DNA of 64,000 nucleotides, from the NCBI GenBank assembly GCA_965204755.1, contig OZ242011.1, positions 1,792,001 to 1,856,000 of the forward strand. Direction: 5' to 3'. Shown here in pieces: positions 1-64,000 of this stretch; the stretch's first letter is position 1; the number at the start of each line of letters is the position of its first letter. The stretch comes from Candidatus Marinacidobacterium sp. (GTDB lineage Bacteria; Acidobacteriota; Vicinamibacteria; Marinacidobacterales; Marinacidobacteraceae). The translations under genes were made by a program, and so were the position numbers. The notes beneath the pieces are model-generated. The model had not been told where the DNA came from, did no database searches, and worked only from the letters and a program-made list of their open reading frames with translations.

Positions 1-1131
1 CTGTTCCCGGAATTCCACCGGGCGTTCCCGCGGCGCGAGCCGGCCGCTCCCGGCCGACCGGGGCCGCCGCCTCCCACGATCGCGAACCCCGCGTACCTGC
101 TGGCCGCGCTGACTCGCTTGGCGGGCGGGCGAGCCGACCTCCTCTTCGCCGCCCGGGAGGACGAAGTCGTGGCCCGCGCCCCGGACCTGCTCGCCGGCCG
201 GGGAGGCGCCTCCTCACTCGAAGTCGTCCGCGGGAACGCACCCCCCGCCGCCCCGGCGCCCGCTCCGGGCGCCGACGACGCGACGGCGGCGGACGGCCCC
301 CGAACTCCCGCCGAGTCGCGCCGGCTCGCGCTCCACGCCCCGAACCCCGCCGATCGCGCGCGGGCCGCGGACGCCGCGGTGGAAGCCGACCCCGACGACC
401 CCGTCGCGCGACTGCTCCTCGGCTGTTCGCTCTCGGAACGAAAGGACCCGGCGGGAGCGGCGCGGGCCTTCCGGCTCGCCGCCGAGCGGGCCCCCGACCT
501 CGCCGCCGCCCACTTCGAACTCGGCAAGACCCTGATCCGACTCGACGACCTCGAAGGGGCGCTGGCGGCGTTTCGGCGGACGACCGAGACCCTGCCGGAA
601 TTCGCCTCCGGCTGGGCGAACGCCGGGGCGGCCCTCGGCGAGTTGGAGCGCCCGGCGGAAGCGCTCGCCGACCTGGAGCGCGCCGCCGAACTCGACCCGC
701 TCCACCACGCCCCGAGTTCCAACCTGGGCGTGACCCTGCGCGACCTCGGCCGCCTGGAAGAGGCGGAGGCGGCGTTCCGCCGGGCGCTGGAACTCGCTCC
801 GGACTTCGTCTTCGGCCGGTACAACCTGGCCGGCGTGGTCTATCTGCGCGGCCGGCACCGGGAGGCGGTGACCCTGTTCGAGGAGGCCCGCGCGAACGAC
901 CCGTCCGGCTCCGCCCGGCAGCGGCTGCTGCTGGCCGCCGCCCGGCTGGCCGCCGGCGACGAGGCCGGCGCCCTCGCCGAGTACGAGGGGACCTTCGCGT
1001 CGCTCGACGGCCGGATGCGGGAAGACATGCGGACGGTGGCCGAGTGGGACCTGAAGAACCTCGCCCGCCGCGTCGGCGTGAGCCCCGGACTCCGCCGCGC
1101 CGCCGACCTCCTGAAACGCGTCCGCGCCTGA
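1..1131 (+). CDS. TPR-repeat protein (5'-truncated by window edge)
   Basis: Frame is open from base 1. Multiple TPR units (AHFELGKTLIRLDDLEGALAAFRR; GWANAGAALGELERPAEALADLERA; NLGVTLRDLGRLEEAEAAFRRALEL). Confidence 0.85.
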   Translation: MFPEFHRAFPRREPAAPGRPGPPPPTIANPAYLLAALTRLAGGRADLLFAAREDEVVARAPDLLAGRGGASSLEVVRGNAPPAAPAPAPGADDATAADGPRTPAESRRLALHAPNPADRARAADAAVEADPDDPVARLLLGCSLSERKDPAGAARAFRLAAERAPDLAAAHFELGKTLIRLDDLEGALAAFRRTTETLPEFASGWANAGAALGELERPAEALADLERAAELDPLHHAPSSNLGVTLRDLGRLEEAEAAFRRALELAPDFVFGRYNLAGVVYLRGRHREAVTLFEEARANDPSGSARQRLLLAAARLAAGDEAGALAEYEGTFASLDGRMREDMRTVAEWDLKNLARRVGVSPGLRRAADLLKRVRA

Positions 1132-1315
1132 GCGTCCGACCGCGCGCCGGGCCCGGACCGGGCGAGGATTCGCCAAGGAAATCCGGCGGCGGGGACGCCT
1201 CCCCGGACGGCGCTTGACTTGGGCCGTCCGTGCGTCTATAAGCACCGGTTCCCCGTCGGTTCCGCGACGGCCGAGTTTCTGCCTCCCGCGCGGAGGATCC
1301 GGGAGAACGCGAGAC

Positions 1316-2803
1316 ATGAACCAACCCGAACGATCCGCCCGTCGGCTGCCCGCCGCCGCGCTGCTGCCCGCCGCCGCCGCGCTGCTCCTCGCCGCCGGCG
1401 CCGCCCCGGCGCAGGAATCCGCCGCGCGGCAGCAGAACGAGACCGTGGACGAGAGCCGGAAGCACCCGCTGCTCCCGGACCACGAAATCCTGAACGAGTT
1501 CGGGGTCATCAGTTCGAGCGGCCACGACGACGGCGGCTGGAACCTGCCCCCGGAACTCCGGGTTCCCGAGCAGTACCAGTACCGGCGCCGCGACCTCCAG
1601 TTGAAGGAGGTGGACCTCACCGGGAACCAACTCCCGCCGGTGCTCACCGAGATGCGCGTCCTCTCCAAGGAAGTCGCGCCGGGCGGCGAAGTCCGGGCCA
1701 TGGCCCGGGTAGTGTCCCCCTACAACAAGGCGCAGTCCTTCGTCTCGCTCTTCTACAACCGCGAGTTGGGCCGGGCGGCGACGATGTACATCAACTTCAA
1801 GCCCAACGAGAAGGACGACACCCTGTTCCTCGGCCGGGGCAAACTCTCGAAGTACGCGGCCCCCGGGCGCTATGTGGTCGGCACCACGATCATCGCGGAC
1901 AAGGTGGGGGACCGGAAGGCCTACTGGGCGGACTTCCACACGGCGATGCAGGAAGACGACGGCCAGCCCATCGGGTTCCAGGTCACCCAGGGTGACAGCG
2001 TGGACATCCAGGCGCCGACCTTGGTCTCGGTGGAAGTCGAGACCGACCGCGTCCGCGCCGGCGGCGGGCTGATCCGCTACAGCGTGCTGTCCGAGGACGA
2101 TGTCTCCGGGCCCACCGAGGCCGAGACGGTCTGGGTGTCCCCCTCGGGCTACCACCAGATCCGCTCCACCATGGTCATGGTGGGCGGCCAGCCGGGCCTC
2201 TTCCGCGGGGCGCTCCAGATCCCGCAGTGGTACGAGGGCGGGGAGTGGTACCTGATGCGGGTTTCGCTCAAGGACAACGCGACGAACATCCGCTACTACT
2301 TCAACCGCACCGAGCCGAAGATGGCGGCGGCCACCGTCCAGGTGGACCAGGAGCGGGAGATGGTGGACCAGACCCCGGCGAAGGTGCTGGCGGTGCAGTT
2401 CACCAAGACGGAAGCCAAGTTGGGCGAAGAAGTGGGGATCACCGTCCTCGCCGAGGACGACCTCTCCGGAGTCCGCGGGCTCGAGGGCTATGTCCGCTCG
2501 CCGAACGGCGCGGACGCGCTGAAGGTCAAGTTGAAGAGCCTCACCCCGGAGATGGGCGGCTATGTGGCGCTGAACCGGCCGTCGAAACTGCCGGAGCCCC
2601 ACATCTGGACCGGCTCGTTCACCGTGACGGACACGATGGAGTGGGGGGAATGGGAACTGGTGCGGCTCGGCATCTCCGACGCCGCCCGCAACTTCTACAC
2701 TTACTACGAGGGCCGGGACCCGGAGATCGAGGGCATCTCCGTCCGGTTCTACGACGAAGACACCGAATCCGCCGAGTCCGGCGGAAAGGAGGATCCTCGA
2801 TGA
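1316..2803 (+). CDS. Secreted protein with three tandem Ig-like beta-sandwich repeats
   Basis: ATG at 1316 followed by an Ala/Leu-rich Sec signal ending APA|Q. Three ~110-aa repeats with D..AP.L..V, EDD.SG, G.W...., D.A.N...Y motifs. Confidence 0.75.
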   Translation: MNQPERSARRLPAAALLPAAAALLLAAGAAPAQESAARQQNETVDESRKHPLLPDHEILNEFGVISSSGHDDGGWNLPPELRVPEQYQYRRRDLQLKEVDLTGNQLPPVLTEMRVLSKEVAPGGEVRAMARVVSPYNKAQSFVSLFYNRELGRAATMYINFKPNEKDDTLFLGRGKLSKYAAPGRYVVGTTIIADKVGDRKAYWADFHTAMQEDDGQPIGFQVTQGDSVDIQAPTLVSVEVETDRVRAGGGLIRYSVLSEDDVSGPTEAETVWVSPSGYHQIRSTMVMVGGQPGLFRGALQIPQWYEGGEWYLMRVSLKDNATNIRYYFNRTEPKMAAATVQVDQEREMVDQTPAKVLAVQFTKTEAKLGEEVGITVLAEDDLSGVRGLEGYVRSPNGADALKVKLKSLTPEMGGYVALNRPSKLPEPHIWTGSFTVTDTMEWGEWELVRLGISDAARNFYTYYEGRDPEIEGISVRFYDEDTESAESGGKEDPR

Positions 2804-4128
2804 TGGATCGTCGCGATTTCTTCAAACTGGGCGCGGCCGCCGGCGCCGGCGCGGTGCTCAGCACCCGGAACGCCGCCGGGAGCCCCATCTTCGAGGCGGG
2901 GGCCGGAATCCCGCAGGGCGGGATGGTGCTGCCGGAGAACCCCGGCTTCAAGACGAAGCACCTGGTCACCGTCATCCTCGGGAACGGCGCCCGGAAGAAC
3001 GATGTCATCGACAGTCCGGAGCACTCCCCGTTCCAGACCTCGATGATCGGGGACGCCACGGTCTTCACCGAGGACTACGGCGAGACCGCCAACCTCCACG
3101 GCTACATGTACACCGAGGTCCTGAGCGGTCGCGACGCGCCGGCCCAGCGGCCCCGCTACCCCACCTGGTCCGAGTACATCCGGAAGAAGACCGGGGGCAA
3201 GGCGACCGACTACTGGACGCTCCAGGGGGCGTCGTACTACCGCGCCTGGACCTGGGATGTGAAGCACTTCAGCCAGCATCCCGAGTACGGCGCGAAGCAC
3301 GGCTCCACCAGCCTCACGATGAACCGGATCTTCTATCCGGAGCAGAGCCTCACCGCCGAGCAGATCGTGGACCTGAATGTGGAGAAGGGTCTCGGCCACA
3401 CGCCGAAGGAGCGCAAGCAGGTCGAGGACTTCATCGCCGATGTGCTGGCGCGGAAGACCTACCTCCCGCCGTCCACCAAGGAGCCGGTCATCCAGCGCGA
3501 GATCCCCTACGGGGACGCGCAGGTGCTGACGCTGGTGCCCCAGATCCTCAAGGAGTTCAAGCCCCGGTCCATCACCGCGCAGATCCTCGCCCTCGACGAC
3601 GCGCACGCGGACTTCGGCTTCTGGGACTACAACACGGACTACTGGGAGTACATCAAGCACATCAAGACCACCGACGAACTCATCGGCAACCTCTGGAACG
3701 AGATCCAGTCCGACCCGTACCTGCGGGACACCACGGCGCTGGTCATCCGACCGGAGTGCGGCCGGGACGACGAGGTGAACATCTACGGACAGTTGGGCCA
3801 CAGCCCGGGCAACTACTACGCCCACTATGTGTGGCTCATGGCGCTCGGCCCGGACTTCAAGAAGGGCCACACCGTCACCGAGCGGGTGCAGCGGCGGGAT
3901 GTCGTCCCGACCCTCACCTACCTGATGTCCGGGGAGAACGCCGAGTACGCCACCGGCCATGTGCGCACCCAGATGTTCCGGGACGAGTACGGCCTCCCGC
4001 CGTACATCCTCCCCCCGACCGCCGAGGTCAAGGAGCCCGCGGTGGACTGGGAGAAGATCGTCGAGGAACGCCGGACCGCCGAGAAGGTGAAGGAGTTCGC
4101 CCGCTCCACCGTCGGCTACGGCGACTGA
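2800..4128 (+). CDS. Tat-exported alkaline-phosphatase/sulfatase-superfamily-like protein
   Basis: ATGA overlap with the upstream stop. Twin-arginine signal MMDRRDFFK. AP-fold-like segments (HLVTVILGNGAR, LDDAH, TDELIGNLW, TALVIRPECGR, GH, GPDFKKG, DVVPTL). Confidence 0.65.
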   Translation: MMDRRDFFKLGAAAGAGAVLSTRNAAGSPIFEAGAGIPQGGMVLPENPGFKTKHLVTVILGNGARKNDVIDSPEHSPFQTSMIGDATVFTEDYGETANLHGYMYTEVLSGRDAPAQRPRYPTWSEYIRKKTGGKATDYWTLQGASYYRAWTWDVKHFSQHPEYGAKHGSTSLTMNRIFYPEQSLTAEQIVDLNVEKGLGHTPKERKQVEDFIADVLARKTYLPPSTKEPVIQREIPYGDAQVLTLVPQILKEFKPRSITAQILALDDAHADFGFWDYNTDYWEYIKHIKTTDELIGNLWNEIQSDPYLRDTTALVIRPECGRDDEVNIYGQLGHSPGNYYAHYVWLMALGPDFKKGHTVTERVQRRDVVPTLTYLMSGENAEYATGHVRTQMFRDEYGLPPYILPPTAEVKEPAVDWEKIVEERRTAEKVKEFARSTVGYGD

Positions 4129-4162
4129 CCGAAGACACCAACAACAACACAGGAGTTCCGAA

Positions 4163-4438
4163 ATGGACGAACTGAACCGCCGCGCCTTCCTTCGGGGAGC
4201 CGGCCTCGCCTTCGCCGGCGTCGTCGGCGCCGCTTCCTTCGCCGCCGGGCAGCAGGAGGAAGAAGAGAAGAAGTCCGAAGAGGACTCGGACGAGCAGGAG
4301 GAGTTGGACTACGACGCCCTCTTCGCCGAGGACTCCGGGGACGAGGACACCCGGGCCTGCCCGCAGTGCGGCGCTCTCATGTACCGCCAGGGCCGGACCT
4401 GGACCTGCGAGAACTGCGGCTACTCGTATGTGGAGTAG
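4163..4438 (+). CDS. Small Tat-signal protein with acidic linker and C-terminal CxxC-x13-CxxC zinc ribbon
   Basis: AGGAG RBS at 4151. NRRAFL twin-arginine signal, E/D-rich linker, CPQCG...CENCGY. Confidence 0.75.
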   Translation: MDELNRRAFLRGAGLAFAGVVGAASFAAGQQEEEEKKSEEDSDEQEELDYDALFAEDSGDEDTRACPQCGALMYRQGRTWTCENCGYSYVE

Positions 4439-4533
4439 GCGGGCCGCCTAGGTACTTCTCGCCGGACGCCGGGTCGGCGCGTTTCGCGCCGGCCCGGTCG
4501 TCTTTTTCCGGCTCGTTCCGAAACGACCGGTTG

Positions 4534-4574
4534 ACCGCCCCTCCGGCCGCCGGGCCGGGCGGGGCGGTTTTCTT
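4534..4574 (+). terminator. Rho-independent terminator
   Basis: ACCGCCCC-TCCGGCC/GGCCGGG-C-GGGGCGGT hairpin followed by TTTCTT, between convergent genes. Confidence 0.6.
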
Positions 4575-4592
4575 GTACGCCGCGCGCCCCGG

Positions 4593-5390
4593 TCAGGCCG
4601 GCGGCGGGATCAGGTGGTGGCCGAGGGTGAGGAAGAGGATGACGGCGACCGCGTGGATCGTGTGTTCCGCGCTGCCTCGGCGGTAGATCCAGTAGGCGAG
4701 GGCGCGGGTCGGCGAACGGCCGGCCATCACCGCGCGGGCGTAGTAGATGCGCTGGACGGCGATGAGGTTCGCGAAGACCGCCAGCACGATGAGCGCGAGG
4801 TGGGCGTTCCCGCCCAGCAGCCCGATGATGACCGACACCGTGCGCTCCGGACGCTCCATGAACCCGACCGCGCACTTCGGGATCAGGATCTCCGCCCGGG
4901 CCCGGGCGTAGGAGGTCGCCACCGTCCCCACCGCGGCCAGGCACCAGAGAACCAGGTAGAGGTCCCGGGGCGCGCCTTCGAGGCGCCAGAGGAGCCAGAC
5001 CAGCAGCCCGAAGAGCAGCACCATGTCCGCGTAGCGGTCCACCACCGAGTCGAGGTAGGCGCCGAAGCGGGTCTCGCCGCCGGAAATGCGGGCCACCGCC
5101 CCGTCCAGCGAGTCGAACATGCCGCCGAGCAGCACCACCCAGCCGGCGACCCACTGTTCGCCCCGGACGAGCGGCCAGAACACCAGCATCAGCGCCAGCG
5201 GCCCGGTGAGCGTCACCGCGTTCGGCGGGATGCGCGCCCGGATGATGCCCCGGGCGAGCCCGTCGCGGATCCACGCCAGCGAGTTCGCCGCGATCACGCC
5301 CAGCCGGAAGAAGAACCGGATCAGCGGGCCGCGCCCGGCGGCGGCGGCGTTGGCGTCCCCCGGCGGTTCGGGCGGCGGCGCGGAGTCCAC
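4593..5390 (-). CDS. CDP-alcohol phosphatidyltransferase (PI/PIP-synthase-like)
   Basis: Signature DSLDGAVAR-x-GAYLDSVVDRYAD; SYARARAE and GFMERPER segments; several TM helices. Confidence 0.88.
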   Translation of the reverse strand: MDSAPPPEPPGDANAAAAGRGPLIRFFFRLGVIAANSLAWIRDGLARGIIRARIPPNAVTLTGPLALMLVFWPLVRGEQWVAGWVVLLGGMFDSLDGAVARISGGETRFGAYLDSVVDRYADMVLLFGLLVWLLWRLEGAPRDLYLVLWCLAAVGTVATSYARARAEILIPKCAVGFMERPERTVSVIIGLLGGNAHLALIVLAVFANLIAVQRIYYARAVMAGRSPTRALAYWIYRRGSAEHTIHAVAVILFLTLGHHLIPPPA

Positions 5391-5530
5391 GAAAACGGGT
5401 TGCTCTCCGGGGCGGGCCCGATCTCGGAGACGAAGCGGGGGCGGGCTCGATTTCCCCCGGGGGCCGGACCGTCGAGGAGGAATAGCATAAGCGCGAGAAT
5501 GCCTTTCGCCGCCGCCGTCCGCCGCTCCGG

Positions 5531-6433
5531 ATGAGCGGTCGGCCGCTGGTCGTCGCCAACCCGACCGCTGCCGGGGGCCGGAGCCGGAGCCGCTGGCGCG
5601 AGGCGGCGGAACGCTTCGCGCAGCGCCTCGGCCCTCCCGACCTGGTGTGGACCGACGGGCCGGGACACGCGGAACGGATCGCCCGGCGCGAAGGCGGTTC
5701 CCGGGAGTTGATCGCCGCGTTCGGCGGAGACGGGACGGCGTCGGAAGTGGCCCGGGGGATCGCCGAGTCCGGCGGGAGCGCGCACTTCGGGGTCCTCCCC
5801 TGCGGGACCGGGAACGACTTCGCCGCCGCGGCGGGCATTCCCTCCCGGCTGTCCGAAGCGGTGGACCTCCTCGCCGACGCCGAGGCCCGGCGCACCGACC
5901 TGGGGGCGCTCCGGCTGGACGGCGGGGCGCCCCGGCGCTTCCTGAACAGTTGCTCGCTGGGGCTGGCCGCCGCCGTGGTCGAGCGAACCGCCTCCGGGTC
6001 GAAGCGGGCCGGAAAGGCGGCCTACGCCTTGGCGGCGGCGCGGGAAATCGTCGCCTTCGCCCCGCGGGTGGTCTTCCTCTCGCTGGACGAGGGGCCGGAG
6101 CGGCCGCGCCTGGTGCTGAACCTGTCCGTGCTGAACGCGCGGCGGTTCGGCGGCGGCATCCCGCTCGCGCCGGCGGCGGACCCCGGGGACGGGCGCCTGG
6201 ACGCGGTGGTCATCGGTCCGCTGCGGCTGGCGATCCTCCCGGACACCATCCTGCGGCTGGTCCGCGGCGTCCACTTCACCCGCCGGGAACTCGACCACCA
6301 CCCGGTCGAAGCGCTCGCGGCGCGCTGGGAGGGAGGCCCGGCCGCCCTGGAGGTGGACGGCGAACCGCTCCGGGCGGAAGAGCGGCTCGAAGTCCGGATC
6401 GCCCCCGGAGCGCTGGCGTTCCGCCGCCCCTGA
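5531..6433 (+). CDS. Diacylglycerol/lipid kinase family protein (YegS/BmrU-like)
   Basis: NPTAAGG, GGDGT, PCGTGNDF, N..RFGGG, DGRLD, EVDGE motifs. Confidence 0.9.
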   Translation: MSGRPLVVANPTAAGGRSRSRWREAAERFAQRLGPPDLVWTDGPGHAERIARREGGSRELIAAFGGDGTASEVARGIAESGGSAHFGVLPCGTGNDFAAAAGIPSRLSEAVDLLADAEARRTDLGALRLDGGAPRRFLNSCSLGLAAAVVERTASGSKRAGKAAYALAAAREIVAFAPRVVFLSLDEGPERPRLVLNLSVLNARRFGGGIPLAPAADPGDGRLDAVVIGPLRLAILPDTILRLVRGVHFTRRELDHHPVEALAARWEGGPAALEVDGEPLRAEERLEVRIAPGALAFRRP

Positions 6434-6442
6434 GTCCGGCGG

Positions 6443-7438
6443 TTACCGCCGCTCGAGCCAGCGGACGGTGTCGCGGAGCGTCTCCCGTCCGTCGCGGGGG
6501 GCGTGGCCGAGTTCCCGCGCGGCCTTGTCCGAGCGGAAGTGCCACCAGCAGCCGGCCATCTCCCGGCTGATCCGGTCCACCGCCGGTTCCCGCCCGAACT
6601 GGCGCGCCAACTCCTCGGAGACCTGCCCGCCCGCGGTGTAGACGCGTTTCGGGAGCGAGAGGCGCGGCCCCCGGACGCCGGAGACCTCGGCGAGAACCTC
6701 GAAGAACTCGCCGAACGACCAATTCTCGCCGCCGAGCAGGTACTTCTCCCCGGCCCGGCCCTTCTCCATCGCCGCCACCGTGGAAGCGGCGGCGTCCCGC
6801 ACATCCACGAAGTTGAGGCCCCCCGGGGGGACGACCCGGATCTGTCCGGCGAGGAAACGGAGGACATCGCCGGTGGAGGAGAGCCGCCGGTCGCCGGGCC
6901 CGAGCAGCAGCGACGGGTGGACGGTGACGACTTCCACCTCGCCGGCGGCCCCCCGGAGCGCCTGCTCCTGGAGCCACTTGCTCCGGTAGTAGGGCCAACT
7001 CCCGATCAGGCGGATCGGCGGCGGAGCGTCCTCGGCGGTGTCCGGCTCCGGCTCCTCGCTGACCGCGATCGTCCCGCTGGTCGAGACCAGGACGATGCGC
7101 CGGACCCCGGCCTCGCGGGCCGCCGCGGCCAGGCGCCGCGTCCCGTCCACATGGACCCGGCGGAGCGCCTCGGCGTCGTCCGGGTCGCGGGAGACGCGGC
7201 CAGCCAGGTGGAAGACCTGCCGGACGCCGGACAGCGCGGCGGCCACGGACTCCGGAGACTCCAGGTCGCCGGTGACGACTTCGACTTCCGGGGGAAGCGG
7301 CGGGTCGGGCGCCGCCGAGCGCGTCAGCGCGCGCACCGGCGCCTCGCGTTCGAGCAGGAGGGGAGTGACCCGGCTCCCGAGGAAGCCGGTCGCCCCGGTT
7401 ACCAGGACCGGGGAGGAGGGGCGGTGTCGTCTCGCCAC
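6443..7438 (-). CDS. elbE: NAD-dependent epimerase/dehydratase, ElbE-like
   Basis: VTGATGFLG, YYRSK, NFVDVRD motifs; directly downstream of the elbD-like gene as in the Myxococcus elb cluster. Confidence 0.75.
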   Translation of the reverse strand: MARRHRPSSPVLVTGATGFLGSRVTPLLLEREAPVRALTRSAAPDPPLPPEVEVVTGDLESPESVAAALSGVRQVFHLAGRVSRDPDDAEALRRVHVDGTRRLAAAAREAGVRRIVLVSTSGTIAVSEEPEPDTAEDAPPPIRLIGSWPYYRSKWLQEQALRGAAGEVEVVTVHPSLLLGPGDRRLSSTGDVLRFLAGQIRVVPPGGLNFVDVRDAAASTVAAMEKGRAGEKYLLGGENWSFGEFFEVLAEVSGVRGPRLSLPKRVYTAGGQVSEELARQFGREPAVDRISREMAGCWWHFRSDKAARELGHAPRDGRETLRDTVRWLERR

Positions 7439-7489
7439 GGAGCCCCCGCCTGCGCCCTGCCCTCGCAGCGAATCGGGTCGGCGGCGCGC

Positions 7490-10400
7490 TCAGCCCGCGA
7501 GGGCCGCGCCCACCGGCGTCTCTTCCGCCGTCTTCCGGGGCGGATCGTCGCCCGCCGACGGCGGCGGTTCTCCGGGGCTGCCGGCCACGAGCCGGTCGGC
7601 GATCTCCTCCACCCGGACGCGTTCGCCGCGCCCCAGGCGCTCCACGATCTCCTGGGTCAGCGCCGCCACCCGCTGCTCGCCGGCGGCGCTCCGGGCGCCG
7701 CCGCGGGCCGCGAACTCGGTGAGGAACTCGGGGGAGAGGAACGGGCCGATGCGCGCCGCCACCCGGCGCGACCGGAGGCTCACCGCCCCCGGCGGGAACG
7801 CGTTCCAGGTGTCGAGGTGCACCGGGAGGACCCCCACCCGGCAACGGAACGCCAGGTGCGCGAACCCCCGCCGGAACGGCTGGATCGCCCCGGTGCGCGA
7901 CCGGGTGCCCTCCGGGAAGACCAGCACGCTGTGCCCCTCGCGGAGGTAGCGGGCCGCCAAGTCGAGCGACCCCCGGAGCGAGCCGCGCCGCTCCATCGGC
8001 ACCAGGTTCGTGAAGTTGCCGAAGAAGGCGCGCTTCACCCGGTTGTCGAAGAAGTAGTCGGCGGCGGCGAGCGCGATCAGGTTCCCGCCGGCGTCGCCGA
8101 GCGCCATCTTCACGAGCCCCATGTCCAGGTGCGACGAGTGGTTCGCCACCACCAGGCAGTGGGTGTGGCGGGGGATGTGCGCCCGGCCGGTGAAGGTGGG
8201 GTCGAGCACCCGGTAGTAGAACCAGCGCTGCACCTCGGTGAGGCTCCGGCGCCCGGCCTTCGCCACCGCCGCCGGGATCTCGATCTCCTCCCGCTCCCGC
8301 TCCGGCGCCCGGCTCGCGCGCTTCGCGGCGGCGGGCCGACCGGAACGGCGGGCCGTCCGCAGCGCCCCGGCCAGGTCGCCGACGGTCGCGAAGTTGGCGA
8401 GCGACTCGGGCGCCGCCGCTTCGCCGAATTCGCTCTCCAGCGCCGCCGAGAGTTCGTTGTACATCAGGCTGTCGAAGCCGAGTTCGGCGAAGGAGGACGC
8501 CGGCCGCACCTCCGCGGCCGGCCGCTCGCAGATCCCCGCCACGAGTTCCAGCAGGCGGTCCTGCGAGGCCCCCTCCTCCTCCGAGGTCTCCGCTGCCTTC
8601 CGGCGGCGGCCCTCCAGCCACTTCAGGAGTTCGCCCCGCTTCACCTTGCGGGTGGTCGTCCGGGGCAGCGCCTCGTCCCGGAACTCGACGGTCTTGATGC
8701 GCTTGAACAGCGGCAGCCCCGCGGACACCTCGCGCAGGTGGGCCTCGACTCTCGCCCGGCCGGCGTCGGTGCGCTCCTTCGGCACCACGACCGCGGCGAC
8801 CTGTTCCGCCGCGCCGTCGGGCAGCCCCACCACCGCCATCTCCGCGATGAGCGACTCCTCGGCGTAGGTCTCCTCCACTTCCTCGGGGTAGATGTTGCGG
8901 CCGCCCCGGTCCACGATGACTTCCTTCCGCCGCCCCACCAGGAACAGGTTCCCGTCGGCGTCCAGCCGGCCGAGGTCGCCGGTGTGGAGCCAGCCGTCCA
9001 CGAGCGTCTCGGCCGTCGCCTGTTCGTTGCCGTAGTAACCGGCCATCACATTCGGCCCCCGGGCGACGACTTCCCCCACGCCGGCGGCGTCCGGCTCGGC
9101 GATCCGGATCTCGATGCCGGTCAGCGCCCGCCCGACGCTGCCCGCCGGCGTCCGTTCGCCGGGGCGGGTGACCGTGAGCACCGGCGCCGCCTCGGTCAGC
9201 CCGTACCCCTGCGCCAAGTGGAATCCCAGGCCGCTGAAGGTCTTCCAGGTCGCCTCGGAGAGCGCCGAGGCGCCGCTGATCAGGTAGCGGAGCCGGCCGC
9301 CGAGGGCGGCGTGCACCGGGAAGAAGACCGCCGGACCCAGGTTCACCCCGGTGTCTTCGCGCAGCAGGTGCGCCGCGTCGAGCAGCGCGGTGACCAGGTC
9401 CTCGACCCGCTTTCCCCGCTCGGCGAAGGGCGCGATGATCCGCCGCTTCAGCAGGTCCCACAGCGCCGGGACGCCGACGATGCAGGTGATGCGCCCCTTG
9501 CCCAGTTCGCGGTTGATCGCTTCCGGGCTGATCTCGTCGAGGTAGGTGATTTCCGCTCCCCGCGACAGCGGCAGCAGGAAACCGGTGGTGAATTCGAAGG
9601 AATGGTGCAGCGGGAGGATGCTGAGCGCGCCGTCGCTCGAGCCGATGTCGTAGATGGACACCAGTTTGGCGACCAGACTGGTGAAGTTGCGGTGGGACAG
9701 CATCACGCCCTTCGGGGTTCCGGTCGTTCCCGAGGTGAACAGGATGGACGCCAGGGAACTCGGCGCCCCCGGCCCGGGAAGCGCCGCCGCCGCTTCCGCC
9801 TCCGCTTCGGCGTCCCCGATCTCGAACACTTCGGCGAACGAGCGGATCTCGAACGGGGGCGCTCCGCGACCCTCGCCGAGTTTCTTCCCGGCGGTCCGGA
9901 AGAGGGCATCGCTCAGGAGCAGCGCCTTCGCGTCACCGAGGCGGAGGACGCGGAGGATCTCCTTCGGCCGCAGGTCGCGGTCGAGCGGAATCGCCGTCGC
10001 CCCGATCCGCTGGACGGCGAAGTACGCCATGCCCCATTCCGGGGAGTTCTCGCCGATCAGGCCGATATGGTCGCCGGCGCCGTAGCCGAGTTTCGCGAGG
10101 AACACCGCGCCTCGCTCCACGCATTCGCGCAACTCCGCGTAGGTGTACCGCTCTTCGCGGCCGTTCCGGGTGATGCGCATGGCCACCCGGCCGGCATGGT
10201 TCTTGGTGCAGGCCTCGAACAGTTCGCCGAGCGTGCGGTAGGCGTACGCCTTCCGGGTCCGGGCCCGCTGCCGGGCTTGGTCCTCGAGGGCCGGGAAGAC
10301 GAACCGCTCGAGCCCGGGCAGGTGGACATGGAGCCAGTAGTGGTACCAGTCCAAGTCTTCCGGACGGAAGAAGAGTTTGTCCTCGTTCCCGTCCAGCCGG

Positions 10401-12007
10401 GAGAACAGGTCGCGGGTGTTGTCGGCGCGGAAGACGAACCGCTCCCCGGCGATGAACGGTTTGAAGGTATGGAATTGCCGCTCGCTCTCTTCCACGAAGT
10501 CGGAGAAGACTTCGGTCTTGCCGCGCAGCGATTCCGCCATCGCGGCCAGCGGCCCGAGCGGTTGCTCCCGGACGCTGTCGAGCGCGTCCGCGAGGCCGGA
10601 GGCCGACTTCTTCATCCAGTGGAGCGCGTACTTCTCGAAGTGCTCGGCGGAGATGACATGCGTCTCCATCCGCCCGAGCGCTTCGTTCCAGAGTTTCAGC
10701 CCGGTCGGCTTCTTCTGGAAGTGCCGCCGCTTGAACAGGCCGACCAGGTCCACCACGCGCCCCACCCGCACCGGGTTCCGGTCCCCGCCGGCGACCTGGT
10801 ACACCAAGTTCGGTTCGGTCACCAGCGTCTCGGCGGCCACGGCCAGCGTCGCCGAAGCCACCATGTCCACCGGCACCACATCCAGGATCAGGTCCGGATC
10901 GATGGGAAACAGGTTCTGGCCGCGAAGCGCCATCCGCACCAGCGGGGCGCTGGTGGTGAAGCCCTCGTTCCATCCCTCCACCGGGAACGAGACCGCGCTC
11001 TCCACGATCGCCGGACGGACGATCGCGCGGGCGATGCCTTCGGCTTCCGCCACCAGTTGGTCGCCGAGGCTCTTGGTATAGGTATAGATGTTGGGCCATC
11101 CCCAGCCGGCGGCCTTCTCCATGCCGAGGTCGCGGAGCCGGGTGCGGATCCAGTCCTTCCTCTCCCGGGCGATGGCGAGCGAGAGCGACCGGTCGTCGTC
11201 GGGGTCGCGCCCCTCTTCCACGAAGCGGCGGCGGGCCGCTTCCCGGAACGCGTCCACCCGCGACTTGTCTTCCGCTTCGTCGCGCACCCGTTCGGCCAGC
11301 CGCTCGCAGTCCTCGATCTCGCGCGCCACCCGGAACTCCTGGTCGTCCCGGTCGCGGCGCGGGAAGTACCCGATGAGCGGTTCGTCCTCGCGGATCTCCC
11401 CGGCGCGGTTCCCGGCGACGAAACAGGTGCTGGTATGGACGACGGCCGGCCGCTTCATCCGCCGGGCGAACGCCAGGATGTTCCGCGTGCCGTGCACATT
11501 GGTGGAGATCGAGGCTTCGAGCGGCGGGTTGAAGGAGACGCGCCCGGAGCAGTTCAGGATGAGGTCGATGTCCGCCGCGATCTCGCGTGCCCTTTCTTCG
11601 GGGTATCCGAGGTTCTCCCGGGTGATGTCCCCGCCGAGCACGGTGATCTTCTCCTCCACGAATTCCCGGAGGCCGCCGCCCCGGCGTTTCCTCAGCACTT
11701 CGAACGCCGGGGAGTTCTGCAGGATGTCCTCGAACCGGGTCCGGCTCTCGGATTCCTTCGGCGCCCGCACCATGAGGTAGATGCGGCGGACCTGCGGAAA
11801 GAACTCGAGCAGCATTCCCAGGCAGACCTTGCCGAGGAACCCGGTCCCGCCGAGCAGCAGGACGGCTTTGCCGGCGAACGCTTCGTCCACCGGGATCCGC
11901 GGCCGGCCGCGCTCCGCCGGCGCGGGCGGCCGCCGCTCCCGGTCCTCCTCCTTCCCGGCCCGGCGGCTCGGCGCGGCCGCCCCGCGTTTCGACGAGCCGC
12001 CGCTCAT
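7490..12007 (-). CDS. elbD: Multifunctional ether-lipid enzyme: fatty acyl-CoA reductase + acyl-CoA synthetase + ACP + acyltransferase
   Basis: GGTGFLGKV and YTYTK (reductase); FTSGTTGTPKG, GYGLTE, WLHTGDLG (AMP-binding); LGFDSL (ACP serine); NHSSHLD and FPEGTRS (PlsC). Same four domain types as M. xanthus ElbD. Confidence 0.9.
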   Translation of the reverse strand: MSGGSSKRGAAAPSRRAGKEEDRERRPPAPAERGRPRIPVDEAFAGKAVLLLGGTGFLGKVCLGMLLEFFPQVRRIYLMVRAPKESESRTRFEDILQNSPAFEVLRKRRGGGLREFVEEKITVLGGDITRENLGYPEERAREIAADIDLILNCSGRVSFNPPLEASISTNVHGTRNILAFARRMKRPAVVHTSTCFVAGNRAGEIREDEPLIGYFPRRDRDDQEFRVAREIEDCERLAERVRDEAEDKSRVDAFREAARRRFVEEGRDPDDDRSLSLAIARERKDWIRTRLRDLGMEKAAGWGWPNIYTYTKSLGDQLVAEAEGIARAIVRPAIVESAVSFPVEGWNEGFTTSAPLVRMALRGQNLFPIDPDLILDVVPVDMVASATLAVAAETLVTEPNLVYQVAGGDRNPVRVGRVVDLVGLFKRRHFQKKPTGLKLWNEALGRMETHVISAEHFEKYALHWMKKSASGLADALDSVREQPLGPLAAMAESLRGKTEVFSDFVEESERQFHTFKPFIAGERFVFRADNTRDLFSRLDGNEDKLFFRPEDLDWYHYWLHVHLPGLERFVFPALEDQARQRARTRKAYAYRTLGELFEACTKNHAGRVAMRITRNGREERYTYAELRECVERGAVFLAKLGYGAGDHIGLIGENSPEWGMAYFAVQRIGATAIPLDRDLRPKEILRVLRLGDAKALLLSDALFRTAGKKLGEGRGAPPFEIRSFAEVFEIGDAEAEAEAAAALPGPGAPSSLASILFTSGTTGTPKGVMLSHRNFTSLVAKLVSIYDIGSSDGALSILPLHHSFEFTTGFLLPLSRGAEITYLDEISPEAINRELGKGRITCIVGVPALWDLLKRRIIAPFAERGKRVEDLVTALLDAAHLLREDTGVNLGPAVFFPVHAALGGRLRYLISGASALSEATWKTFSGLGFHLAQGYGLTEAAPVLTVTRPGERTPAGSVGRALTGIEIRIAEPDAAGVGEVVARGPNVMAGYYGNEQATAETLVDGWLHTGDLGRLDADGNLFLVGRRKEVIVDRGGRNIYPEEVEETYAEESLIAEMAVVGLPDGAAEQVAAVVVPKERTDAGRARVEAHLREVSAGLPLFKRIKTVEFRDEALPRTTTRKVKRGELLKWLEGRRRKAAETSEEEGASQDRLLELVAGICERPAAEVRPASSFAELGFDSLMYNELSAALESEFGEAAAPESLANFATVGDLAGALRTARRSGRPAAAKRASRAPEREREEIEIPAAVAKAGRRSLTEVQRWFYYRVLDPTFTGRAHIPRHTHCLVVANHSSHLDMGLVKMALGDAGGNLIALAAADYFFDNRVKRAFFGNFTNLVPMERRGSLRGSLDLAARYLREGHSVLVFPEGTRSRTGAIQPFRRGFAHLAFRCRVGVLPVHLDTWNAFPPGAVSLRSRRVAARIGPFLSPEFLTEFAARGGARSAAGEQRVAALTQEIVERLGRGERVRVEEIADRLVAGSPGEPPPSAGDDPPRKTAEETPVGAALAG

Positions 12008-12014
12008 CGGCAGT

Positions 12015-13613
12015 TCAGGTGACCTCGGGAATCATGATCGGCGGCACATGGATCATGGTTACCTCCGCCGACGGCCCGAGATCGCTCCGGGCCATGGCGA
12101 TGGCCTCGGAGACCGTGTCGGCGGTTTCCCAGCCGAGGATCTCCGGCACATGCCGGTTCTTCGCGCCGGCGACGATGATGCGCCCGACATGTTCGCGGCC
12201 GTTCTCCCCCCAGTACCACATGAAGAACGGATGCGCGCCGTGGTACGCGTTGCCGTCCCGATACATCTGGACATAGGAGGGGTTGTTCGCGAACTCCTCT
12301 TCGTACTTCTCGCGCAGCACGAACGGGTCGCGGCTCTCCGGCAGCAGCCGGTGGAAGAACTCGATGTAACTCGGGTGGAACTCCGGGTCGAACTCGTCGT
12401 GGCAGGGGTGCGTGAGGATCAGCGCGCCGCCCCGCTTGACCAGCGGCTTGCCCCGGTAGAGGTTGAACAGGTACCCCGGCCCCATCACTTGGACGAGGAG
12501 CGGGTTCAGGATCGAGTTCACATTGTAGGGAGAGATGTAGGGAATGCCGCAGAGCAGGATGTCGCACTGCCCCTTCACCGGGACGGCGTACTGCTCGAAG
12601 GAGCGCTCCAGCGTCCGGTCGTGGACTTCCTCGGTGCGGCCGGCGTAACAGCCGATGAGTTCGAACGCCCCGGGTATCCGGTGGAGGAACGCCCGCTTCG
12701 CCGCGCCGGGCAGCCGGCCGAGCGACCACCGGGTGGCGCGCATCTTCATCCGGTCGAGATCGCCGAAGTCGTCCTCGTTCTTCGCGAGGAACGACAGCGA
12801 GTCCGCGTACATCCGGTTGTTCAGGACGGTCTCCACATGGAACACATTCAGGTGGCGGTCCACGATCTTCCCCATCCGGTCCACCTTGCGGCCGAGCGCC
12901 GACCGCTCCGGATCCATGTAGCCGTCCGAGTCCCGGATCGTCTGCGGCTCGTGGTGCGGCCGCAGGCTGGGGTAGTCGCAAAGACCGACGGTCACCGACT
13001 TGTGGCCGCCGTCCATCGGCACCAGGTTGATGTTCAGGTAGATGATGAGATCGGACTCCGCCGCGCGGCGGTTCACGCGGACCGGTTCGCCGTGCCGGGT
13101 CTTGCCGAGGGCCACCATGCCGTCGGGGTCTTCGGCGTCGTGGTTGTAGTAGCGCGACGGATGGAATGCCTTGTGGATCTCCGCACCGACCATCCGGCGC
13201 ATCTCCGGTTCGGTCATCTTCCGGTGGAGCGAGTTGGCGATCACCAGGTGGACATCGTCCACCGCGTGGTCGGTCAGCATTTCCAGGACGACTTCGAGCG
13301 CGGTCTGGCGGATGTCCGGCGTCGCCATCGGCGGCAGCGGCAGGCTGATGTCGTCGAGCGCGATGGTCACGCTCATGCCCGGACGGAGTTGGCTGTGGAG
13401 CGGGTCGCAGCCGAGGGGATGGTTCAGCGCGTGCCGGATGGCGCCGCGGGGGTTGGGCAGCCCGCGGATCGGCGGCGGCGGGTACACCACCCGCGTCCCG
13501 ACCGGGAGGCGCTCCTCGAGGAAGTCTTCCCCGTAGTGGAGGATCCGGGGCGCGGAGTCCTTCTCGATGAAGACGATGCCCGGGTCGGGACGGTCGCGGA
13601 GTTCCGGGCTCAT
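12015..13613 (-). CDS. elbC: Lactate-racemase (LarA) N-terminal-domain protein, ElbC-like
   Basis: [38 protein letters not shown] segments typical of the LarA family; immediately upstream of elbD. Confidence 0.75.
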
Positions 13614-13635
13614 GGCGCCTCGATCGATCGGTGGT

Positions 13636-14400
13636 TCAGGTTCGCCGCGCGGGATCCGGCCGCCGCTCGGGCCCCGGCGCGGTCCGGCGGAGGTCGATGA
13701 CCGGCCAGTCGTGGCGGCGGGCGGTGCTGCGGAGACGGAGGTCGGGGTTGACCGCGGTGGGATGGCCCACCACGCTCAGCATCGGCAGGTCGGACATGCT
13801 GTCCGCGTAGGCGTAACTGTCGTTCAGCGACAGACGCTCCCGCTCGGCGTATTCCCGGATCCAGAGCGCCTTGCTGGCGCTGGCCAGGACCGGCGGCGAG
13901 AGCCGGCCGGTGGCGCGGCCGTCCACGAACTCCAGGCGGTTCGCCACGAACTCGGTGATTTCGAGTTCCTCCAGCAGCGGCCGGATGGACACTTCGAGCG
14001 CCCCGGTGACCACCACCGGACGGAGCCCGGCCCGGCGCGACTGCGCCACCAGCGTCCGGGCGCCGGCGAAGATGCCGGGGCGGATCACCCGCCGGTGGAG
14101 GTCCTCCGCCAGGTACTGCAGCCGGTCGTAGGACTGTCCCCGGTACCACTGGAAGAAGATGTCGTTGAAGACCTTGCGGCTGTAGCGGTCCGCGGCGAGG
14201 AAGAGGGGGATGCCGGCGACGACCGAAGCCACCGACTTCAGGCTGCGGAGGAGGCCCTGGTCGTTCCGGGCGTAGTAGGCGAACACATGGACCAGGTTGG
14301 TGCGGATCAGCGTCCCGTCGAGGTCGTAGAACGCCGCCGCTCCCCCCGGAACCTGCTCCGGGGGCCGTTTCGAGGGTTCCGTTGCCGCTGCCGCCGCCAT
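13636..14400 (-). CDS. elbB: HAD-IB family phosphatase, ElbB-like
   Basis: [30 protein letters not shown] motifs; first gene of the elb-type operon. Confidence 0.8.
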
Positions 14401-14549
14401 CGCGCCGGATTATCGCCGGAAGCCGCGCTCCGCGGAGCGCCGGCGGCCTTTCCGCGCGGCTCCGGTGGCGTACCATCCCCGGCTCCCCGCCGCTCTTCCC
14501 GCTGCCGCCGCCGGCCCGAATCCCGCCGGCCCGAAAGGACGACCGATTC

Positions 14550-15581
14550 GTGCTCCAGCCGCCTGTGCAGACCGCTCCGCCGGTCCGCCGCGCCGCCATC
14601 ACCGCGGTCGGGAGCCACCTGCCCGACCGGGTCCTCACGAACGCCGACTTCGAGAGGATGGTGGAGACCTCCGACGACTGGATCGTCGCCCGCACCGGCA
14701 TCCGGGAGCGCCGGGTGGTGGAGAAGGGCACCGGGTGTTCGGCGCTCGCCGCCGAGGCGGCGCGAGACGCCCTGCGCCGGCGGGGGATCTCCGCCGACGA
14801 CCTCGACCTGATCGTGGTGGCCACCGTCACCCCCGACATGGCCTTCCCGGCCACCGCCTGCCTGGTGCAGGAGGCCATCGGCGCGACCCGCGCCTGGGGC
14901 TTCGACCTCTCCGCGGCCTGCAGCGGTTTCACCTTCGCGCTGGGCGCGGTGACCCAGTTCATCGCCTCCGGCGCGGCCGACCGGGCGCTGGTCATCGGCG
15001 CCGATGTGATGACCTCGATCACCGACTACCGGGATCGGGCCACCTGCATCCTGTTCGGCGACGCCGCCGGAGCGGTCCTGCTCGAGCCGGCGGAAGACGG
15101 CGAAGGCATCCTGGGCTTCAACAACCAGTTGGACGGCTCCGGCAGCGACCTGCTGCAACTCCCCGCCGGCGGAAGCCTCCGGCCGCCGAGCCGCGAGACC
15201 GTGGACGGCCGGCTCCACTACCTGAAGCAGGAAGGACGGGAGGTCTTCCGGTTCGCGGTGCGCCGCTCCGGGGACGCCGCCCTCGACCTGCTGAAGGAGT
15301 TGGGCGCGACCACCGACGAAGTGGCCTACCTGGTGTGCCACCAGGCGAACGCCCGGATCATCGATGCCATCGCCAGGCGGCTCGGGATGCCGGAGGAGCG
15401 GGTGGTCAAGACGATCCACAAGTTCGGGAACACCACCGCCGCTTCGATCCCCACCGCGCTGCGCGACGCGCTCGACCGCTCGCTCCTCGCCCCGGGCGAC
15501 CTGATCCTGTTCAGTTCCGTCGGCGCCGGCCTCACCGTGGGAACGGCGGCCGTCCGCTGGGGCGGGGAACGAACCGCCTGA
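14550..15581 (+). CDS. fabH: 3-oxoacyl-ACP synthase III (start uncertain, GTG 14550 or 14565)
   Basis: [48 protein letters not shown] catalytic motifs. Confidence 0.93.
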
Positions 15582-15621
15582 GCCCGGCGGGACCGGCGTC
15601 CCGCCTCCCCGGGCGGCGGAA

Positions 15622-17745
15622 GTGAGTTCCTCGCCGGAGGCCGGAGGGGGGAACCGGCTGGGGCGGGAGACCAGCCCCTACCTCCGGCAGCACCGGGACA
15701 ACCCGGTCCACTGGCAGGGCTGGGGCCCGGAGGCCTTCGCCGAGGCCGGGCGCCGCGACTGCCCGGTGCTGCTCTCCGTCGGCTACTCCAGTTGCCACTG
15801 GTGCCATGTGATGGCGCGGGAGTCCTTCGCGGATCCCGCCATCGCCGAGCGGATGAACCGGCTCTTCGTGCCGGTCAAGGTGGACCGGGAGGAGCGCCCC
15901 GAGGTGGACGAGATCTACATGTCGTTCGTCCAGGGCGCCACCGGCGCCGGGGGCTGGCCGCTCACCGTCTTCGTCGCCCCGGACCGGACCCCGTTCTTCG
16001 GCGGGACCTACTTCCCGCCGGAGGACCGGTGGGGCCGGCCCGGCTTCGGCCGGGTGCTCGACGGGGTCGCCGAGGCCTGGGCCGACCGGTCGCAGCGCGC
16101 CCGCCTGCTCGCCGGCGGGCAGCGGCTGCTGGCCCGGCTCCGCGCCGCGGCGGCCCTTCCCGGACGAAGCGGCGCGGCCGGCGAACTCATCACTTCGGAG
16201 GCGCCGGCCGCGGGCGTCCGAAGCCTGCTCCGCGCCTACGACCCGAAGGACGGCGGCTTCGGGCCGGCGCCCAAGTTCCCGCCGAGCCGACAGGCGGTCC
16301 TGCTGCTCCGCTGGCATCTCGCGGAGGCGGGGAGTCCCGTCGGGGCGGAGGCGCTCGGCGCCGCGCGGCGCACCCTGGAGCGGATGGCGAACGGCGGGCT
16401 CCGGGACCAACTCGCCGGCGGATTCCACCGCTACTCCACGGACGCCGAGTGGCTCGTCCCCCACTTCGAGAAGATGCTCTACGACAACGCCCTGCTCGTC
16501 CCGGCGTACCTGGCGGCGCACCGCATCAGCGGGGATCCGGCGGAAGCGGAGGCGGCGCGCTCGACCCTGGACTGGATGAGCCGGGAACTCGGGAGCGCGG
16601 AGGGTGGCTTCCACTCGGCCCTCGACGCCGACTCCGAAGGCGAAGAGGGCCGCTTCTACGCCTGGACCCTGCCCGAGGTCGAGCGCGTCCTCGGCGGGGA
16701 GGCGCCGCTCTTCGCCGCGGCCTACGACCTGACCGCCGAGGGGAACTGGGAGGGGCGGACGGTCCTCCGCCGGGTCGCGGACGACCGGACACTCGCCGAG
16801 CGGTTCGGCGGGACTCCGGAGGAAGCGGGCGGCCGGCTCGCCCGGGCCCGGACCCGGCTGCTCGCCGCGCGGGAGGAGCGCGAGCGGCCCGGGCTCGACG
16901 ACAAGGCGCTCCTGTCCTGGAACGCGCTGGCGGTCAGCGCCTTCGCCGAGGCGGCGCGCACCCTCGACGACGAGGGTTTTCTCCACCGCGCAGAGCGGGC
17001 CGGTCGTTTCCTGCTGGCCGAGTTCCGCCGCCCGGACGGGAGGTGGCTCTCCGTCCGCTGCCGCGGGGAGACGAAACTCCCGGCGCTGCTCGACGACCAC
17101 GCCTTCCTGCTGGAGGCGCTCGTCCAACTCTTCGAGAGCGACGGCGACGAGACCTGGCTGGCGGAGGCGGAGCGGGTCGCCGACCTGCTCGACGAGCGCT
17201 TCGCCGCGCCCGGCGGCGGCTTCTACACCACCCCGGACGACCACGAACCCCTCCCGGCGCGCACGCGCAACGGCTTCGACGGGGCGCTCCCCGCCGGCAA
17301 CGCGGTCGCCGCCGGCGCGCTGCTGCGCCTCCACGCCCTCACCGGCGCTCCGGCGCGGCGGGAGGCGGCGCGCGGCGTGATCACCGCCTTCCTCCCCCAG
17401 GCCCGCGAGAGCCCGGCCGGCTTCGCCACCCTGCTGACCGCGACCCTGCAATACCTGGCCGAACCGCGCCAGGTCGTCGTCCTCGGCGAACGCGAAGCGC
17501 CGGAGACCCGCCGGGCGCTCGGCGTCCTGCGCCGGGCGGCCTTCCCGGACGGCTTCGTCCTCGCCGCCGACCCGCGGGACGCCGGGGAGTCCCGGCTGCC
17601 GGCGATCGCCGGGCTCCGCGCCGCGAAACCGGGCGGCGCGGCGGCGGGGAGCGGCGGCCCCGCCTTCCTCCCCTGCCGCGGCGGAACCTGCGGACTCCCG
17701 CTCGCCTCCCTCGAAGCGGCCCGCGACTACCTCACCGCCGAGTAA
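15622..17745 (+). CDS. YyaL/SPATA20 family thioredoxin-domain protein (DUF255)
   Basis: [57 protein letters not shown]. Confidence 0.92.
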
Positions 17746-17894
17746 GCCCGGAACGCGCTCCGCCGCCGGAGCGCGTCCCCCGCGTTCGCCGCCGAGGGAA
17801 TTCCTCGCCGCGCCGAGCGCGTTTGTAGTGTGCCTACGAAACCAACTTCCCGACAGTCAACCACTTACGAGGCCAAACCGTCGAAGTCGCCGAC

Positions 17895-18368
17895 TCAGTT
17901 CCTGATTCTCACGAGGACATTCCCCGCGATCACGGTCTCCCCGCTGCGCTGCAGGCGGAGCCAGACGCGGTAGGTCCCCGGCAGGCTGAACCGGTGGCTG
18001 GCGAAGAAGTAGGTCTCGACCTCGGCCCCCGGCTCGTAGGGGTCGCAGTCCGGCTCGTACACCGACTCGGTGTCGTCGTCCCAGTCCCAGACCTCTTCCA
18101 GGCAGTAGTAGTCCTCCGGGTTCTCGGCGGTCTCGAGTTCCTCGAGCCGGGCGGAGACCCGGACCTCTAGCGACGGCCGGCGGCTCTCGCCCGGCATCCG
18201 CGGGCGCAGCATGAGCACGCGGGGCCCCCGCAGCGTCAACTTGGGCTCCGAAACCGCGGGAGCGCCCGGCGCCGGCTTCGATGCCGCCGCAAGCCCGAAG
18301 ACGGACACCAGGATCGCGCCGGCGGCGGCCGCCGCGGGAAACGCGCCGCGGAACGACCGCCGCGTCAC
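17895..18368 (-). CDS. Secreted hypothetical protein with PKD-like beta domain
   Basis: GTG start overlaps the atpC stop (GTGA). Signal peptide; WDWDD...HRFSLPGTYRVWL resembles the PKD W.FGD/H.Y..PGTY motif. Confidence 0.65.
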   Translation of the reverse strand: MTRRSFRGAFPAAAAAGAILVSVFGLAAASKPAPGAPAVSEPKLTLRGPRVLMLRPRMPGESRRPSLEVRVSARLEELETAENPEDYYCLEEVWDWDDDTESVYEPDCDPYEPGAEVETYFFASHRFSLPGTYRVWLRLQRSGETVIAGNVLVRIRN

Positions 18369-18844
18369 GGCGCGCCTCCCCCCGACGGACTGGAAGCCTC
18401 TTCTTCGTCCTCTTCTTCGGCGCCGGCCTTCGCCTCCTCGGCGGCGGCGACGATCCGCGCCTCGGCCCGGGCGATCGCCTCCTGGCCCCGGTCCACATCG
18501 TAGGCCGCCCCGAACTCTTCCTGGCGCTCCCTCGCCCGCCGGATCGCCCCGGCGGCGCGGGTCAGATCGATGTCTTCCGGCTTCTCGGCGGTTTCGGCGA
18601 GCACGATCACCTGATCGTCGCACACTTCGAGGAACCCCCAGTTGACCGCCAGGAAGTGCTCGTGCGACTCCCGCAGGTAACGCAGCCGCCCGGCGCGGAT
18701 CTGGCTCAGGAACGGCGCGTGCCCCGGCAGCACGCCGAAGTAGCCGAGGGCGCCCGGCGCTTCCACATAGTCCACTTCGTCCCGGAAGGCGACGCCCCCC
18801 GGGGTGATCACCTCCAGATGGAGGCGGCCCTTCGCCGCGCTCAC
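18365..18844 (-). CDS. atpC: ATP synthase F1 epsilon
   Basis: LEVITP, PG..GYFGVLPGHAP, GFLEV, AE..EDID. Confidence 0.95.
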   Translation of the reverse strand: MSAAKGRLHLEVITPGGVAFRDEVDYVEAPGALGYFGVLPGHAPFLSQIRAGRLRYLRESHEHFLAVNWGFLEVCDDQVIVLAETAEKPEDIDLTRAAGAIRRARERQEEFGAAYDVDRGQEAIARAEARIVAAAEEAKAGAEEEDEEEASSPSGGGAP

Positions 18845-18867
18845 GGAGTCCGCCGCCGACCCGCCGG

Positions 18868-22857
<3,990 letters not shown>

Positions 22858-22937
22858 GGGCTCCTCGTGAGCGTCAGCGAGAAAAGGATCATCTCTGCTG
22901 TAAGTCGTTGATAAGGAACGGGTTCCGCCGATCCACC

Positions 22938-23489
22938 CTACGCCGATCCCTCACCGTGGGCGGCGGCGAAACGGGCGAGTTCGCCGGCGAGGCTGGCGTC
23001 GTAGATCCGGTTGCCGGTGCGCACCACCACCCCGCCCAGCAGCGCCGGGTCCACCCGGAAGTCCAGGCGCGGCGTCCCGCCGAGCGCCTCGGCTAGCGCG
23101 TCGCGGATGTCGTCGCGGGCCGCCGAGTCGAGTTCGGCCGCCGAAGTCACTTCCGCCGGGACGATGCCTTCGCGCTCGTCGAGCGCCGCCCGGAACTCCG
23201 CGGCGGCCTCCAACAGCGAGTCCGCCCGGTCGCGGGCGGTCATGAGCGAGACGAACCGGGAGAGCAGGGGATCCTCCGGGGCGATCCGCCCGGCCACGGA
23301 CTCCGCGAGGCGGGCGCGGGCCGCCCGGGGGGTGGCCGGCGAAGCGAGAGCGCTCCGGAGTTCCTCCGACTCGCCGCAGGCGGCGGCGAACCCGTCGAGG
23401 CGCTCCGCGAGCCGGCGGAGGTCGGCTCCGGTCTCGGCGGCGGCCTCCAACAGCGCGTCGGCGTAACGCCGGGCGACTTCGCGGGACAT
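22938..23489 (-). CDS. atpH: ATP synthase F1 delta
   Basis: [33 protein letters not shown]. Confidence 0.95.
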
Positions 23490-23531
23490 CGAGCGGGAGC
23501 GGCCGGAGAGGAGAGTCGGAGGAGGCTCGCC

Positions 23532-24110
23532 TTATCGGGAGCGGATGGCCCTCACCCCGGCGGCGGCCAGGCGGCGGTGGTCCTCCGCGGAGACGCCCTC
23601 GCGCAGCCGGGCGGCGGCCGCTTCCGCCACCGCCCGCGTGGCGCGCGCGGCCAGCCGCCGCTCGGCGGAGCGGACTTCGGCGGCCACCTGCTCTTCCGCG
23701 GAGGCGGTGACGCGCGCCGCCTGCTCCTCCGCGGCGGCCACGATCCGGCGGCCCTCGACGCGGGCCGTCTCCAGAATGCGCGTCCGCGCCGCCGAGACTT
23801 CTTCCTCCACGGAAGCGGTGACGCGCTCGGCGCGCTCGGCGGCGGCTTCCGCCCGGCGGCGGTTCTCCCGGGCGGCGGCCAGCCGCTCCCGGATCTGCTC
23901 GGCCCGGGCGTTCAGGTAGCCGCCGAGCGGCTTCCGGAGCGCCCAGGCCAGGATCGCCGCCAGGATCGAGAAGTTGATGACCCGGCCGAGATCGAAGCCG
24001 ATGACGCCGCCTTCGGCTTCCGCCGCGGCCGCGGGCGCGGCGGCGAGCAGCGCCGACCCGAGCGCGCCGAAGAAAGCGCCGCGGCTCGAAGAGGAGGGGA
24101 GAGCGGTCAC
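23532..24110 (-). CDS. atpF: ATP synthase Fo subunit b
   Basis: GTG start overlapping the upstream stop; RVINFSILAAILAWALRKPL followed by a long coiled coil; directly before atpH. Confidence 0.85.
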   Translation of the reverse strand: MTALPSSSSRGAFFGALGSALLAAAPAAAAEAEGGVIGFDLGRVINFSILAAILAWALRKPLGGYLNARAEQIRERLAAARENRRRAEAAAERAERVTASVEEEVSAARTRILETARVEGRRIVAAAEEQAARVTASAEEQVAAEVRSAERRLAARATRAVAEAAAARLREGVSAEDHRRLAAAGVRAIRSR

Positions 24111-24535
24111 GAAGCGCGGCGCAGGAGACGGGCGGCAAGGGACTCCGCGAGCCCCCCGGCGGCGCGGTCGAGTTCCCGTTCGGCGGCGGCGGTCTGTTCC
24201 GCCAGGGCCGCCGCCCCTTCGGCGACTCGCTGCCGGGCGCGGTCGCGGGCTTCGGCCAGCAGGCGGTCGGCGTTCTCGCCCGCCTCGTTCCGAATCCGGT
24301 CCATCTCGGCGTAGCCCGCCTGCCGCGCCTCCGAGAGCGCCTTCGACAGGGCGCCCTCCGCCGCCGTGAGCCGCCCTTCCTCCTTCCGCCGCTCCGAGGC
24401 GCTTTTCTGGTAGCGGCCCTCCCGCTCCTCGACCACCCGCGCCAGCGGCTCGAAGAACCAGTTCTTGAGCGCCACCGCGAGGAAGACCACGATCGCCGAG
24501 ACGATCAGGGCGGTGAGGTCGGGAAAAATCGTCAC
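24107..24535 (-). CDS. ATP synthase Fo subunit b'
   Basis: N-terminal TM, FFEPL..VVEERE, coiled coil; first gene of the atp operon. Confidence 0.85.
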   Translation of the reverse strand: MTIFPDLTALIVSAIVVFLAVALKNWFFEPLARVVEEREGRYQKSASERRKEEGRLTAAEGALSKALSEARQAGYAEMDRIRNEAGENADRLLAEARDRARQRVAEGAAALAEQTAAAERELDRAAGGLAESLAARLLRRAS

Positions 24536-24815
24536 GAAACGGACCGGGGAAAGTGCGGCTCGCCGACCCTCGGCCGGGGAACCGAGCGGAGGGGCGGCCG
24601 CAGGAACGACTCACGACTCGCGGCCCGGAAGTCCAGGGCCGGAAGCCGGGGAAAAGGGGTTCGCCGCGTCTCGCGCCCCCTCGGGGAGAGCGCGCCGACG
24701 GGCGCGAGGGACAGCCGAATGCGCCGCTGCGGAAGGGCCGGAAGGCTATCACCGACCGCCGACCCCTCCAAGACTCCCGGGCGGCCGTTTCGGCGGGCCG
24801 GAAACGGCCCTCGAG

Positions 24816-25361
24816 TCAGCCGGCCTTCGCGTTCCCGGCGGAGGTCTTCCCGACGGAGTTCTTCCCGGTCGGCGCGGCGCCCGCCGCGGGACGGCCGGCG
24901 GCCGGGCCCTGCCCGCCGCTCGAACCGCGCGCGGCGCCGCCGTTCCCGCCCGTCTTCCGGCCGGCGTCCTTCCGCGGCCGGCGCTTGTGGCCGTGGCGGA
25001 TCTCGAACCGCGCGCCGTCGGCGTCGCTGTCGGCGGCGAGCACCAGCCGGGCGGCGCGGACCGAGACGCCGGCGATGACGCCTCCCCCCTGGACTTCCAC
25101 GCGTTCGGCGTCGATCTCGCCGACGACCCGCCCCCCGGACTCGACCACCACTTCCCGGGCGGAGATGTTCCCCTCGAACACGCCCTTCGCGCCCACGGAC
25201 ACCAGGTCCGCCGACTCGATCTCCCCGTGGAAGCCCCCGTTCACATTGAACGGGCCCGGGGCGTTCAGGCTGCCGGTGAACTGGGAACCGGCGCCCACGA
25301 ACCCGCTGTGGGCCCCCGACTTCCCGGCGTCCCGTCCGTCGTCTCGCGTGTCTTCGTTCAT
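24816..25361 (-). CDS. Bactofilin (polymer-forming cytoskeletal protein)
   Basis: VGAGSQFTGSL...VNGGFHGEI...VGAKGVFEGNISA...GRVVGEIDA beta-helix repeats; basic low-complexity tail. Confidence 0.85.
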   Translation of the reverse strand: MNEDTRDDGRDAGKSGAHSGFVGAGSQFTGSLNAPGPFNVNGGFHGEIESADLVSVGAKGVFEGNISAREVVVESGGRVVGEIDAERVEVQGGGVIAGVSVRAARLVLAADSDADGARFEIRHGHKRRPRKDAGRKTGGNGGAARGSSGGQGPAAGRPAAGAAPTGKNSVGKTSAGNAKAG

Positions 25362-25396
25362 GGATCTTCCTCCCGGCTTGGGGAATTCTCGGTGGC

Positions 25397-26266
25397 TCAG
25401 GATTCCGAGTCGGCGGACTCGCGCGCCGACGAGGTGAGCAGCAGGAATACTCGCTGCAAGTCGTTTTCGGAGAAGAACCGCACGCGCACTTCGCCGCCCT
25501 TGCCCCGCCGGCGGATCTCCACCGGCAGACCGGCGGACTGCTCCATCCGGTCCCGGGCGTGGCGGGTGTTCGCGTCCAGCCCCTTCGCGGCGGACTCGCG
25601 CGGCTTGCCCTCCCTGGCGCGGAGCGCGGAGCGCACCCGCCGCTCCACCTCCCGCACCGACAGGTCGCGCGAGACCGCCTCCTCCGCCAGCCGCCGCTGT
25701 TCGTCGGCCGGCAGCGGCGCCAGGGCGCGGCCGGCGGCGGCGCGCAGCCGGCCGTTCTCGATCTGCTTGCGCACCTCGGGAGTCAGGCCGAGCAGACGCA
25801 GCGCGTTGGTGACCGCCGCCCGGCTCCGGCCCACTTCCCGGGCGATGGCCTCGTGGGTGAGACCGGCGTCCCCGGCGAGCCGGCGGAACGCGGCCGCCTC
25901 CTCGATCGGGTTCAGGTCCTGCCGCTGCAGGTTCTCCACCAGGGCCAGGAGCGCCAGGTCGCCGTCGGACACCTCGCGGACGACGACCGGGACGGTCTCC
26001 AGCCCGGCCTTGCGGGCGGCCCGCCACCGCCGCTCCCCGGCGACGATCTCCAGCCGACCCTCGCGCCGGCGGACCAGCACCGGCTCGAGCACGCCCTGCG
26101 CGGCGATGGAGGCCGCCAGCCCCTCGATGTCCGCGCTCTCCGGGGCCGCTCGAGGCTGGTTCGGGTTCGGGGAGAGTTCGTCGATCGGCGCCTCCCGGTA
26201 GCCCGAGTCCGGGGCGGCCGCCGGAAGGAAGGCGTCGAGCCCGCGCCCCAGGCCGCGGCGCTTCAT
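25397..26266 (-). CDS. parB: Chromosome partitioning protein ParB
   Basis: KRRGLGRGLDA, PNPNQPR, IVAGERRWRAA, ENLQRQDLNPIEEA, HTH VGRSRAAVTNALRLL. Confidence 0.96.
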   Translation of the reverse strand: MKRRGLGRGLDAFLPAAAPDSGYREAPIDELSPNPNQPRAAPESADIEGLAASIAAQGVLEPVLVRRREGRLEIVAGERRWRAARKAGLETVPVVVREVSDGDLALLALVENLQRQDLNPIEEAAAFRRLAGDAGLTHEAIAREVGRSRAAVTNALRLLGLTPEVRKQIENGRLRAAAGRALAPLPADEQRRLAEEAVSRDLSVREVERRVRSALRAREGKPRESAAKGLDANTRHARDRMEQSAGLPVEIRRRGKGGEVRVRFFSENDLQRVFLLLTSSARESADSES

Positions 26267-27048
26267 CCCGCTCGACGCGCCAGCACTTCGCCGGCCAGCG
26301 CCGAGTACGCCGCCGCGCCCGAAGAGGACGGGGCGTGGCGCCCGACCGGCACGCCGAAGGAGGGCGACTCGGCGAGCCGGACCGACCGGGGCACCTCCGA
26401 GCGGAACACGCGGTCCCCGAGCCGGTTGCGCACTTCCTCGATCACCTGGTTCGTCAGGTTCGTCCGCCGGTCCACCATGGTGAACAGGACTCCGCAGAGT
26501 TCGAGTCGCGGATTCCAACTCCCGGCGATGCGGTCCATGGTGGTGAGCAGCCGCGAGAGCCCCTGCATGGAGAAGAACTCGCACTGCATCGGCACGATCA
26601 CCGCGTCCGCCGCCACCAGCGCGTTCACGGTGAGCAGGCCCAGCGACGGCGGGCAGTCCAGCAGGATGTACTCGACCCGCGGGTCGAATTCCGCATAGTC
26701 CCGGAGGCAGGCGCGCAGCCGGGCGGCGCGCCGGGCCAGGTCGGGCTCGTCGGCGGAGAGTTCGAGGTCGGCGCCGGCCAGGGAAGGATCGGCGGGGCAG
26801 GCGGCCAGGTCCGGGGTGGCGGTCTCGCGGACGATGTTGCGCAGCGGCTCGCCGTCCACGACCGCGTCATAGACGCTGAGATGGTTTTCGTCGAATTTCA
26901 GATCGAGGCTCGTCGTCAGGTTGCCCTGCGGATCGAGGTCCACCACCAGCGAGCGGTGTCCCCGCTCCGCGAGCGACGCCCCGAGATTGACGGTGGTGGT
27001 CGTCTTCCCCACCCCGCCCTTCTGGTTGGCGATCGCCAAGGTCTTCAT
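26263..27048 (-). CDS. parA: Chromosome partitioning ATPase ParA/Soj
   Basis: NQKGGVGKTTT, DLDPQGN, DCPPSLG, PRSVRLAESPSFG. Confidence 0.96.
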   Translation of the reverse strand: MKTLAIANQKGGVGKTTTTVNLGASLAERGHRSLVVDLDPQGNLTTSLDLKFDENHLSVYDAVVDGEPLRNIVRETATPDLAACPADPSLAGADLELSADEPDLARRAARLRACLRDYAEFDPRVEYILLDCPPSLGLLTVNALVAADAVIVPMQCEFFSMQGLSRLLTTMDRIAGSWNPRLELCGVLFTMVDRRTNLTNQVIEEVRNRLGDRVFRSEVPRSVRLAESPSFGVPVGRHAPSSSGAAAYSALAGEVLARRAG

Positions 27049-27115
27049 CCGCCGCCCGGAGAAAGGTTACCGCCGATCCGCCGCGGTCGGCGGCCGCCGT
27101 CGGGCCGCAGGGCGA

Positions 27116-27131
27116 TGTTTCACGCGAAACA
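27116..27131. promoter_or_regulatory. parS centromere site
   Basis: TGTTTCACGCGAAACA, one mismatch to the consensus TGTTTCACGTGAAACA, inside an extended palindrome (CGATG...CATCG), upstream of parA. Confidence 0.9.
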
Positions 27132-27139
27132 TCGGCGGC

Positions 27140-27850
27140 CTACCCACCGGACGGGCCTCTTCGGGTCCGCCCCGACCAGACGATGCCGTGGTCGGTCGCC
27201 CGCTCGGTCTCCTCGAACAGGCCGTCGGGGAGGTCGGAACGCCCGCGCGCCGCCCGGCTCGTCGGCCAGACCACCACCGCGGTCGGCGACAGGCAGCGGG
27301 CGAGGCCGCGCCACTCCGCCTCGTTCAGCCGCACCGCCCGCAGCGTCACCGCGGAGACGGCGCCGAGCACCGACGGCGCTTCGTCCTGCTTCAAGTACTC
27401 CTCGAACCGGCCGCGATGGATTCGGACCCGCGAGGCCAGCCCCATGGTCTCGACCGCTTCCCGCAGGAACTCGCACGGCATCCGGCGCGCCTCCACCAGC
27501 ACCCAGTCCCCGGTCTCCACCGCCGCGGCGAGCGGCAACGCCGGCGTCCCGCCCCCGCTGCCGAGGTCGAGGTAGGGCCCGGCCGCCGGCAGGACGGCCC
27601 TCAAGTCCAACGCCTCCCGGAAGAACCGCTCCGCCAGCGCCTCCGGCGACCGAAACCCCGTGACGCCCAAGTGCGCCCTCGCCCGGAGCAGCCGGAACAA
27701 CCGGTCGAGCCGACCCTGCGCGGCCGGACCGAGCGGTGGATCGAGCCCCTCGAGGGCCGCCGCCAGCGCCTCCGAAACCGACTCGCCCGAAGGGAGCGGC
27801 TCCTCCGCCCCGGCCGCCCGGCCGGTCGGAGACCCGTCCTCCGGGTTCAG
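27140..27850 (-). CDS. rsmG: 16S rRNA m7G527 methyltransferase (start uncertain, probably CTG)
   Basis: LDLGSGGGTPALPLA, LVEARR...FLR, GRFEE, VTLRAV; conserved position upstream of parA. Confidence 0.85.
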   Translation of the reverse strand: MNPEDGSPTGRAAGAEEPLPSGESVSEALAAALEGLDPPLGPAAQGRLDRLFRLLRARAHLGVTGFRSPEALAERFFREALDLRAVLPAAGPYLDLGSGGGTPALPLAAAVETGDWVLVEARRMPCEFLREAVETMGLASRVRIHRGRFEEYLKQDEAPSVLGAVSAVTLRAVRLNEAEWRGLARCLSPTAVVVWPTSRAARGRSDLPDGLFEETERATDHGIVWSGRTRRGPSGG

Positions 27851-29658
27851 CGGGCGGAGGGGCCGCCGGACGAAGCCGCCCGGAGCCGCGCCGGCTTGCC
27901 CGGCTTCCCGGCCCGCTTGTTCTTCTTCTCCGCCTCCGCCGCGGCCTCCTCGCGCCGGTTCAGGATCCGGGTGGTGATCGCCTGCTGCCCCATGGACAAC
28001 AGGTTGTTCGAGAACCAGTAGAGGACCAGCCCGGCCGGCGCCCACGCCAGGATCAGCGTGAAGACCACCGGCATCAGCATCATGATCTTGGCTTGGATGC
28101 CCTCCGCCTGGGTCGCGGACATCTTCTGCATCACCAACTGGCTGACGCCCATCAGGATCGGCAGGATGAAGTAGGGGTCCTCCCGCGAGAGGTCCTGGAC
28201 CCAGCCCAGGAACGGCGCGTGGCGGAGTTCGACGGAGACCACCAGCAGCCGGTAGAAGGCGAAGAAGAACGGGATCATCAACACCATCGGCAGGCAGCCG
28301 CCGATCGGGGAGACCCCGTGCTCCTTGTAGAGCCCGGCCATCTCGGCGTTCATCTCCCGCCGCTTGGGGTCGGTCGGCTTGTAGCCCCGGTACTTCTCCT
28401 GGATGCGCTTGACCTGCGGGCTGATCTTCTGCATCCCCCGGATGGAGACATAGGAGTAGTGCTTCAGCGGCGCGAGCAGGATGGAGATGACGATGGTGAC
28501 CAGGACGATCGCCCAGCCGTAGTTGCCGAGGACGCCGTAGGCCCACAGCAGCGCCCCCCGGAGGGGCACGACCAGGAACCGCAGGTAGGAGCCGAACTCC
28601 ACGATGTCCACGCCGAGGTCCGCCAGCACTTCCACCTGCTTCGGCCCGGCGAAGAGCGACAGCGAGGCCGGCCCGCCGGTGGCGAGCCGCGCGGTGATCA
28701 CCTGCCGGTTCCCCGCCGCGTCCTCCGGCGGCGTCGCGAAGCGGTCCCAGGGGATCTCCGCCGCCTCCAACCGGCCCTGGTAGCGCTGCCCCGGTTCCGC
28801 CACCAGCAGGCCGGCGAAGTAGTGGGAACTCACGCCCACCGCCTGCGCCTGGAGGCTGCTCGCTTCCCCGGCGGCCGCTTCCTGCCAGGAGAACAGTTCG
28901 CTCTGCCCGGCGCTCTTCAACACACCCTGGTCGGCGACGATGTAGGTGCCGGTGGCGGTCTCGTCGCCGATCCCGGGGCCGAAGAGGATCTCCTTCGCCT
29001 GCTCCGCGCCGCCGCGCGTGACGGAGACCGAAACCCCGAGCCGGTACTCCCCGCCGTGGACGCGGATCGTCTTCCGCGCTTCGAGCCCGTCGGCGGCGGC
29101 GTAGAGCAGGGTGATTTCGCGCGACTCCCCGGCCCGGGCCTCCACCGAGACCGGCCCGCTCCTCGACTGCCCGTCCACTTCGACTTCGAAGAGCACCGCG
29201 GTCAGCCGCTCCGGGGCCCTTTCGCCCGGGAGGGTCACATCGAGCGGCCGGACCGCCTGCACCGAGTCGTCCCCCTGCGGCAGCATCCGGTAGGGGTTCC
29301 CCAGGGAGTCGGTGTGCTCCAGCAGTTCGAGCGAGAGGAGCCTCCCGCCCCGATTCGTGATCTCGGCCCGGTAGAGATCGGTGTGGACGGCGATCCGCTG
29401 CTCCCGCTCCGCCTCCCGGACCGGCGCCGCCAGCGGGGAGTCCGGGTCCCCGGCGGCGGGGTCTCCCGCGGAGGGGGACTCGGCCGGAGGGGGAGCGGCG
29501 GCGCCCGGCGTAAACGGGCCGGGCGCCGGCGCGATCGGCGCGGACTCCGAAGCCACCGGGCCCGGCGGCGGGGGCTGCTCTTCCGGCCCGAAGAACCGGA
29601 CGAACAGCAGGAAGACGAGGAACGACAGCAGGAACGCCAGCAGGACCCGCCGTTCCAC
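27847..29658 (-). CDS. yidC: Membrane protein insertase
   Basis: N-terminal TM, periplasmic domain, FAGPK, NYGWAIV, GGCLPM, ELRHAPF.GW..DLS..DPY, LYW..NN. Confidence 0.96.
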   Translation of the reverse strand: MERRVLLAFLLSFLVFLLFVRFFGPEEQPPPPGPVASESAPIAPAPGPFTPGAAAPPPAESPSAGDPAAGDPDSPLAAPVREAEREQRIAVHTDLYRAEITNRGGRLLSLELLEHTDSLGNPYRMLPQGDDSVQAVRPLDVTLPGERAPERLTAVLFEVEVDGQSRSGPVSVEARAGESREITLLYAAADGLEARKTIRVHGGEYRLGVSVSVTRGGAEQAKEILFGPGIGDETATGTYIVADQGVLKSAGQSELFSWQEAAAGEASSLQAQAVGVSSHYFAGLLVAEPGQRYQGRLEAAEIPWDRFATPPEDAAGNRQVITARLATGGPASLSLFAGPKQVEVLADLGVDIVEFGSYLRFLVVPLRGALLWAYGVLGNYGWAIVLVTIVISILLAPLKHYSYVSIRGMQKISPQVKRIQEKYRGYKPTDPKRREMNAEMAGLYKEHGVSPIGGCLPMVLMIPFFFAFYRLLVVSVELRHAPFLGWVQDLSREDPYFILPILMGVSQLVMQKMSATQAEGIQAKIMMLMPVVFTLILAWAPAGLVLYWFSNNLLSMGQQAITTRILNRREEAAAEAEKKNKRAGKPGKPARLRAASSGGPSAR

Positions 29659-29673
29659 GACCGACCTCCCCGA

Positions 29674-29982
29674 CTAGCGCCGCGCCGCGGCGACCGCGGG
29701 CGCCGCCGGATCGCCGACGGTCTCCGGAACCGGGTCGTACCCGGAACCCCCGAACGGCCGGCACCGGGCGAGCCGCCGCGCGCCCAGCCACACCCCCCGT
29801 CCGGGCCCGTGCCGCCGGATCGCCTCCGCCGCGTACCGGGAGCACGAGGGCGTGAACCGGCAGGCGCCGGAGAACAGAAGCGGCCCCAAGGTCACCTGGT
29901 AGATCCGGATGAGGCCGAGGAGCGCCCCGGCGGCGAGCGCCGGCGGCGACAGACGAGTCCTCACGAGTTGGCTCGCCTTCAC
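29674..29982 (-). CDS. yidD: Membrane protein insertion efficiency factor
   Basis: [33 protein letters not shown]; GTGA overlap with rnpA. Confidence 0.93.
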
Positions 29983-30509
29983 GGACGGCTCGAACTCGGC
30001 CGGCGCGCGGCCCGCGAACCGCCGGCCCGCGAACTGCCGGCCCGCGCAACCGCCCGGCGAACCGCCGCGCGGCAGGAGCGGACTACCTCGGCCCACGGCG
30101 CTTCGGCAAGGCCCCGGCGAGCCACCAGGACCAGGTCGCCGACCGGGCGCTCGGGGCTCCGGCGGTAGATCTCCCGCAGCCGGCGCTTCGCCCGGTTCCG
30201 CGCGACCGCCGACCCCACCCGCCGGCTGGCGACCACGCCGAGCCGCGAGCGGCGCCGGGCCGAGCCGGCGTCGGCCTCTCGCCGGGCGCCTCCCCCGGCA
30301 TCTCCCAAAAACGCCACCACCAGGTCACCGGCGCCGCGGCCGCCCCGGTCCATCACCCTCCGGAACTCCGGGGAGCGGCGAACCCGCTCCGACCTCGAAA
30401 GCCCCTGGGGAAGCCCCTCGGAAGACCTCTCGCTCCGGCGTTCGGCCGGCCGGCCTCCCGGCCCGCCGACCGGCGATGCGGCGGGACTCGACCCGGACGC
30501 CACCGGCAA
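29979..30509 (-). CDS. rnpA: Ribonuclease P protein component (start uncertain)
   Basis: [34 protein letters not shown] (RNR motif). Confidence 0.92.
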
Positions 30510-30590
30510 GCGCTCGCAGCGAAGGGAAGCGGTTCCGGAACGGAACGGATCGCGGTAGGGAAAGGCGGGACGGAGAGGGGGCGCCCGCGC

Positions 30591-30725
30591 TCAGGCGGAG
30601 AGGCGCCGCCGCCCCCTCCGCCGGCGCCGCGCCAGGATCCGACGCCCGCCCGGAGTGCTCATGCGCGCCCGGAAACCATGCTTCCGCTTCCGCCGCCGAC
30701 GATTGGGCTGAAAGGTTCTCTTCAC
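30591..30725 (-). CDS. rpmH: 50S ribosomal protein L34 (not in ORF track)
   Basis: Manual translation: [44 protein letters not shown]. Confidence 0.97.
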
Positions 30726-31290
30726 GGACTTCGCGACTCCAAACCGTTGAAAAAACGGAGATTAGAAAGACAAATCGCCGAAACGACAGCGCTACCGCGC
30801 AGCCGGATAGGGTACTGCCCCCCCTAGTTTCATGTCAAGCCTCCGCAACTCCGCGCCGGAGGCCGAAAGAGCCCTCCTTACCGTTCTTGGACTTCCGACC
30901 CGCCCATTCGCGGGGGGCGTTCGGATAGCGGGAGGGGCCGAAACAGATTCCCCGGACGAGCAGGGAGGGGCCCCGAGCGGGGGTTCGCGGACGGCCCGGA
31001 GACAGGAACGACCGATGGAACTAGGGCAGGGAAAACGACCCTTGACTCGGTATCCGACCCTGCTAGTTTCCGCCGCTCGCTCGCAGCGGGGCGGCCCCGG
31101 ACACCCCCCTTCGAGCCCCTTGGACGGCGGGTTCGAGCCGCCCCGAACTTCGGCGCCGGAACCGGATTTTCGGCGCTTCGAACCCGCCCGAGTCCCGTCT
31201 TCAGCCCCTCCTCGGTCGGCGCCGGACGCCGCCCGGCCTCGGCCGCCAGGCCGACGCCCCGACCGGCGTTCTCCGCTTCCCCACCTTGCC

Positions 31291-32703
31291 TTGACCCTAC
31301 GCCACAAGACTTCCGACCCGGCGGTCCGCGACTGCTGGAACGCGGCGATCTCCCGCATCCGCGAGACCCTCCCCGCCCGCGAATACCGAACCTGGTTCGC
31401 CCCGACCCGGTTCCTCGGCTCGGACGACGGCGCGATCCGCATCCTGGTGCCGAACCGCACCTTCGTGGCCAAGTTGGAGAACGGCTACGGCGCCCTTCTC
31501 CGGGAGACCCTCTCGCAGTGCGGAGCGCCCTCGACCGCGATCCGCTTCCGCATCTCCGGGACGCCGGTCCTCGCCACCTCCGACGCCGCCGGCGCGGAGC
31601 CCCAAGCCCACCCCATCACCCCGGAACACACCGACTCGATCCTCCGGGAGCCCGGCCCCGGCCTGATCGGGAACGGCCGGCTGGCCGAGAACCAGACCTT
31701 CGAGAGTTTCGTCGTCGGGGAGAGCAACCGCTTCGCCTTCGACGCCGCCCGTTCCGTCAGCAACCCCGGCATCGAGTACTCCCCCTACAACCCGCTGGTG
31801 ATCTACGGGCAGACCGGACTCGGCAAGACCCACCTGCTGAACGCGATCCGCCTCCGCGTCCGCGAACACAGCCCGGAACTCCGGGTCCTGGCCCTGAAGG
31901 GCGAGGCCTTCACCCGGCAGGTGGTGAGCGCCGCGCTGAGCAGCCGCCTCTTCGAACTCCGCGAGTGGTACAGCGGAGTGGATGTGTTCCTGGTGGACGA
32001 CATCCAGTTCATCTCCGGCCTCGGCACCTTCGGCCGCAGCACCCAGGAGTTCCTCCACGCGCTGGACGCGCTCGCCGAACGCGGCCGCCAGACCGTGCTC
32101 ACCCTCGACTGCCACCCCGGCGAGATCCCGAACCTCGACGGGCGTCTCCGCAGCCGCATGGAGAGCGGGCTGGCCACCGACCTGCGGCGGCCCGAGCCGG
32201 GCACCCGCCGGACCATCGTCCGCCGGAAGGCGGTCGCCGCCGGCGCCGACCTGCCGGACGAGATCGTCGAGAAGATCGCGTCTTCGGGGACCGGGTCCGT
32301 CTCCGAACTCGAAGGCGTGGTGAAACGCATCGTCGCCACCGCGCGGACCGAGGACGGCGAGTTCTCCACCCCGCTCGTGGAGAACCTGCTCGACGGGCTC
32401 CCCGGCGGCCGGAGGAAGCGCGTCCCGATCGGCGACATCATCGCCGCCACCGCGGCCGAATTCGGCGTCCCGGCGCTCCGGGTCCTGGGCAAGCAGCGCC
32501 AGCGGGACCTGGTCTCCGCCCGGCAGGTGGCGATGTTCCTCGCCCGGGAAGTCACCGAGTACAGCCTGAAGGAGATCGGCGAGGCCTTCCGCCGCCACCA
32601 CTCCACGGTCGCCCACGCGATCACCCGGGTGGAGCACGACCGGAAGCGCAATCCCGGCCTCGGCCGCATCATCGAGCGCCTCGCCCGCCAACTCGCGGGC
32701 TGA
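31291..32703 (+). CDS. dnaA: Chromosomal replication initiator DnaA (divergent; start estimated at TTG 31291)
   Basis: Domain I (W......I...YRTWF), TFESFVVGESN, YNPL.IYG.TGLGKTHL, DDIQF, RLRSR, ARQVAMFL; divergent from rpmH. Confidence 0.95.
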   Translation: MTLRHKTSDPAVRDCWNAAISRIRETLPAREYRTWFAPTRFLGSDDGAIRILVPNRTFVAKLENGYGALLRETLSQCGAPSTAIRFRISGTPVLATSDAAGAEPQAHPITPEHTDSILREPGPGLIGNGRLAENQTFESFVVGESNRFAFDAARSVSNPGIEYSPYNPLVIYGQTGLGKTHLLNAIRLRVREHSPELRVLALKGEAFTRQVVSAALSSRLFELREWYSGVDVFLVDDIQFISGLGTFGRSTQEFLHALDALAERGRQTVLTLDCHPGEIPNLDGRLRSRMESGLATDLRRPEPGTRRTIVRRKAVAAGADLPDEIVEKIASSGTGSVSELEGVVKRIVATARTEDGEFSTPLVENLLDGLPGGRRKRVPIGDIIAATAAEFGVPALRVLGKQRQRDLVSARQVAMFLAREVTEYSLKEIGEAFRRHHSTVAHAITRVEHDRKRNPGLGRIIERLARQLAG

Positions 32704-33241
32704 CCCTCCCCCCGACCCGGCCGGGTTCCCCGGCAGGCGGCAAGCGCCTCCTCCGGTGGCGCTCCGACCCGTCCCTCCGGGCGCTTCGAGCCGCAGGCGC
32801 CGACCGGTTCCGCCGACTCCCCGGCCCCCGCTCTCCGCGCCGCGGTTCGGAGAACCGCCGGAAAACTCCGCCGACCGGCGCGGAAAACTCGCGCGAACCG
32901 GGGCGTTCCGCCGCCGCGGGGAGTCCGCCGCCGGAACCTCCGCGAACCACGCGCCCCCAATCCGAAAGAAACCCAACCGGAGAACCGCCATTGATACCAA
33001 TAGAGTCAACGAGTTACCGGACTCATCCGAAGTATCCGAACGCCAAGAATTCCACTATAATTCCCCCCTGTCGAGAGAGCGGAGATCTCCTTCGACACTT
33101 CCCCCTCCGGTCGGTTTTCTTCGATCGGTCGGCCGCTCGCTGCCGCCCGCCCGAGCCGCGACGGTTCGCCGGGCCGTCCGCTCCTCCCCGCCCCCGTCTT
33201 TCGCTTCGCCCGCCGGAGCAGGAAAGGACCCACCCGCCGCC
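32704..33241. other. Probable replication origin (oriC)
   Basis: 538-bp dnaA-dnaN intergenic region with the locally AT-richest stretch (about 32960-33065), an IHF-like site, tandem repeated 9-mers and a DnaA-trio-like run. No canonical TTATCCACA seen. Confidence 0.7.
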
Positions 33242-36944
<3,703 letters not shown>

Positions 36945-36989
36945 CGCCGGTCGCGGAACCCTGACGAGTCCAGCCCGCTGAGCCGGGAA

Positions 36990-39716
36990 ATGTCCGAGAG
37001 CCCCCCGGAGGACCTGCCCGAGGCCCTGCCGGCCGCCGGCGGCCGGGCGCGGTACCGCCGCGCCGGTCTCATCCGGGCGGAGATGGAGCAGTCCTATCTG
37101 GACTACGCCATGTCCGTCATCATCGGGCGCGCGCTCCCCGATGTCCGCGACGGGCTGAAACCCGGCCAGCGCCGCGTCCTCTACGCGATGTTCCGGGAGA
37201 AGTTGCTCCCGGCGCGGTCGCACTCCAAGTGCGCCGGCATCGTGGGCGAGGTGCTCAAGAAGTACCACCCGCACGGCGACGCCTCGGTGTACGACACGCT
37301 GGTGCGCCTCGCGCAGCCGTTCAACCTGCGCCACCCCTTGATCGACGGGAAGGGGAACTTCGGGTCGGTGGACGGCGACCCGCCGGCGGCCTACCGCTAT
37401 ACCGAGGCCCGGCTCACCCGCTTCGCGGTCTCGATGATGGAGGACATCGACCGCAACACCGTCGAGTTCGCGCCCAACTTCGACGGCAAGACGGTGGAGC
37501 CGGAAGTCCTCCCCACCGTCATACCGAACCTCCTCATCAACGGTTCCGACGGGATCGCGGTGGGCATGGCCACGCGCATCCCGCCGCACAACCTGGCGGA
37601 AGTCGGCGCGGCGCTCATCGCCGTGCTGGATTCGCCCGACGCTTCCGACGGGGAACTCACCGCCCGGCTGCTGGAACTCGTCCCCGGCCCGGACTTCCCC
37701 ACCGGCGGCCGGATCCACGGCCGCGGCGGCATCGTCTCCGCCTACCGCACCGGCCGGGGCGTGATCCAGGTGCGCGCCGTCGCCGACTTCGAGACTACGA
37801 AGGAAGGGCGAAACCTCATCGTGGTCACCGAGATCCCCTACCAGGTGAACAAGGCGCGCCTCATCGAGAAGATCGCCGACCTGGTCAAGGACAAGCGCCT
37901 CACCGGCATTTCCGACCTGCGCGACGAGTCCGACCGGCGCGGGATGCGGGTGGTCATCGAACTCCGCCGCGGCGAAGAGCCGCAGATCGTCCTGAACAAC
38001 CTCTACCGGCACACCGCGATGCAGACGAGTTACGGGATGAACCTGCTCGCCATCTCGCACAGCCGGCCCAAACTGTTCCCGCTCCTCGACCTCCTCCGGG
38101 AGTTCCTCCAGTTCCGCCGGCTGGTCGTCCGCCGACGCGTCCGCTTCGAACTCGAACGATGCGAGCGGCAGATGCACCTCCTCGAGGGTTTGGCCGCCGC
38201 GGTGGACCGGCTCGACGAAGTGATCGAATGGATCCGCACTTCGAAGAATCCCGCCGAAGCGCGCGAACGGCTGATGACCCGGCTGAAACCCCGCCGCTTC
38301 GAGATCGACAGCGAGTTGCTTCGGCGCAGCAGCAACGGCCGGGACGCCGCAGCGCCGTCGCCCGACGCCGACCCGGAGGGCCTCTCCGAGGAACAGGCGC
38401 AGGCGATCCTGGACATGCGGCTCCAGCGCCTCACCCAACTCGAACGCGACCGCATCGCCGGCGAGATGGAAGAACTCGGCGCCCGGATCGTGGAACTCCG
38501 CGAAATCCTCGCCGACCCCGGCCGCATAGACGAGATCGTCCGGGACGAAACCCGCGAAGCCGTCGAGAAACACGGCGACCCCCGCCGCACCGAGATCGTG
38601 GAGGCCGCGGACGACCTGACGATCGCGGAACTCATCCCGGTCGAAGACATCGTGGTCTCGATGACCCAGGCGGGATACATCAAGCGGACCGCGCTCAGCG
38701 AGTACCGGGCCCAGGCGCGCGGCGGCACCGGCCATTCCGGCGCGGGCATCCGCTCCGGCGACGCGATCCGCAATGTCCTGCTCGGAAACACCCACACCCG
38801 CATCCTCTTCCTGACCGACGACGGCCGGGCCTACCGGCTCAAGGGTTACGAGATCCCGGAGGGGGGGAAGGCGGGGACCGGCCGGGCCATCGTCAACCTG
38901 CTCCACCTCGCCGCCGATCGGCAGGTGGTCGCGGTGGTTTCGTTGCCCGACGACGCGGAGAGCGACGAGGGCCTCCACCTGCTCACCGTTACCCGGAAGG
39001 GGCAGGTGAAGCGGACCCCGTTCTCGCTCTACCGGAATGTCCGGGCGACCGGGCTCCGGGCGGTGCGCATCAACGAAGGCGACGCGCTGCTGGCCGCCAC
39101 CTTGACCGGCGGCGACGGTGAAGTCGTGCTCGTAACGCGCAACGGCAAGGCGATCCGTTTCCGGGAGGCGGTCGTCCGCCCGTCGGGCCGGTTCTCCGCC
39201 GGCGTGCGCGGCATCCGGCTGCTCGGCGACGACGAAGTGGTGAGTCTCTACGCTCCGTCCGCTTCCGAAGGCGACGCCGGCGCGGAATCCGAGGGCGCCG
39301 CGAACGGCGGCGGCGGCCGGTTGCTGCTCACCGTGACCCGAAACGGTTTCGGGAAGATGAGTTCCCTCGAGAAGTATCCGGTGCGCAACCGCGGCGGCCA
39401 GGGCGTCATCAACATCAAGACGACCGACGAGACCGGCGTCACCGTCGCTTCGGTGGGCGTGCGCCGCGGCGAGCAGGTGCTCGCCATCACCGCCGGAGGC
39501 AAGGCGGTCCGCATCCCGGTGGAGGACTTCCGCGACCTCGGCCGGCTGAGTCGGGGAGTCCGTCTCATCAAGGTCCGCGACGGTGACGAAGTGGTTGCGG
39601 TGACCCGCATCCCGGTCACGGACACCGAAGACTCCCCGGACGAAACCGCCGACGCGGCCGCACCGACCACGGAAACCGTCGAAGTCCGAGAGGAGCGCGA
39701 GGAGGAGAACGATTGA
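36990..39716 (+). CDS. gyrA: DNA gyrase subunit A
   Basis: [22 protein letters not shown], GyrA-box QARGGTG, C-terminal beta-pinwheel repeats, acidic tail. Confidence 0.98.
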
Positions 39717-40444
39717 TGCTGCAGCGACTGCGCCGCAACCGCCGCCCGCTCGCCGGATTCCTGCTCGCGGGATTCCTCGGCGCGGCGGTCTCCTGTTCGT
39801 CTTCCGGCGACGAGGAGCAACTGCTCCGGCGCTTTTTCGACGCGCTCTCCCGCGGCGACACGATCACCGCGTTCGGGTTCTCGGTCGCGGCCTTCCCCGG
39901 CGGCGCCGTCTCCGCCTGGGAAGTCCTCGAAGTCCGCGAAGAGACCGCCGGCCCGTACCGCATCGGCGAACTCCTAGAAGAAGAGCGCGAATCCGTCGCC
40001 CGCCGCGACGAACAGTTCCAGTCCCTCTACGCCTTCCAGCAGGCGAACCGCGGCGACCTCGACCGCATCGCCGCGCGGCGGGAACGCGACCCGGACGCCG
40101 CGATCGGCGGCCGCCTCGGTTCCCTCGCCGAGGAATGGGACGCCTACGGCGAAGAGCGCCGCGGATTGGTGCGCGCCCTGAGCGAAGTCCAGATGGCCAT
40201 CGAGTTGGAGCGCCGCCGCACCCGCCGCAGCCTGCTCCGGGACGCGGCGGTGGACTACCTCACCGGCGAAGTCGCGCAGAAGGAAGTCGTCGTCCGCGTC
40301 ACCGAAGAGGAAGCCGGCGTCCTCGACTACCTGTTCATCCTGCTCCGCTACGACCTCGTGAACCAGTACGAAGCCGAAGTGCCGTCGCGCTGGATCATCG
40401 GCGCGATCGACCCGCTCCCCGAAAGCGCCACGCCCGAGCCCTGA
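39716..40444 (+). CDS. Putative lipoprotein with central coiled coil
   Basis: Basic N-terminus, hydrophobic core, AVS|C lipobox-like site; ATG overlaps the gyrA stop. Confidence 0.7.
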   Translation: MLQRLRRNRRPLAGFLLAGFLGAAVSCSSSGDEEQLLRRFFDALSRGDTITAFGFSVAAFPGGAVSAWEVLEVREETAGPYRIGELLEEERESVARRDEQFQSLYAFQQANRGDLDRIAARRERDPDAAIGGRLGSLAEEWDAYGEERRGLVRALSEVQMAIELERRRTRRSLLRDAAVDYLTGEVAQKEVVVRVTEEEAGVLDYLFILLRYDLVNQYEAEVPSRWIIGAIDPLPESATPEP

Positions 40445-40477
40445 GCGCCCGCGCGAACACCGAACACCAACCGTCCG

Positions 40478-41041
40478 ATGAGACCCGACGACCGCGAACG
40501 CCTGCTCGAAGTCCTGCGCCGCCGTTCGGTGCGCTTCGGCAAGTTCACGCTGACTTCCGGCGGCACGAGCGATGTCTATGTGGATGTGCGCCTGACCACC
40601 CTCTCCTCCGAAGGCGCCGGCCGCATCGGCCGCGTGCTCCTCGACGCGATGGACCGCGCCGGCCTCTCCCCGGGCGCCGTCGGGGGAATGGAGTCCGGCG
40701 CGATCGCCCTCGCCTCCGCCACCGCGATCGCCGCCGCCGAACGGGGACGAACCATCGAAGGCTTCTTCGTCCGCAAGACCCCCCGCGAACACGGACGAAG
40801 GAAACGCATCGAAGGCCTCGAAAACCCCGCCGGAACCGCCGTCGTCCTCGAAGACACCGCCACCACCGGCGCCTCCACCCTCACCGCGGTGGAAGCCGCC
40901 CGGGAAGCCGGCTTCGAAGTCATCGGCGCCGTCGCCCTGGTGGACCGCGAAACCGGCGCCCGCGAAAACCTCGCCGCCGCCGGCGTAACCCTCCACTCCG
41001 TCTTCACCCTAACCGACCTCACTACGGCCGCCCGCCACTGA
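40478..41041 (+). CDS. pyrE: Orotate phosphoribosyltransferase
   Basis: FGKFTLTSG..S..YVD, FFVRK...HG, VVLEDTATTGAS, ALVDR. Confidence 0.95.
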   Translation: MRPDDRERLLEVLRRRSVRFGKFTLTSGGTSDVYVDVRLTTLSSEGAGRIGRVLLDAMDRAGLSPGAVGGMESGAIALASATAIAAAERGRTIEGFFVRKTPREHGRRKRIEGLENPAGTAVVLEDTATTGASTLTAVEAAREAGFEVIGAVALVDRETGARENLAAAGVTLHSVFTLTDLTTAARH

Positions 41042-41215
41042 CCTTCGACCGTCGGAGTAGGAGTGAGCCGCTTCGTTGGCTACCGTTTCAGCGTCATTCG
41101 GTTACGGTACCGGTCGCCGACCGGGAAACCCAACAAGCAACCGTAGCGGCTACGAAGTCTCAGCAGGCGACGGCCTTGCCGCGAGAACGACTTGATCTTC
41201 GTTCGTAGTAACCCG

Positions 41216-41824
41216 CTACTCTGAACTCGGGCCGCGGAGACGCTGCCACAGTGCGCAGTACTGCGCCAAGTTCTCGGGCAGTAGATCCCGGTGACGTGGG
41301 ACTGCCTCGATGACCTCGTTCATCTCGGGAGGCAGGACCACCTCTCCCATCTTCTCGGGAGCATGTATCTCTTCCACGGTTTGGCGCCCACCCTTCACAA
41401 TTCTCCGTGGAACATCATCGCGGCCTCCGATTTCCACGATCATCGCGGGGCGTTGGTTCACGATGTCCGCCGCCTTGGCGTCGTTAGACGTGTCGTAGTG
41501 CCAGTCTCCGGTGATCCGTGCGAGCCAAAACTTCAGATCCTCCGTCTTCGTCCAGACGAGATCGCCGATTCGGACTTTCCCCTTCCAACGATCCACATTC
41601 CCCTTGGGGTCATATCGCTCGTGTTCTTTGCGGCGCTCATCGCGGCGCGTGCGATAGTCGTCCCAAGTCAGGAACTCGCCTTCCGTGGCTTCCACTCGCC
41701 ATCCCATCCCAAGGACGGATCGCTCGCGGCAGAAGTCCTGTGCCCACCGTGCCTTCTGTTCGCGTGTCTTCGGTTCCTGTGCTGTTCCACCTGTGGGACG
41801 AAGGTTCAACCACCAAATGTGCAT
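41216..41824 (-). CDS. Hypothetical protein (lower GC), resembles N-terminal domains of Mrr-like/restriction proteins
   Basis: LGMGW...GDLVW......WLARITGDWHY...NQR pattern; composition differs from neighbours. Confidence 0.55.
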   Translation of the reverse strand: MHIWWLNLRPTGGTAQEPKTREQKARWAQDFCRERSVLGMGWRVEATEGEFLTWDDYRTRRDERRKEHERYDPKGNVDRWKGKVRIGDLVWTKTEDLKFWLARITGDWHYDTSNDAKAADIVNQRPAMIVEIGGRDDVPRRIVKGGRQTVEEIHAPEKMGEVVLPPEMNEVIEAVPRHRDLLPENLAQYCALWQRLRGPSSE

Positions 41825-41939
41825 CGTCGATCTCCTCGTCGGCGACAGACGAACCGGAAGGGGTCTGGGAAACCGCTCTCGCCGGCAAACCGGGGCAGGC
41901 CATTCTAACCCGAGAGCGGACGGGGTCAGTGATGCCCGG

Positions 41940-42683
41940 CTAGACCGACGACCGCGTGGTGTTGGGCCATCCGGCCGCTCGGCCGAACTCGTAGATCAAG
42001 TCGGCGTACCTCTTCCAGCCTCGTCCGTCGTCGCGTTGCGTCCAAAACGGCCCGTAGCGCGGATGATGGGTGTGAAACCAGACGACCTGCCGGTCGTCCA
42101 TTTCGATCTGTACGGCGTCCGTGTCCTCACGGAGGGGCCTGCCACCGCCGTAGATCTTCATGATCGACAGCCTTGCCTGTTTCCCTTGAGTTACAAGGAC
42201 ATCAGGACGAAGAACCCTCAGTTCTCCGGGCAGATACTTCCTGCAGTTGGAGAACAACCGGGGATCGGCCTGTCTGCTGCCGGATTTGTTCTGGCAGCAC
42301 TTCGCGGCATTGGCGTGAGCGAAGTACCTCTTCGCATCCTCAAGACCGAGGTTGGCGTCAAAGCGTCGAAGAATGTACCAAGCGAGTTCGTGAGTCAGGA
42401 ACCAGTGCCGGTTCCCGGGCTGGTCACGAATGTCTCTGTCCATTTCGTCCCGACGCACCGCCTCCGGCAGTCGGTCCTCCGGATCCTCGGCCCCCCATCC
42501 GGAGTCTAGGGAGAGGAACAGGAGCCGAGGCAAGTTGCGGCGTTCATACTCGACACTCACGAACGCGGACTTGGGCCCGGTGAACTTGTCCCGTCCCCCT
42601 TTGCAGTCGTCCTCGTGTGGGCAGGTGAAGACTGTGGACAGGATTCCCTGCTCTCGGTAGTAGCGCTCCAAGTCCTTGAACAT
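41940..42683 (-). CDS. Uracil-DNA glycosylase superfamily protein (lower GC)
   Basis: LLFLSLDSG, ANAAKC, NCRKYL..EL.VLRPDVLVTQGKQA and HHP motif B resemble family-4-like UDG folds. Confidence 0.7.
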   Translation of the reverse strand: MFKDLERYYREQGILSTVFTCPHEDDCKGGRDKFTGPKSAFVSVEYERRNLPRLLFLSLDSGWGAEDPEDRLPEAVRRDEMDRDIRDQPGNRHWFLTHELAWYILRRFDANLGLEDAKRYFAHANAAKCCQNKSGSRQADPRLFSNCRKYLPGELRVLRPDVLVTQGKQARLSIMKIYGGGRPLREDTDAVQIEMDDRQVVWFHTHHPRYGPFWTQRDDGRGWKRYADLIYEFGRAAGWPNTTRSSV

Positions 42684-42880
42684 CGTGTCTCCCAGAGGGC
42701 TGCGGTACTTCCTCTGTGCGGCGTGTAGTGAGTGGTTCGACACCGTCGAGGCTCCGTCTCCTTCGTTCGGCCGCGCCGAGTCCCGAGGCGGGGCGCCGGC
42801 GGAGAGCCCGGCGGTGACGGGTCGATCCGCAATTGTAACTGGCGGGTGCGCGCCACCAGCGGTGCCGGTGCGGGCGGCGG

Positions 42881-44992
42881 CTACGCCGGGCGGAGGCCGG
42901 CGTATTCGAGGACCAACCGCTTCCTCCCCGCGGTGCGGAAGAGCACGGTCACGCACCTCCCGTCGGCGTCCGCGGACTCGACGCGGCCGCGGCCGAAGCG
43001 GGGGTGGTGGACGGCATCGCCGGGCCGGAACGGGCGGTTGTCGGCGGTTCGAGTCGTGGCGGCGCGGACCTTCGCGCGTGCTGCGCCGCTCAGCATCTCC
43101 TTCGGGATTTCGGCGATGAACCGTGAGATCCCCCGCGAGGCGGCGAACCCCGATGGGGCGGCGGTCAGGGTCAGCGACTTCCGGGCCCGGGTCATCCCCA
43201 CATAGAACAGCCGGCGCTCCTCCTGAAGCGACTCGCGGTTTTTGCGCGAGAACTCGTGGGGGAGCAGCCCCTCCCACAGGCCGCAGAGGAACACGGTGTC
43301 GAACTCCAGCCCCTTCGCCGCATGGATGGTCATCAGCATCACCGGCCCGCCGCCGGGCGTCTCTTTCGGCGCGGAGTCCTCGGCCGACACCAGACTCACT
43401 TGGTCCAGGAATTCCGCCACGCCAGCCTCCGGGTTTCCCTTCTGGAAGCCCTTTGCATGTTTGCGAAGCAACTTGAGATTCTTCCGCTCTTCGTCGTTCC
43501 GATAGTAGTCGTCGAGTCCGGTCTCCTTGCGGGCAGCCTTCACCGCCGCCTCCGGGCCGCGGGCGGCGGCCCGCTCGACCGCCTCCGTGGCGGAGAGAAA
43601 CCCGGAGAGCCCCTCCGCGATCCGCCGGGCGAACGCGCCCTCCTCCAACAGCGCGCCGGAAGCCTCCCGCATGGAAACCTCCCGCTCCGCGGCGGCTTCC
43701 GCGATCTGTCCGAGAGTCGTCTTTCCGACTCCCCGGGGAACCGCGCCGATCGCGCGCCGGAACGCGGCGTCGTCACTCGGGCGCACGGCGATCCGCACTG
43801 CGGCAACGGCGTCCAGCACCTCCTTCCGCTCGAAGAGGCGTGTGCCGACGACTACCGGTTTGATGCCTCGCGCCATCAGCGCCTGCTCGAATGCCCGGCC
43901 CTGCGCCTGTGTTCGATAGAGCACGGCGCAGGAGCCTCGCTTGGCGTCCAGGGCCAGGATCGCTTGGGCTACGGCCGCCGCCTCGCGCGCCTCGCTCGAT
44001 TCCACCAGCAACGACACCGGCGCGCCGGGTTCGCCGACCGGACGCAGGGTCTTGCTCTCGCGCCCCGAGTTACGCCGGATGAGCGCGTTCGCCGCGTCGA
44101 GGATCGAGCCGGTGGAGCGGTAGTTGTCCTCCAGGCGGAAGACGCGCGCTCCGGGGAAGTCCCGGCGGAACGCGTGGATGTTCCGGTGGTCCGCGCCCCG
44201 GAACGAGTAGATCGCCTGGTCGTCGTCCCCCACGACGAACACATCCCCGTGCGGCGCCAACCGCCGGATGAGCCGGTGTTGCAACGCGCTCGTGTCCTGG
44301 TATTCGTCCACCAGCAGGTGCCGCACGCGCCGGGCGATGTACTCCCGCGCCGGGCCGTCGGCCGCGAGGAGTCGGCCCGCAAGCAGGATCAGGTCGTCGA
44401 AGTCCACCGCGTTCTGACCGCGGAGTTCGTCCTCGTACTGCGCGGCCACTTCGCGGAGAGAACCCATCCACTGCCGGTAGCCGACGGAGTCCGAAGCCGA
44501 GGACAACGGCTCGCCGAGCGCCTCGGCGGCCCGTGCGCGCGACACCCCCCGCACGACCGCCGCCGGCTTCAGGTCGTCGTCCCGGATCAGTTCCTTGGCG
44601 ACCCGGACGGCCAGCGTCTTCGCCTCGTCGGCCCCGAAGACCGCGAACCCCTTCTCCAACCCCACTTCCCCGCCGAACATCCGCAGCAGGCGGAGGCCGA
44701 GGGCGTGGAAGGTGGAAGTCCACACGCGGTCCCACTCCCCGTCCCCGAACTGCTCGATGCGGTCGCTCATCTCCCGCGCCGCCTTGTTGGTGAAGGTGAC
44801 CGCGAGAGTCCCCTCCGGCGCCGCCCCGTCGGCGAGCACCCGCCAGGCGATGCGCCGCGTCAGCACCCGCGTCTTCCCGGACCCGGCGCCGGCGAAGACC
44901 AGCGTAGGCCCGGCCGGCGCCGACACCGCCGTCCGCTGCTGCTCGTTCAGCCCTTCGAGCACCGCGGCGGCGCCGCCCCCGGCCTCAGTCAT
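42881..44992 (-). CDS. uvrD: UvrD/PcrA superfamily-1 helicase
   Basis: AGAGSGKT, TFTNKAA, DEYQD, VGDDDQAIYSFRGA, NYRST, TIHAAKGLEF, EERRLFYVGMTRA, C-terminal Tudor-like H.RFG.G. Confidence 0.93.
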   Translation of the reverse strand: MTEAGGGAAAVLEGLNEQQRTAVSAPAGPTLVFAGAGSGKTRVLTRRIAWRVLADGAAPEGTLAVTFTNKAAREMSDRIEQFGDGEWDRVWTSTFHALGLRLLRMFGGEVGLEKGFAVFGADEAKTLAVRVAKELIRDDDLKPAAVVRGVSRARAAEALGEPLSSASDSVGYRQWMGSLREVAAQYEDELRGQNAVDFDDLILLAGRLLAADGPAREYIARRVRHLLVDEYQDTSALQHRLIRRLAPHGDVFVVGDDDQAIYSFRGADHRNIHAFRRDFPGARVFRLEDNYRSTGSILDAANALIRRNSGRESKTLRPVGEPGAPVSLLVESSEAREAAAVAQAILALDAKRGSCAVLYRTQAQGRAFEQALMARGIKPVVVGTRLFERKEVLDAVAAVRIAVRPSDDAAFRRAIGAVPRGVGKTTLGQIAEAAAEREVSMREASGALLEEGAFARRIAEGLSGFLSATEAVERAAARGPEAAVKAARKETGLDDYYRNDEERKNLKLLRKHAKGFQKGNPEAGVAEFLDQVSLVSAEDSAPKETPGGGPVMLMTIHAAKGLEFDTVFLCGLWEGLLPHEFSRKNRESLQEERRLFYVGMTRARKSLTLTAAPSGFAASRGISRFIAEIPKEMLSGAARAKVRAATTRTADNRPFRPGDAVHHPRFGRGRVESADADGRCVTVLFRTAGRKRLVLEYAGLRPA

Positions 44993-46055
44993 CGGTAACC
45001 GCCTTCGTCAGCCCCTCCGGGGCATCCACCGGCCGCCCCAACGCGGCACCGGCGTAGAGCGCGAGCCACTGCACCACCGGAGCGGCGAAGAACGGCGCGA
45101 ATTCGACCGCCGCCCCGCAGTCGAACTGGGTGAACCGGTCCCGCCGGAACGCGGCCGGCGGCGGGCCGGGCGCGATCCGCAGCACCGGCGCTCCCGCCTC
45201 GGCCGCCGCCGCCAGCGACCGCGCCTCGGACGCGCCCGGTTCCGCCCGTTCGGACAGGGCGACGACCGGCGTCCGCCCGCTCAGCAGCGCGCGAGGCCCG
45301 TGCGCGAGTTCCCCGGAGGGAATCGAGAGCGCCGGAACCGCCGCCGTCTCCAGCATCTTGAGCGCCCCTTCGGCGGCGAGCGGCCGGAGCGCGCCCTCCC
45401 CGGCGAAGACCCAGGGGCCCTCGGCGGCGCCCTCGGCGAACGCGGCGGCCTCTTCGGTCCGGCGGAGTCCTGCCTCGATCGCGCCCACCGCTCGCGCCTC
45501 GTCCACCGGCACCGCCTCGCCCGACTCGCCCGCGGCCTCCGCGCCCAGCATCCGGAGCGCCGCGAGCGCCGAAGTGAAGGTCTTGGTCGCCGGAATCGCC
45601 CGCTCCGGCCCCGCCCGCGTGACCAGCGCCAGGTCCGCGAGTTCCGCCGCCGGACTCCCGGCTTCGTTCGTCACCGCGACGCGGCTCACCCCGGCATCCC
45701 CCGCCCGCTCGAACAGCCGCAGGAGGCTCCCGGTGGCCCCGGACTGCGTCACCCCGACGAGCACGCGCCCCCCGCGCCCCCCGCCCCCGGCGCCGTCCGC
45801 CAACTCCGTCGCCGGCTGCGCCTCCGCCTCGATCCCCCATCGCCGGAACCAGACCGCGGCCACCTCCGCCGCGTGCCGGCTGCTCCCGGCACCGGCGAAC
45901 ACCCACCGATCGCCGGCGCCCCGCCCGTCCGCGAGACCTCGCCGCCGCCGCTCCGCCGAGAGCGCGGCCACCGTCCGCGAGACCGCCTCCGGCTGTTCCC
46001 GGATCTCCCGGTAGAGCGCGGAGGCCTCGACCGCCGCCGAGCCGAAGACGCTCAG
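44985..46055 (-). CDS. Double-SIS GlmS isomerase-domain protein without glutaminase domain (possible GlcN-6-P deaminase)
   Basis: REIREQP, GAGSS, TQSGAT, VTN..GS, AGPE.AIPATKTF, EGALKM.E, ELAHGP, C-terminal GLTKAVT; start probably CTG. Confidence 0.8.
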   Translation of the reverse strand: MSVFGSAAVEASALYREIREQPEAVSRTVAALSAERRRRGLADGRGAGDRWVFAGAGSSRHAAEVAAVWFRRWGIEAEAQPATELADGAGGGGRGGRVLVGVTQSGATGSLLRLFERAGDAGVSRVAVTNEAGSPAAELADLALVTRAGPERAIPATKTFTSALAALRMLGAEAAGESGEAVPVDEARAVGAIEAGLRRTEEAAAFAEGAAEGPWVFAGEGALRPLAAEGALKMLETAAVPALSIPSGELAHGPRALLSGRTPVVALSERAEPGASEARSLAAAAEAGAPVLRIAPGPPPAAFRRDRFTQFDCGAAVEFAPFFAAPVVQWLALYAGAALGRPVDAPEGLTKAVTDD

Positions 46056-47209
46056 ACTTCGTCCGCGCGTTCGTAGCGCCCGGCGGCGCGGTCCGGCTTC
46101 ACCGCCTGGCGCCCCCGCGCGATGGCCAGCGCGTTCTCCGGCACATCCTCGACGATGACCGACCCGGCGGCCACGAACGACCGCCGCCCGACGGTCACCG
46201 GCGCGACCAGGCACGCGTTGCTCCCCACGAACGCGCCCGGCTCCACCACCGTCCGGTGTTTCGCCTTCCCGTCGTAGTTGCAGGTGATCGTGCCCGCGCC
46301 CAAGTTCGCCCGCGCCCCGATCTCCGCGTCGCCGAGGTAGGAGAGGTGCGGCAGCGCGGCGTTCCGCCCGAGCACCACATTCTTCGTCTCCACGAAACTC
46401 CCGGCGAAGGCGCCCGGCTCCAGCCGGGTGTTCGGGCGGACATGGGCGAACGGCCCCACCCGCGCCCCCCGGCCGACGATGCTGTTGACCACCACCGAGT
46501 GGCTCAGCACCGCCGCGCCGGGCAGCACCTCGCTGTTCTCGATCCGGCAGAAACTCCCGACTTCCGCCCCTTCGCCGATCCGGGTGGCGCCGATCAGCCG
46601 CACCGACGGCGCGATGCGGGCGCCGGGCGCGACTTCGCAGGAGGGGTCAGCCCAGAGCGTCTCCGGCTCCTCGATCAGCGCCCCGTCCGACTGGAACCGC
46701 TCCGCGGTCCGCCACTGCGCGTCCCGCACCGCCGCCGACCAACTCCCGGCGCACTCGATCCGGATGGAGGCGCCGGGCTCGTCCTCGGCGAAGGGCTCCG
46801 GGCTCAGCATCTCCAGGCAGCCCCCGAAGGTGTCCTGCAGCCCGGCGCCCAGCGCTTCCGCCGAACCGGCGATGGCGATCACCTGGCCGAACTCGTTTTC
46901 GTACTGCATCGGCGCTTCGCCCGCGGCCTCGATCAGGTCGTCGAGGATCTCCACCGGCGGCTCCACCAGCCCGGCGGGCAGGATCACGCCCCGCGCCTGC
47001 TCGCCGAGCCGACCGATCTCGGCCACCGCCTGCTCGGCGCTCACGCGCTCCCCGTCGTCCGCGCCCCCCTCCGGGCCGCCGCTGACGACGAAGAGGCGAG
47101 CCGGTTCGAGCGACCGGGCGGCGCGCAGCCCGGCTTCGTTCACCGAGACGCCGAAGTACGGGTATTCGCCGACCTCGGCCCCTTCGGGATACACGAGAAG
47201 AAAGTCCAT
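46052..47209 (-). CDS. glmU: GlmU-like protein: intact acetyltransferase (LbH) domain, degenerate uridyltransferase domain
   Basis: GPFAHVRP, FVETKN, HLSYLGDAEIG, GAGTITCNYDG..KHRT; N-terminus lacks LAAGxGTRM. Confidence 0.75.
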   Translation of the reverse strand: MDFLLVYPEGAEVGEYPYFGVSVNEAGLRAARSLEPARLFVVSGGPEGGADDGERVSAEQAVAEIGRLGEQARGVILPAGLVEPPVEILDDLIEAAGEAPMQYENEFGQVIAIAGSAEALGAGLQDTFGGCLEMLSPEPFAEDEPGASIRIECAGSWSAAVRDAQWRTAERFQSDGALIEEPETLWADPSCEVAPGARIAPSVRLIGATRIGEGAEVGSFCRIENSEVLPGAAVLSHSVVVNSIVGRGARVGPFAHVRPNTRLEPGAFAGSFVETKNVVLGRNAALPHLSYLGDAEIGARANLGAGTITCNYDGKAKHRTVVEPGAFVGSNACLVAPVTVGRRSFVAAGSVIVEDVPENALAIARGRQAVKPDRAAGRYERADEV

Positions 47210-47359
47210 CTGTCGGGTCTCGCCTTCGGCCGCCGCGGGCGGCCGGGGGGCTCCGGGTGGTACGGGGAAGCCCGGGAGGAGGAGCCGCCGATCTCGGTCC
47301 GGAGCCGTGGACGGGTCAGCGCCCGTCGGGATGCGCCCCATCCCCGGGGGGCGCGAATT

Positions 47360-48103
47360 CTAGGCGGGTTCGGGTCGTTCCCGGCCTTTCCCCCGCCGGC
47401 GCGGGGCCGGGCCGACCACCAGCGTGATCTCTCCGCGCATCGCCTCGGCCTCGACTTCGGCGGCGAGGGCGGAGAGGAGACCGAACCGGTTCTCCTCGAA
47501 CCGCTTGGTCATCTCGCGGCTGAGCGAGGCCTCCCGCTCCCCCAGCCGCTCCGCCAGGTCGCGCAGCAGCGCCGCCACCCGCCGGGCCGACTCGAACAGG
47601 ACCAGCGACCCCGGCGCCGCCGCCGCCCGGTCGAGGAACCGCCGCCGCGCCGCCCCCCGCCGGGGCGGCGGGAACCCGAGGAAGGTGAAGCAGTCGGTCG
47701 GCAACCCGGACACGGAGAGCGCCGCGGTGACCGCCGACGGCCCCGGCGCCGCCCGCACCGGAATCCCCGCGAGCCGCGCCGCCCGCACCAGCCGGTAGCC
47801 GGGGTCGGACAGCAGCGGCGTCCCGGCGTCGCAGACCAGCGCGACGGCTTCCCCGGCCCGGAGCCGGCCGATCAGGAAGTCCGTCCGCTCCGCCTCGTTG
47901 TGCTCGTGGTGCGAGACGAGCCGGGCGCCGAGTTCGAACCGGGTCACCAGTTTCCGCGTCACCCGCGTGTCCTCGCACGCCAGATGACGGACCCCGCGCA
48001 GGGTCTCCACCGCGCGAGGCGAGAGATCCCCCAGGTTCCCGATGGGCGTGGCCACGACGAACAGCACCCCCGGCGCGGCCCGTCCGTCTTCGCGCGTCTC
48101 CAC
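47360..48103 (-). CDS. rsmI: 16S rRNA C1402 2'-O-methyltransferase
   Basis: LFVVATPIGNLGD, CEDTR, DAGTPLLSDPG, PGPSA, FESARR, REMTKRFEE, RGEI. Confidence 0.95.
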   Translation of the reverse strand: METREDGRAAPGVLFVVATPIGNLGDLSPRAVETLRGVRHLACEDTRVTRKLVTRFELGARLVSHHEHNEAERTDFLIGRLRAGEAVALVCDAGTPLLSDPGYRLVRAARLAGIPVRAAPGPSAVTAALSVSGLPTDCFTFLGFPPPRRGAARRRFLDRAAAAPGSLVLFESARRVAALLRDLAERLGEREASLSREMTKRFEENRFGLLSALAAEVEAEAMRGEITLVVGPAPRRRGKGRERPEPA

Positions 48104-48184
48104 AGACCCCGCAACCGTACCGGGCGCCGTCGCCGCCTCGCCGCCACTTGGGGGTCGCGCCGGGAAGAGTTTCGGCCCCGATGA

Positions 48185-48520
48185 AGGTCTCGATCCGCAG
48201 TATCGAGTCGGCCAGGGTGTCGATCCGCGAGTCCGGGGCGAGGGCGGAGGGTGTCGATCCGCGAGTCGGGCGGGCCGAGGGGTGTCGATCTGGGAGTCCG
48301 GGCGGGGGCGAAGGGTGTCGATCCGCGAGTCCGGGCGGGGGCGAAGGGTGTCGATCCGCGGGCCGGGCCGGGGGCGAAGGGTGTCGATCCGCGGGCCGGG
48401 CCGGGGGCGAAGGGTGTCGATCCGGGAGTTCGGGCCGGGACGCAGGGTGTCGATCCGCGGGCCGGGCCGGGGGCGAAGGGTGTCGATCCGCGAGTCGGGC
48501 GGGCCGAGGGGTGTCGATCC
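48185..48520. repeat. Tandem array of 10 (+1 degenerate) 31-34 bp units, core GGGTGTCGATC
   Basis: Cores start at 48215, 48249, 48280, 48313, 48346, 48379, 48412, 48445, 48478 and 48509; six consecutive spacings of exactly 33 bp. Confidence 0.95.
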
Positions 48521-48642
48521 GTCCGCCCGAGAGGCCCGGGGCGCCGACGCCGAGTCCGGCAGGTCAGCCGGCGCGGGCGCCAGCCGCGCCGGCTGCCGCC
48601 ACGGCCCGAGGTCCGCTCGACGAACCGCCGCCATGCTCAGTC

Positions 48643-48812
48643 AGGCCCGGAAGGTCTTTCGCAAACCCTCGAATGCGAGAGGGGACTGCGCCTGGTAGTC
48701 CCCGTGGGGCCGCTCGGTGGCGCCGCAATGCCCTCCGCTCGGTAAGCCCGAGTCCCTTGTTTTGGAGTTGCCAGGCGCTCCTCAACCAGTTGGTGGAGCT
48801 AGTAGGACGCGG
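48643..48812 (+). ncRNA. Candidate structured RNA (family not identified)
   Basis: Long-range stem 48688-48702/48764-48778 with G-U pairs favouring the + strand, internal hairpins, and an alternative hairpin 48681-48703; intergenic between divergent genes. Confidence 0.4.
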
Positions 48813-49001
48813 CCCTTTCGAATGATGGTAGCGCGGACCGATACCGGTCGTCCGGCCTCTGGTGAGCAGGCGGCGAAGGCGCCCCAACCGGCGAATCCGG
48901 CGGGAACACGGAGAATTGGGCGCGCCGGCGCTCCGGCCCGGCCCCCCGTCGCGGCGACCCCTCGCCCGGCGCCCGCCACCCCCCGCCTCCGACCTCGACC
49001 C

Positions 49002-50051
49002 ATGGACTCCCTCCGCAGCGCTTACGCCGGACGCCGGGTCGTGGTTACGGGCGGCGCGGGTTTCATCGGGAGCCACCTCGCCGCCCGGCTTGCCGGGCTC
49101 GGCGCGGAAGTCGCGGCGCTGGATTCGTTCGCCCCCGGTTCCGGCGCCGATCCCCGGAACCTCCCCACCGCCGAATCGGCGCGACCGGGGCGGATCGAAC
49201 TCCACCGGGGCGACCTCCGCGACCGGGACGCCGCCGGCGCCGCCCTCTCCGGCGCGGAGGCGATCTTCCACTTGGCCGCCGCCAACGGCCACCGGGAGAG
49301 CATGATCCGCCCGACCGCCGACTACGAAGGCAACCTCGCGTCCGGCGTCGCCCTCTTCGCCGCCGCCTCGGCCCGCGCCCCCGCGGCCCGGATCGTCTTC
49401 GCCGGCACCCGCCAGATCTACGCCCCGGCGGGGCCGGAACCAGGCCGCCGCCTGCCGGCGACCGAGGCGCACCCGGTCTCCCCGCCCGATGTCCACGGCG
49501 TCCACAAGGAGGCCGTCGAACACCTGGGCCGCCACTGGGCGCGAACCGGCCCCGGGTCGTTCTCCGTCCTCCGCCTGACGAACACCTACGGCCCCCGCCA
49601 GCCGCTCGCCGGCCCCGGCGCCGGCTTCACCGGGGCTTTTCTGGCGCAGGCCCTCGCCGGAGACGAGATCCAAATCCTCGGCCCGCCCGGACTCCTTCGC
49701 GACCTGGTGCAGGTGGACGACGCGGTGGACGCTTTCCTGCTCGCCGCGGCCCCGACCGCCCCCGCCGGAACCTGGAACCTCGGCGCCGACCCGGTGACCC
49801 TCGAAGACTTCGCCCGCGCCGTCTTCCGCGCCCTCGGCCGCCCGCCGCGCCTCCGCTCCGGCCCGCTTCCGCCGGGCCTCGCCGGCGCCGCCCTCGGCGA
49901 CTTCCACTCGGACTGGAGCGCGATCCACCGCGACCTCGGTTGGTCGCCCCGCCGCCCGCTGGACGAAGGCCTCGCCGAAACGGTCCGCCACTTCCTCCGC
50001 TCAAGCGTCTCGCCCGCCGCTTCGCCCCCCGTTTCGCCCGCCGCGCCATGA
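49002..50051 (+). CDS. NAD-dependent nucleotide-sugar epimerase/dehydratase
   Basis: VTGGAGFIGSHL, FHLAA, LRLTNTYGPRQ, LRDLVQVDD; the YxxxK motif reads HGVHK. Confidence 0.88.
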   Translation: MDSLRSAYAGRRVVVTGGAGFIGSHLAARLAGLGAEVAALDSFAPGSGADPRNLPTAESARPGRIELHRGDLRDRDAAGAALSGAEAIFHLAAANGHRESMIRPTADYEGNLASGVALFAAASARAPAARIVFAGTRQIYAPAGPEPGRRLPATEAHPVSPPDVHGVHKEAVEHLGRHWARTGPGSFSVLRLTNTYGPRQPLAGPGAGFTGAFLAQALAGDEIQILGPPGLLRDLVQVDDAVDAFLLAAAPTAPAGTWNLGADPVTLEDFARAVFRALGRPPRLRSGPLPPGLAGAALGDFHSDWSAIHRDLGWSPRRPLDEGLAETVRHFLRSSVSPAASPPVSPAAP

Positions 50052-51229
50052 GGATCCCGTTCCAGCGGATGGACATCGCCCGCGACCCCGAGGTCGCGGA
50101 CGCGCTCCGGCGGGTCCACGAGTCCGGCCGCTTCGTCCTCGGCCCGGAAGTCGAGGCCTTCGAGACCGAGTTCGCCTCCGCGCTCGGCGTCCGCCACGCG
50201 GTCGGCGTCGCCTCGGGCACCGACGCGATCACGCTCACCCTCGCCGCGCTCGGCATCGGCCCCGGCCGGCGCGTCCTGACCACCGCCTTCTCCGCCGGCT
50301 ACACCGCGCTCGGCGTCATCCGCGCCGGCGCTGCGCCGGTCTTCGCCGATGTGGAGCCCTCGACCCTCTGCCTCGACCCCGCCGCCGCGGAGCGCGTCCT
50401 CACCCGCGAACTCGACCGCGAGTCCCGCCGCCGGCGCTCCGGAGCCCCGGGCGGAGGCCGCCTCGCCGCCCTCCTCCCGGTCCACCTCTACGGCCACCCG
50501 CCCGCCGGCTGGGAGCGCCTGCTCGAACTCGCCGCCGCCCACGACCTCCCGGTCGTCGAGGACGCCTGCCAAGCCCACGGCGCCCGGTACCGCGGCCGGC
50601 CGCTCGGCTCCTTCGGCCGCGCGGCCGCGTTCAGTTTCTACCCCACGAAGAACCTCGGCGGCCTCGGCGACGGCGGCGCGGTCGCCACCGACGACCCCGA
50701 CCTCGCGGCCGCTGTCCGCTCCCTCCGCCAAGGCGGCGAAGACGCCGCCCGCCGCCACCTCCGCCCCGGCTGGAACAGCCGCCTCGACGAGATCCAGGCC
50801 GCCGTCCTCCGCGTCCGCCTGCGCACCCTCGAGGCCCGCAACGAGCGCCGCCGCGCCTTGGCCGACCGCTACCGCGCCCGGCTCTCCGGCCTGCCCGTCC
50901 GCCTCGTCGAACCCGACCCCGCCGCGCCCTCTCACACCGAAAGCGCCCGCCACCTGCTGGTCGTCCGCGCCGCCCGCCGAGACGCCCTCCGCCGCCACCT
51001 CGCCGCCGCCGGCGTCGGCGCGCTGGTCCACTACCCGGAAACCCTCCCCTCCCAACCGGCCTTCCGCCCCACGGGAGACCCGCCCGAACGCTTCCCCGAA
51101 GCCGAACGGGCGGCCGCCGAGGTCCTGAGCCTCCCCCTCTACCCCCTGCTCCGGGAAGCCGAAGTGGACGAAGTCGCCGAAACCATCGCCGCTTTCGACC
51201 CGGCCGCCCGCGGCGCGGTGGCAGAATAG
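50048..51229 (+). CDS. DegT/DnrJ/EryC1/StrS PLP-dependent aminotransferase
   Basis: ASGTDA, PVHLYG, EDACQAHG, FSFYPTKNLGGLGDGG, NSRLDEIQAA, LSLPLYP. Confidence 0.93.
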   Translation: MRIPFQRMDIARDPEVADALRRVHESGRFVLGPEVEAFETEFASALGVRHAVGVASGTDAITLTLAALGIGPGRRVLTTAFSAGYTALGVIRAGAAPVFADVEPSTLCLDPAAAERVLTRELDRESRRRRSGAPGGGRLAALLPVHLYGHPPAGWERLLELAAAHDLPVVEDACQAHGARYRGRPLGSFGRAAAFSFYPTKNLGGLGDGGAVATDDPDLAAAVRSLRQGGEDAARRHLRPGWNSRLDEIQAAVLRVRLRTLEARNERRRALADRYRARLSGLPVRLVEPDPAAPSHTESARHLLVVRAARRDALRRHLAAAGVGALVHYPETLPSQPAFRPTGDPPERFPEAERAAAEVLSLPLYPLLREAEVDEVAETIAAFDPAARGAVAE

Positions 51230-51235
51230 GCCCGA

Positions 51236-52084
51236 ATGGCAAGCGACCGGGGCCGGCGGAGTTCCGTGCTCTGCCCCGGCTGCGGCCAGTTGGTCGGCGT
51301 CCGCGACGCCGAGTGCCTGAACTGCGGCCGCCGCCATCCCGGACTCTTCGGCGCGGCGGCCTTCCTCCGCCTCGACGGTCCGGGCCTCCTCGGGCTGGTG
51401 GTCGGCGCGAACGCCGCGCTCTTCCTCCTGTCCCTGGCGCTCAGCGTCGGCGACATCGGCTTCGGCGGCCTTCTGGGTTTCCTCAGTCCGGACGGGAACG
51501 CGCTGTTCCAACTCGGCGCCGCCGGCGGCCTCCCGGTCTTCGCCCTGGGCAAGCCCTACTCCCTGCTCAGCGCCGGCTGGCTCCACGGCGGCCTGCTCCA
51601 CATCGGCCTCAACATGTACTGGTTGTGGAACCTGTTCCCGCCGGTGCGCGAGGCCTTCGGCGCCGCCCGGACGCTGGTGATCTACCAGGCCGCGGCGGGA
51701 ACCGGCTTCCTGCTGTCGTCGTTCTTGGGCGCATATGGCCCGGCCATCCCGATCTTCGGCGGCGCGCCCTCCATCACCGTCGGCGCTTCCGCGTCGCTCT
51801 GCGGCCTGCTCGGCGCGCTGCTCTACTACGGCAACCGCACCAGTTCCGCCTTCGCCCGGCAGATCTGGCGGTATGTGATCATGATCGGCATCTTCGGCGC
51901 CCTGGTCCCGGGCATAGACAACGCCGCTCACCTCGGCGGTTTCCTCGGCGGCTACCTGACCGCCTCGGCCTTCGGCGCCTTCACGCCGGAGCGGGGCAAG
52001 CACGCCCTCTGGGCGCTCGGCCTGCTCGCCGCCAGCGGCCTCGCGGTGCTCGGTTCACTCGCGGGCATTTCCTTCCGCGGCTGA
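51236..52084 (+). CDS. Rhomboid intramembrane serine protease with N-terminal zinc ribbon
   Basis: CPGC...CLNC; LHGGLLHIGLNM; GASA catalytic serine; NAAHLGG catalytic histidine. Confidence 0.9.
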   Translation: MASDRGRRSSVLCPGCGQLVGVRDAECLNCGRRHPGLFGAAAFLRLDGPGLLGLVVGANAALFLLSLALSVGDIGFGGLLGFLSPDGNALFQLGAAGGLPVFALGKPYSLLSAGWLHGGLLHIGLNMYWLWNLFPPVREAFGAARTLVIYQAAAGTGFLLSSFLGAYGPAIPIFGGAPSITVGASASLCGLLGALLYYGNRTSSAFARQIWRYVIMIGIFGALVPGIDNAAHLGGFLGGYLTASAFGAFTPERGKHALWALGLLAASGLAVLGSLAGISFRG

Positions 52085-52121
52085 CCGCCCGCCCCGCGAA
52101 CCACAGGAGGTACACGAAGCG

Positions 52122-52352
52122 ATGGCTCAACTCGTCCGGCCCCGCGAGGGCCGCCTGGTGCTCGGCGTCTGCGCCGGCCTCGCCGACTGGTGGTCGGTGG
52201 ACCGCACGCTCCTGCGGATCCTCTATGTGCTGGTCAGCGTCTGTTCCGCGGCCTTCCCCGGCATCCTCTGCTACCTGGTGCTGGGCATCCTGATGCCGCC
52301 GGAAGAGGAGCCCGCCGCGCCGGCGACCCCGCCCCCTCCTCCCGCCGCCTGA
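52122..52352 (+). CDS. PspC domain protein
   Basis: LVRPREGRLVLGVCAGLADWW.VD.TLLR...YLVLGILMP; AGGAGG RBS. Confidence 0.88.
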   Translation: MAQLVRPREGRLVLGVCAGLADWWSVDRTLLRILYVLVSVCSAAFPGILCYLVLGILMPPEEEPAAPATPPPPPAA

Positions 52353-52440
52353 CCTGACCGAGCCCCCGGGCGTCGCTGCTTCGCTCTCCGGCGTCCGGCT
52401 GCGCCTCGCCGGCGGCGGCGAAGGCCGGGCGCTCCTCGGG

Positions 52441-53148
52441 TTGACCCGGGACCCCGCGCAGTCGAAGCGCGACTTCCTCGCGGCGGTCCTGGCCTGGGCG
52501 GACGGCTCGGCCCTGACGGTCGCGGCCCTCCCGGTGGCCGCGCCCGCCCTCCTGGCCGACTTCCGCAGCCTCGGCTTCGACGACGCCGGCATCCTGCCCT
52601 CGTTCGCCGCGCCCACGCGCCCCGGCGCGCTCCGCCGGGCGCTCGCCGCCGCCCTCCTCCCCTCCGCTCCCGCGGCCCCCGAAGTCGAAGTCGTCCCCGA
52701 AGTCCTCCCCGCCGCCGCCCGCGCGGAAGTCCGCTCCCGCCTAGCCCCCTCGTTCGAGGTCCTCGCCGAAGGGGGCGCGGACTCCGGGGCGCCGCTCTCC
52801 GGCGTCTGGCTTCGCCGCGGCGGACAGCCCGTCGCCTACGCCGTCTGGCGGACACCGCCGTCCGCCGCGGCCGCGCCCGTCCGGGTCGAGGACTGGCTCG
52901 CTCCCCCGACCGAGTCGGCGGTCACCGCCGCCCTCGCCCGCGCCGCCCTCGCCGCCGCGGGGAACGCCCCCGAACTCGTCTTCTCCACCCCCCACCGCCG
53001 GCTCGGCCTCCACCTCCGCCTCGCTCGGTTCCTCCCCCGCACCGGTGACTCCCGCCTCCTCGTCCGCTCCCCCGGCGCCCGCGCCGCGCGAACCCCCGAT
53101 CCCGCCGGCTGGCACCTCGCCTCCGCCGCGCGGATCGAACCCGCCTGA
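52441..53148 (+). CDS. Hypothetical protein, possibly GNAT-like C-terminal half (start uncertain)
   Basis: Native codon usage; beta-strand pattern VAYAVWR...VRVEDWL; ends just before the tRNA pair. Confidence 0.5.
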   Translation: MTRDPAQSKRDFLAAVLAWADGSALTVAALPVAAPALLADFRSLGFDDAGILPSFAAPTRPGALRRALAAALLPSAPAAPEVEVVPEVLPAAARAEVRSRLAPSFEVLAEGGADSGAPLSGVWLRRGGQPVAYAVWRTPPSAAAAPVRVEDWLAPPTESAVTAALARAALAAAGNAPELVFSTPHRRLGLHLRLARFLPRTGDSRLLVRSPGARAARTPDPAGWHLASAARIEPA

Positions 53149-53183
53149 GCCGCGTTATACTCGCCGGTTCCACCTCGCGGGGC

Positions 53184-53258
53184 GCCGCTATCGTCTAGGG
53201 GTTAGGACGGGTGGTTCTCAGCCATCAAACCGGGGTTCGAATCCCCGTAGCGGTACCA
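53184..53258 (+). tRNA. tRNA-Glu (anticodon CTC)
   Basis: Acceptor GCCGCTA/TAGCGGT, anticodon loop TT-CTC-AG, GGTTCGAATCC T-arm, encoded CCA. Confidence 0.95.
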
Positions 53259-53325
53259 CTCGCGGGGTATTCGTCGTTCCGGCAGCCTTTCGGCTTTCGC
53301 GCCCGGGCTGGTTCGGTCGAAGGTT

Positions 53326-53401
53326 GCGCCCTTAGCTCAGCGGACAGAGCAACAGGCTACGAACCTGTAGGTCGGGTGTTCGAATCGCCCAGGGCGCGCC
53401 A
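53326..53401 (+). tRNA. tRNA-Arg (anticodon ACG)
   Basis: Acceptor GCGCCCT/AGGGCGC, TAGCTCAG D-arm, loop CT-ACG-AA, TTCGAAT T-loop, CCA. Confidence 0.95.
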
Positions 53402-53449
53402 CTCGGGCGCGGGCGCTCCCCGCGTAACCCGGAAGGAAGGCAGGCGGCG

Positions 53450-54982
53450 ATGTTCCGTTTCCGAAGTCTGAGTCGAATCCGGCGCGTTTCCGGCGCCGTC
53501 GCGTTGAGCGCCGTCTTCGTCCCGGCGCTGCCCGCCGCGGCCCCGCAGGAGCGCGACCTCGACCTGGTGATCTCCCGCGGCCGCGTCCTCGACCCGGAAA
53601 CCGGCCTCGACGCGGTGCGCGATGTCGGCGTCACCGGCAACGAGATCGCCGTCATCAGCCGCGAAGTCCTCACGAACCGCCTCCGCCAGGGCGGAACCCT
53701 GCTCGACGCCTCCGGCAAGGTCGTATCGCCCGGCTTCATCGACCTCCACGCCCACGGCCAATCCGTGGAGGCCAACCGCTACCAGGCGATGGACGGCGTG
53801 ACCACCGCGCTCGAACTCGAAGGCGGCGTCCCCCGCGTGGCGCGATTCCTCGAGAGCCGCGCCGGAAACGCCATCCTCCACTACGGCGCCGCCGTCTCCC
53901 ACGGCGGCCTGCGCCTTCTCGGGATCCCCGACATCGCGGAACAGGTCGGGGAGATCCTCGACACGGAGAGCACCGGCGGCGAACTCATCATCGAGCACGC
54001 CAACCTCCTCCGTGAAGGCAACTACACCGCGGTCCCTCCGGGGCGGTACTCGGTCGTCAACGACGCGATCACCGCGGAACTCCGCGCCGGCGGCCTCGGC
54101 ATCGGGATGCCCCACCAGTACTACCCCGGCGCGAACCACACCGAGATCTACCGGATGTTCGAGTTGGCCGCCGAACTCGATGTCCCGATCTACACCCATG
54201 TGCGCGACATGGCGATCTCCGCCATCCAGGAAGTCCTGTCCAACGCGCTCGCCACCGGCGCCCCCCTCCACATCGTCCACCTGAACAGTTCGAGCCTCCA
54301 CCACCTGCCGGTAACCCTGGACCTCATCGCCGGCGCCCGCGCCGCCGGAGTGGATGTAACCACCGAAGCCTACCCCTACACCGCCGCCTCCACCGGCATC
54401 TCCTCCGCGATCTTCGACGAAGGCTGGCAGGAGAAACTGGGAATGACCTACGGCGACATCCAGATGCAGGACACCGGAATCCGCCTCACCGAAGAAACCT
54501 TCGACCTGTTCCGCGAAGAAGGCGGCACCGTCATCATGCACATGATGAAACCGGAGTTCATCGAGTTGGCGATGCGCACCCCCTTCGTCATCGTCGCCTC
54601 CGACGGAATGCCCTACGCCCCCGGCGCGCATCCCCGCTCCGCCGGCACTTTCTCCCGCGTCCTCGGCCGATATGTCCGCGACTGGAATGTCCTGTCGCTG
54701 AACGACGCCATCCGCCGCATGACCCTGCTGCCGGCGGAACGCCTCCAGGAAATCGCCCCCCTCATGCGCCGCAAGGGCCGCATCCAGATCGGCGCCATCG
54801 CCGACCTCACCGTCTTCGACCCGGCCACGATCATAGACACCGCCACCTTCGAGGACGACCTCTCCTACTCCGAGGGCGTCCACCATGTCGTCGTGGACGG
54901 CACCCCGGTCGTCCGGGACGGCGCCCTGCTGGAAGACGTCTTCCCCGGCAAACCCCTCGTCGGCCGCTACACTTCGGAGTAA
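53450..54982 (+). CDS. Secreted amidohydrolase (D-aminoacylase/D-glutamate deacylase family)
   Basis: Signal peptide; PGFIDLHAH, TEAYPY, ASDG, HPRSAGTF, KGRI..GA.ADLTVFD. Confidence 0.88.
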   Translation: MFRFRSLSRIRRVSGAVALSAVFVPALPAAAPQERDLDLVISRGRVLDPETGLDAVRDVGVTGNEIAVISREVLTNRLRQGGTLLDASGKVVSPGFIDLHAHGQSVEANRYQAMDGVTTALELEGGVPRVARFLESRAGNAILHYGAAVSHGGLRLLGIPDIAEQVGEILDTESTGGELIIEHANLLREGNYTAVPPGRYSVVNDAITAELRAGGLGIGMPHQYYPGANHTEIYRMFELAAELDVPIYTHVRDMAISAIQEVLSNALATGAPLHIVHLNSSSLHHLPVTLDLIAGARAAGVDVTTEAYPYTAASTGISSAIFDEGWQEKLGMTYGDIQMQDTGIRLTEETFDLFREEGGTVIMHMMKPEFIELAMRTPFVIVASDGMPYAPGAHPRSAGTFSRVLGRYVRDWNVLSLNDAIRRMTLLPAERLQEIAPLMRRKGRIQIGAIADLTVFDPATIIDTATFEDDLSYSEGVHHVVVDGTPVVRDGALLEDVFPGKPLVGRYTSE

Positions 54983-54984
54983 CG

Positions 54985-55629
54985 GTGCGAGCCGCGGGGC
55001 CTCCCCGGGCTCCGGCCTCCCGCGCGGTAACCGCCGGGGGGCGATGGGCCTTCGCTACGGAAACCGCGCTTCCTTCCCCGTCCCGGAAAGCGGGAACGGC
55101 CGACGACGAGGCCAACGCCTTTCCGGAAGCGCCGACCTCGGACCTCGTGGCGCGCACGATCGCACTCTGGAGAAATCGGGATCGCTACGGGACCGCCGAT
55201 TCTCGGGCGCACCGAGACACCATGGGCGAGGGACAGCATTCCTCGCCCCGAACCCCGATCTTCCCTCTCCGGGCGCCCAGCCCGCTCCCCCTTTCGCAGG
55301 TCTCGCTCTATCCTCTTCAGGAGTGGGAAGGATTCGTCACGGAGGTCCATAAGGATTCCTTCGGCGTCCGTCTGCTCAACCTTACTGCGGGCGACCCATA
55401 TCCCCGAGAGACTGCGAAGATCCCGTTGGAGGAGATCTCTGGGGCGGACGCGGCCAGGATGGGGGCCGGGAGCATCTTCCGCTGGGTCATCGGTTACCGC
55501 CGCAACCTGTCCGGAACGAAAGAACGAACCTCCACGATCGTCTTTCGGACTCTACCCGGGGTTACGGAATCTCAACTCCGCGAAGCCGAGGCTTGGGCGC
55601 GTGACATTCAGAAGATCTTCTCGGACTAA
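54985..55629 (+). CDS. Hypothetical protein (lower-GC 3' half; start uncertain, possibly 55222)
   Basis: Compact C-terminal domain QEWEGFVTEV...FRWVIGY...IVFR; atypical codon use. Confidence 0.55.
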   Translation: MRAAGPPRAPASRAVTAGGRWAFATETALPSPSRKAGTADDEANAFPEAPTSDLVARTIALWRNRDRYGTADSRAHRDTMGEGQHSSPRTPIFPLRAPSPLPLSQVSLYPLQEWEGFVTEVHKDSFGVRLLNLTAGDPYPRETAKIPLEEISGADAARMGAGSIFRWVIGYRRNLSGTKERTSTIVFRTLPGVTESQLREAEAWARDIQKIFSD

Positions 55630-55699
55630 CCGGCCGCGCCGCTCGCGGAGCGACTGATCGACCCGGTTTCCCCCGTCCCGGAGACAACGACTCAGATCC

Positions 55700-56440
55700 G
55701 TGCGCTTCCTTCTTCTCCAAGTCCGGGCGCCGGGCGACCCGATGGCCGCGGAGGAGCAGTCGGCCTTCCGTCGCGCCCTGGGCGTCGCGCCGGATGCGGT
55801 CCGCCCCTTCGACCTGCTCTCCGGTGCCCCTTCGCCGCGGGAGTTCGCTGACGCCGACGCCGTCCTGATCGGCGGCAGCGGCGACTACTCGGTCGTGCGC
55901 GGCGGCGCCTGGCTCCCCGCCGCGCTCTCGGCGATGGAGACCCTGTTCGAAACCGCGAAGCCCACCTTCGCCTCCTGCTGGGGCTTCCAGGCGCTCGCCC
56001 GCGCCCTCGGCGGCCGCGTCGTCACCGACCACGCCCGCGCCGAAGTCGGCGTCCTCCCGCTCCACCTGACCGAAGCCGGCCTCCGCGACCCGGTGTTCGG
56101 CCCCATCGGCACCCCGTTCCACGCGGTCATCGGCCACGAAGACATCGTGGACGAACTCCCCCCCGGCGCGGTCTCGCTGGCGTCGAGCGACAACCTCCCG
56201 AACGAAGCCTTCACTTTCCCGGACAAACCGATCTACGCCACCCAGTTCCACCCCGAACTCGTCCGCGAAGACCTGGTCCGCCGCCTCGCCGCCTACCCCC
56301 CCTACCTGACCCTCGCCGGCGCCTCCAGCCTCGACGACTTCCGCGCCGCCAACCCCGAAACCGCCGACACCGCGTCCCTGCTGCGCCGTTTCGCGGCGGG
56401 AACCCGAACCCGGAGAGCCCCGCCCGCCAACCCTCGATAA
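55700..56440 (+). CDS. Class I glutamine amidotransferase
   Basis: IGGSG, SCWGFQ nucleophile elbow, QFHPE. Confidence 0.9.
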   Translation: MRFLLLQVRAPGDPMAAEEQSAFRRALGVAPDAVRPFDLLSGAPSPREFADADAVLIGGSGDYSVVRGGAWLPAALSAMETLFETAKPTFASCWGFQALARALGGRVVTDHARAEVGVLPLHLTEAGLRDPVFGPIGTPFHAVIGHEDIVDELPPGAVSLASSDNLPNEAFTFPDKPIYATQFHPELVREDLVRRLAAYPPYLTLAGASSLDDFRAANPETADTASLLRRFAAGTRTRRAPPANPR

Positions 56441-56785
56441 GACCGGTCGCCCGGATTCCGAGCACCTGAGTCCGGGCCCGGTCGGCGGCCGTTCGGGATT
56501 GGCGCCGGGGCGCCGGCTCGAAGACATACGACGAAATTTGTCGCTCTCTTGATCTATCGTTCCCGCCGCCGCCGGAAAGGGGGGTCGAGGTCGGCCCGTT
56601 GGGGGCTCTCCAGACGCTCCGAAGAGCGGCGAGGAAACGCCTATGCGATACTGCCCTACAATGAACATCGTGCGGCTCGGCACCCGACTCCGGAGTGCGC
56701 CGCGCAGAACGACGAAAGAAGATATCCAGAGCGAGGCCGGCGCTTCCCGGCGGTCGAGCGGACGGAGAAGGGAGATGCCGTCGAC

Positions 56786-57859
56786 ATGAGTACAACCGAT
56801 TCGTCGCCGCGGGAGAGCGGCCAGCGTTCGGCGACATCTGCCCCGGAGCGGGTGTCCGGACCGCAGACCGGCAGGAAACGGTCTTCCCTTCCAGTTTCCA
56901 CTTTTCGCGTCGCCGTTGCGATGTCGTTCGTGATCTACTGGATTTGGGGCGTCCTCACCTATCCGTTTTTCGACACCTTCGCCGACGATTTTCCGTTCGC
57001 GGACCGCGGCCCCGAGAGTCTCGCGTCTTCGGCGGTCGTGGTTGTGTTGTTCGCGGCCGTTGCCGTCGTGGGTTGGCTGAAGAACCGCGCGGAGTTTCGC
57101 CGCGCCGTCAAGGCCGTCGAGCAAGATCCGACATCCCGCATCTCGCCGCGAATACACCGGTTCCTCGAGAGGATAGATCCGACCTTCGCCCAACGGAAGG
57201 ACGGATGGAGTCGTCGCGCAGCCGAGTTCGTCGATGAAGATCTGGAGTCTCCCGACTCATTGCGAGAAGCAGTAAGCCAGTATTTCGCCAAGATCGCCCC
57301 GACGATGGCCTTTCTAACGTCGTCGAAGAAGAGGAAGATCGTCCGGCTTCGTGGCGCCATCGAGAGACTCCCCGAGTCAGTGCGAAGAAACGAAGCTCGC
57401 GAGTGGATGGCCCCGACTCGCAGCGCCTTCGAGATATTGTTTCTCGTCTTCATGCCGACTTATCTGGTCGTCAATGTGGCCGAGTGGATGGCCGGTCGAC
57501 CTTACTGGGGAGGGATCCGATTCGAGGCCTTCTTCGCATCGTTAGCCGTGACCTTCGTGTCGATCGTCATAGCGACTATCGTTCGTGTGCAACGAACGCG
57601 GAAGGACTTCGGCGAGTCGCTGGAGGGCGCATCCACCGTAGGCCTGTCAGGTCTCGCGATCGCGGAGGTGGTCGTCAATGGCCCGAGAAGCGTGGCGCAT
57701 TTCCTCGGCATGTGGTTGGCCCGCTTTTTCCTGCTTCTGAGAGTACGCAAGTGGACCACTACGATCGTGTTCGTTGGCACCCTGCTTCTTCTCTCACGAG
57801 CCTTCGTCGCTCTGTACTGCGTCATGCCTTGGACTTCACCCTGCACCACACTATTCTGA
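56786..57859 (+). CDS. Multi-pass membrane protein of unknown function (lower GC)
   Basis: About six hydrophobic segments separated by a ~110-aa soluble domain; contains ACGT and AGCT sites that native genes lack. Confidence 0.65.
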   Translation: MSTTDSSPRESGQRSATSAPERVSGPQTGRKRSSLPVSTFRVAVAMSFVIYWIWGVLTYPFFDTFADDFPFADRGPESLASSAVVVVLFAAVAVVGWLKNRAEFRRAVKAVEQDPTSRISPRIHRFLERIDPTFAQRKDGWSRRAAEFVDEDLESPDSLREAVSQYFAKIAPTMAFLTSSKKRKIVRLRGAIERLPESVRRNEAREWMAPTRSAFEILFLVFMPTYLVVNVAEWMAGRPYWGGIRFEAFFASLAVTFVSIVIATIVRVQRTRKDFGESLEGASTVGLSGLAIAEVVVNGPRSVAHFLGMWLARFFLLLRVRKWTTTIVFVGTLLLLSRAFVALYCVMPWTSPCTTLF

Positions 57860-57941
57860 ATTCTGAAGAAGCGCCCGCCGATGTCGTTGCCTTCGGGGCT
57901 CGTGCGAAGGAAGTGACGGATGTCGCCGGAGGTCGGACCAT

Positions 57942-59567
57942 TCACATGCCCCAGATGCGAATCGTCAGGGCCGCGCCCTCGGTCGGCGGCGAGTCCGGCG
58001 TGACCTCCCAAGTCCGCGGCGCCTCCGGGTCGGCCGTCCTCCGCACGGAGAGGGCTCGCTCGAAGATCCTCTCTTCCCAGGTCTTGTTCCCGGCGTCGTC
58101 GATCACGACGAGGTGACCCTCCTCGGCGTCGCAGCGGTCGAGATACCGCGCCGTCTGCGCCGCGCCCTCGCGGATGACCGTCTCGAGCGCGTCGTGTTCC
58201 CGGCGCACCTTGCACTCCACGACGAACCGCTGGAGCCGGTCGGACGCGCGCCATTCGATCAGCAGGTCGCTCCGACCCATTCCGAGGGCGTACTCCCGGA
58301 CGATTCGTCCCCCGGCGTTGACGATCCGCTGGAGGAACGCCTGCAGCAGCACCTGCACCGCCGCCTCCCGGAAAGAGAACCCCTGCGCCCACCACTCGGA
58401 GTGTTCGCGGAAGAACCCCTGGAACGCCGTCAGCAGTTTCGGGACATCCAGACTGCGGTCTGCGCGAAGGAACGGTGTGTTGTCCGCGCTGAGGCGCGGT
58501 TCCGCCGCCACCGACAGGAGTCGGGGCACGACTTCGCGGTATATCGGGTTCGCGATTTCGACTTCCCCGTTCGCCTTGGTCAGGCCGAGCGCCCGCACAT
58601 AGGCCAAGTCGGTCCGGTCCGTCGAGAGGAACCGGGCGCGGCCGGCGAGGATGGGTTCGATCACCCGACGCACGCGCGGTTCCTTCAGTCGGTCGGCGAA
58701 GTGCCGCAGGAGGATCGGGCTGTAGAGGATCAGTCGGTCCCGTGCGGCTGCCACGGCATCCCTCTCGATGGTCCGCGACCGATCCCGGCCGGCCTCGTTC
58801 TCGAAGCAGACATCTCTCGCCAGCGCGTTCACCAGCCACGGTTGGCCGGCGGTCGCGTCCCAGATCTCTTGGACAGCATCCGGAGCGAATCCCTGTCCGG
58901 TCTCCTGCGTGTGCTGACCAAAAAGCCCCTCGACTTCGCCTCGTGAGAAGTCCGGCAGCCGCAGCGACTCCGACACGATGTTGAACGAACCGGCGTCTCC
59001 CAGCGGATAGTCCCGCAGGTCCCGGAGGCCGCAGAGGACCACGCAGCGAGGGAAACGGCGCGGGCGGCGCGCGAAACGGGCGCGCAACTGGCTGAGCAGC
59101 GCGAACAGCGTGTCCGCGTCCAGGCCGTCCACTTCGTCGAGCAGCAGCACGAGGCGCTCACCGCCCGTCGTCTGCGCCCACCGCGCGAGCGACGCTCCGA
59201 TCGCATCCGCCGGGCCGCGCTTGTCGAGTTCTCCCGGCCAGATGCCATCCAGCGAATCGTCATCGAGACACGCGACAGCGGCCTCGCCGATCGCGCTCAA
59301 GACGCCGCGGACGGCCGCCTCCCGGCCTCCGCCCACCCTTCGCGCCGACTCGACGCTGGCGTACAGGGAGCGCCAACCCTCCGCAGCGAGGCGCTCCCGG
59401 AGCGCGCCGAGGACGGAGGTCTTGCCGGTCTGCCGGGGCGCGTGGAGGACGAAGTACGCGCGGCCTTCCACCAAGTCGAGGATCCGCGGGAGGTCCAGCC
59501 GGCCCAGCGGGGACACGGCGTAGTGGACTTCCGGGTCCACCGGCCCCGCCACGCTGAAACGCCGCAT
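57942..59567 (-). CDS. AAA-like ATPase fused to C-terminal PD-(D/E)XK nuclease
   Basis: APRQTGKTS Walker A, LLLDEVD Walker B, FNI, GQPWLVNAL, REY..G.GRSDLL...VVECK nuclease motif. Confidence 0.85.
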   Translation of the reverse strand: MRRFSVAGPVDPEVHYAVSPLGRLDLPRILDLVEGRAYFVLHAPRQTGKTSVLGALRERLAAEGWRSLYASVESARRVGGGREAAVRGVLSAIGEAAVACLDDDSLDGIWPGELDKRGPADAIGASLARWAQTTGGERLVLLLDEVDGLDADTLFALLSQLRARFARRPRRFPRCVVLCGLRDLRDYPLGDAGSFNIVSESLRLPDFSRGEVEGLFGQHTQETGQGFAPDAVQEIWDATAGQPWLVNALARDVCFENEAGRDRSRTIERDAVAAARDRLILYSPILLRHFADRLKEPRVRRVIEPILAGRARFLSTDRTDLAYVRALGLTKANGEVEIANPIYREVVPRLLSVAAEPRLSADNTPFLRADRSLDVPKLLTAFQGFFREHSEWWAQGFSFREAAVQVLLQAFLQRIVNAGGRIVREYALGMGRSDLLIEWRASDRLQRFVVECKVRREHDALETVIREGAAQTARYLDRCDAEEGHLVVIDDAGNKTWEERIFERALSVRRTADPEAPRTWEVTPDSPPTEGAALTIRIWGM

Positions 59568-59807
59568 GCGTTGAGTATGGCCGGACCGCCGAGGAGGCGC
59601 GGGTTGCCGGAACGGCTCCGCCGCCCAGCCCGGCCCTGACCGCCCGGGCGCCCGGCCTCGCCGGGATCGAGACCCGAATTCGGCCTCGTGGGGCCCGCTC
59701 ACCGTCAATTTTCCGTCGTTCAACGGAGAACCCAGCGCGCCCGACCCCCGGCGGGCGAAATTCGGCGCCCTACCGAACCGAGCCCGCCGGAGGTCTCACC
59801 GAACACC

Positions 59808-62687
59808 ATGCACGAATACGACCGCGCCGCCGTTCGCGGCTACCTGTTGAACGCCGTCCGCGTCGCGCTGCGGAACCGCAAGGCCGCGGCGCGGCTGGCC
59901 GACTGGGTTCGCTCCAACCGCGGCGAACTGGACGAGGAGGGGATCGCGGACCTCTACGCCGTCTGCGAGACCCGCGAAGAACCCGACTCCGACCCGAACG
60001 GCTACCGAGGAATGGTTCGCGGCGGGTTCGAGTCGCCGCGCCGGGCGACCGATCGGGACCTCGCCTTCCTCTCCGAGGTCGCCGCCGCCCTCGCCGAGAC
60101 ACCGATCCTCACGCCCGGAGACGAACTCTTCTCGCGAAGCCCCACCGCTCGAGCAGCGCACCTGTTCGCGTCCCGGCTCGGATTCGACGGCGTTTCGGCT
60201 GCCGTGATCCACCTGGGTCATCTCCACGAAGAATCGGGAGTCGTCCAGAGTCTTTGGGACAACATCCACGAAAGCCGCAAGGACCCCGTCGCAACGACCG
60301 CGCTCCTGCTCGGCGCCGGTACGAAACCGGTGGACCACGCGCTGCTCGCGCTGCTCGAGGCCGGCATCTTCCGTCGCGATCGCTGGAATTCGTCGTCACT
60401 CGTCAGCAGTGTCACCGGCGGCATCGAGTCGATCTGGCAACCGCCGGTCGAGAACGACCGCCAACTCGTCGAACGCCTGCTCACGGGCCCCACCGAGCCG
60501 TCACTGGCGCTCGACCAGTTCTCCCACCTGCCGGACCGCGACGAAGCCGTCGCCCTCCTGGCCGGCGCCCTTCGGGACGCGGCCCCGGGAGTGAACCTCC
60601 TCCTGCACGGCCGCCCCGGGACCGGCAAGACCGAATTCGCCAAGACCCTGGCGGCCGCGGCGGGCGGTTGCCTCTACTCCATCGGCGAACCCGTGCCCGA
60701 CTCCGCTTCCTGGAAGCGTGACGGCGACCGGTGCCCCGAACTGCGCCGCGCCGACCTTCTCCTGAAGACGGAGCGGAAAGCGGTACTGCTCTGCGACGAA
60801 TCGGACGATGTCTTCGCCCCGCAGAGGCACGAAGAATCTCGCGATCGCCTCTTCCGGCTCCGGCTCCTCGAAGAGAACCGGACGCCCACGATCTACACGG
60901 CGAACCGAATCGACACCCTCGACGAGGCCGTGCTGCGCCGCTTCACGATCGCGCTGCGCTTCACCGCCCTCTCCCCGCGCCGGCGGACGACGATGTTTCG
61001 CCGAATGCTCGAAGAATCGAAACTTCCCGAACTGGAGGCCGCCGAAGCAAACCCGGAACTCGCAAATCGCCTGTCGGTCGAACTCGAAGCCCCGCCCGGA
61101 GTCGTGGAACGGGCGATCCTCGCCACCCGACTCACCGGAGGCGGAAAAGCCGCCCTGTTCCGCCACGCGGAGCGCCTAGAACGCACGATCTCCGGCGTAC
61201 GCGCGATCCCCCGGCTGGGCGCCCCCGTCCGGCCGAAGCACCCGTGGGCCGCTTTCTCCCACCTCGGCGCGGACGCCGAAGATGCCCGGCGCTCGCTGGC
61301 CGCCGCCGTCTTCGGAGAGCGCGGCGAAACGCCCGAAGAACCGCGCAAGGGAGTGAACTTCCTCTTCTACGGCCCTCCCGGCACCGGCAAAACGGAGTTC
61401 GCCGCGACGCTCTGCGCCGAGATCGGCGCCTGCCTCTATTCCGTCGGTCAGCGGGAGTTCGGCCCCGACGCTCGCGTAGCGGCCGACCGCTGGGAGTGTC
61501 TCGAATACGCGCTGGAATCGCTCGCCGACGAACCGGGCGCGGTAATCCTCTTCGACGAGATGGAGGACCTCCCGGGTATGCCGAAACACTGGATGAACCG
61601 CGTCCTCGAAGAGAACCGGACGCCGATCCTCTGGGCCTGCAACGCGACGGACTACTACCGAGCGTGCGAACCCTTCTTCCTCGACCGGATGCTCCTCTCC
61701 GTGGAATTCCGCTCGCTGCCCCCGCCCGCGAAACGGGAAATCTACGAAGGAATCGTCTTGAAGCGCGGCGTCGCGGACGAGACCTCCGCGGCGCTCGCCG
61801 ACGAGTTCTCCCGGATGCCCGATGTGACCCCGCGCCAGGTAACTCTCGCTTCCGCCTGGCCGGCGGTGGAAGACGGCGACGCCGACGGCATCCGCCGCAA
61901 CCTCGACCGGAAGCGCCGCCTGCGCCGCGGCGCCCCGCCGGCGTCACTCCCGAAGCCGGCCCTCTACGACCCGAAACTCCTCCGCGCCGACTGCGACCTC
62001 CTCGAACTTGCCGACCGGATCGTCCGCTGCGGCCCCCGTCGAATGGGGCTCCTCTTCTCCGGCCCGCCCGGAACCGGGAAGACCGAGTTCGTCCGCCACC
62101 TGGCGAAGCGCTGGGATCGGGAGATCCTGCCGCGCCGCGCTTCGGACCTGCTCGACCGGTATGTCGGGGAGAGCGAGAAGAACATCGCCCGCGCCTTCGC
62201 CGAGGCCCGCGACCTGGACGCGATCCTCGTGCTCGACGAAGCGGACTCGCTGCTGGCCGACCGGCGCGCGGCGCAACACCGCTGGGAACTCGGCCAGGTG
62301 AACGAACTGCTCGGCCAGATGGAGGCGCACCCGCTGCCGTTCGCCTGCACCACGAACTTCGCTGACGCGCTCGATCCGGCTGCCGCGCGGCGCTTCCTGT
62401 TCCGCGCCGAGTTCCGCTGTCTCGACCGCGCCGGCATCGCCCGGGCCTTCCGCCTGTTCTTCGAAGCGGACGCGCCGCCGGAAGCGCTCGCCCTCGAAGG
62501 TCTCACTCCCGCCGACTTCGCGAATGCCCGCGAACGCGCCATCGTCCTCGGCTTCCGGGACGAGCCCGCTCGCATCGTCGAGGACTTGCGCCGCGAGGGC
62601 CGAGCCAAGGGCGGGCCGGAGAGGCCGATCGGGTTCGCTTCCGCCACTTCCGGTCGGCGGTCGCTCCCCGTGACCCCGCCGGCGTGA
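59808..62687 (+). CDS. AAA+ ATPase with three tandem AAA modules
   Basis: Walker A GRPGTGKT, GPPGTGKT, GPPGTGKT; Walker B LCDE, LFDE, VLDE; SRH-like LDEAVLRRF, FFLDRM, LDPAAARRF. Confidence 0.9.
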   Translation: MHEYDRAAVRGYLLNAVRVALRNRKAAARLADWVRSNRGELDEEGIADLYAVCETREEPDSDPNGYRGMVRGGFESPRRATDRDLAFLSEVAAALAETPILTPGDELFSRSPTARAAHLFASRLGFDGVSAAVIHLGHLHEESGVVQSLWDNIHESRKDPVATTALLLGAGTKPVDHALLALLEAGIFRRDRWNSSSLVSSVTGGIESIWQPPVENDRQLVERLLTGPTEPSLALDQFSHLPDRDEAVALLAGALRDAAPGVNLLLHGRPGTGKTEFAKTLAAAAGGCLYSIGEPVPDSASWKRDGDRCPELRRADLLLKTERKAVLLCDESDDVFAPQRHEESRDRLFRLRLLEENRTPTIYTANRIDTLDEAVLRRFTIALRFTALSPRRRTTMFRRMLEESKLPELEAAEANPELANRLSVELEAPPGVVERAILATRLTGGGKAALFRHAERLERTISGVRAIPRLGAPVRPKHPWAAFSHLGADAEDARRSLAAAVFGERGETPEEPRKGVNFLFYGPPGTGKTEFAATLCAEIGACLYSVGQREFGPDARVAADRWECLEYALESLADEPGAVILFDEMEDLPGMPKHWMNRVLEENRTPILWACNATDYYRACEPFFLDRMLLSVEFRSLPPPAKREIYEGIVLKRGVADETSAALADEFSRMPDVTPRQVTLASAWPAVEDGDADGIRRNLDRKRRLRRGAPPASLPKPALYDPKLLRADCDLLELADRIVRCGPRRMGLLFSGPPGTGKTEFVRHLAKRWDREILPRRASDLLDRYVGESEKNIARAFAEARDLDAILVLDEADSLLADRRAAQHRWELGQVNELLGQMEAHPLPFACTTNFADALDPAAARRFLFRAEFRCLDRAGIARAFRLFFEADAPPEALALEGLTPADFANARERAIVLGFRDEPARIVEDLRREGRAKGGPERPIGFASATSGRRSLPVTPPA

Positions 62688-62981
62688 CCGAAACCACTTT
62701 CCTCGAATGAGCGCCCGAACCGCGACCGCTTCTGACGCAGCGACGGTGCAGGATTCGGGATGACGCGCCGCTCGGGAACGCCGCAACGCGATCGTGGCAA
62801 GCCCGCAACGGACGACCGATACCGATGCCATACGCCATAGACCGGTCGCGGCGAATCGCCGGGATCCGCCGACGAGAACGCCAACACGACCGCAGAAGAC
62901 GACCCCGATGAACGAATCCGCCCCCGCCGAACGGGGACACCCATTCCCTCCGTCACCGAATTACCGCCGAGGACGACTTCC

Positions 62982-63980
62982 ATGAACCACACCGACATCG
63001 CCACCGAACTGCCCGCCCCCGCCGCTCCGTCTCCGCGCGCGGCCGCCGATCCGCGCGACCGCTGCTTTTCCACGGGAAGAACCTACGGGCGGCGGCTCGA
63101 CTCCGGATGCCCGGACTGCGAACACCTTCCCGCTCCCGGCGCACGCGCCGGCGATACACCCCGGGTGATTCCGGCCTGCTCCACCTGTTTCCCGGCCGAT
63201 ACGGAACGAAGCGACTACGAATTCACCTTCGAGACTCCCGCCTTCGGCGACTGGATGGAGCGGGATATGGAGAGGGCGTGCCTCCGCTGCGGCGAGCGCG
63301 ACAATCCTCCCTACGGCGTCCTCCGCTGGCGCGGCCGCGCCGCCCCGCCGCGCTGCGACTGCGAGTTGCGCTGGACGGCCGCCGCCACCGCGTGGACGAG
63401 CGCCGCCGGGCTCCTCGTCCTCCCCCGCGGCGCCGCCGTCCCGACCGGCGACGGCCCGCAGGGCGGCCCCGTTCCGGTCCGCGTCTCGCTCTGGAAACGC
63501 GCCGAATACCGAGCCGCCTCCGCCCTCTTCCCCGACCCGGACACCGCCCGGCTCGCGGCGGTCACCGTGGATGCCGAAGGCGCGGTCCTCGAAGTCCGCG
63601 AAGCCGCCTTCCCGGAGAGTCTCGGCGACAGCGCCGAACCCACGCTCGCCGCGCCCGGCCCGATCCTCACCGTCGCCGCCATCCGTCCCGACCGCGCCGA
63701 GGCGCGAAAGGCGGCCCACCACCGCCTCGCCATCGCGCGAAGGCGCGCCCCGCAGCGCCTCGACCTGGACTTCCCGCTGGACCTCCCGCTCGTCGCGCCC
63801 GACCACGAGTTCTCCGACCGAGGCCCCGCCCTCCGTTTCGAGAACTGGCCCGCCGCGCTCGCCGGCGACTGGACGGCGTATTCCGCCACGCGCTTCGACG
63901 ACTCCCGGCTCCTGACCGCGGAACGCCCCGGCCGCCACACCTGCGCGGCGTGCGTCCCGGCCCCGAAGGAGTCGCCATAG
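62982..63980 (+). CDS. Cys-rich hypothetical protein
   Basis: CPDC, CSTC, CLRC, CDC and terminal CAAC motifs; native-like codon usage. Confidence 0.6.
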   Translation: MNHTDIATELPAPAAPSPRAAADPRDRCFSTGRTYGRRLDSGCPDCEHLPAPGARAGDTPRVIPACSTCFPADTERSDYEFTFETPAFGDWMERDMERACLRCGERDNPPYGVLRWRGRAAPPRCDCELRWTAAATAWTSAAGLLVLPRGAAVPTGDGPQGGPVPVRVSLWKRAEYRAASALFPDPDTARLAAVTVDAEGAVLEVREAAFPESLGDSAEPTLAAPGPILTVAAIRPDRAEARKAAHHRLAIARRRAPQRLDLDFPLDLPLVAPDHEFSDRGPALRFENWPAALAGDWTAYSATRFDDSRLLTAERPGRHTCAACVPAPKESP

Positions 63981-64000
63981 CGCGCCTTCCTTCCCGCCAG

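Follow-up and report, generated by a model that had tools for sequence, protein, structure and literature searches.

How does an acidobacterium of the soil/marine type come to write its genes almost without the palindromes ACGT and AGCT? The 64,000-nt stretch analysed here (the window) carries the replication-origin gene set (dnaA at 30832–32703, dnaN, gyrB at 34437–36944 and gyrA) and ATP synthase genes, as assigned by Pfam, and over its whole length (1..64000) counts, Markov ratios, Pfam annotation and codon pairs revealed near-absence of both words and low GTCGAC. Exact counting gave four ACGT (41294, 41488, 54936 and 57317), three AGCT (48797, 53334 and 57394) and three GTCGAC (18961, 56780 and 57495); a first-pass annotation of the sequence had placed every ACGT and AGCT correctly and overlooked none. 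Its rough guess of about 150 expected sites per word was also close, as base composition gives about 169 per strand for each, and a maximal-order Markov model gives 96 for ACGT and 117 for AGCT (per-strand expectations are both-strand values halved), corresponding to observed/expected ratios (O/E) of 0.041 and 0.026.

Depletion across the genome

The genome (3,975,858 bp; GC 71.7%) contains 265 ACGT and 332 AGCT sites against about 10,250 expected for each (O/E of 0.026 and 0.032 from composition, and 0.037 and 0.045 from the Markov model), which bears out the near-complete depletion that had been claimed. Among the 16 reverse-complement classes of the orderings of A, C, G and T, only ACGT, AGCT and CTAG had Markov O/E below 0.6, and CTAG (0.131) is also low across all relatives. 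The non-palindromic orderings, chosen beforehand as the control that could refute the claim, ranged from 0.76 to 1.01, without similar depletion. Native intergenic gaps are likewise poor in both words (ACGT, 6 versus 68, and AGCT, 12 versus 76, Markov-expected). GTCGAC had rightly been suspected to be rare (416 sites versus 2077 expected genome-wide; O/E 0.20) and belongs to an approximately fivefold-depleted GTMKAC set (GTAGAC, 0.185; GTATAC, 0.38). CCWGG shows no depletion (O/E 0.94) although the genome has an EcoRII-type pair, so the presence of a system does not by itself predict avoidance.

Codon-level rewiring of native genes

Native genes spell around both words. In 30 native-looking window genes, the spellings described by the first-pass annotation were confirmed: Asp before Val (GTN) is written GAT 27 times and GAC once; Asn, His and Tyr codons before Val end in T in 47 of 47 cases; Leu after xAG is TTG 27 times, TTA once and never CTN; and Glu, Gln and Lys codons before CTN end in A in 117 of 117 cases. 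The depletion was resolved by frame in 1458 high-GC3 genes (2.13 Mb), with expectations taken from real amino-acid pairs and codon usage, and was about 100-fold for both words. Observed/expected counts in phases 1, 2 and 3 were 9/1257, 28/2821 and 9/102 for ACGT and 12/1083, 22/3933 and 5/124 for AGCT, a weaker depletion in phase 3 (ratios of 0.04–0.09) than in phases 1–2 (0.006–0.011). Asp before Val is GAT in 99.2% of cases versus 8% elsewhere (GAC:GAT of 12:1403 versus 35849:3153), a change in odds of about 1300-fold by our own arithmetic that corresponds to a 2Ne*s of only about 7. When ten housekeeping genes were compared with those of 15 non-depleted relatives (252 ACGT and 318 AGCT site-instances, with both residues conserved in 114 and 136), none of the 250 residue-conserved instances was retained in the present genome (G000). 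The replacements were synonymous: AGC·T (the dot marks the codon boundary) became TCC·T 14 times versus AGT·T 4 times, and ACG·T became ACC·T 6 times, ACT·T once and ACA·T never.

The first-pass annotation had attributed these replacements to mutational decay, in which C5 methylases of the AluI and HpyCH4IV types would produce AG5mCT and A5mCGT that deaminate to AGTT/AACT and ATGT/ACAT faster than the words are recreated. The genome does encode six C5 methyltransferases, ACAT and AACT are over-represented (O/E of 1.66 and 1.56), AGT·T is enriched 13-fold, and phases 1–2, in which the C-to-T route is synonymous, are depleted 4–10 times more than phase 3. The spellings themselves are uninformative on mechanism, because GAT GTN, NAA CTN and NAG TTG are the sole single-step synonymous escapes. 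However, phase 3 (xxA·CGT and xxA·GCT) is depleted 11–25-fold though both C-to-T products alter the amino acid; in the corresponding control, the preceding codon ends in A in 4.2% and 3.2% of cases for CGC and GCC, versus 0.4% and 0.2% for CGT and GCT. Thr before T is ACC in 78%, ACT in 20% and ACA in 1.3% of cases, which is the xxN·T pattern of the other four-fold families minus G, so ACA is not in excess. Moreover, the predominant replacement of orthologous AGC·T, TCC·T, requires three changes, variants of a repeated 12-mer (see below) end in GT, CC or GC instead of CT and never in C-to-T products, and six Vsr T:G-repair genes adjoin five of the six C5 methylases. The 1300-fold shift in odds also lies far beyond any 5mC hot-spot effect known to us. 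Phase-3 depletion, the lack of ACA excess, the change from AGC to TCC and the six Vsr genes thus favour selection over deamination; the pattern is not that of mutational decay, to which we assign a low probability as the source of the replacements. Given that depletion is weaker in phase 3 than in phases 1–2, some deamination may have contributed.

The same frame-awareness bears on error in assembly or base calling. Methylated motifs are a source of systematic long-read errors, and the assembly is a single contig. Against this, replacements are synonymous whichever the phase (AGC to TCC among them), rRNA and tRNA genes retain 59 sites, and the same depletion pattern recurs in four separate assemblies, including a fragmented one of 410 contigs. 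Since the replacements keep to the reading frame, we exclude a sequencing artefact, whose probability is close to nil.

Surviving sites

Avoidance does not extend to DNA of recent acquisition or to sequence under constraint. Of 597 residual sites in the genome, 59 are in rRNA or tRNA genes and 367 fall in 49 clusters (146 kb in all), for the most part in DNA of lower GC; native high-GC3 coding sequence, which makes up 57% of the genome, accounts for just 95, and median local GC at residual sites is 0.663 versus 0.720 for the genome. AGCT occurs in 23 of 67 tRNA genes called by ARAGORN, mostly at tRNA position 9, although, in DNA this rich in GC, many of those 67 appear to be false calls. One repeated motif, the 12-mer, accounts for 69 of the 332 AGCT sites and is found in nine arrays. 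The proposal that survivors mark foreign DNA or constrained RNA therefore largely stands genome-wide.

Within the window it holds for five of the seven sites. AGCT at 53334 forms part of the conserved UAGCUCAG D-arm of tRNA-Arg(ACG) (53326..53401, + strand) and is kept because of RNA structure. Four others lie in two low-GC3 open reading frames matching no Pfam family: 41216..41824 (− strand; GC3 0.69), which is atypical, probably recently acquired DNA, contains ACGT at 41294 and 41488, and 56549..57859 (+ strand; GC3 0.72), which is atypical DNA, contains ACGT at 57317, AGCT at 57394 and GTCGAC at 56780 and 57495. The proposal fails for two sites in native-looking DNA. The only ACGT in any native gene of the window (54936; phase xAC·GTx, Asp-Val) sits in a 14-bp perfect palindrome, GGAAGACGTCTTCC (54931..54944, + strand), near the 3′ end of an amidohydrolase gene (53450–54982), and this palindrome may be functional. 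AGCT at 48797..48800 overlaps CTAG in a divergent intergenic/5′ region (GC 0.75) flanked by genes at 47360–48634 (− strand) and about 49000–50051 (+ strand). The only window copy of GTCGAC in a native gene (18961..18966) is in that for ATP synthase beta (18868–20283).

The repeated motif and the palindrome could point to selection unrelated to restriction, whether through a cost of methylated sites (Type IV attack, for example by GmrSD, or effects on transcription) or through reservation of the words as signals for DNA-binding proteins; two GmrSD-type genes indeed adjoin methylases. Yet GT, CC and GC also occur at the CT position of the repeated motif, present evidence ties no regulator to either word, ACGT and AGCT are classic Type II targets, and the third depleted set, GTMKAC, occurs beside a restriction-enzyme homologue. 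We regard such selection as quite improbable, more so than mutational decay.

Spread among relatives

The depletion is a trait of the lineage, and here the first-pass annotation is supported. Genus-mate G001 (GyrB 86% identical) is depleted in both ACGT and AGCT, slightly more weakly, and two methyltransferase modules occupy conserved loci in both species, which fits long residence. Two other genera of the family are depleted in ACGT alone (G005, 10 versus 180 sites expected from composition; G007, 8 versus 52). Of 24 sampled family genomes other than G000, the remaining 20 showed no clear depletion, with ACGT mildly low in G009. None of 79 distant gyrB loci lacked both words.

Candidate modules

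Besides the six C5 methyltransferases, found in the genome search that the first-pass annotation had suggested, the genome encodes dozens of other DNA methyltransferases, many of them N4/N6 enzymes. Searches of 16 + 11 + 88 methylase-adjacent open reading frames with NCBIfam, Pfam and PADLOC named no ACGT- or AGCT-specific gene, and homologue searches with the C5 methylases gave no informative names. Our leading candidates are two modules (M3 and M6), with an orphan N4/N6 methyltransferase (L251:4879-6123) as a further candidate.

The M3 module comprises a C5 methyltransferase, a GHKL ATPase, a small partner protein and a Vsr endonuclease, and is fully syntenic with G001. M6 has the same architecture, with Vsr-family genes in both, and its ATPase is a distant homologue of that of M3 (hhalign, 97.8%); a flanking gene of the M6 locus is shared with G001 (84% identity), where the system is strongly diverged. 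The M3 ATPase matches PADLOC PDC-M33A (8e-93) and has intact ExxxNxxD and GxxGxG motifs (REVIQNSLDA and GGSYGIGK in translation); the module also matches PDC-M33B (2.5e-40), with the C5 methylase adjacent. To our knowledge, PDC-M33 is a PADLOC candidate system to which neither a specificity nor a defence activity has been assigned. Structure models predict a GHKL plus transducer-like fold for partner A′ (Foldseek matches to TRAP1/Hsp90 and topoisomerase VI-B; E of 7e-9 to 1e-7) and an FN3-like fold for the small partner B′; no nuclease fold was found in the models of A′ (by Foldseek only) and B′, and M3 could be a methylation-plus-repair unit and not a restriction system.

M3-type genes are confined to G000 and G001 among 28 family genomes, and M6-type genes to G000, G005 (73%) and G001 (43%); M6-type genes were not found in G007 (86% complete), yet G007 is ACGT-depleted. 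The 46 metagenome contigs (5 kb or longer) that carry M6 homologues (48–63% identity) show no ACGT depletion (aggregate O/E 1.00), and genomes of the phylum with M6-like (53–60%) or M3-like (60%) genes show no depletion. The orphan methylase (G000; G001, 80%; G007, 59%; a fragment in G005) follows the loss of ACGT at least as well as M6-type genes do. Its gene is flanked by an amidohydrolase gene and a beta-lactamase-like gene, with no nuclease neighbour. Co-occurrence of the candidate genes with the purges spans 2–3 independent lineages at most.

GTMKAC depletion serves as an internal positive control. A 653-amino-acid protein adjoining C5 methylase M4 matches NF050001 (BbrUII/HgiDII) over residues 17–640 with 351.3 bits, below the equivalog cut-off of 550 bits, a score that marks it as a relative, and not a certified member, of this family.

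Selection as the probable cause

The depletion probably reflects long-lasting purifying selection against the words, with restriction by long-resident restriction–modification systems as its most likely agent; we infer both this agent and the genes responsible. The genus would have carried 4-bp-specific systems since before the split of its two known species, and each extra chromosomal site would slightly raise the chance of self-cleavage or hamper DNA exchange between strains. Selection against ACGT and AGCT themselves, weak per site and persistent, would bring the choice among synonymous codons and codon pairs close to fixation except where the genetic code or RNA structure forbids it. Sites remain where removal is impossible (in rRNA, in tRNA D-arms and in the repeated motif, a putative binding site) and in recently acquired DNA, and residual sites would need protection by methylation.

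Alternatively, the purge could be the relic of restriction systems since lost or inactive, the present methylases being orphan or unrelated. Avoidance can outlast its system, according to a survey (PMC4687349); no recognisable ACGT or AGCT endonuclease emerged from the searches above; and the ACGT-tracking methylase without a nuclease neighbour, reduced to a fragment in G005, and the diverged G001 system at the M6 locus would suit such a loss. However, native genes in two species with a 14% difference in GyrB stand at 0.6–1% of expectation, close to equilibrium or at it, G001 being only slightly less depleted, and without ongoing selection GC3 pressure (GAC 92% elsewhere) should restore sites. 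We consider a relic unlikely, with a small but appreciable probability.

Comparison with known systems

M3 resembles the MORC/paraMORC GHKL ATPases, for which Iyer, Abhiman & Aravind (2008, PMC2292703) describe predicted restriction–modification operons that also encode cytosine methylases and Vsr endonucleases. Like these and PDC-M33, M3 combines a C5 methylase, a GHKL ATPase with intact motifs and a Vsr gene, and its modelled ATPase fold is similar to Hsp90/TRAP1 and topoisomerase VI-B; in contrast to paraMORC, its two folded partners are predicted to have no helicase or recognisable nuclease domain, the small one being FN3-like. The likeness to HgiDII/BbrUII (GTCGAC) lies in the whole-length NF050001 match and the fivefold depletion of GTCGAC, but the depleted set includes GTAGAC/GTCTAC and GTATAC, as in an AccI-type degenerate site. 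AccI recognises GTMKAC.

CpG-type depletion through 5-methylcytosine deamination occurs in vertebrates and in bacteria with CG methylases. There too a methylatable word is scarce while the products of its C-to-T change abound; the present depletion differs in persisting where C-to-T changes are non-synonymous, in having no silent ACA excess, in the presence of Vsr genes and in being about 10–100 times larger. Near-total purges of restriction words occur in phage and archaeal-virus genomes, similarly through codon choice and with survivors only where constrained, whereas the present case concerns a 4-Mb cellular chromosome and two 4-mers plus one 6-mer set, despite dozens of methyltransferases.

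Type II restriction-site avoidance in prokaryotic genomes was reportedly described by Gelfand and Koonin in 1997 and by Rocha in 2001. Rusinov et al. (2015, PMC4687349) present it as characteristic of orthodox Type II systems with a long residence, with a Markov ratio of 0.78 or below as threshold, and Shaw et al. (2023, PMC10359461) report little systematic signal for 4-bp palindromes. The present case is alike in that restriction-type 4- and 6-bp palindromes fall below Markov expectation and that avoidance is stronger with longer residence, is shared by close relatives and may outlast the system. It differs in degree (0.03–0.045 genome-wide, with Markov ratios of 0.037 for ACGT and 0.045 for AGCT, and 0.006–0.011 in native genes, versus a survey threshold of 0.78), in its 99% codon-pair rewiring and in that the cognate enzymes are candidates only. 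As probable restriction-site avoidance, the case is an unusually extreme instance of a familiar phenomenon: through alternative codons, a bacterium has nearly purged ACGT and AGCT from its own genes.

Depletion of ACGT and AGCT

The purge of ACGT and AGCT is real, exact and extreme. Exact counting along the window (GC content of 71.1%; G000:C1:1792001–1856000, within a single contig of 3,975,858 bp) found ACGT at 41294, 41488, 54936 and 57317 and AGCT at 48797, 53334 and 57394, matching to the base the positions that the first-pass annotation had listed by eye. Composition alone predicts ~169 of each word per strand, and the maximal-order Markov expectation is 96 ACGT and 117 AGCT (observed/expected ratios (O/E) of 0.041 and 0.026, respectively). 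The genome that holds the window (G000) contains 265 ACGT and 332 AGCT, against ~10,250 each by composition and ~7,150 and ~7,450, respectively, under the Markov model. Among all orderings of A, C, G and T, the only outliers are ACGT, AGCT and CTAG, and the non-palindromic orderings of the same letters, checked as controls, have Markov O/E of 0.76–1.01, unlike ACGT and AGCT. CTAG was rejected as part of the finding because it is low in every relative examined and is thus a general trait; the absence of TTAA from the window (0 versus ~2 Markov-expected) is not meaningful, as the expectation is too low.

The next most depleted restriction-type words in the genome are GTCGAC (416 versus 2,077 expected, O/E 0.20; three sites in the window, at 18961, 56780 and 57495), GTAGAC/GTCTAC (0.185) and GTATAC (0.38), which combine into the set GTMKAC—presumably the AccI-type word. 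GTCGAC depletion is common to G001 (a genus-mate) and G005 (another genus of the family). The genome encodes six C5 cytosine methyltransferases (M1–M6), and M4 (2.394 Mb) lies with a BbrUII/HgiDII-family enzyme (its match of 351 bits falls short of the cut-off of 550) as well as a GmrSD gene and an N4/N6 methylase; the pair of M4 and the BbrUII/HgiDII-family enzyme gives an internal control for site avoidance.

Across the family, the two purges are unevenly distributed. G001 (GyrB 86% identical; 80 kb sampled) has 18 ACGT and 17 AGCT where composition predicts 205 of each, and G005 (60 kb sampled) has 10 of 180 expected ACGT and 160 of 180 AGCT, the latter not depleted. Two genomes from other genera have normal AGCT, with ACGT at 8 of 52 in G007 and mildly reduced, at 26 of 54, in G009. 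Neither purge was found in the other 20 family genomes sampled (8–20 kb each, G441–G443 set aside), save for the mild dip in G009. The family thus forms a graded ACGT series (composition O/E of about 1, 0.48, 0.15, 0.09, 0.056 and 0.026), and the AGCT purge is confined to one genus. The nearest named gyrB records are Acidobacteriota metagenome-assembled genomes labelled Vicinamibacteria or 'Candidatus Marinacidobacterium' (69–74% identity). Among 79 gyrB loci, none lacked both words, and 12 distant loci had a weaker ACGT dip (composition O/E 0.17–0.36). We found no paper on the word usage of this lineage in the open-access literature.

Codon choice in native genes

We called 1,885 rough genes by GC3 in the genome and kept 1,458 (GC3 ≥ 0.85, length ≥ 450 bp), each without its initial 30 codons (2.13 Mb retained); the expectation for each phase (the codon-frame position of the word) was computed from the real amino-acid pairs and overall codon usage. 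Observed/expected counts in phases 1, 2 and 3 are 9/1,257, 28/2,821 and 9/102 for ACGT and 12/1,083, 22/3,933 and 5/124 for AGCT. Codon choice is rewired at the corresponding junctions. Asp before Val is written GAT 1,403 times and GAC 12 times, although GAC makes up 91.9% elsewhere, and Asn, His and Tyr before Val take T-ending codons in 98.7–99.6% of cases. TTG accounts for 98.4% of Leu codons after xAG (3.4% elsewhere), and Glu, Lys and Gln before CTN take A-ending codons in 98.7–99.8%. Before T, ACG drops to 0.3% of Thr codons (39.6% elsewhere) and AGC to 0.3% of Ser codons (26.9% elsewhere). The same pattern is present in the 30 native-looking genes of the window itself. Both codon rules are present in G001, and the Asp–Val rule alone in G005 and G007. 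The 506 short gaps that separate native genes (66 kb in all) contain 6 ACGT and 12 AGCT against Markov expectations of 68 and 76. As a separate observation, four-fold families in this genome use T-ending codons at 4–18.5% before a T-starting codon versus ~0.3–2% before A or G; this xxT|T preference is a strong general context effect, unrelated to ACGT and AGCT.

The depletion is not a sequencing artefact. Ten housekeeping genes of the window were aligned with orthologues from 15 non-depleted family genomes, in which 252 ACGT and 318 AGCT site-instances (non-independent, as some sites are common to several relatives) were found; of the 114 and 136, respectively, with conservation of both residues, G000 keeps none. 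All replacements at these conserved sites are synonymous: ATGT 104 times and ACC|T 6 times for ACGT, and AACT 96, AGTT 18, and TCC|T 14 versus AGT|T 4 times for AGCT. Replacement in frame, including AGC to TCC, rules out base-calling error. Structural RNAs retain the words, with 4 ACGT and 6 AGCT in 16S rRNA, 2 and 16 in 23S rRNA, and AGCT within 23 ARAGORN tRNA calls, mostly at D-arm position 9.

Surviving sites

Only 95 of the 597 surviving sites in the genome lie in native coding DNA, which makes up 57% of it; rRNA and tRNA genes hold 59 and the remaining 443 lie elsewhere. Survivors are clustered (367 of the 597 belong to 49 clusters, which together span 146 kb) and have a median local GC of 0.663, against 0.720 genome-wide. 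Within the window, four of the seven sites fall in two low-GC3 ORFs without Pfam families (41216–41824 and 56549–57859), one in a tRNA-Arg that is among the AGCT-bearing tRNA calls and one in a divergent promoter region. The only ACGT within a native gene of the window is part of a 14-bp perfect palindrome, GGAAGACGTCTTCC (54931–54944), inside an amidohydrolase gene and 40 nt before its stop; the palindrome may be a binding site or be constrained in some other way.

Outside the window, survivors of a third kind belong to an AT-rich 12-mer, AATTGTGTATAG, present in 100 exact copies in nine arrays or loci (near 357.9k, 756.0k, 1208.0k, 1660.0k, 2045.5k, 2895.4k, 2970.8k, 3119.1k and 3494.2k of G000:C1). 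Of these copies, 69 end in AGCT, amounting to 21% of all AGCT in the genome. Each locus comprises two same-orientation sub-arrays of 3–9 copies (period mostly 20–21 bp) that flank a GC-rich core of 190–330 bp, and a flanking segment is common to several loci. The arrays look like protein-binding iteron/centromere-like arrays, or mobile-element ends.

Selection and deamination

The first-pass annotation had attributed the depletion to long-resident AluI- and HpyCH4IV-type systems whose 5-methylcytosines deaminate into the replacements seen. Long-resident modification or restriction systems are still the best available explanation, with candidate enzymes of putative specificity. The purely mutational part of that account is not supported. 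The replacement words it relied on are the sole one-step synonymous exits in the code and therefore cannot separate deamination from selection. Four other lines of evidence do, and they favour selection. For xxA|CGT and xxA|GCT, both deamination products are non-synonymous (Arg to Cys/His, Ala to Val/Thr), and mutation limited by protein constraint should spare phase 3; however, phase 3 is depleted 11–25-fold, and the frequency of xxA before the sister codons CGC and GCC is normal. Thr before T is written ACC (78%), ACT (20%) and ACA (1.3%), although ACA|T is the silent deamination product of ACG|T; this usage is that of other four-fold families before T with G removed, and the ten-gene comparison yielded no orthologous change from ACG|T to ACA|T. 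By our arithmetic, the odds for Asp shift ~1,300-fold, which is implausible as a ratio of mutation rates and corresponds to a 2Ne·s of about 7, modest in population-genetic units. Five of the six C5 methylases have genes for Vsr, a T:G-mismatch endonuclease, as neighbours (six Vsr genes in total), which also argues against deamination as the driver. Phase 3 is nevertheless depleted 4–10 times less strongly than phases 1 and 2, suggesting that deamination may add to the effect, although not as its main cause.

Candidate enzymes

G000 is extraordinarily rich in DNA methyltransferases: six C5 enzymes, ~14 full-length genes among 26 N6_N4 hits, ~8 N6_Mtase hits and one Dam-like gene, together with many other defence genes. 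Those near methylases (L267–L285) include MADS-like, Septu (PtuA/PtuB), DUF1156 anti-phage and IteA genes, DISARM/Zorya-like helicases, two BPTD_3080-family restriction enzymes and Dnd-associated DGQHR proteins. An NCBIfam scan of 88 methylase-adjacent ORFs from 19 further loci (those with GC3 below 0.90 and no longer than 1,300 aa) found no named ACGT or AGCT endonuclease, the 88 ORFs yielding only BPTD_3080-family enzymes and other defence genes.

Among the C5 methylases, the Dcm-like M1 (G000:C1:1048601–1054000, L106; 74% orthologue in G006) lies with an EcoRII-type enzyme, a 1,001-aa double-GHKL protein and a Vsr gene; CCWGG is undepleted (O/E 0.94) despite this pair, which is therefore probably a recent arrival. 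M2, ~5 kb right of the window, stands in a row (L107:6991–9866; 1,859,991–1,862,866 in the genome) with a Vsr gene upstream and, downstream, a 330-aa ORF that PADLOC matches weakly to REase_II (E = 2e-4); C5 methylase searches of five relatives gave no orthologue of M2. Also near M2 is an ankyrin-repeat gene (L107:11415–12671). Near M5 are a Vsr gene and GHKL genes. Downstream of M3 come PDC-M33A (A′) and PDC-M33B (B′), with a 161-aa gene, a Vsr gene and a Dam-like methylase in the neighbourhood, and M6 (455 aa) has 627- and 345-aa genes upstream and a Vsr-like gene downstream.

A′ carries GHKL ATP-binding motifs, and its model (pLDDT 80.6) matches Hsp90/TRAP1 and topoisomerase VI-B, followed by a disordered Gly-rich linker of 100 residues and a small beta domain; the B′ model (pLDDT 86.8) consists of two FN3-like sandwiches and helices. 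Partner A of the M6 module is distantly homologous to A′ (hhalign 97.8%), and its other partner, B, has no detectable relationship to B′. Structure searches for a nuclease in the M3 module returned only FN3/Ig-like matches for B′ (Z ≤ 8.1) and GHKL matches for A′; atlas look-ups for B and B′ gave unnamed clusters, and when M3 and M6 were searched against 5.8 billion proteins, the relatives numbered in the thousands but carried only generic names. PADLOC lists the A′/B′ pair only as candidate PDC-M33, of which the M6 module is a distant variant. Iyer et al. 2008 (PMC2292703) treat operons of GHKL ATPase, cytosine methylase and Vsr as predicted restriction–modification systems. Given that no nuclease besides Vsr is evident, the modules may instead be self-contained methylation-plus-repair units.

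G000 and G001 have the whole M3 module and both its flanks in common, at 54–72% identity for module proteins and 65–91% for flank genes. The gene upstream of the M6 locus is also common to G001 (84%), where the module has diverged (methylase 42%, A 25%), and G005 has a closer copy (A 50%, B 44%, M6 71–73%, Vsr 41%). Among 28 family genomes, M3-type genes occur only in G000 and G001, and M6-type genes only in these two and G005. As G001 has as many C5 methylases as depleted word sets (three of each), and G005 a single C5 methylase and a purge of ACGT only, the most economical mapping is M6-type to ACGT, M3-type to AGCT and M4-type to GTMKAC. This mapping is weak, because it is based on two or three lineages, because G007 is purged of ACGT yet has no M6-type gene, because an orphan N4/N6 methylase (L251:4879–6123; also in G001 (80%) and G007 (59%), with a fragment in G005) tracks ACGT loss equally well, and because more distant homologues show no association. 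On the 46 metagenome contigs, out of 80 loci, that reach 5 kb and carry M6 homologues (48–63%), the aggregate ACGT O/E is 1.00, and phylum genomes with M6-like (G421, G389, G189, G386 and G074) or M3-like (G298 and G389) genes show no depletion; either homologues so distant have another specificity, or carrying the gene is not enough for avoidance. A 374-aa ORF after the orphan methylase proved to be out of frame (GC3 0.53) and was discarded; the true gene at this place is beta-lactamase-like. Another N4/N6 methylase (2.357 Mb) was rejected as the determinant, occurring in 16 of the 28 family genomes, non-depleted ones included.

A speculative and on balance unlikely proposal is that the agents are the two modules of C5 methylase, GHKL ATPase, small partner and Vsr, acting as ATP-dependent restriction systems with 4-bp palindromic targets (ACGT for M6-type, AGCT for M3-type) and causing near-complete target stripping. 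Cleavage would fall to the Vsr-like protein, and the GHKL motor would serve to connect sites; if such systems were hard to silence, or methylation shielded only partly, a lineage keeping them long would be driven to strip targets from its chromosome almost fully, rewriting codon-pair usage.

Implications and comparison with known cases

For the uncharacterised methylase–GHKL–Vsr modules as a class, the finding yields a specific target prediction that can be tested. The graded family series could date the residence of restriction systems and estimate selection coefficients, and surviving sites can be used to flag foreign DNA and constrained elements. Odd behaviour is expected of tetranucleotide-based binning and gene finders in this lineage, and DNA to be introduced into it should be free of ACGT, AGCT and GTMKAC. 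The genome is among the cleanest natural cases of a tiny per-site cost, sustained for long, overriding strong codon bias genome-wide in a cell—Asp–Val is GAT GTN in 99% of cases though Asp is otherwise GAC in 92%.

The phenomenon is of a known kind, restriction-site avoidance. One survey sets its avoidance threshold at a ratio of 0.78 (PMC4687349), and another describes little systematic signal for 4-bp words (PMC10359461); against these figures, the native genes of this cellular genome, with a ratio close to 0.01, are at the extreme of the range.
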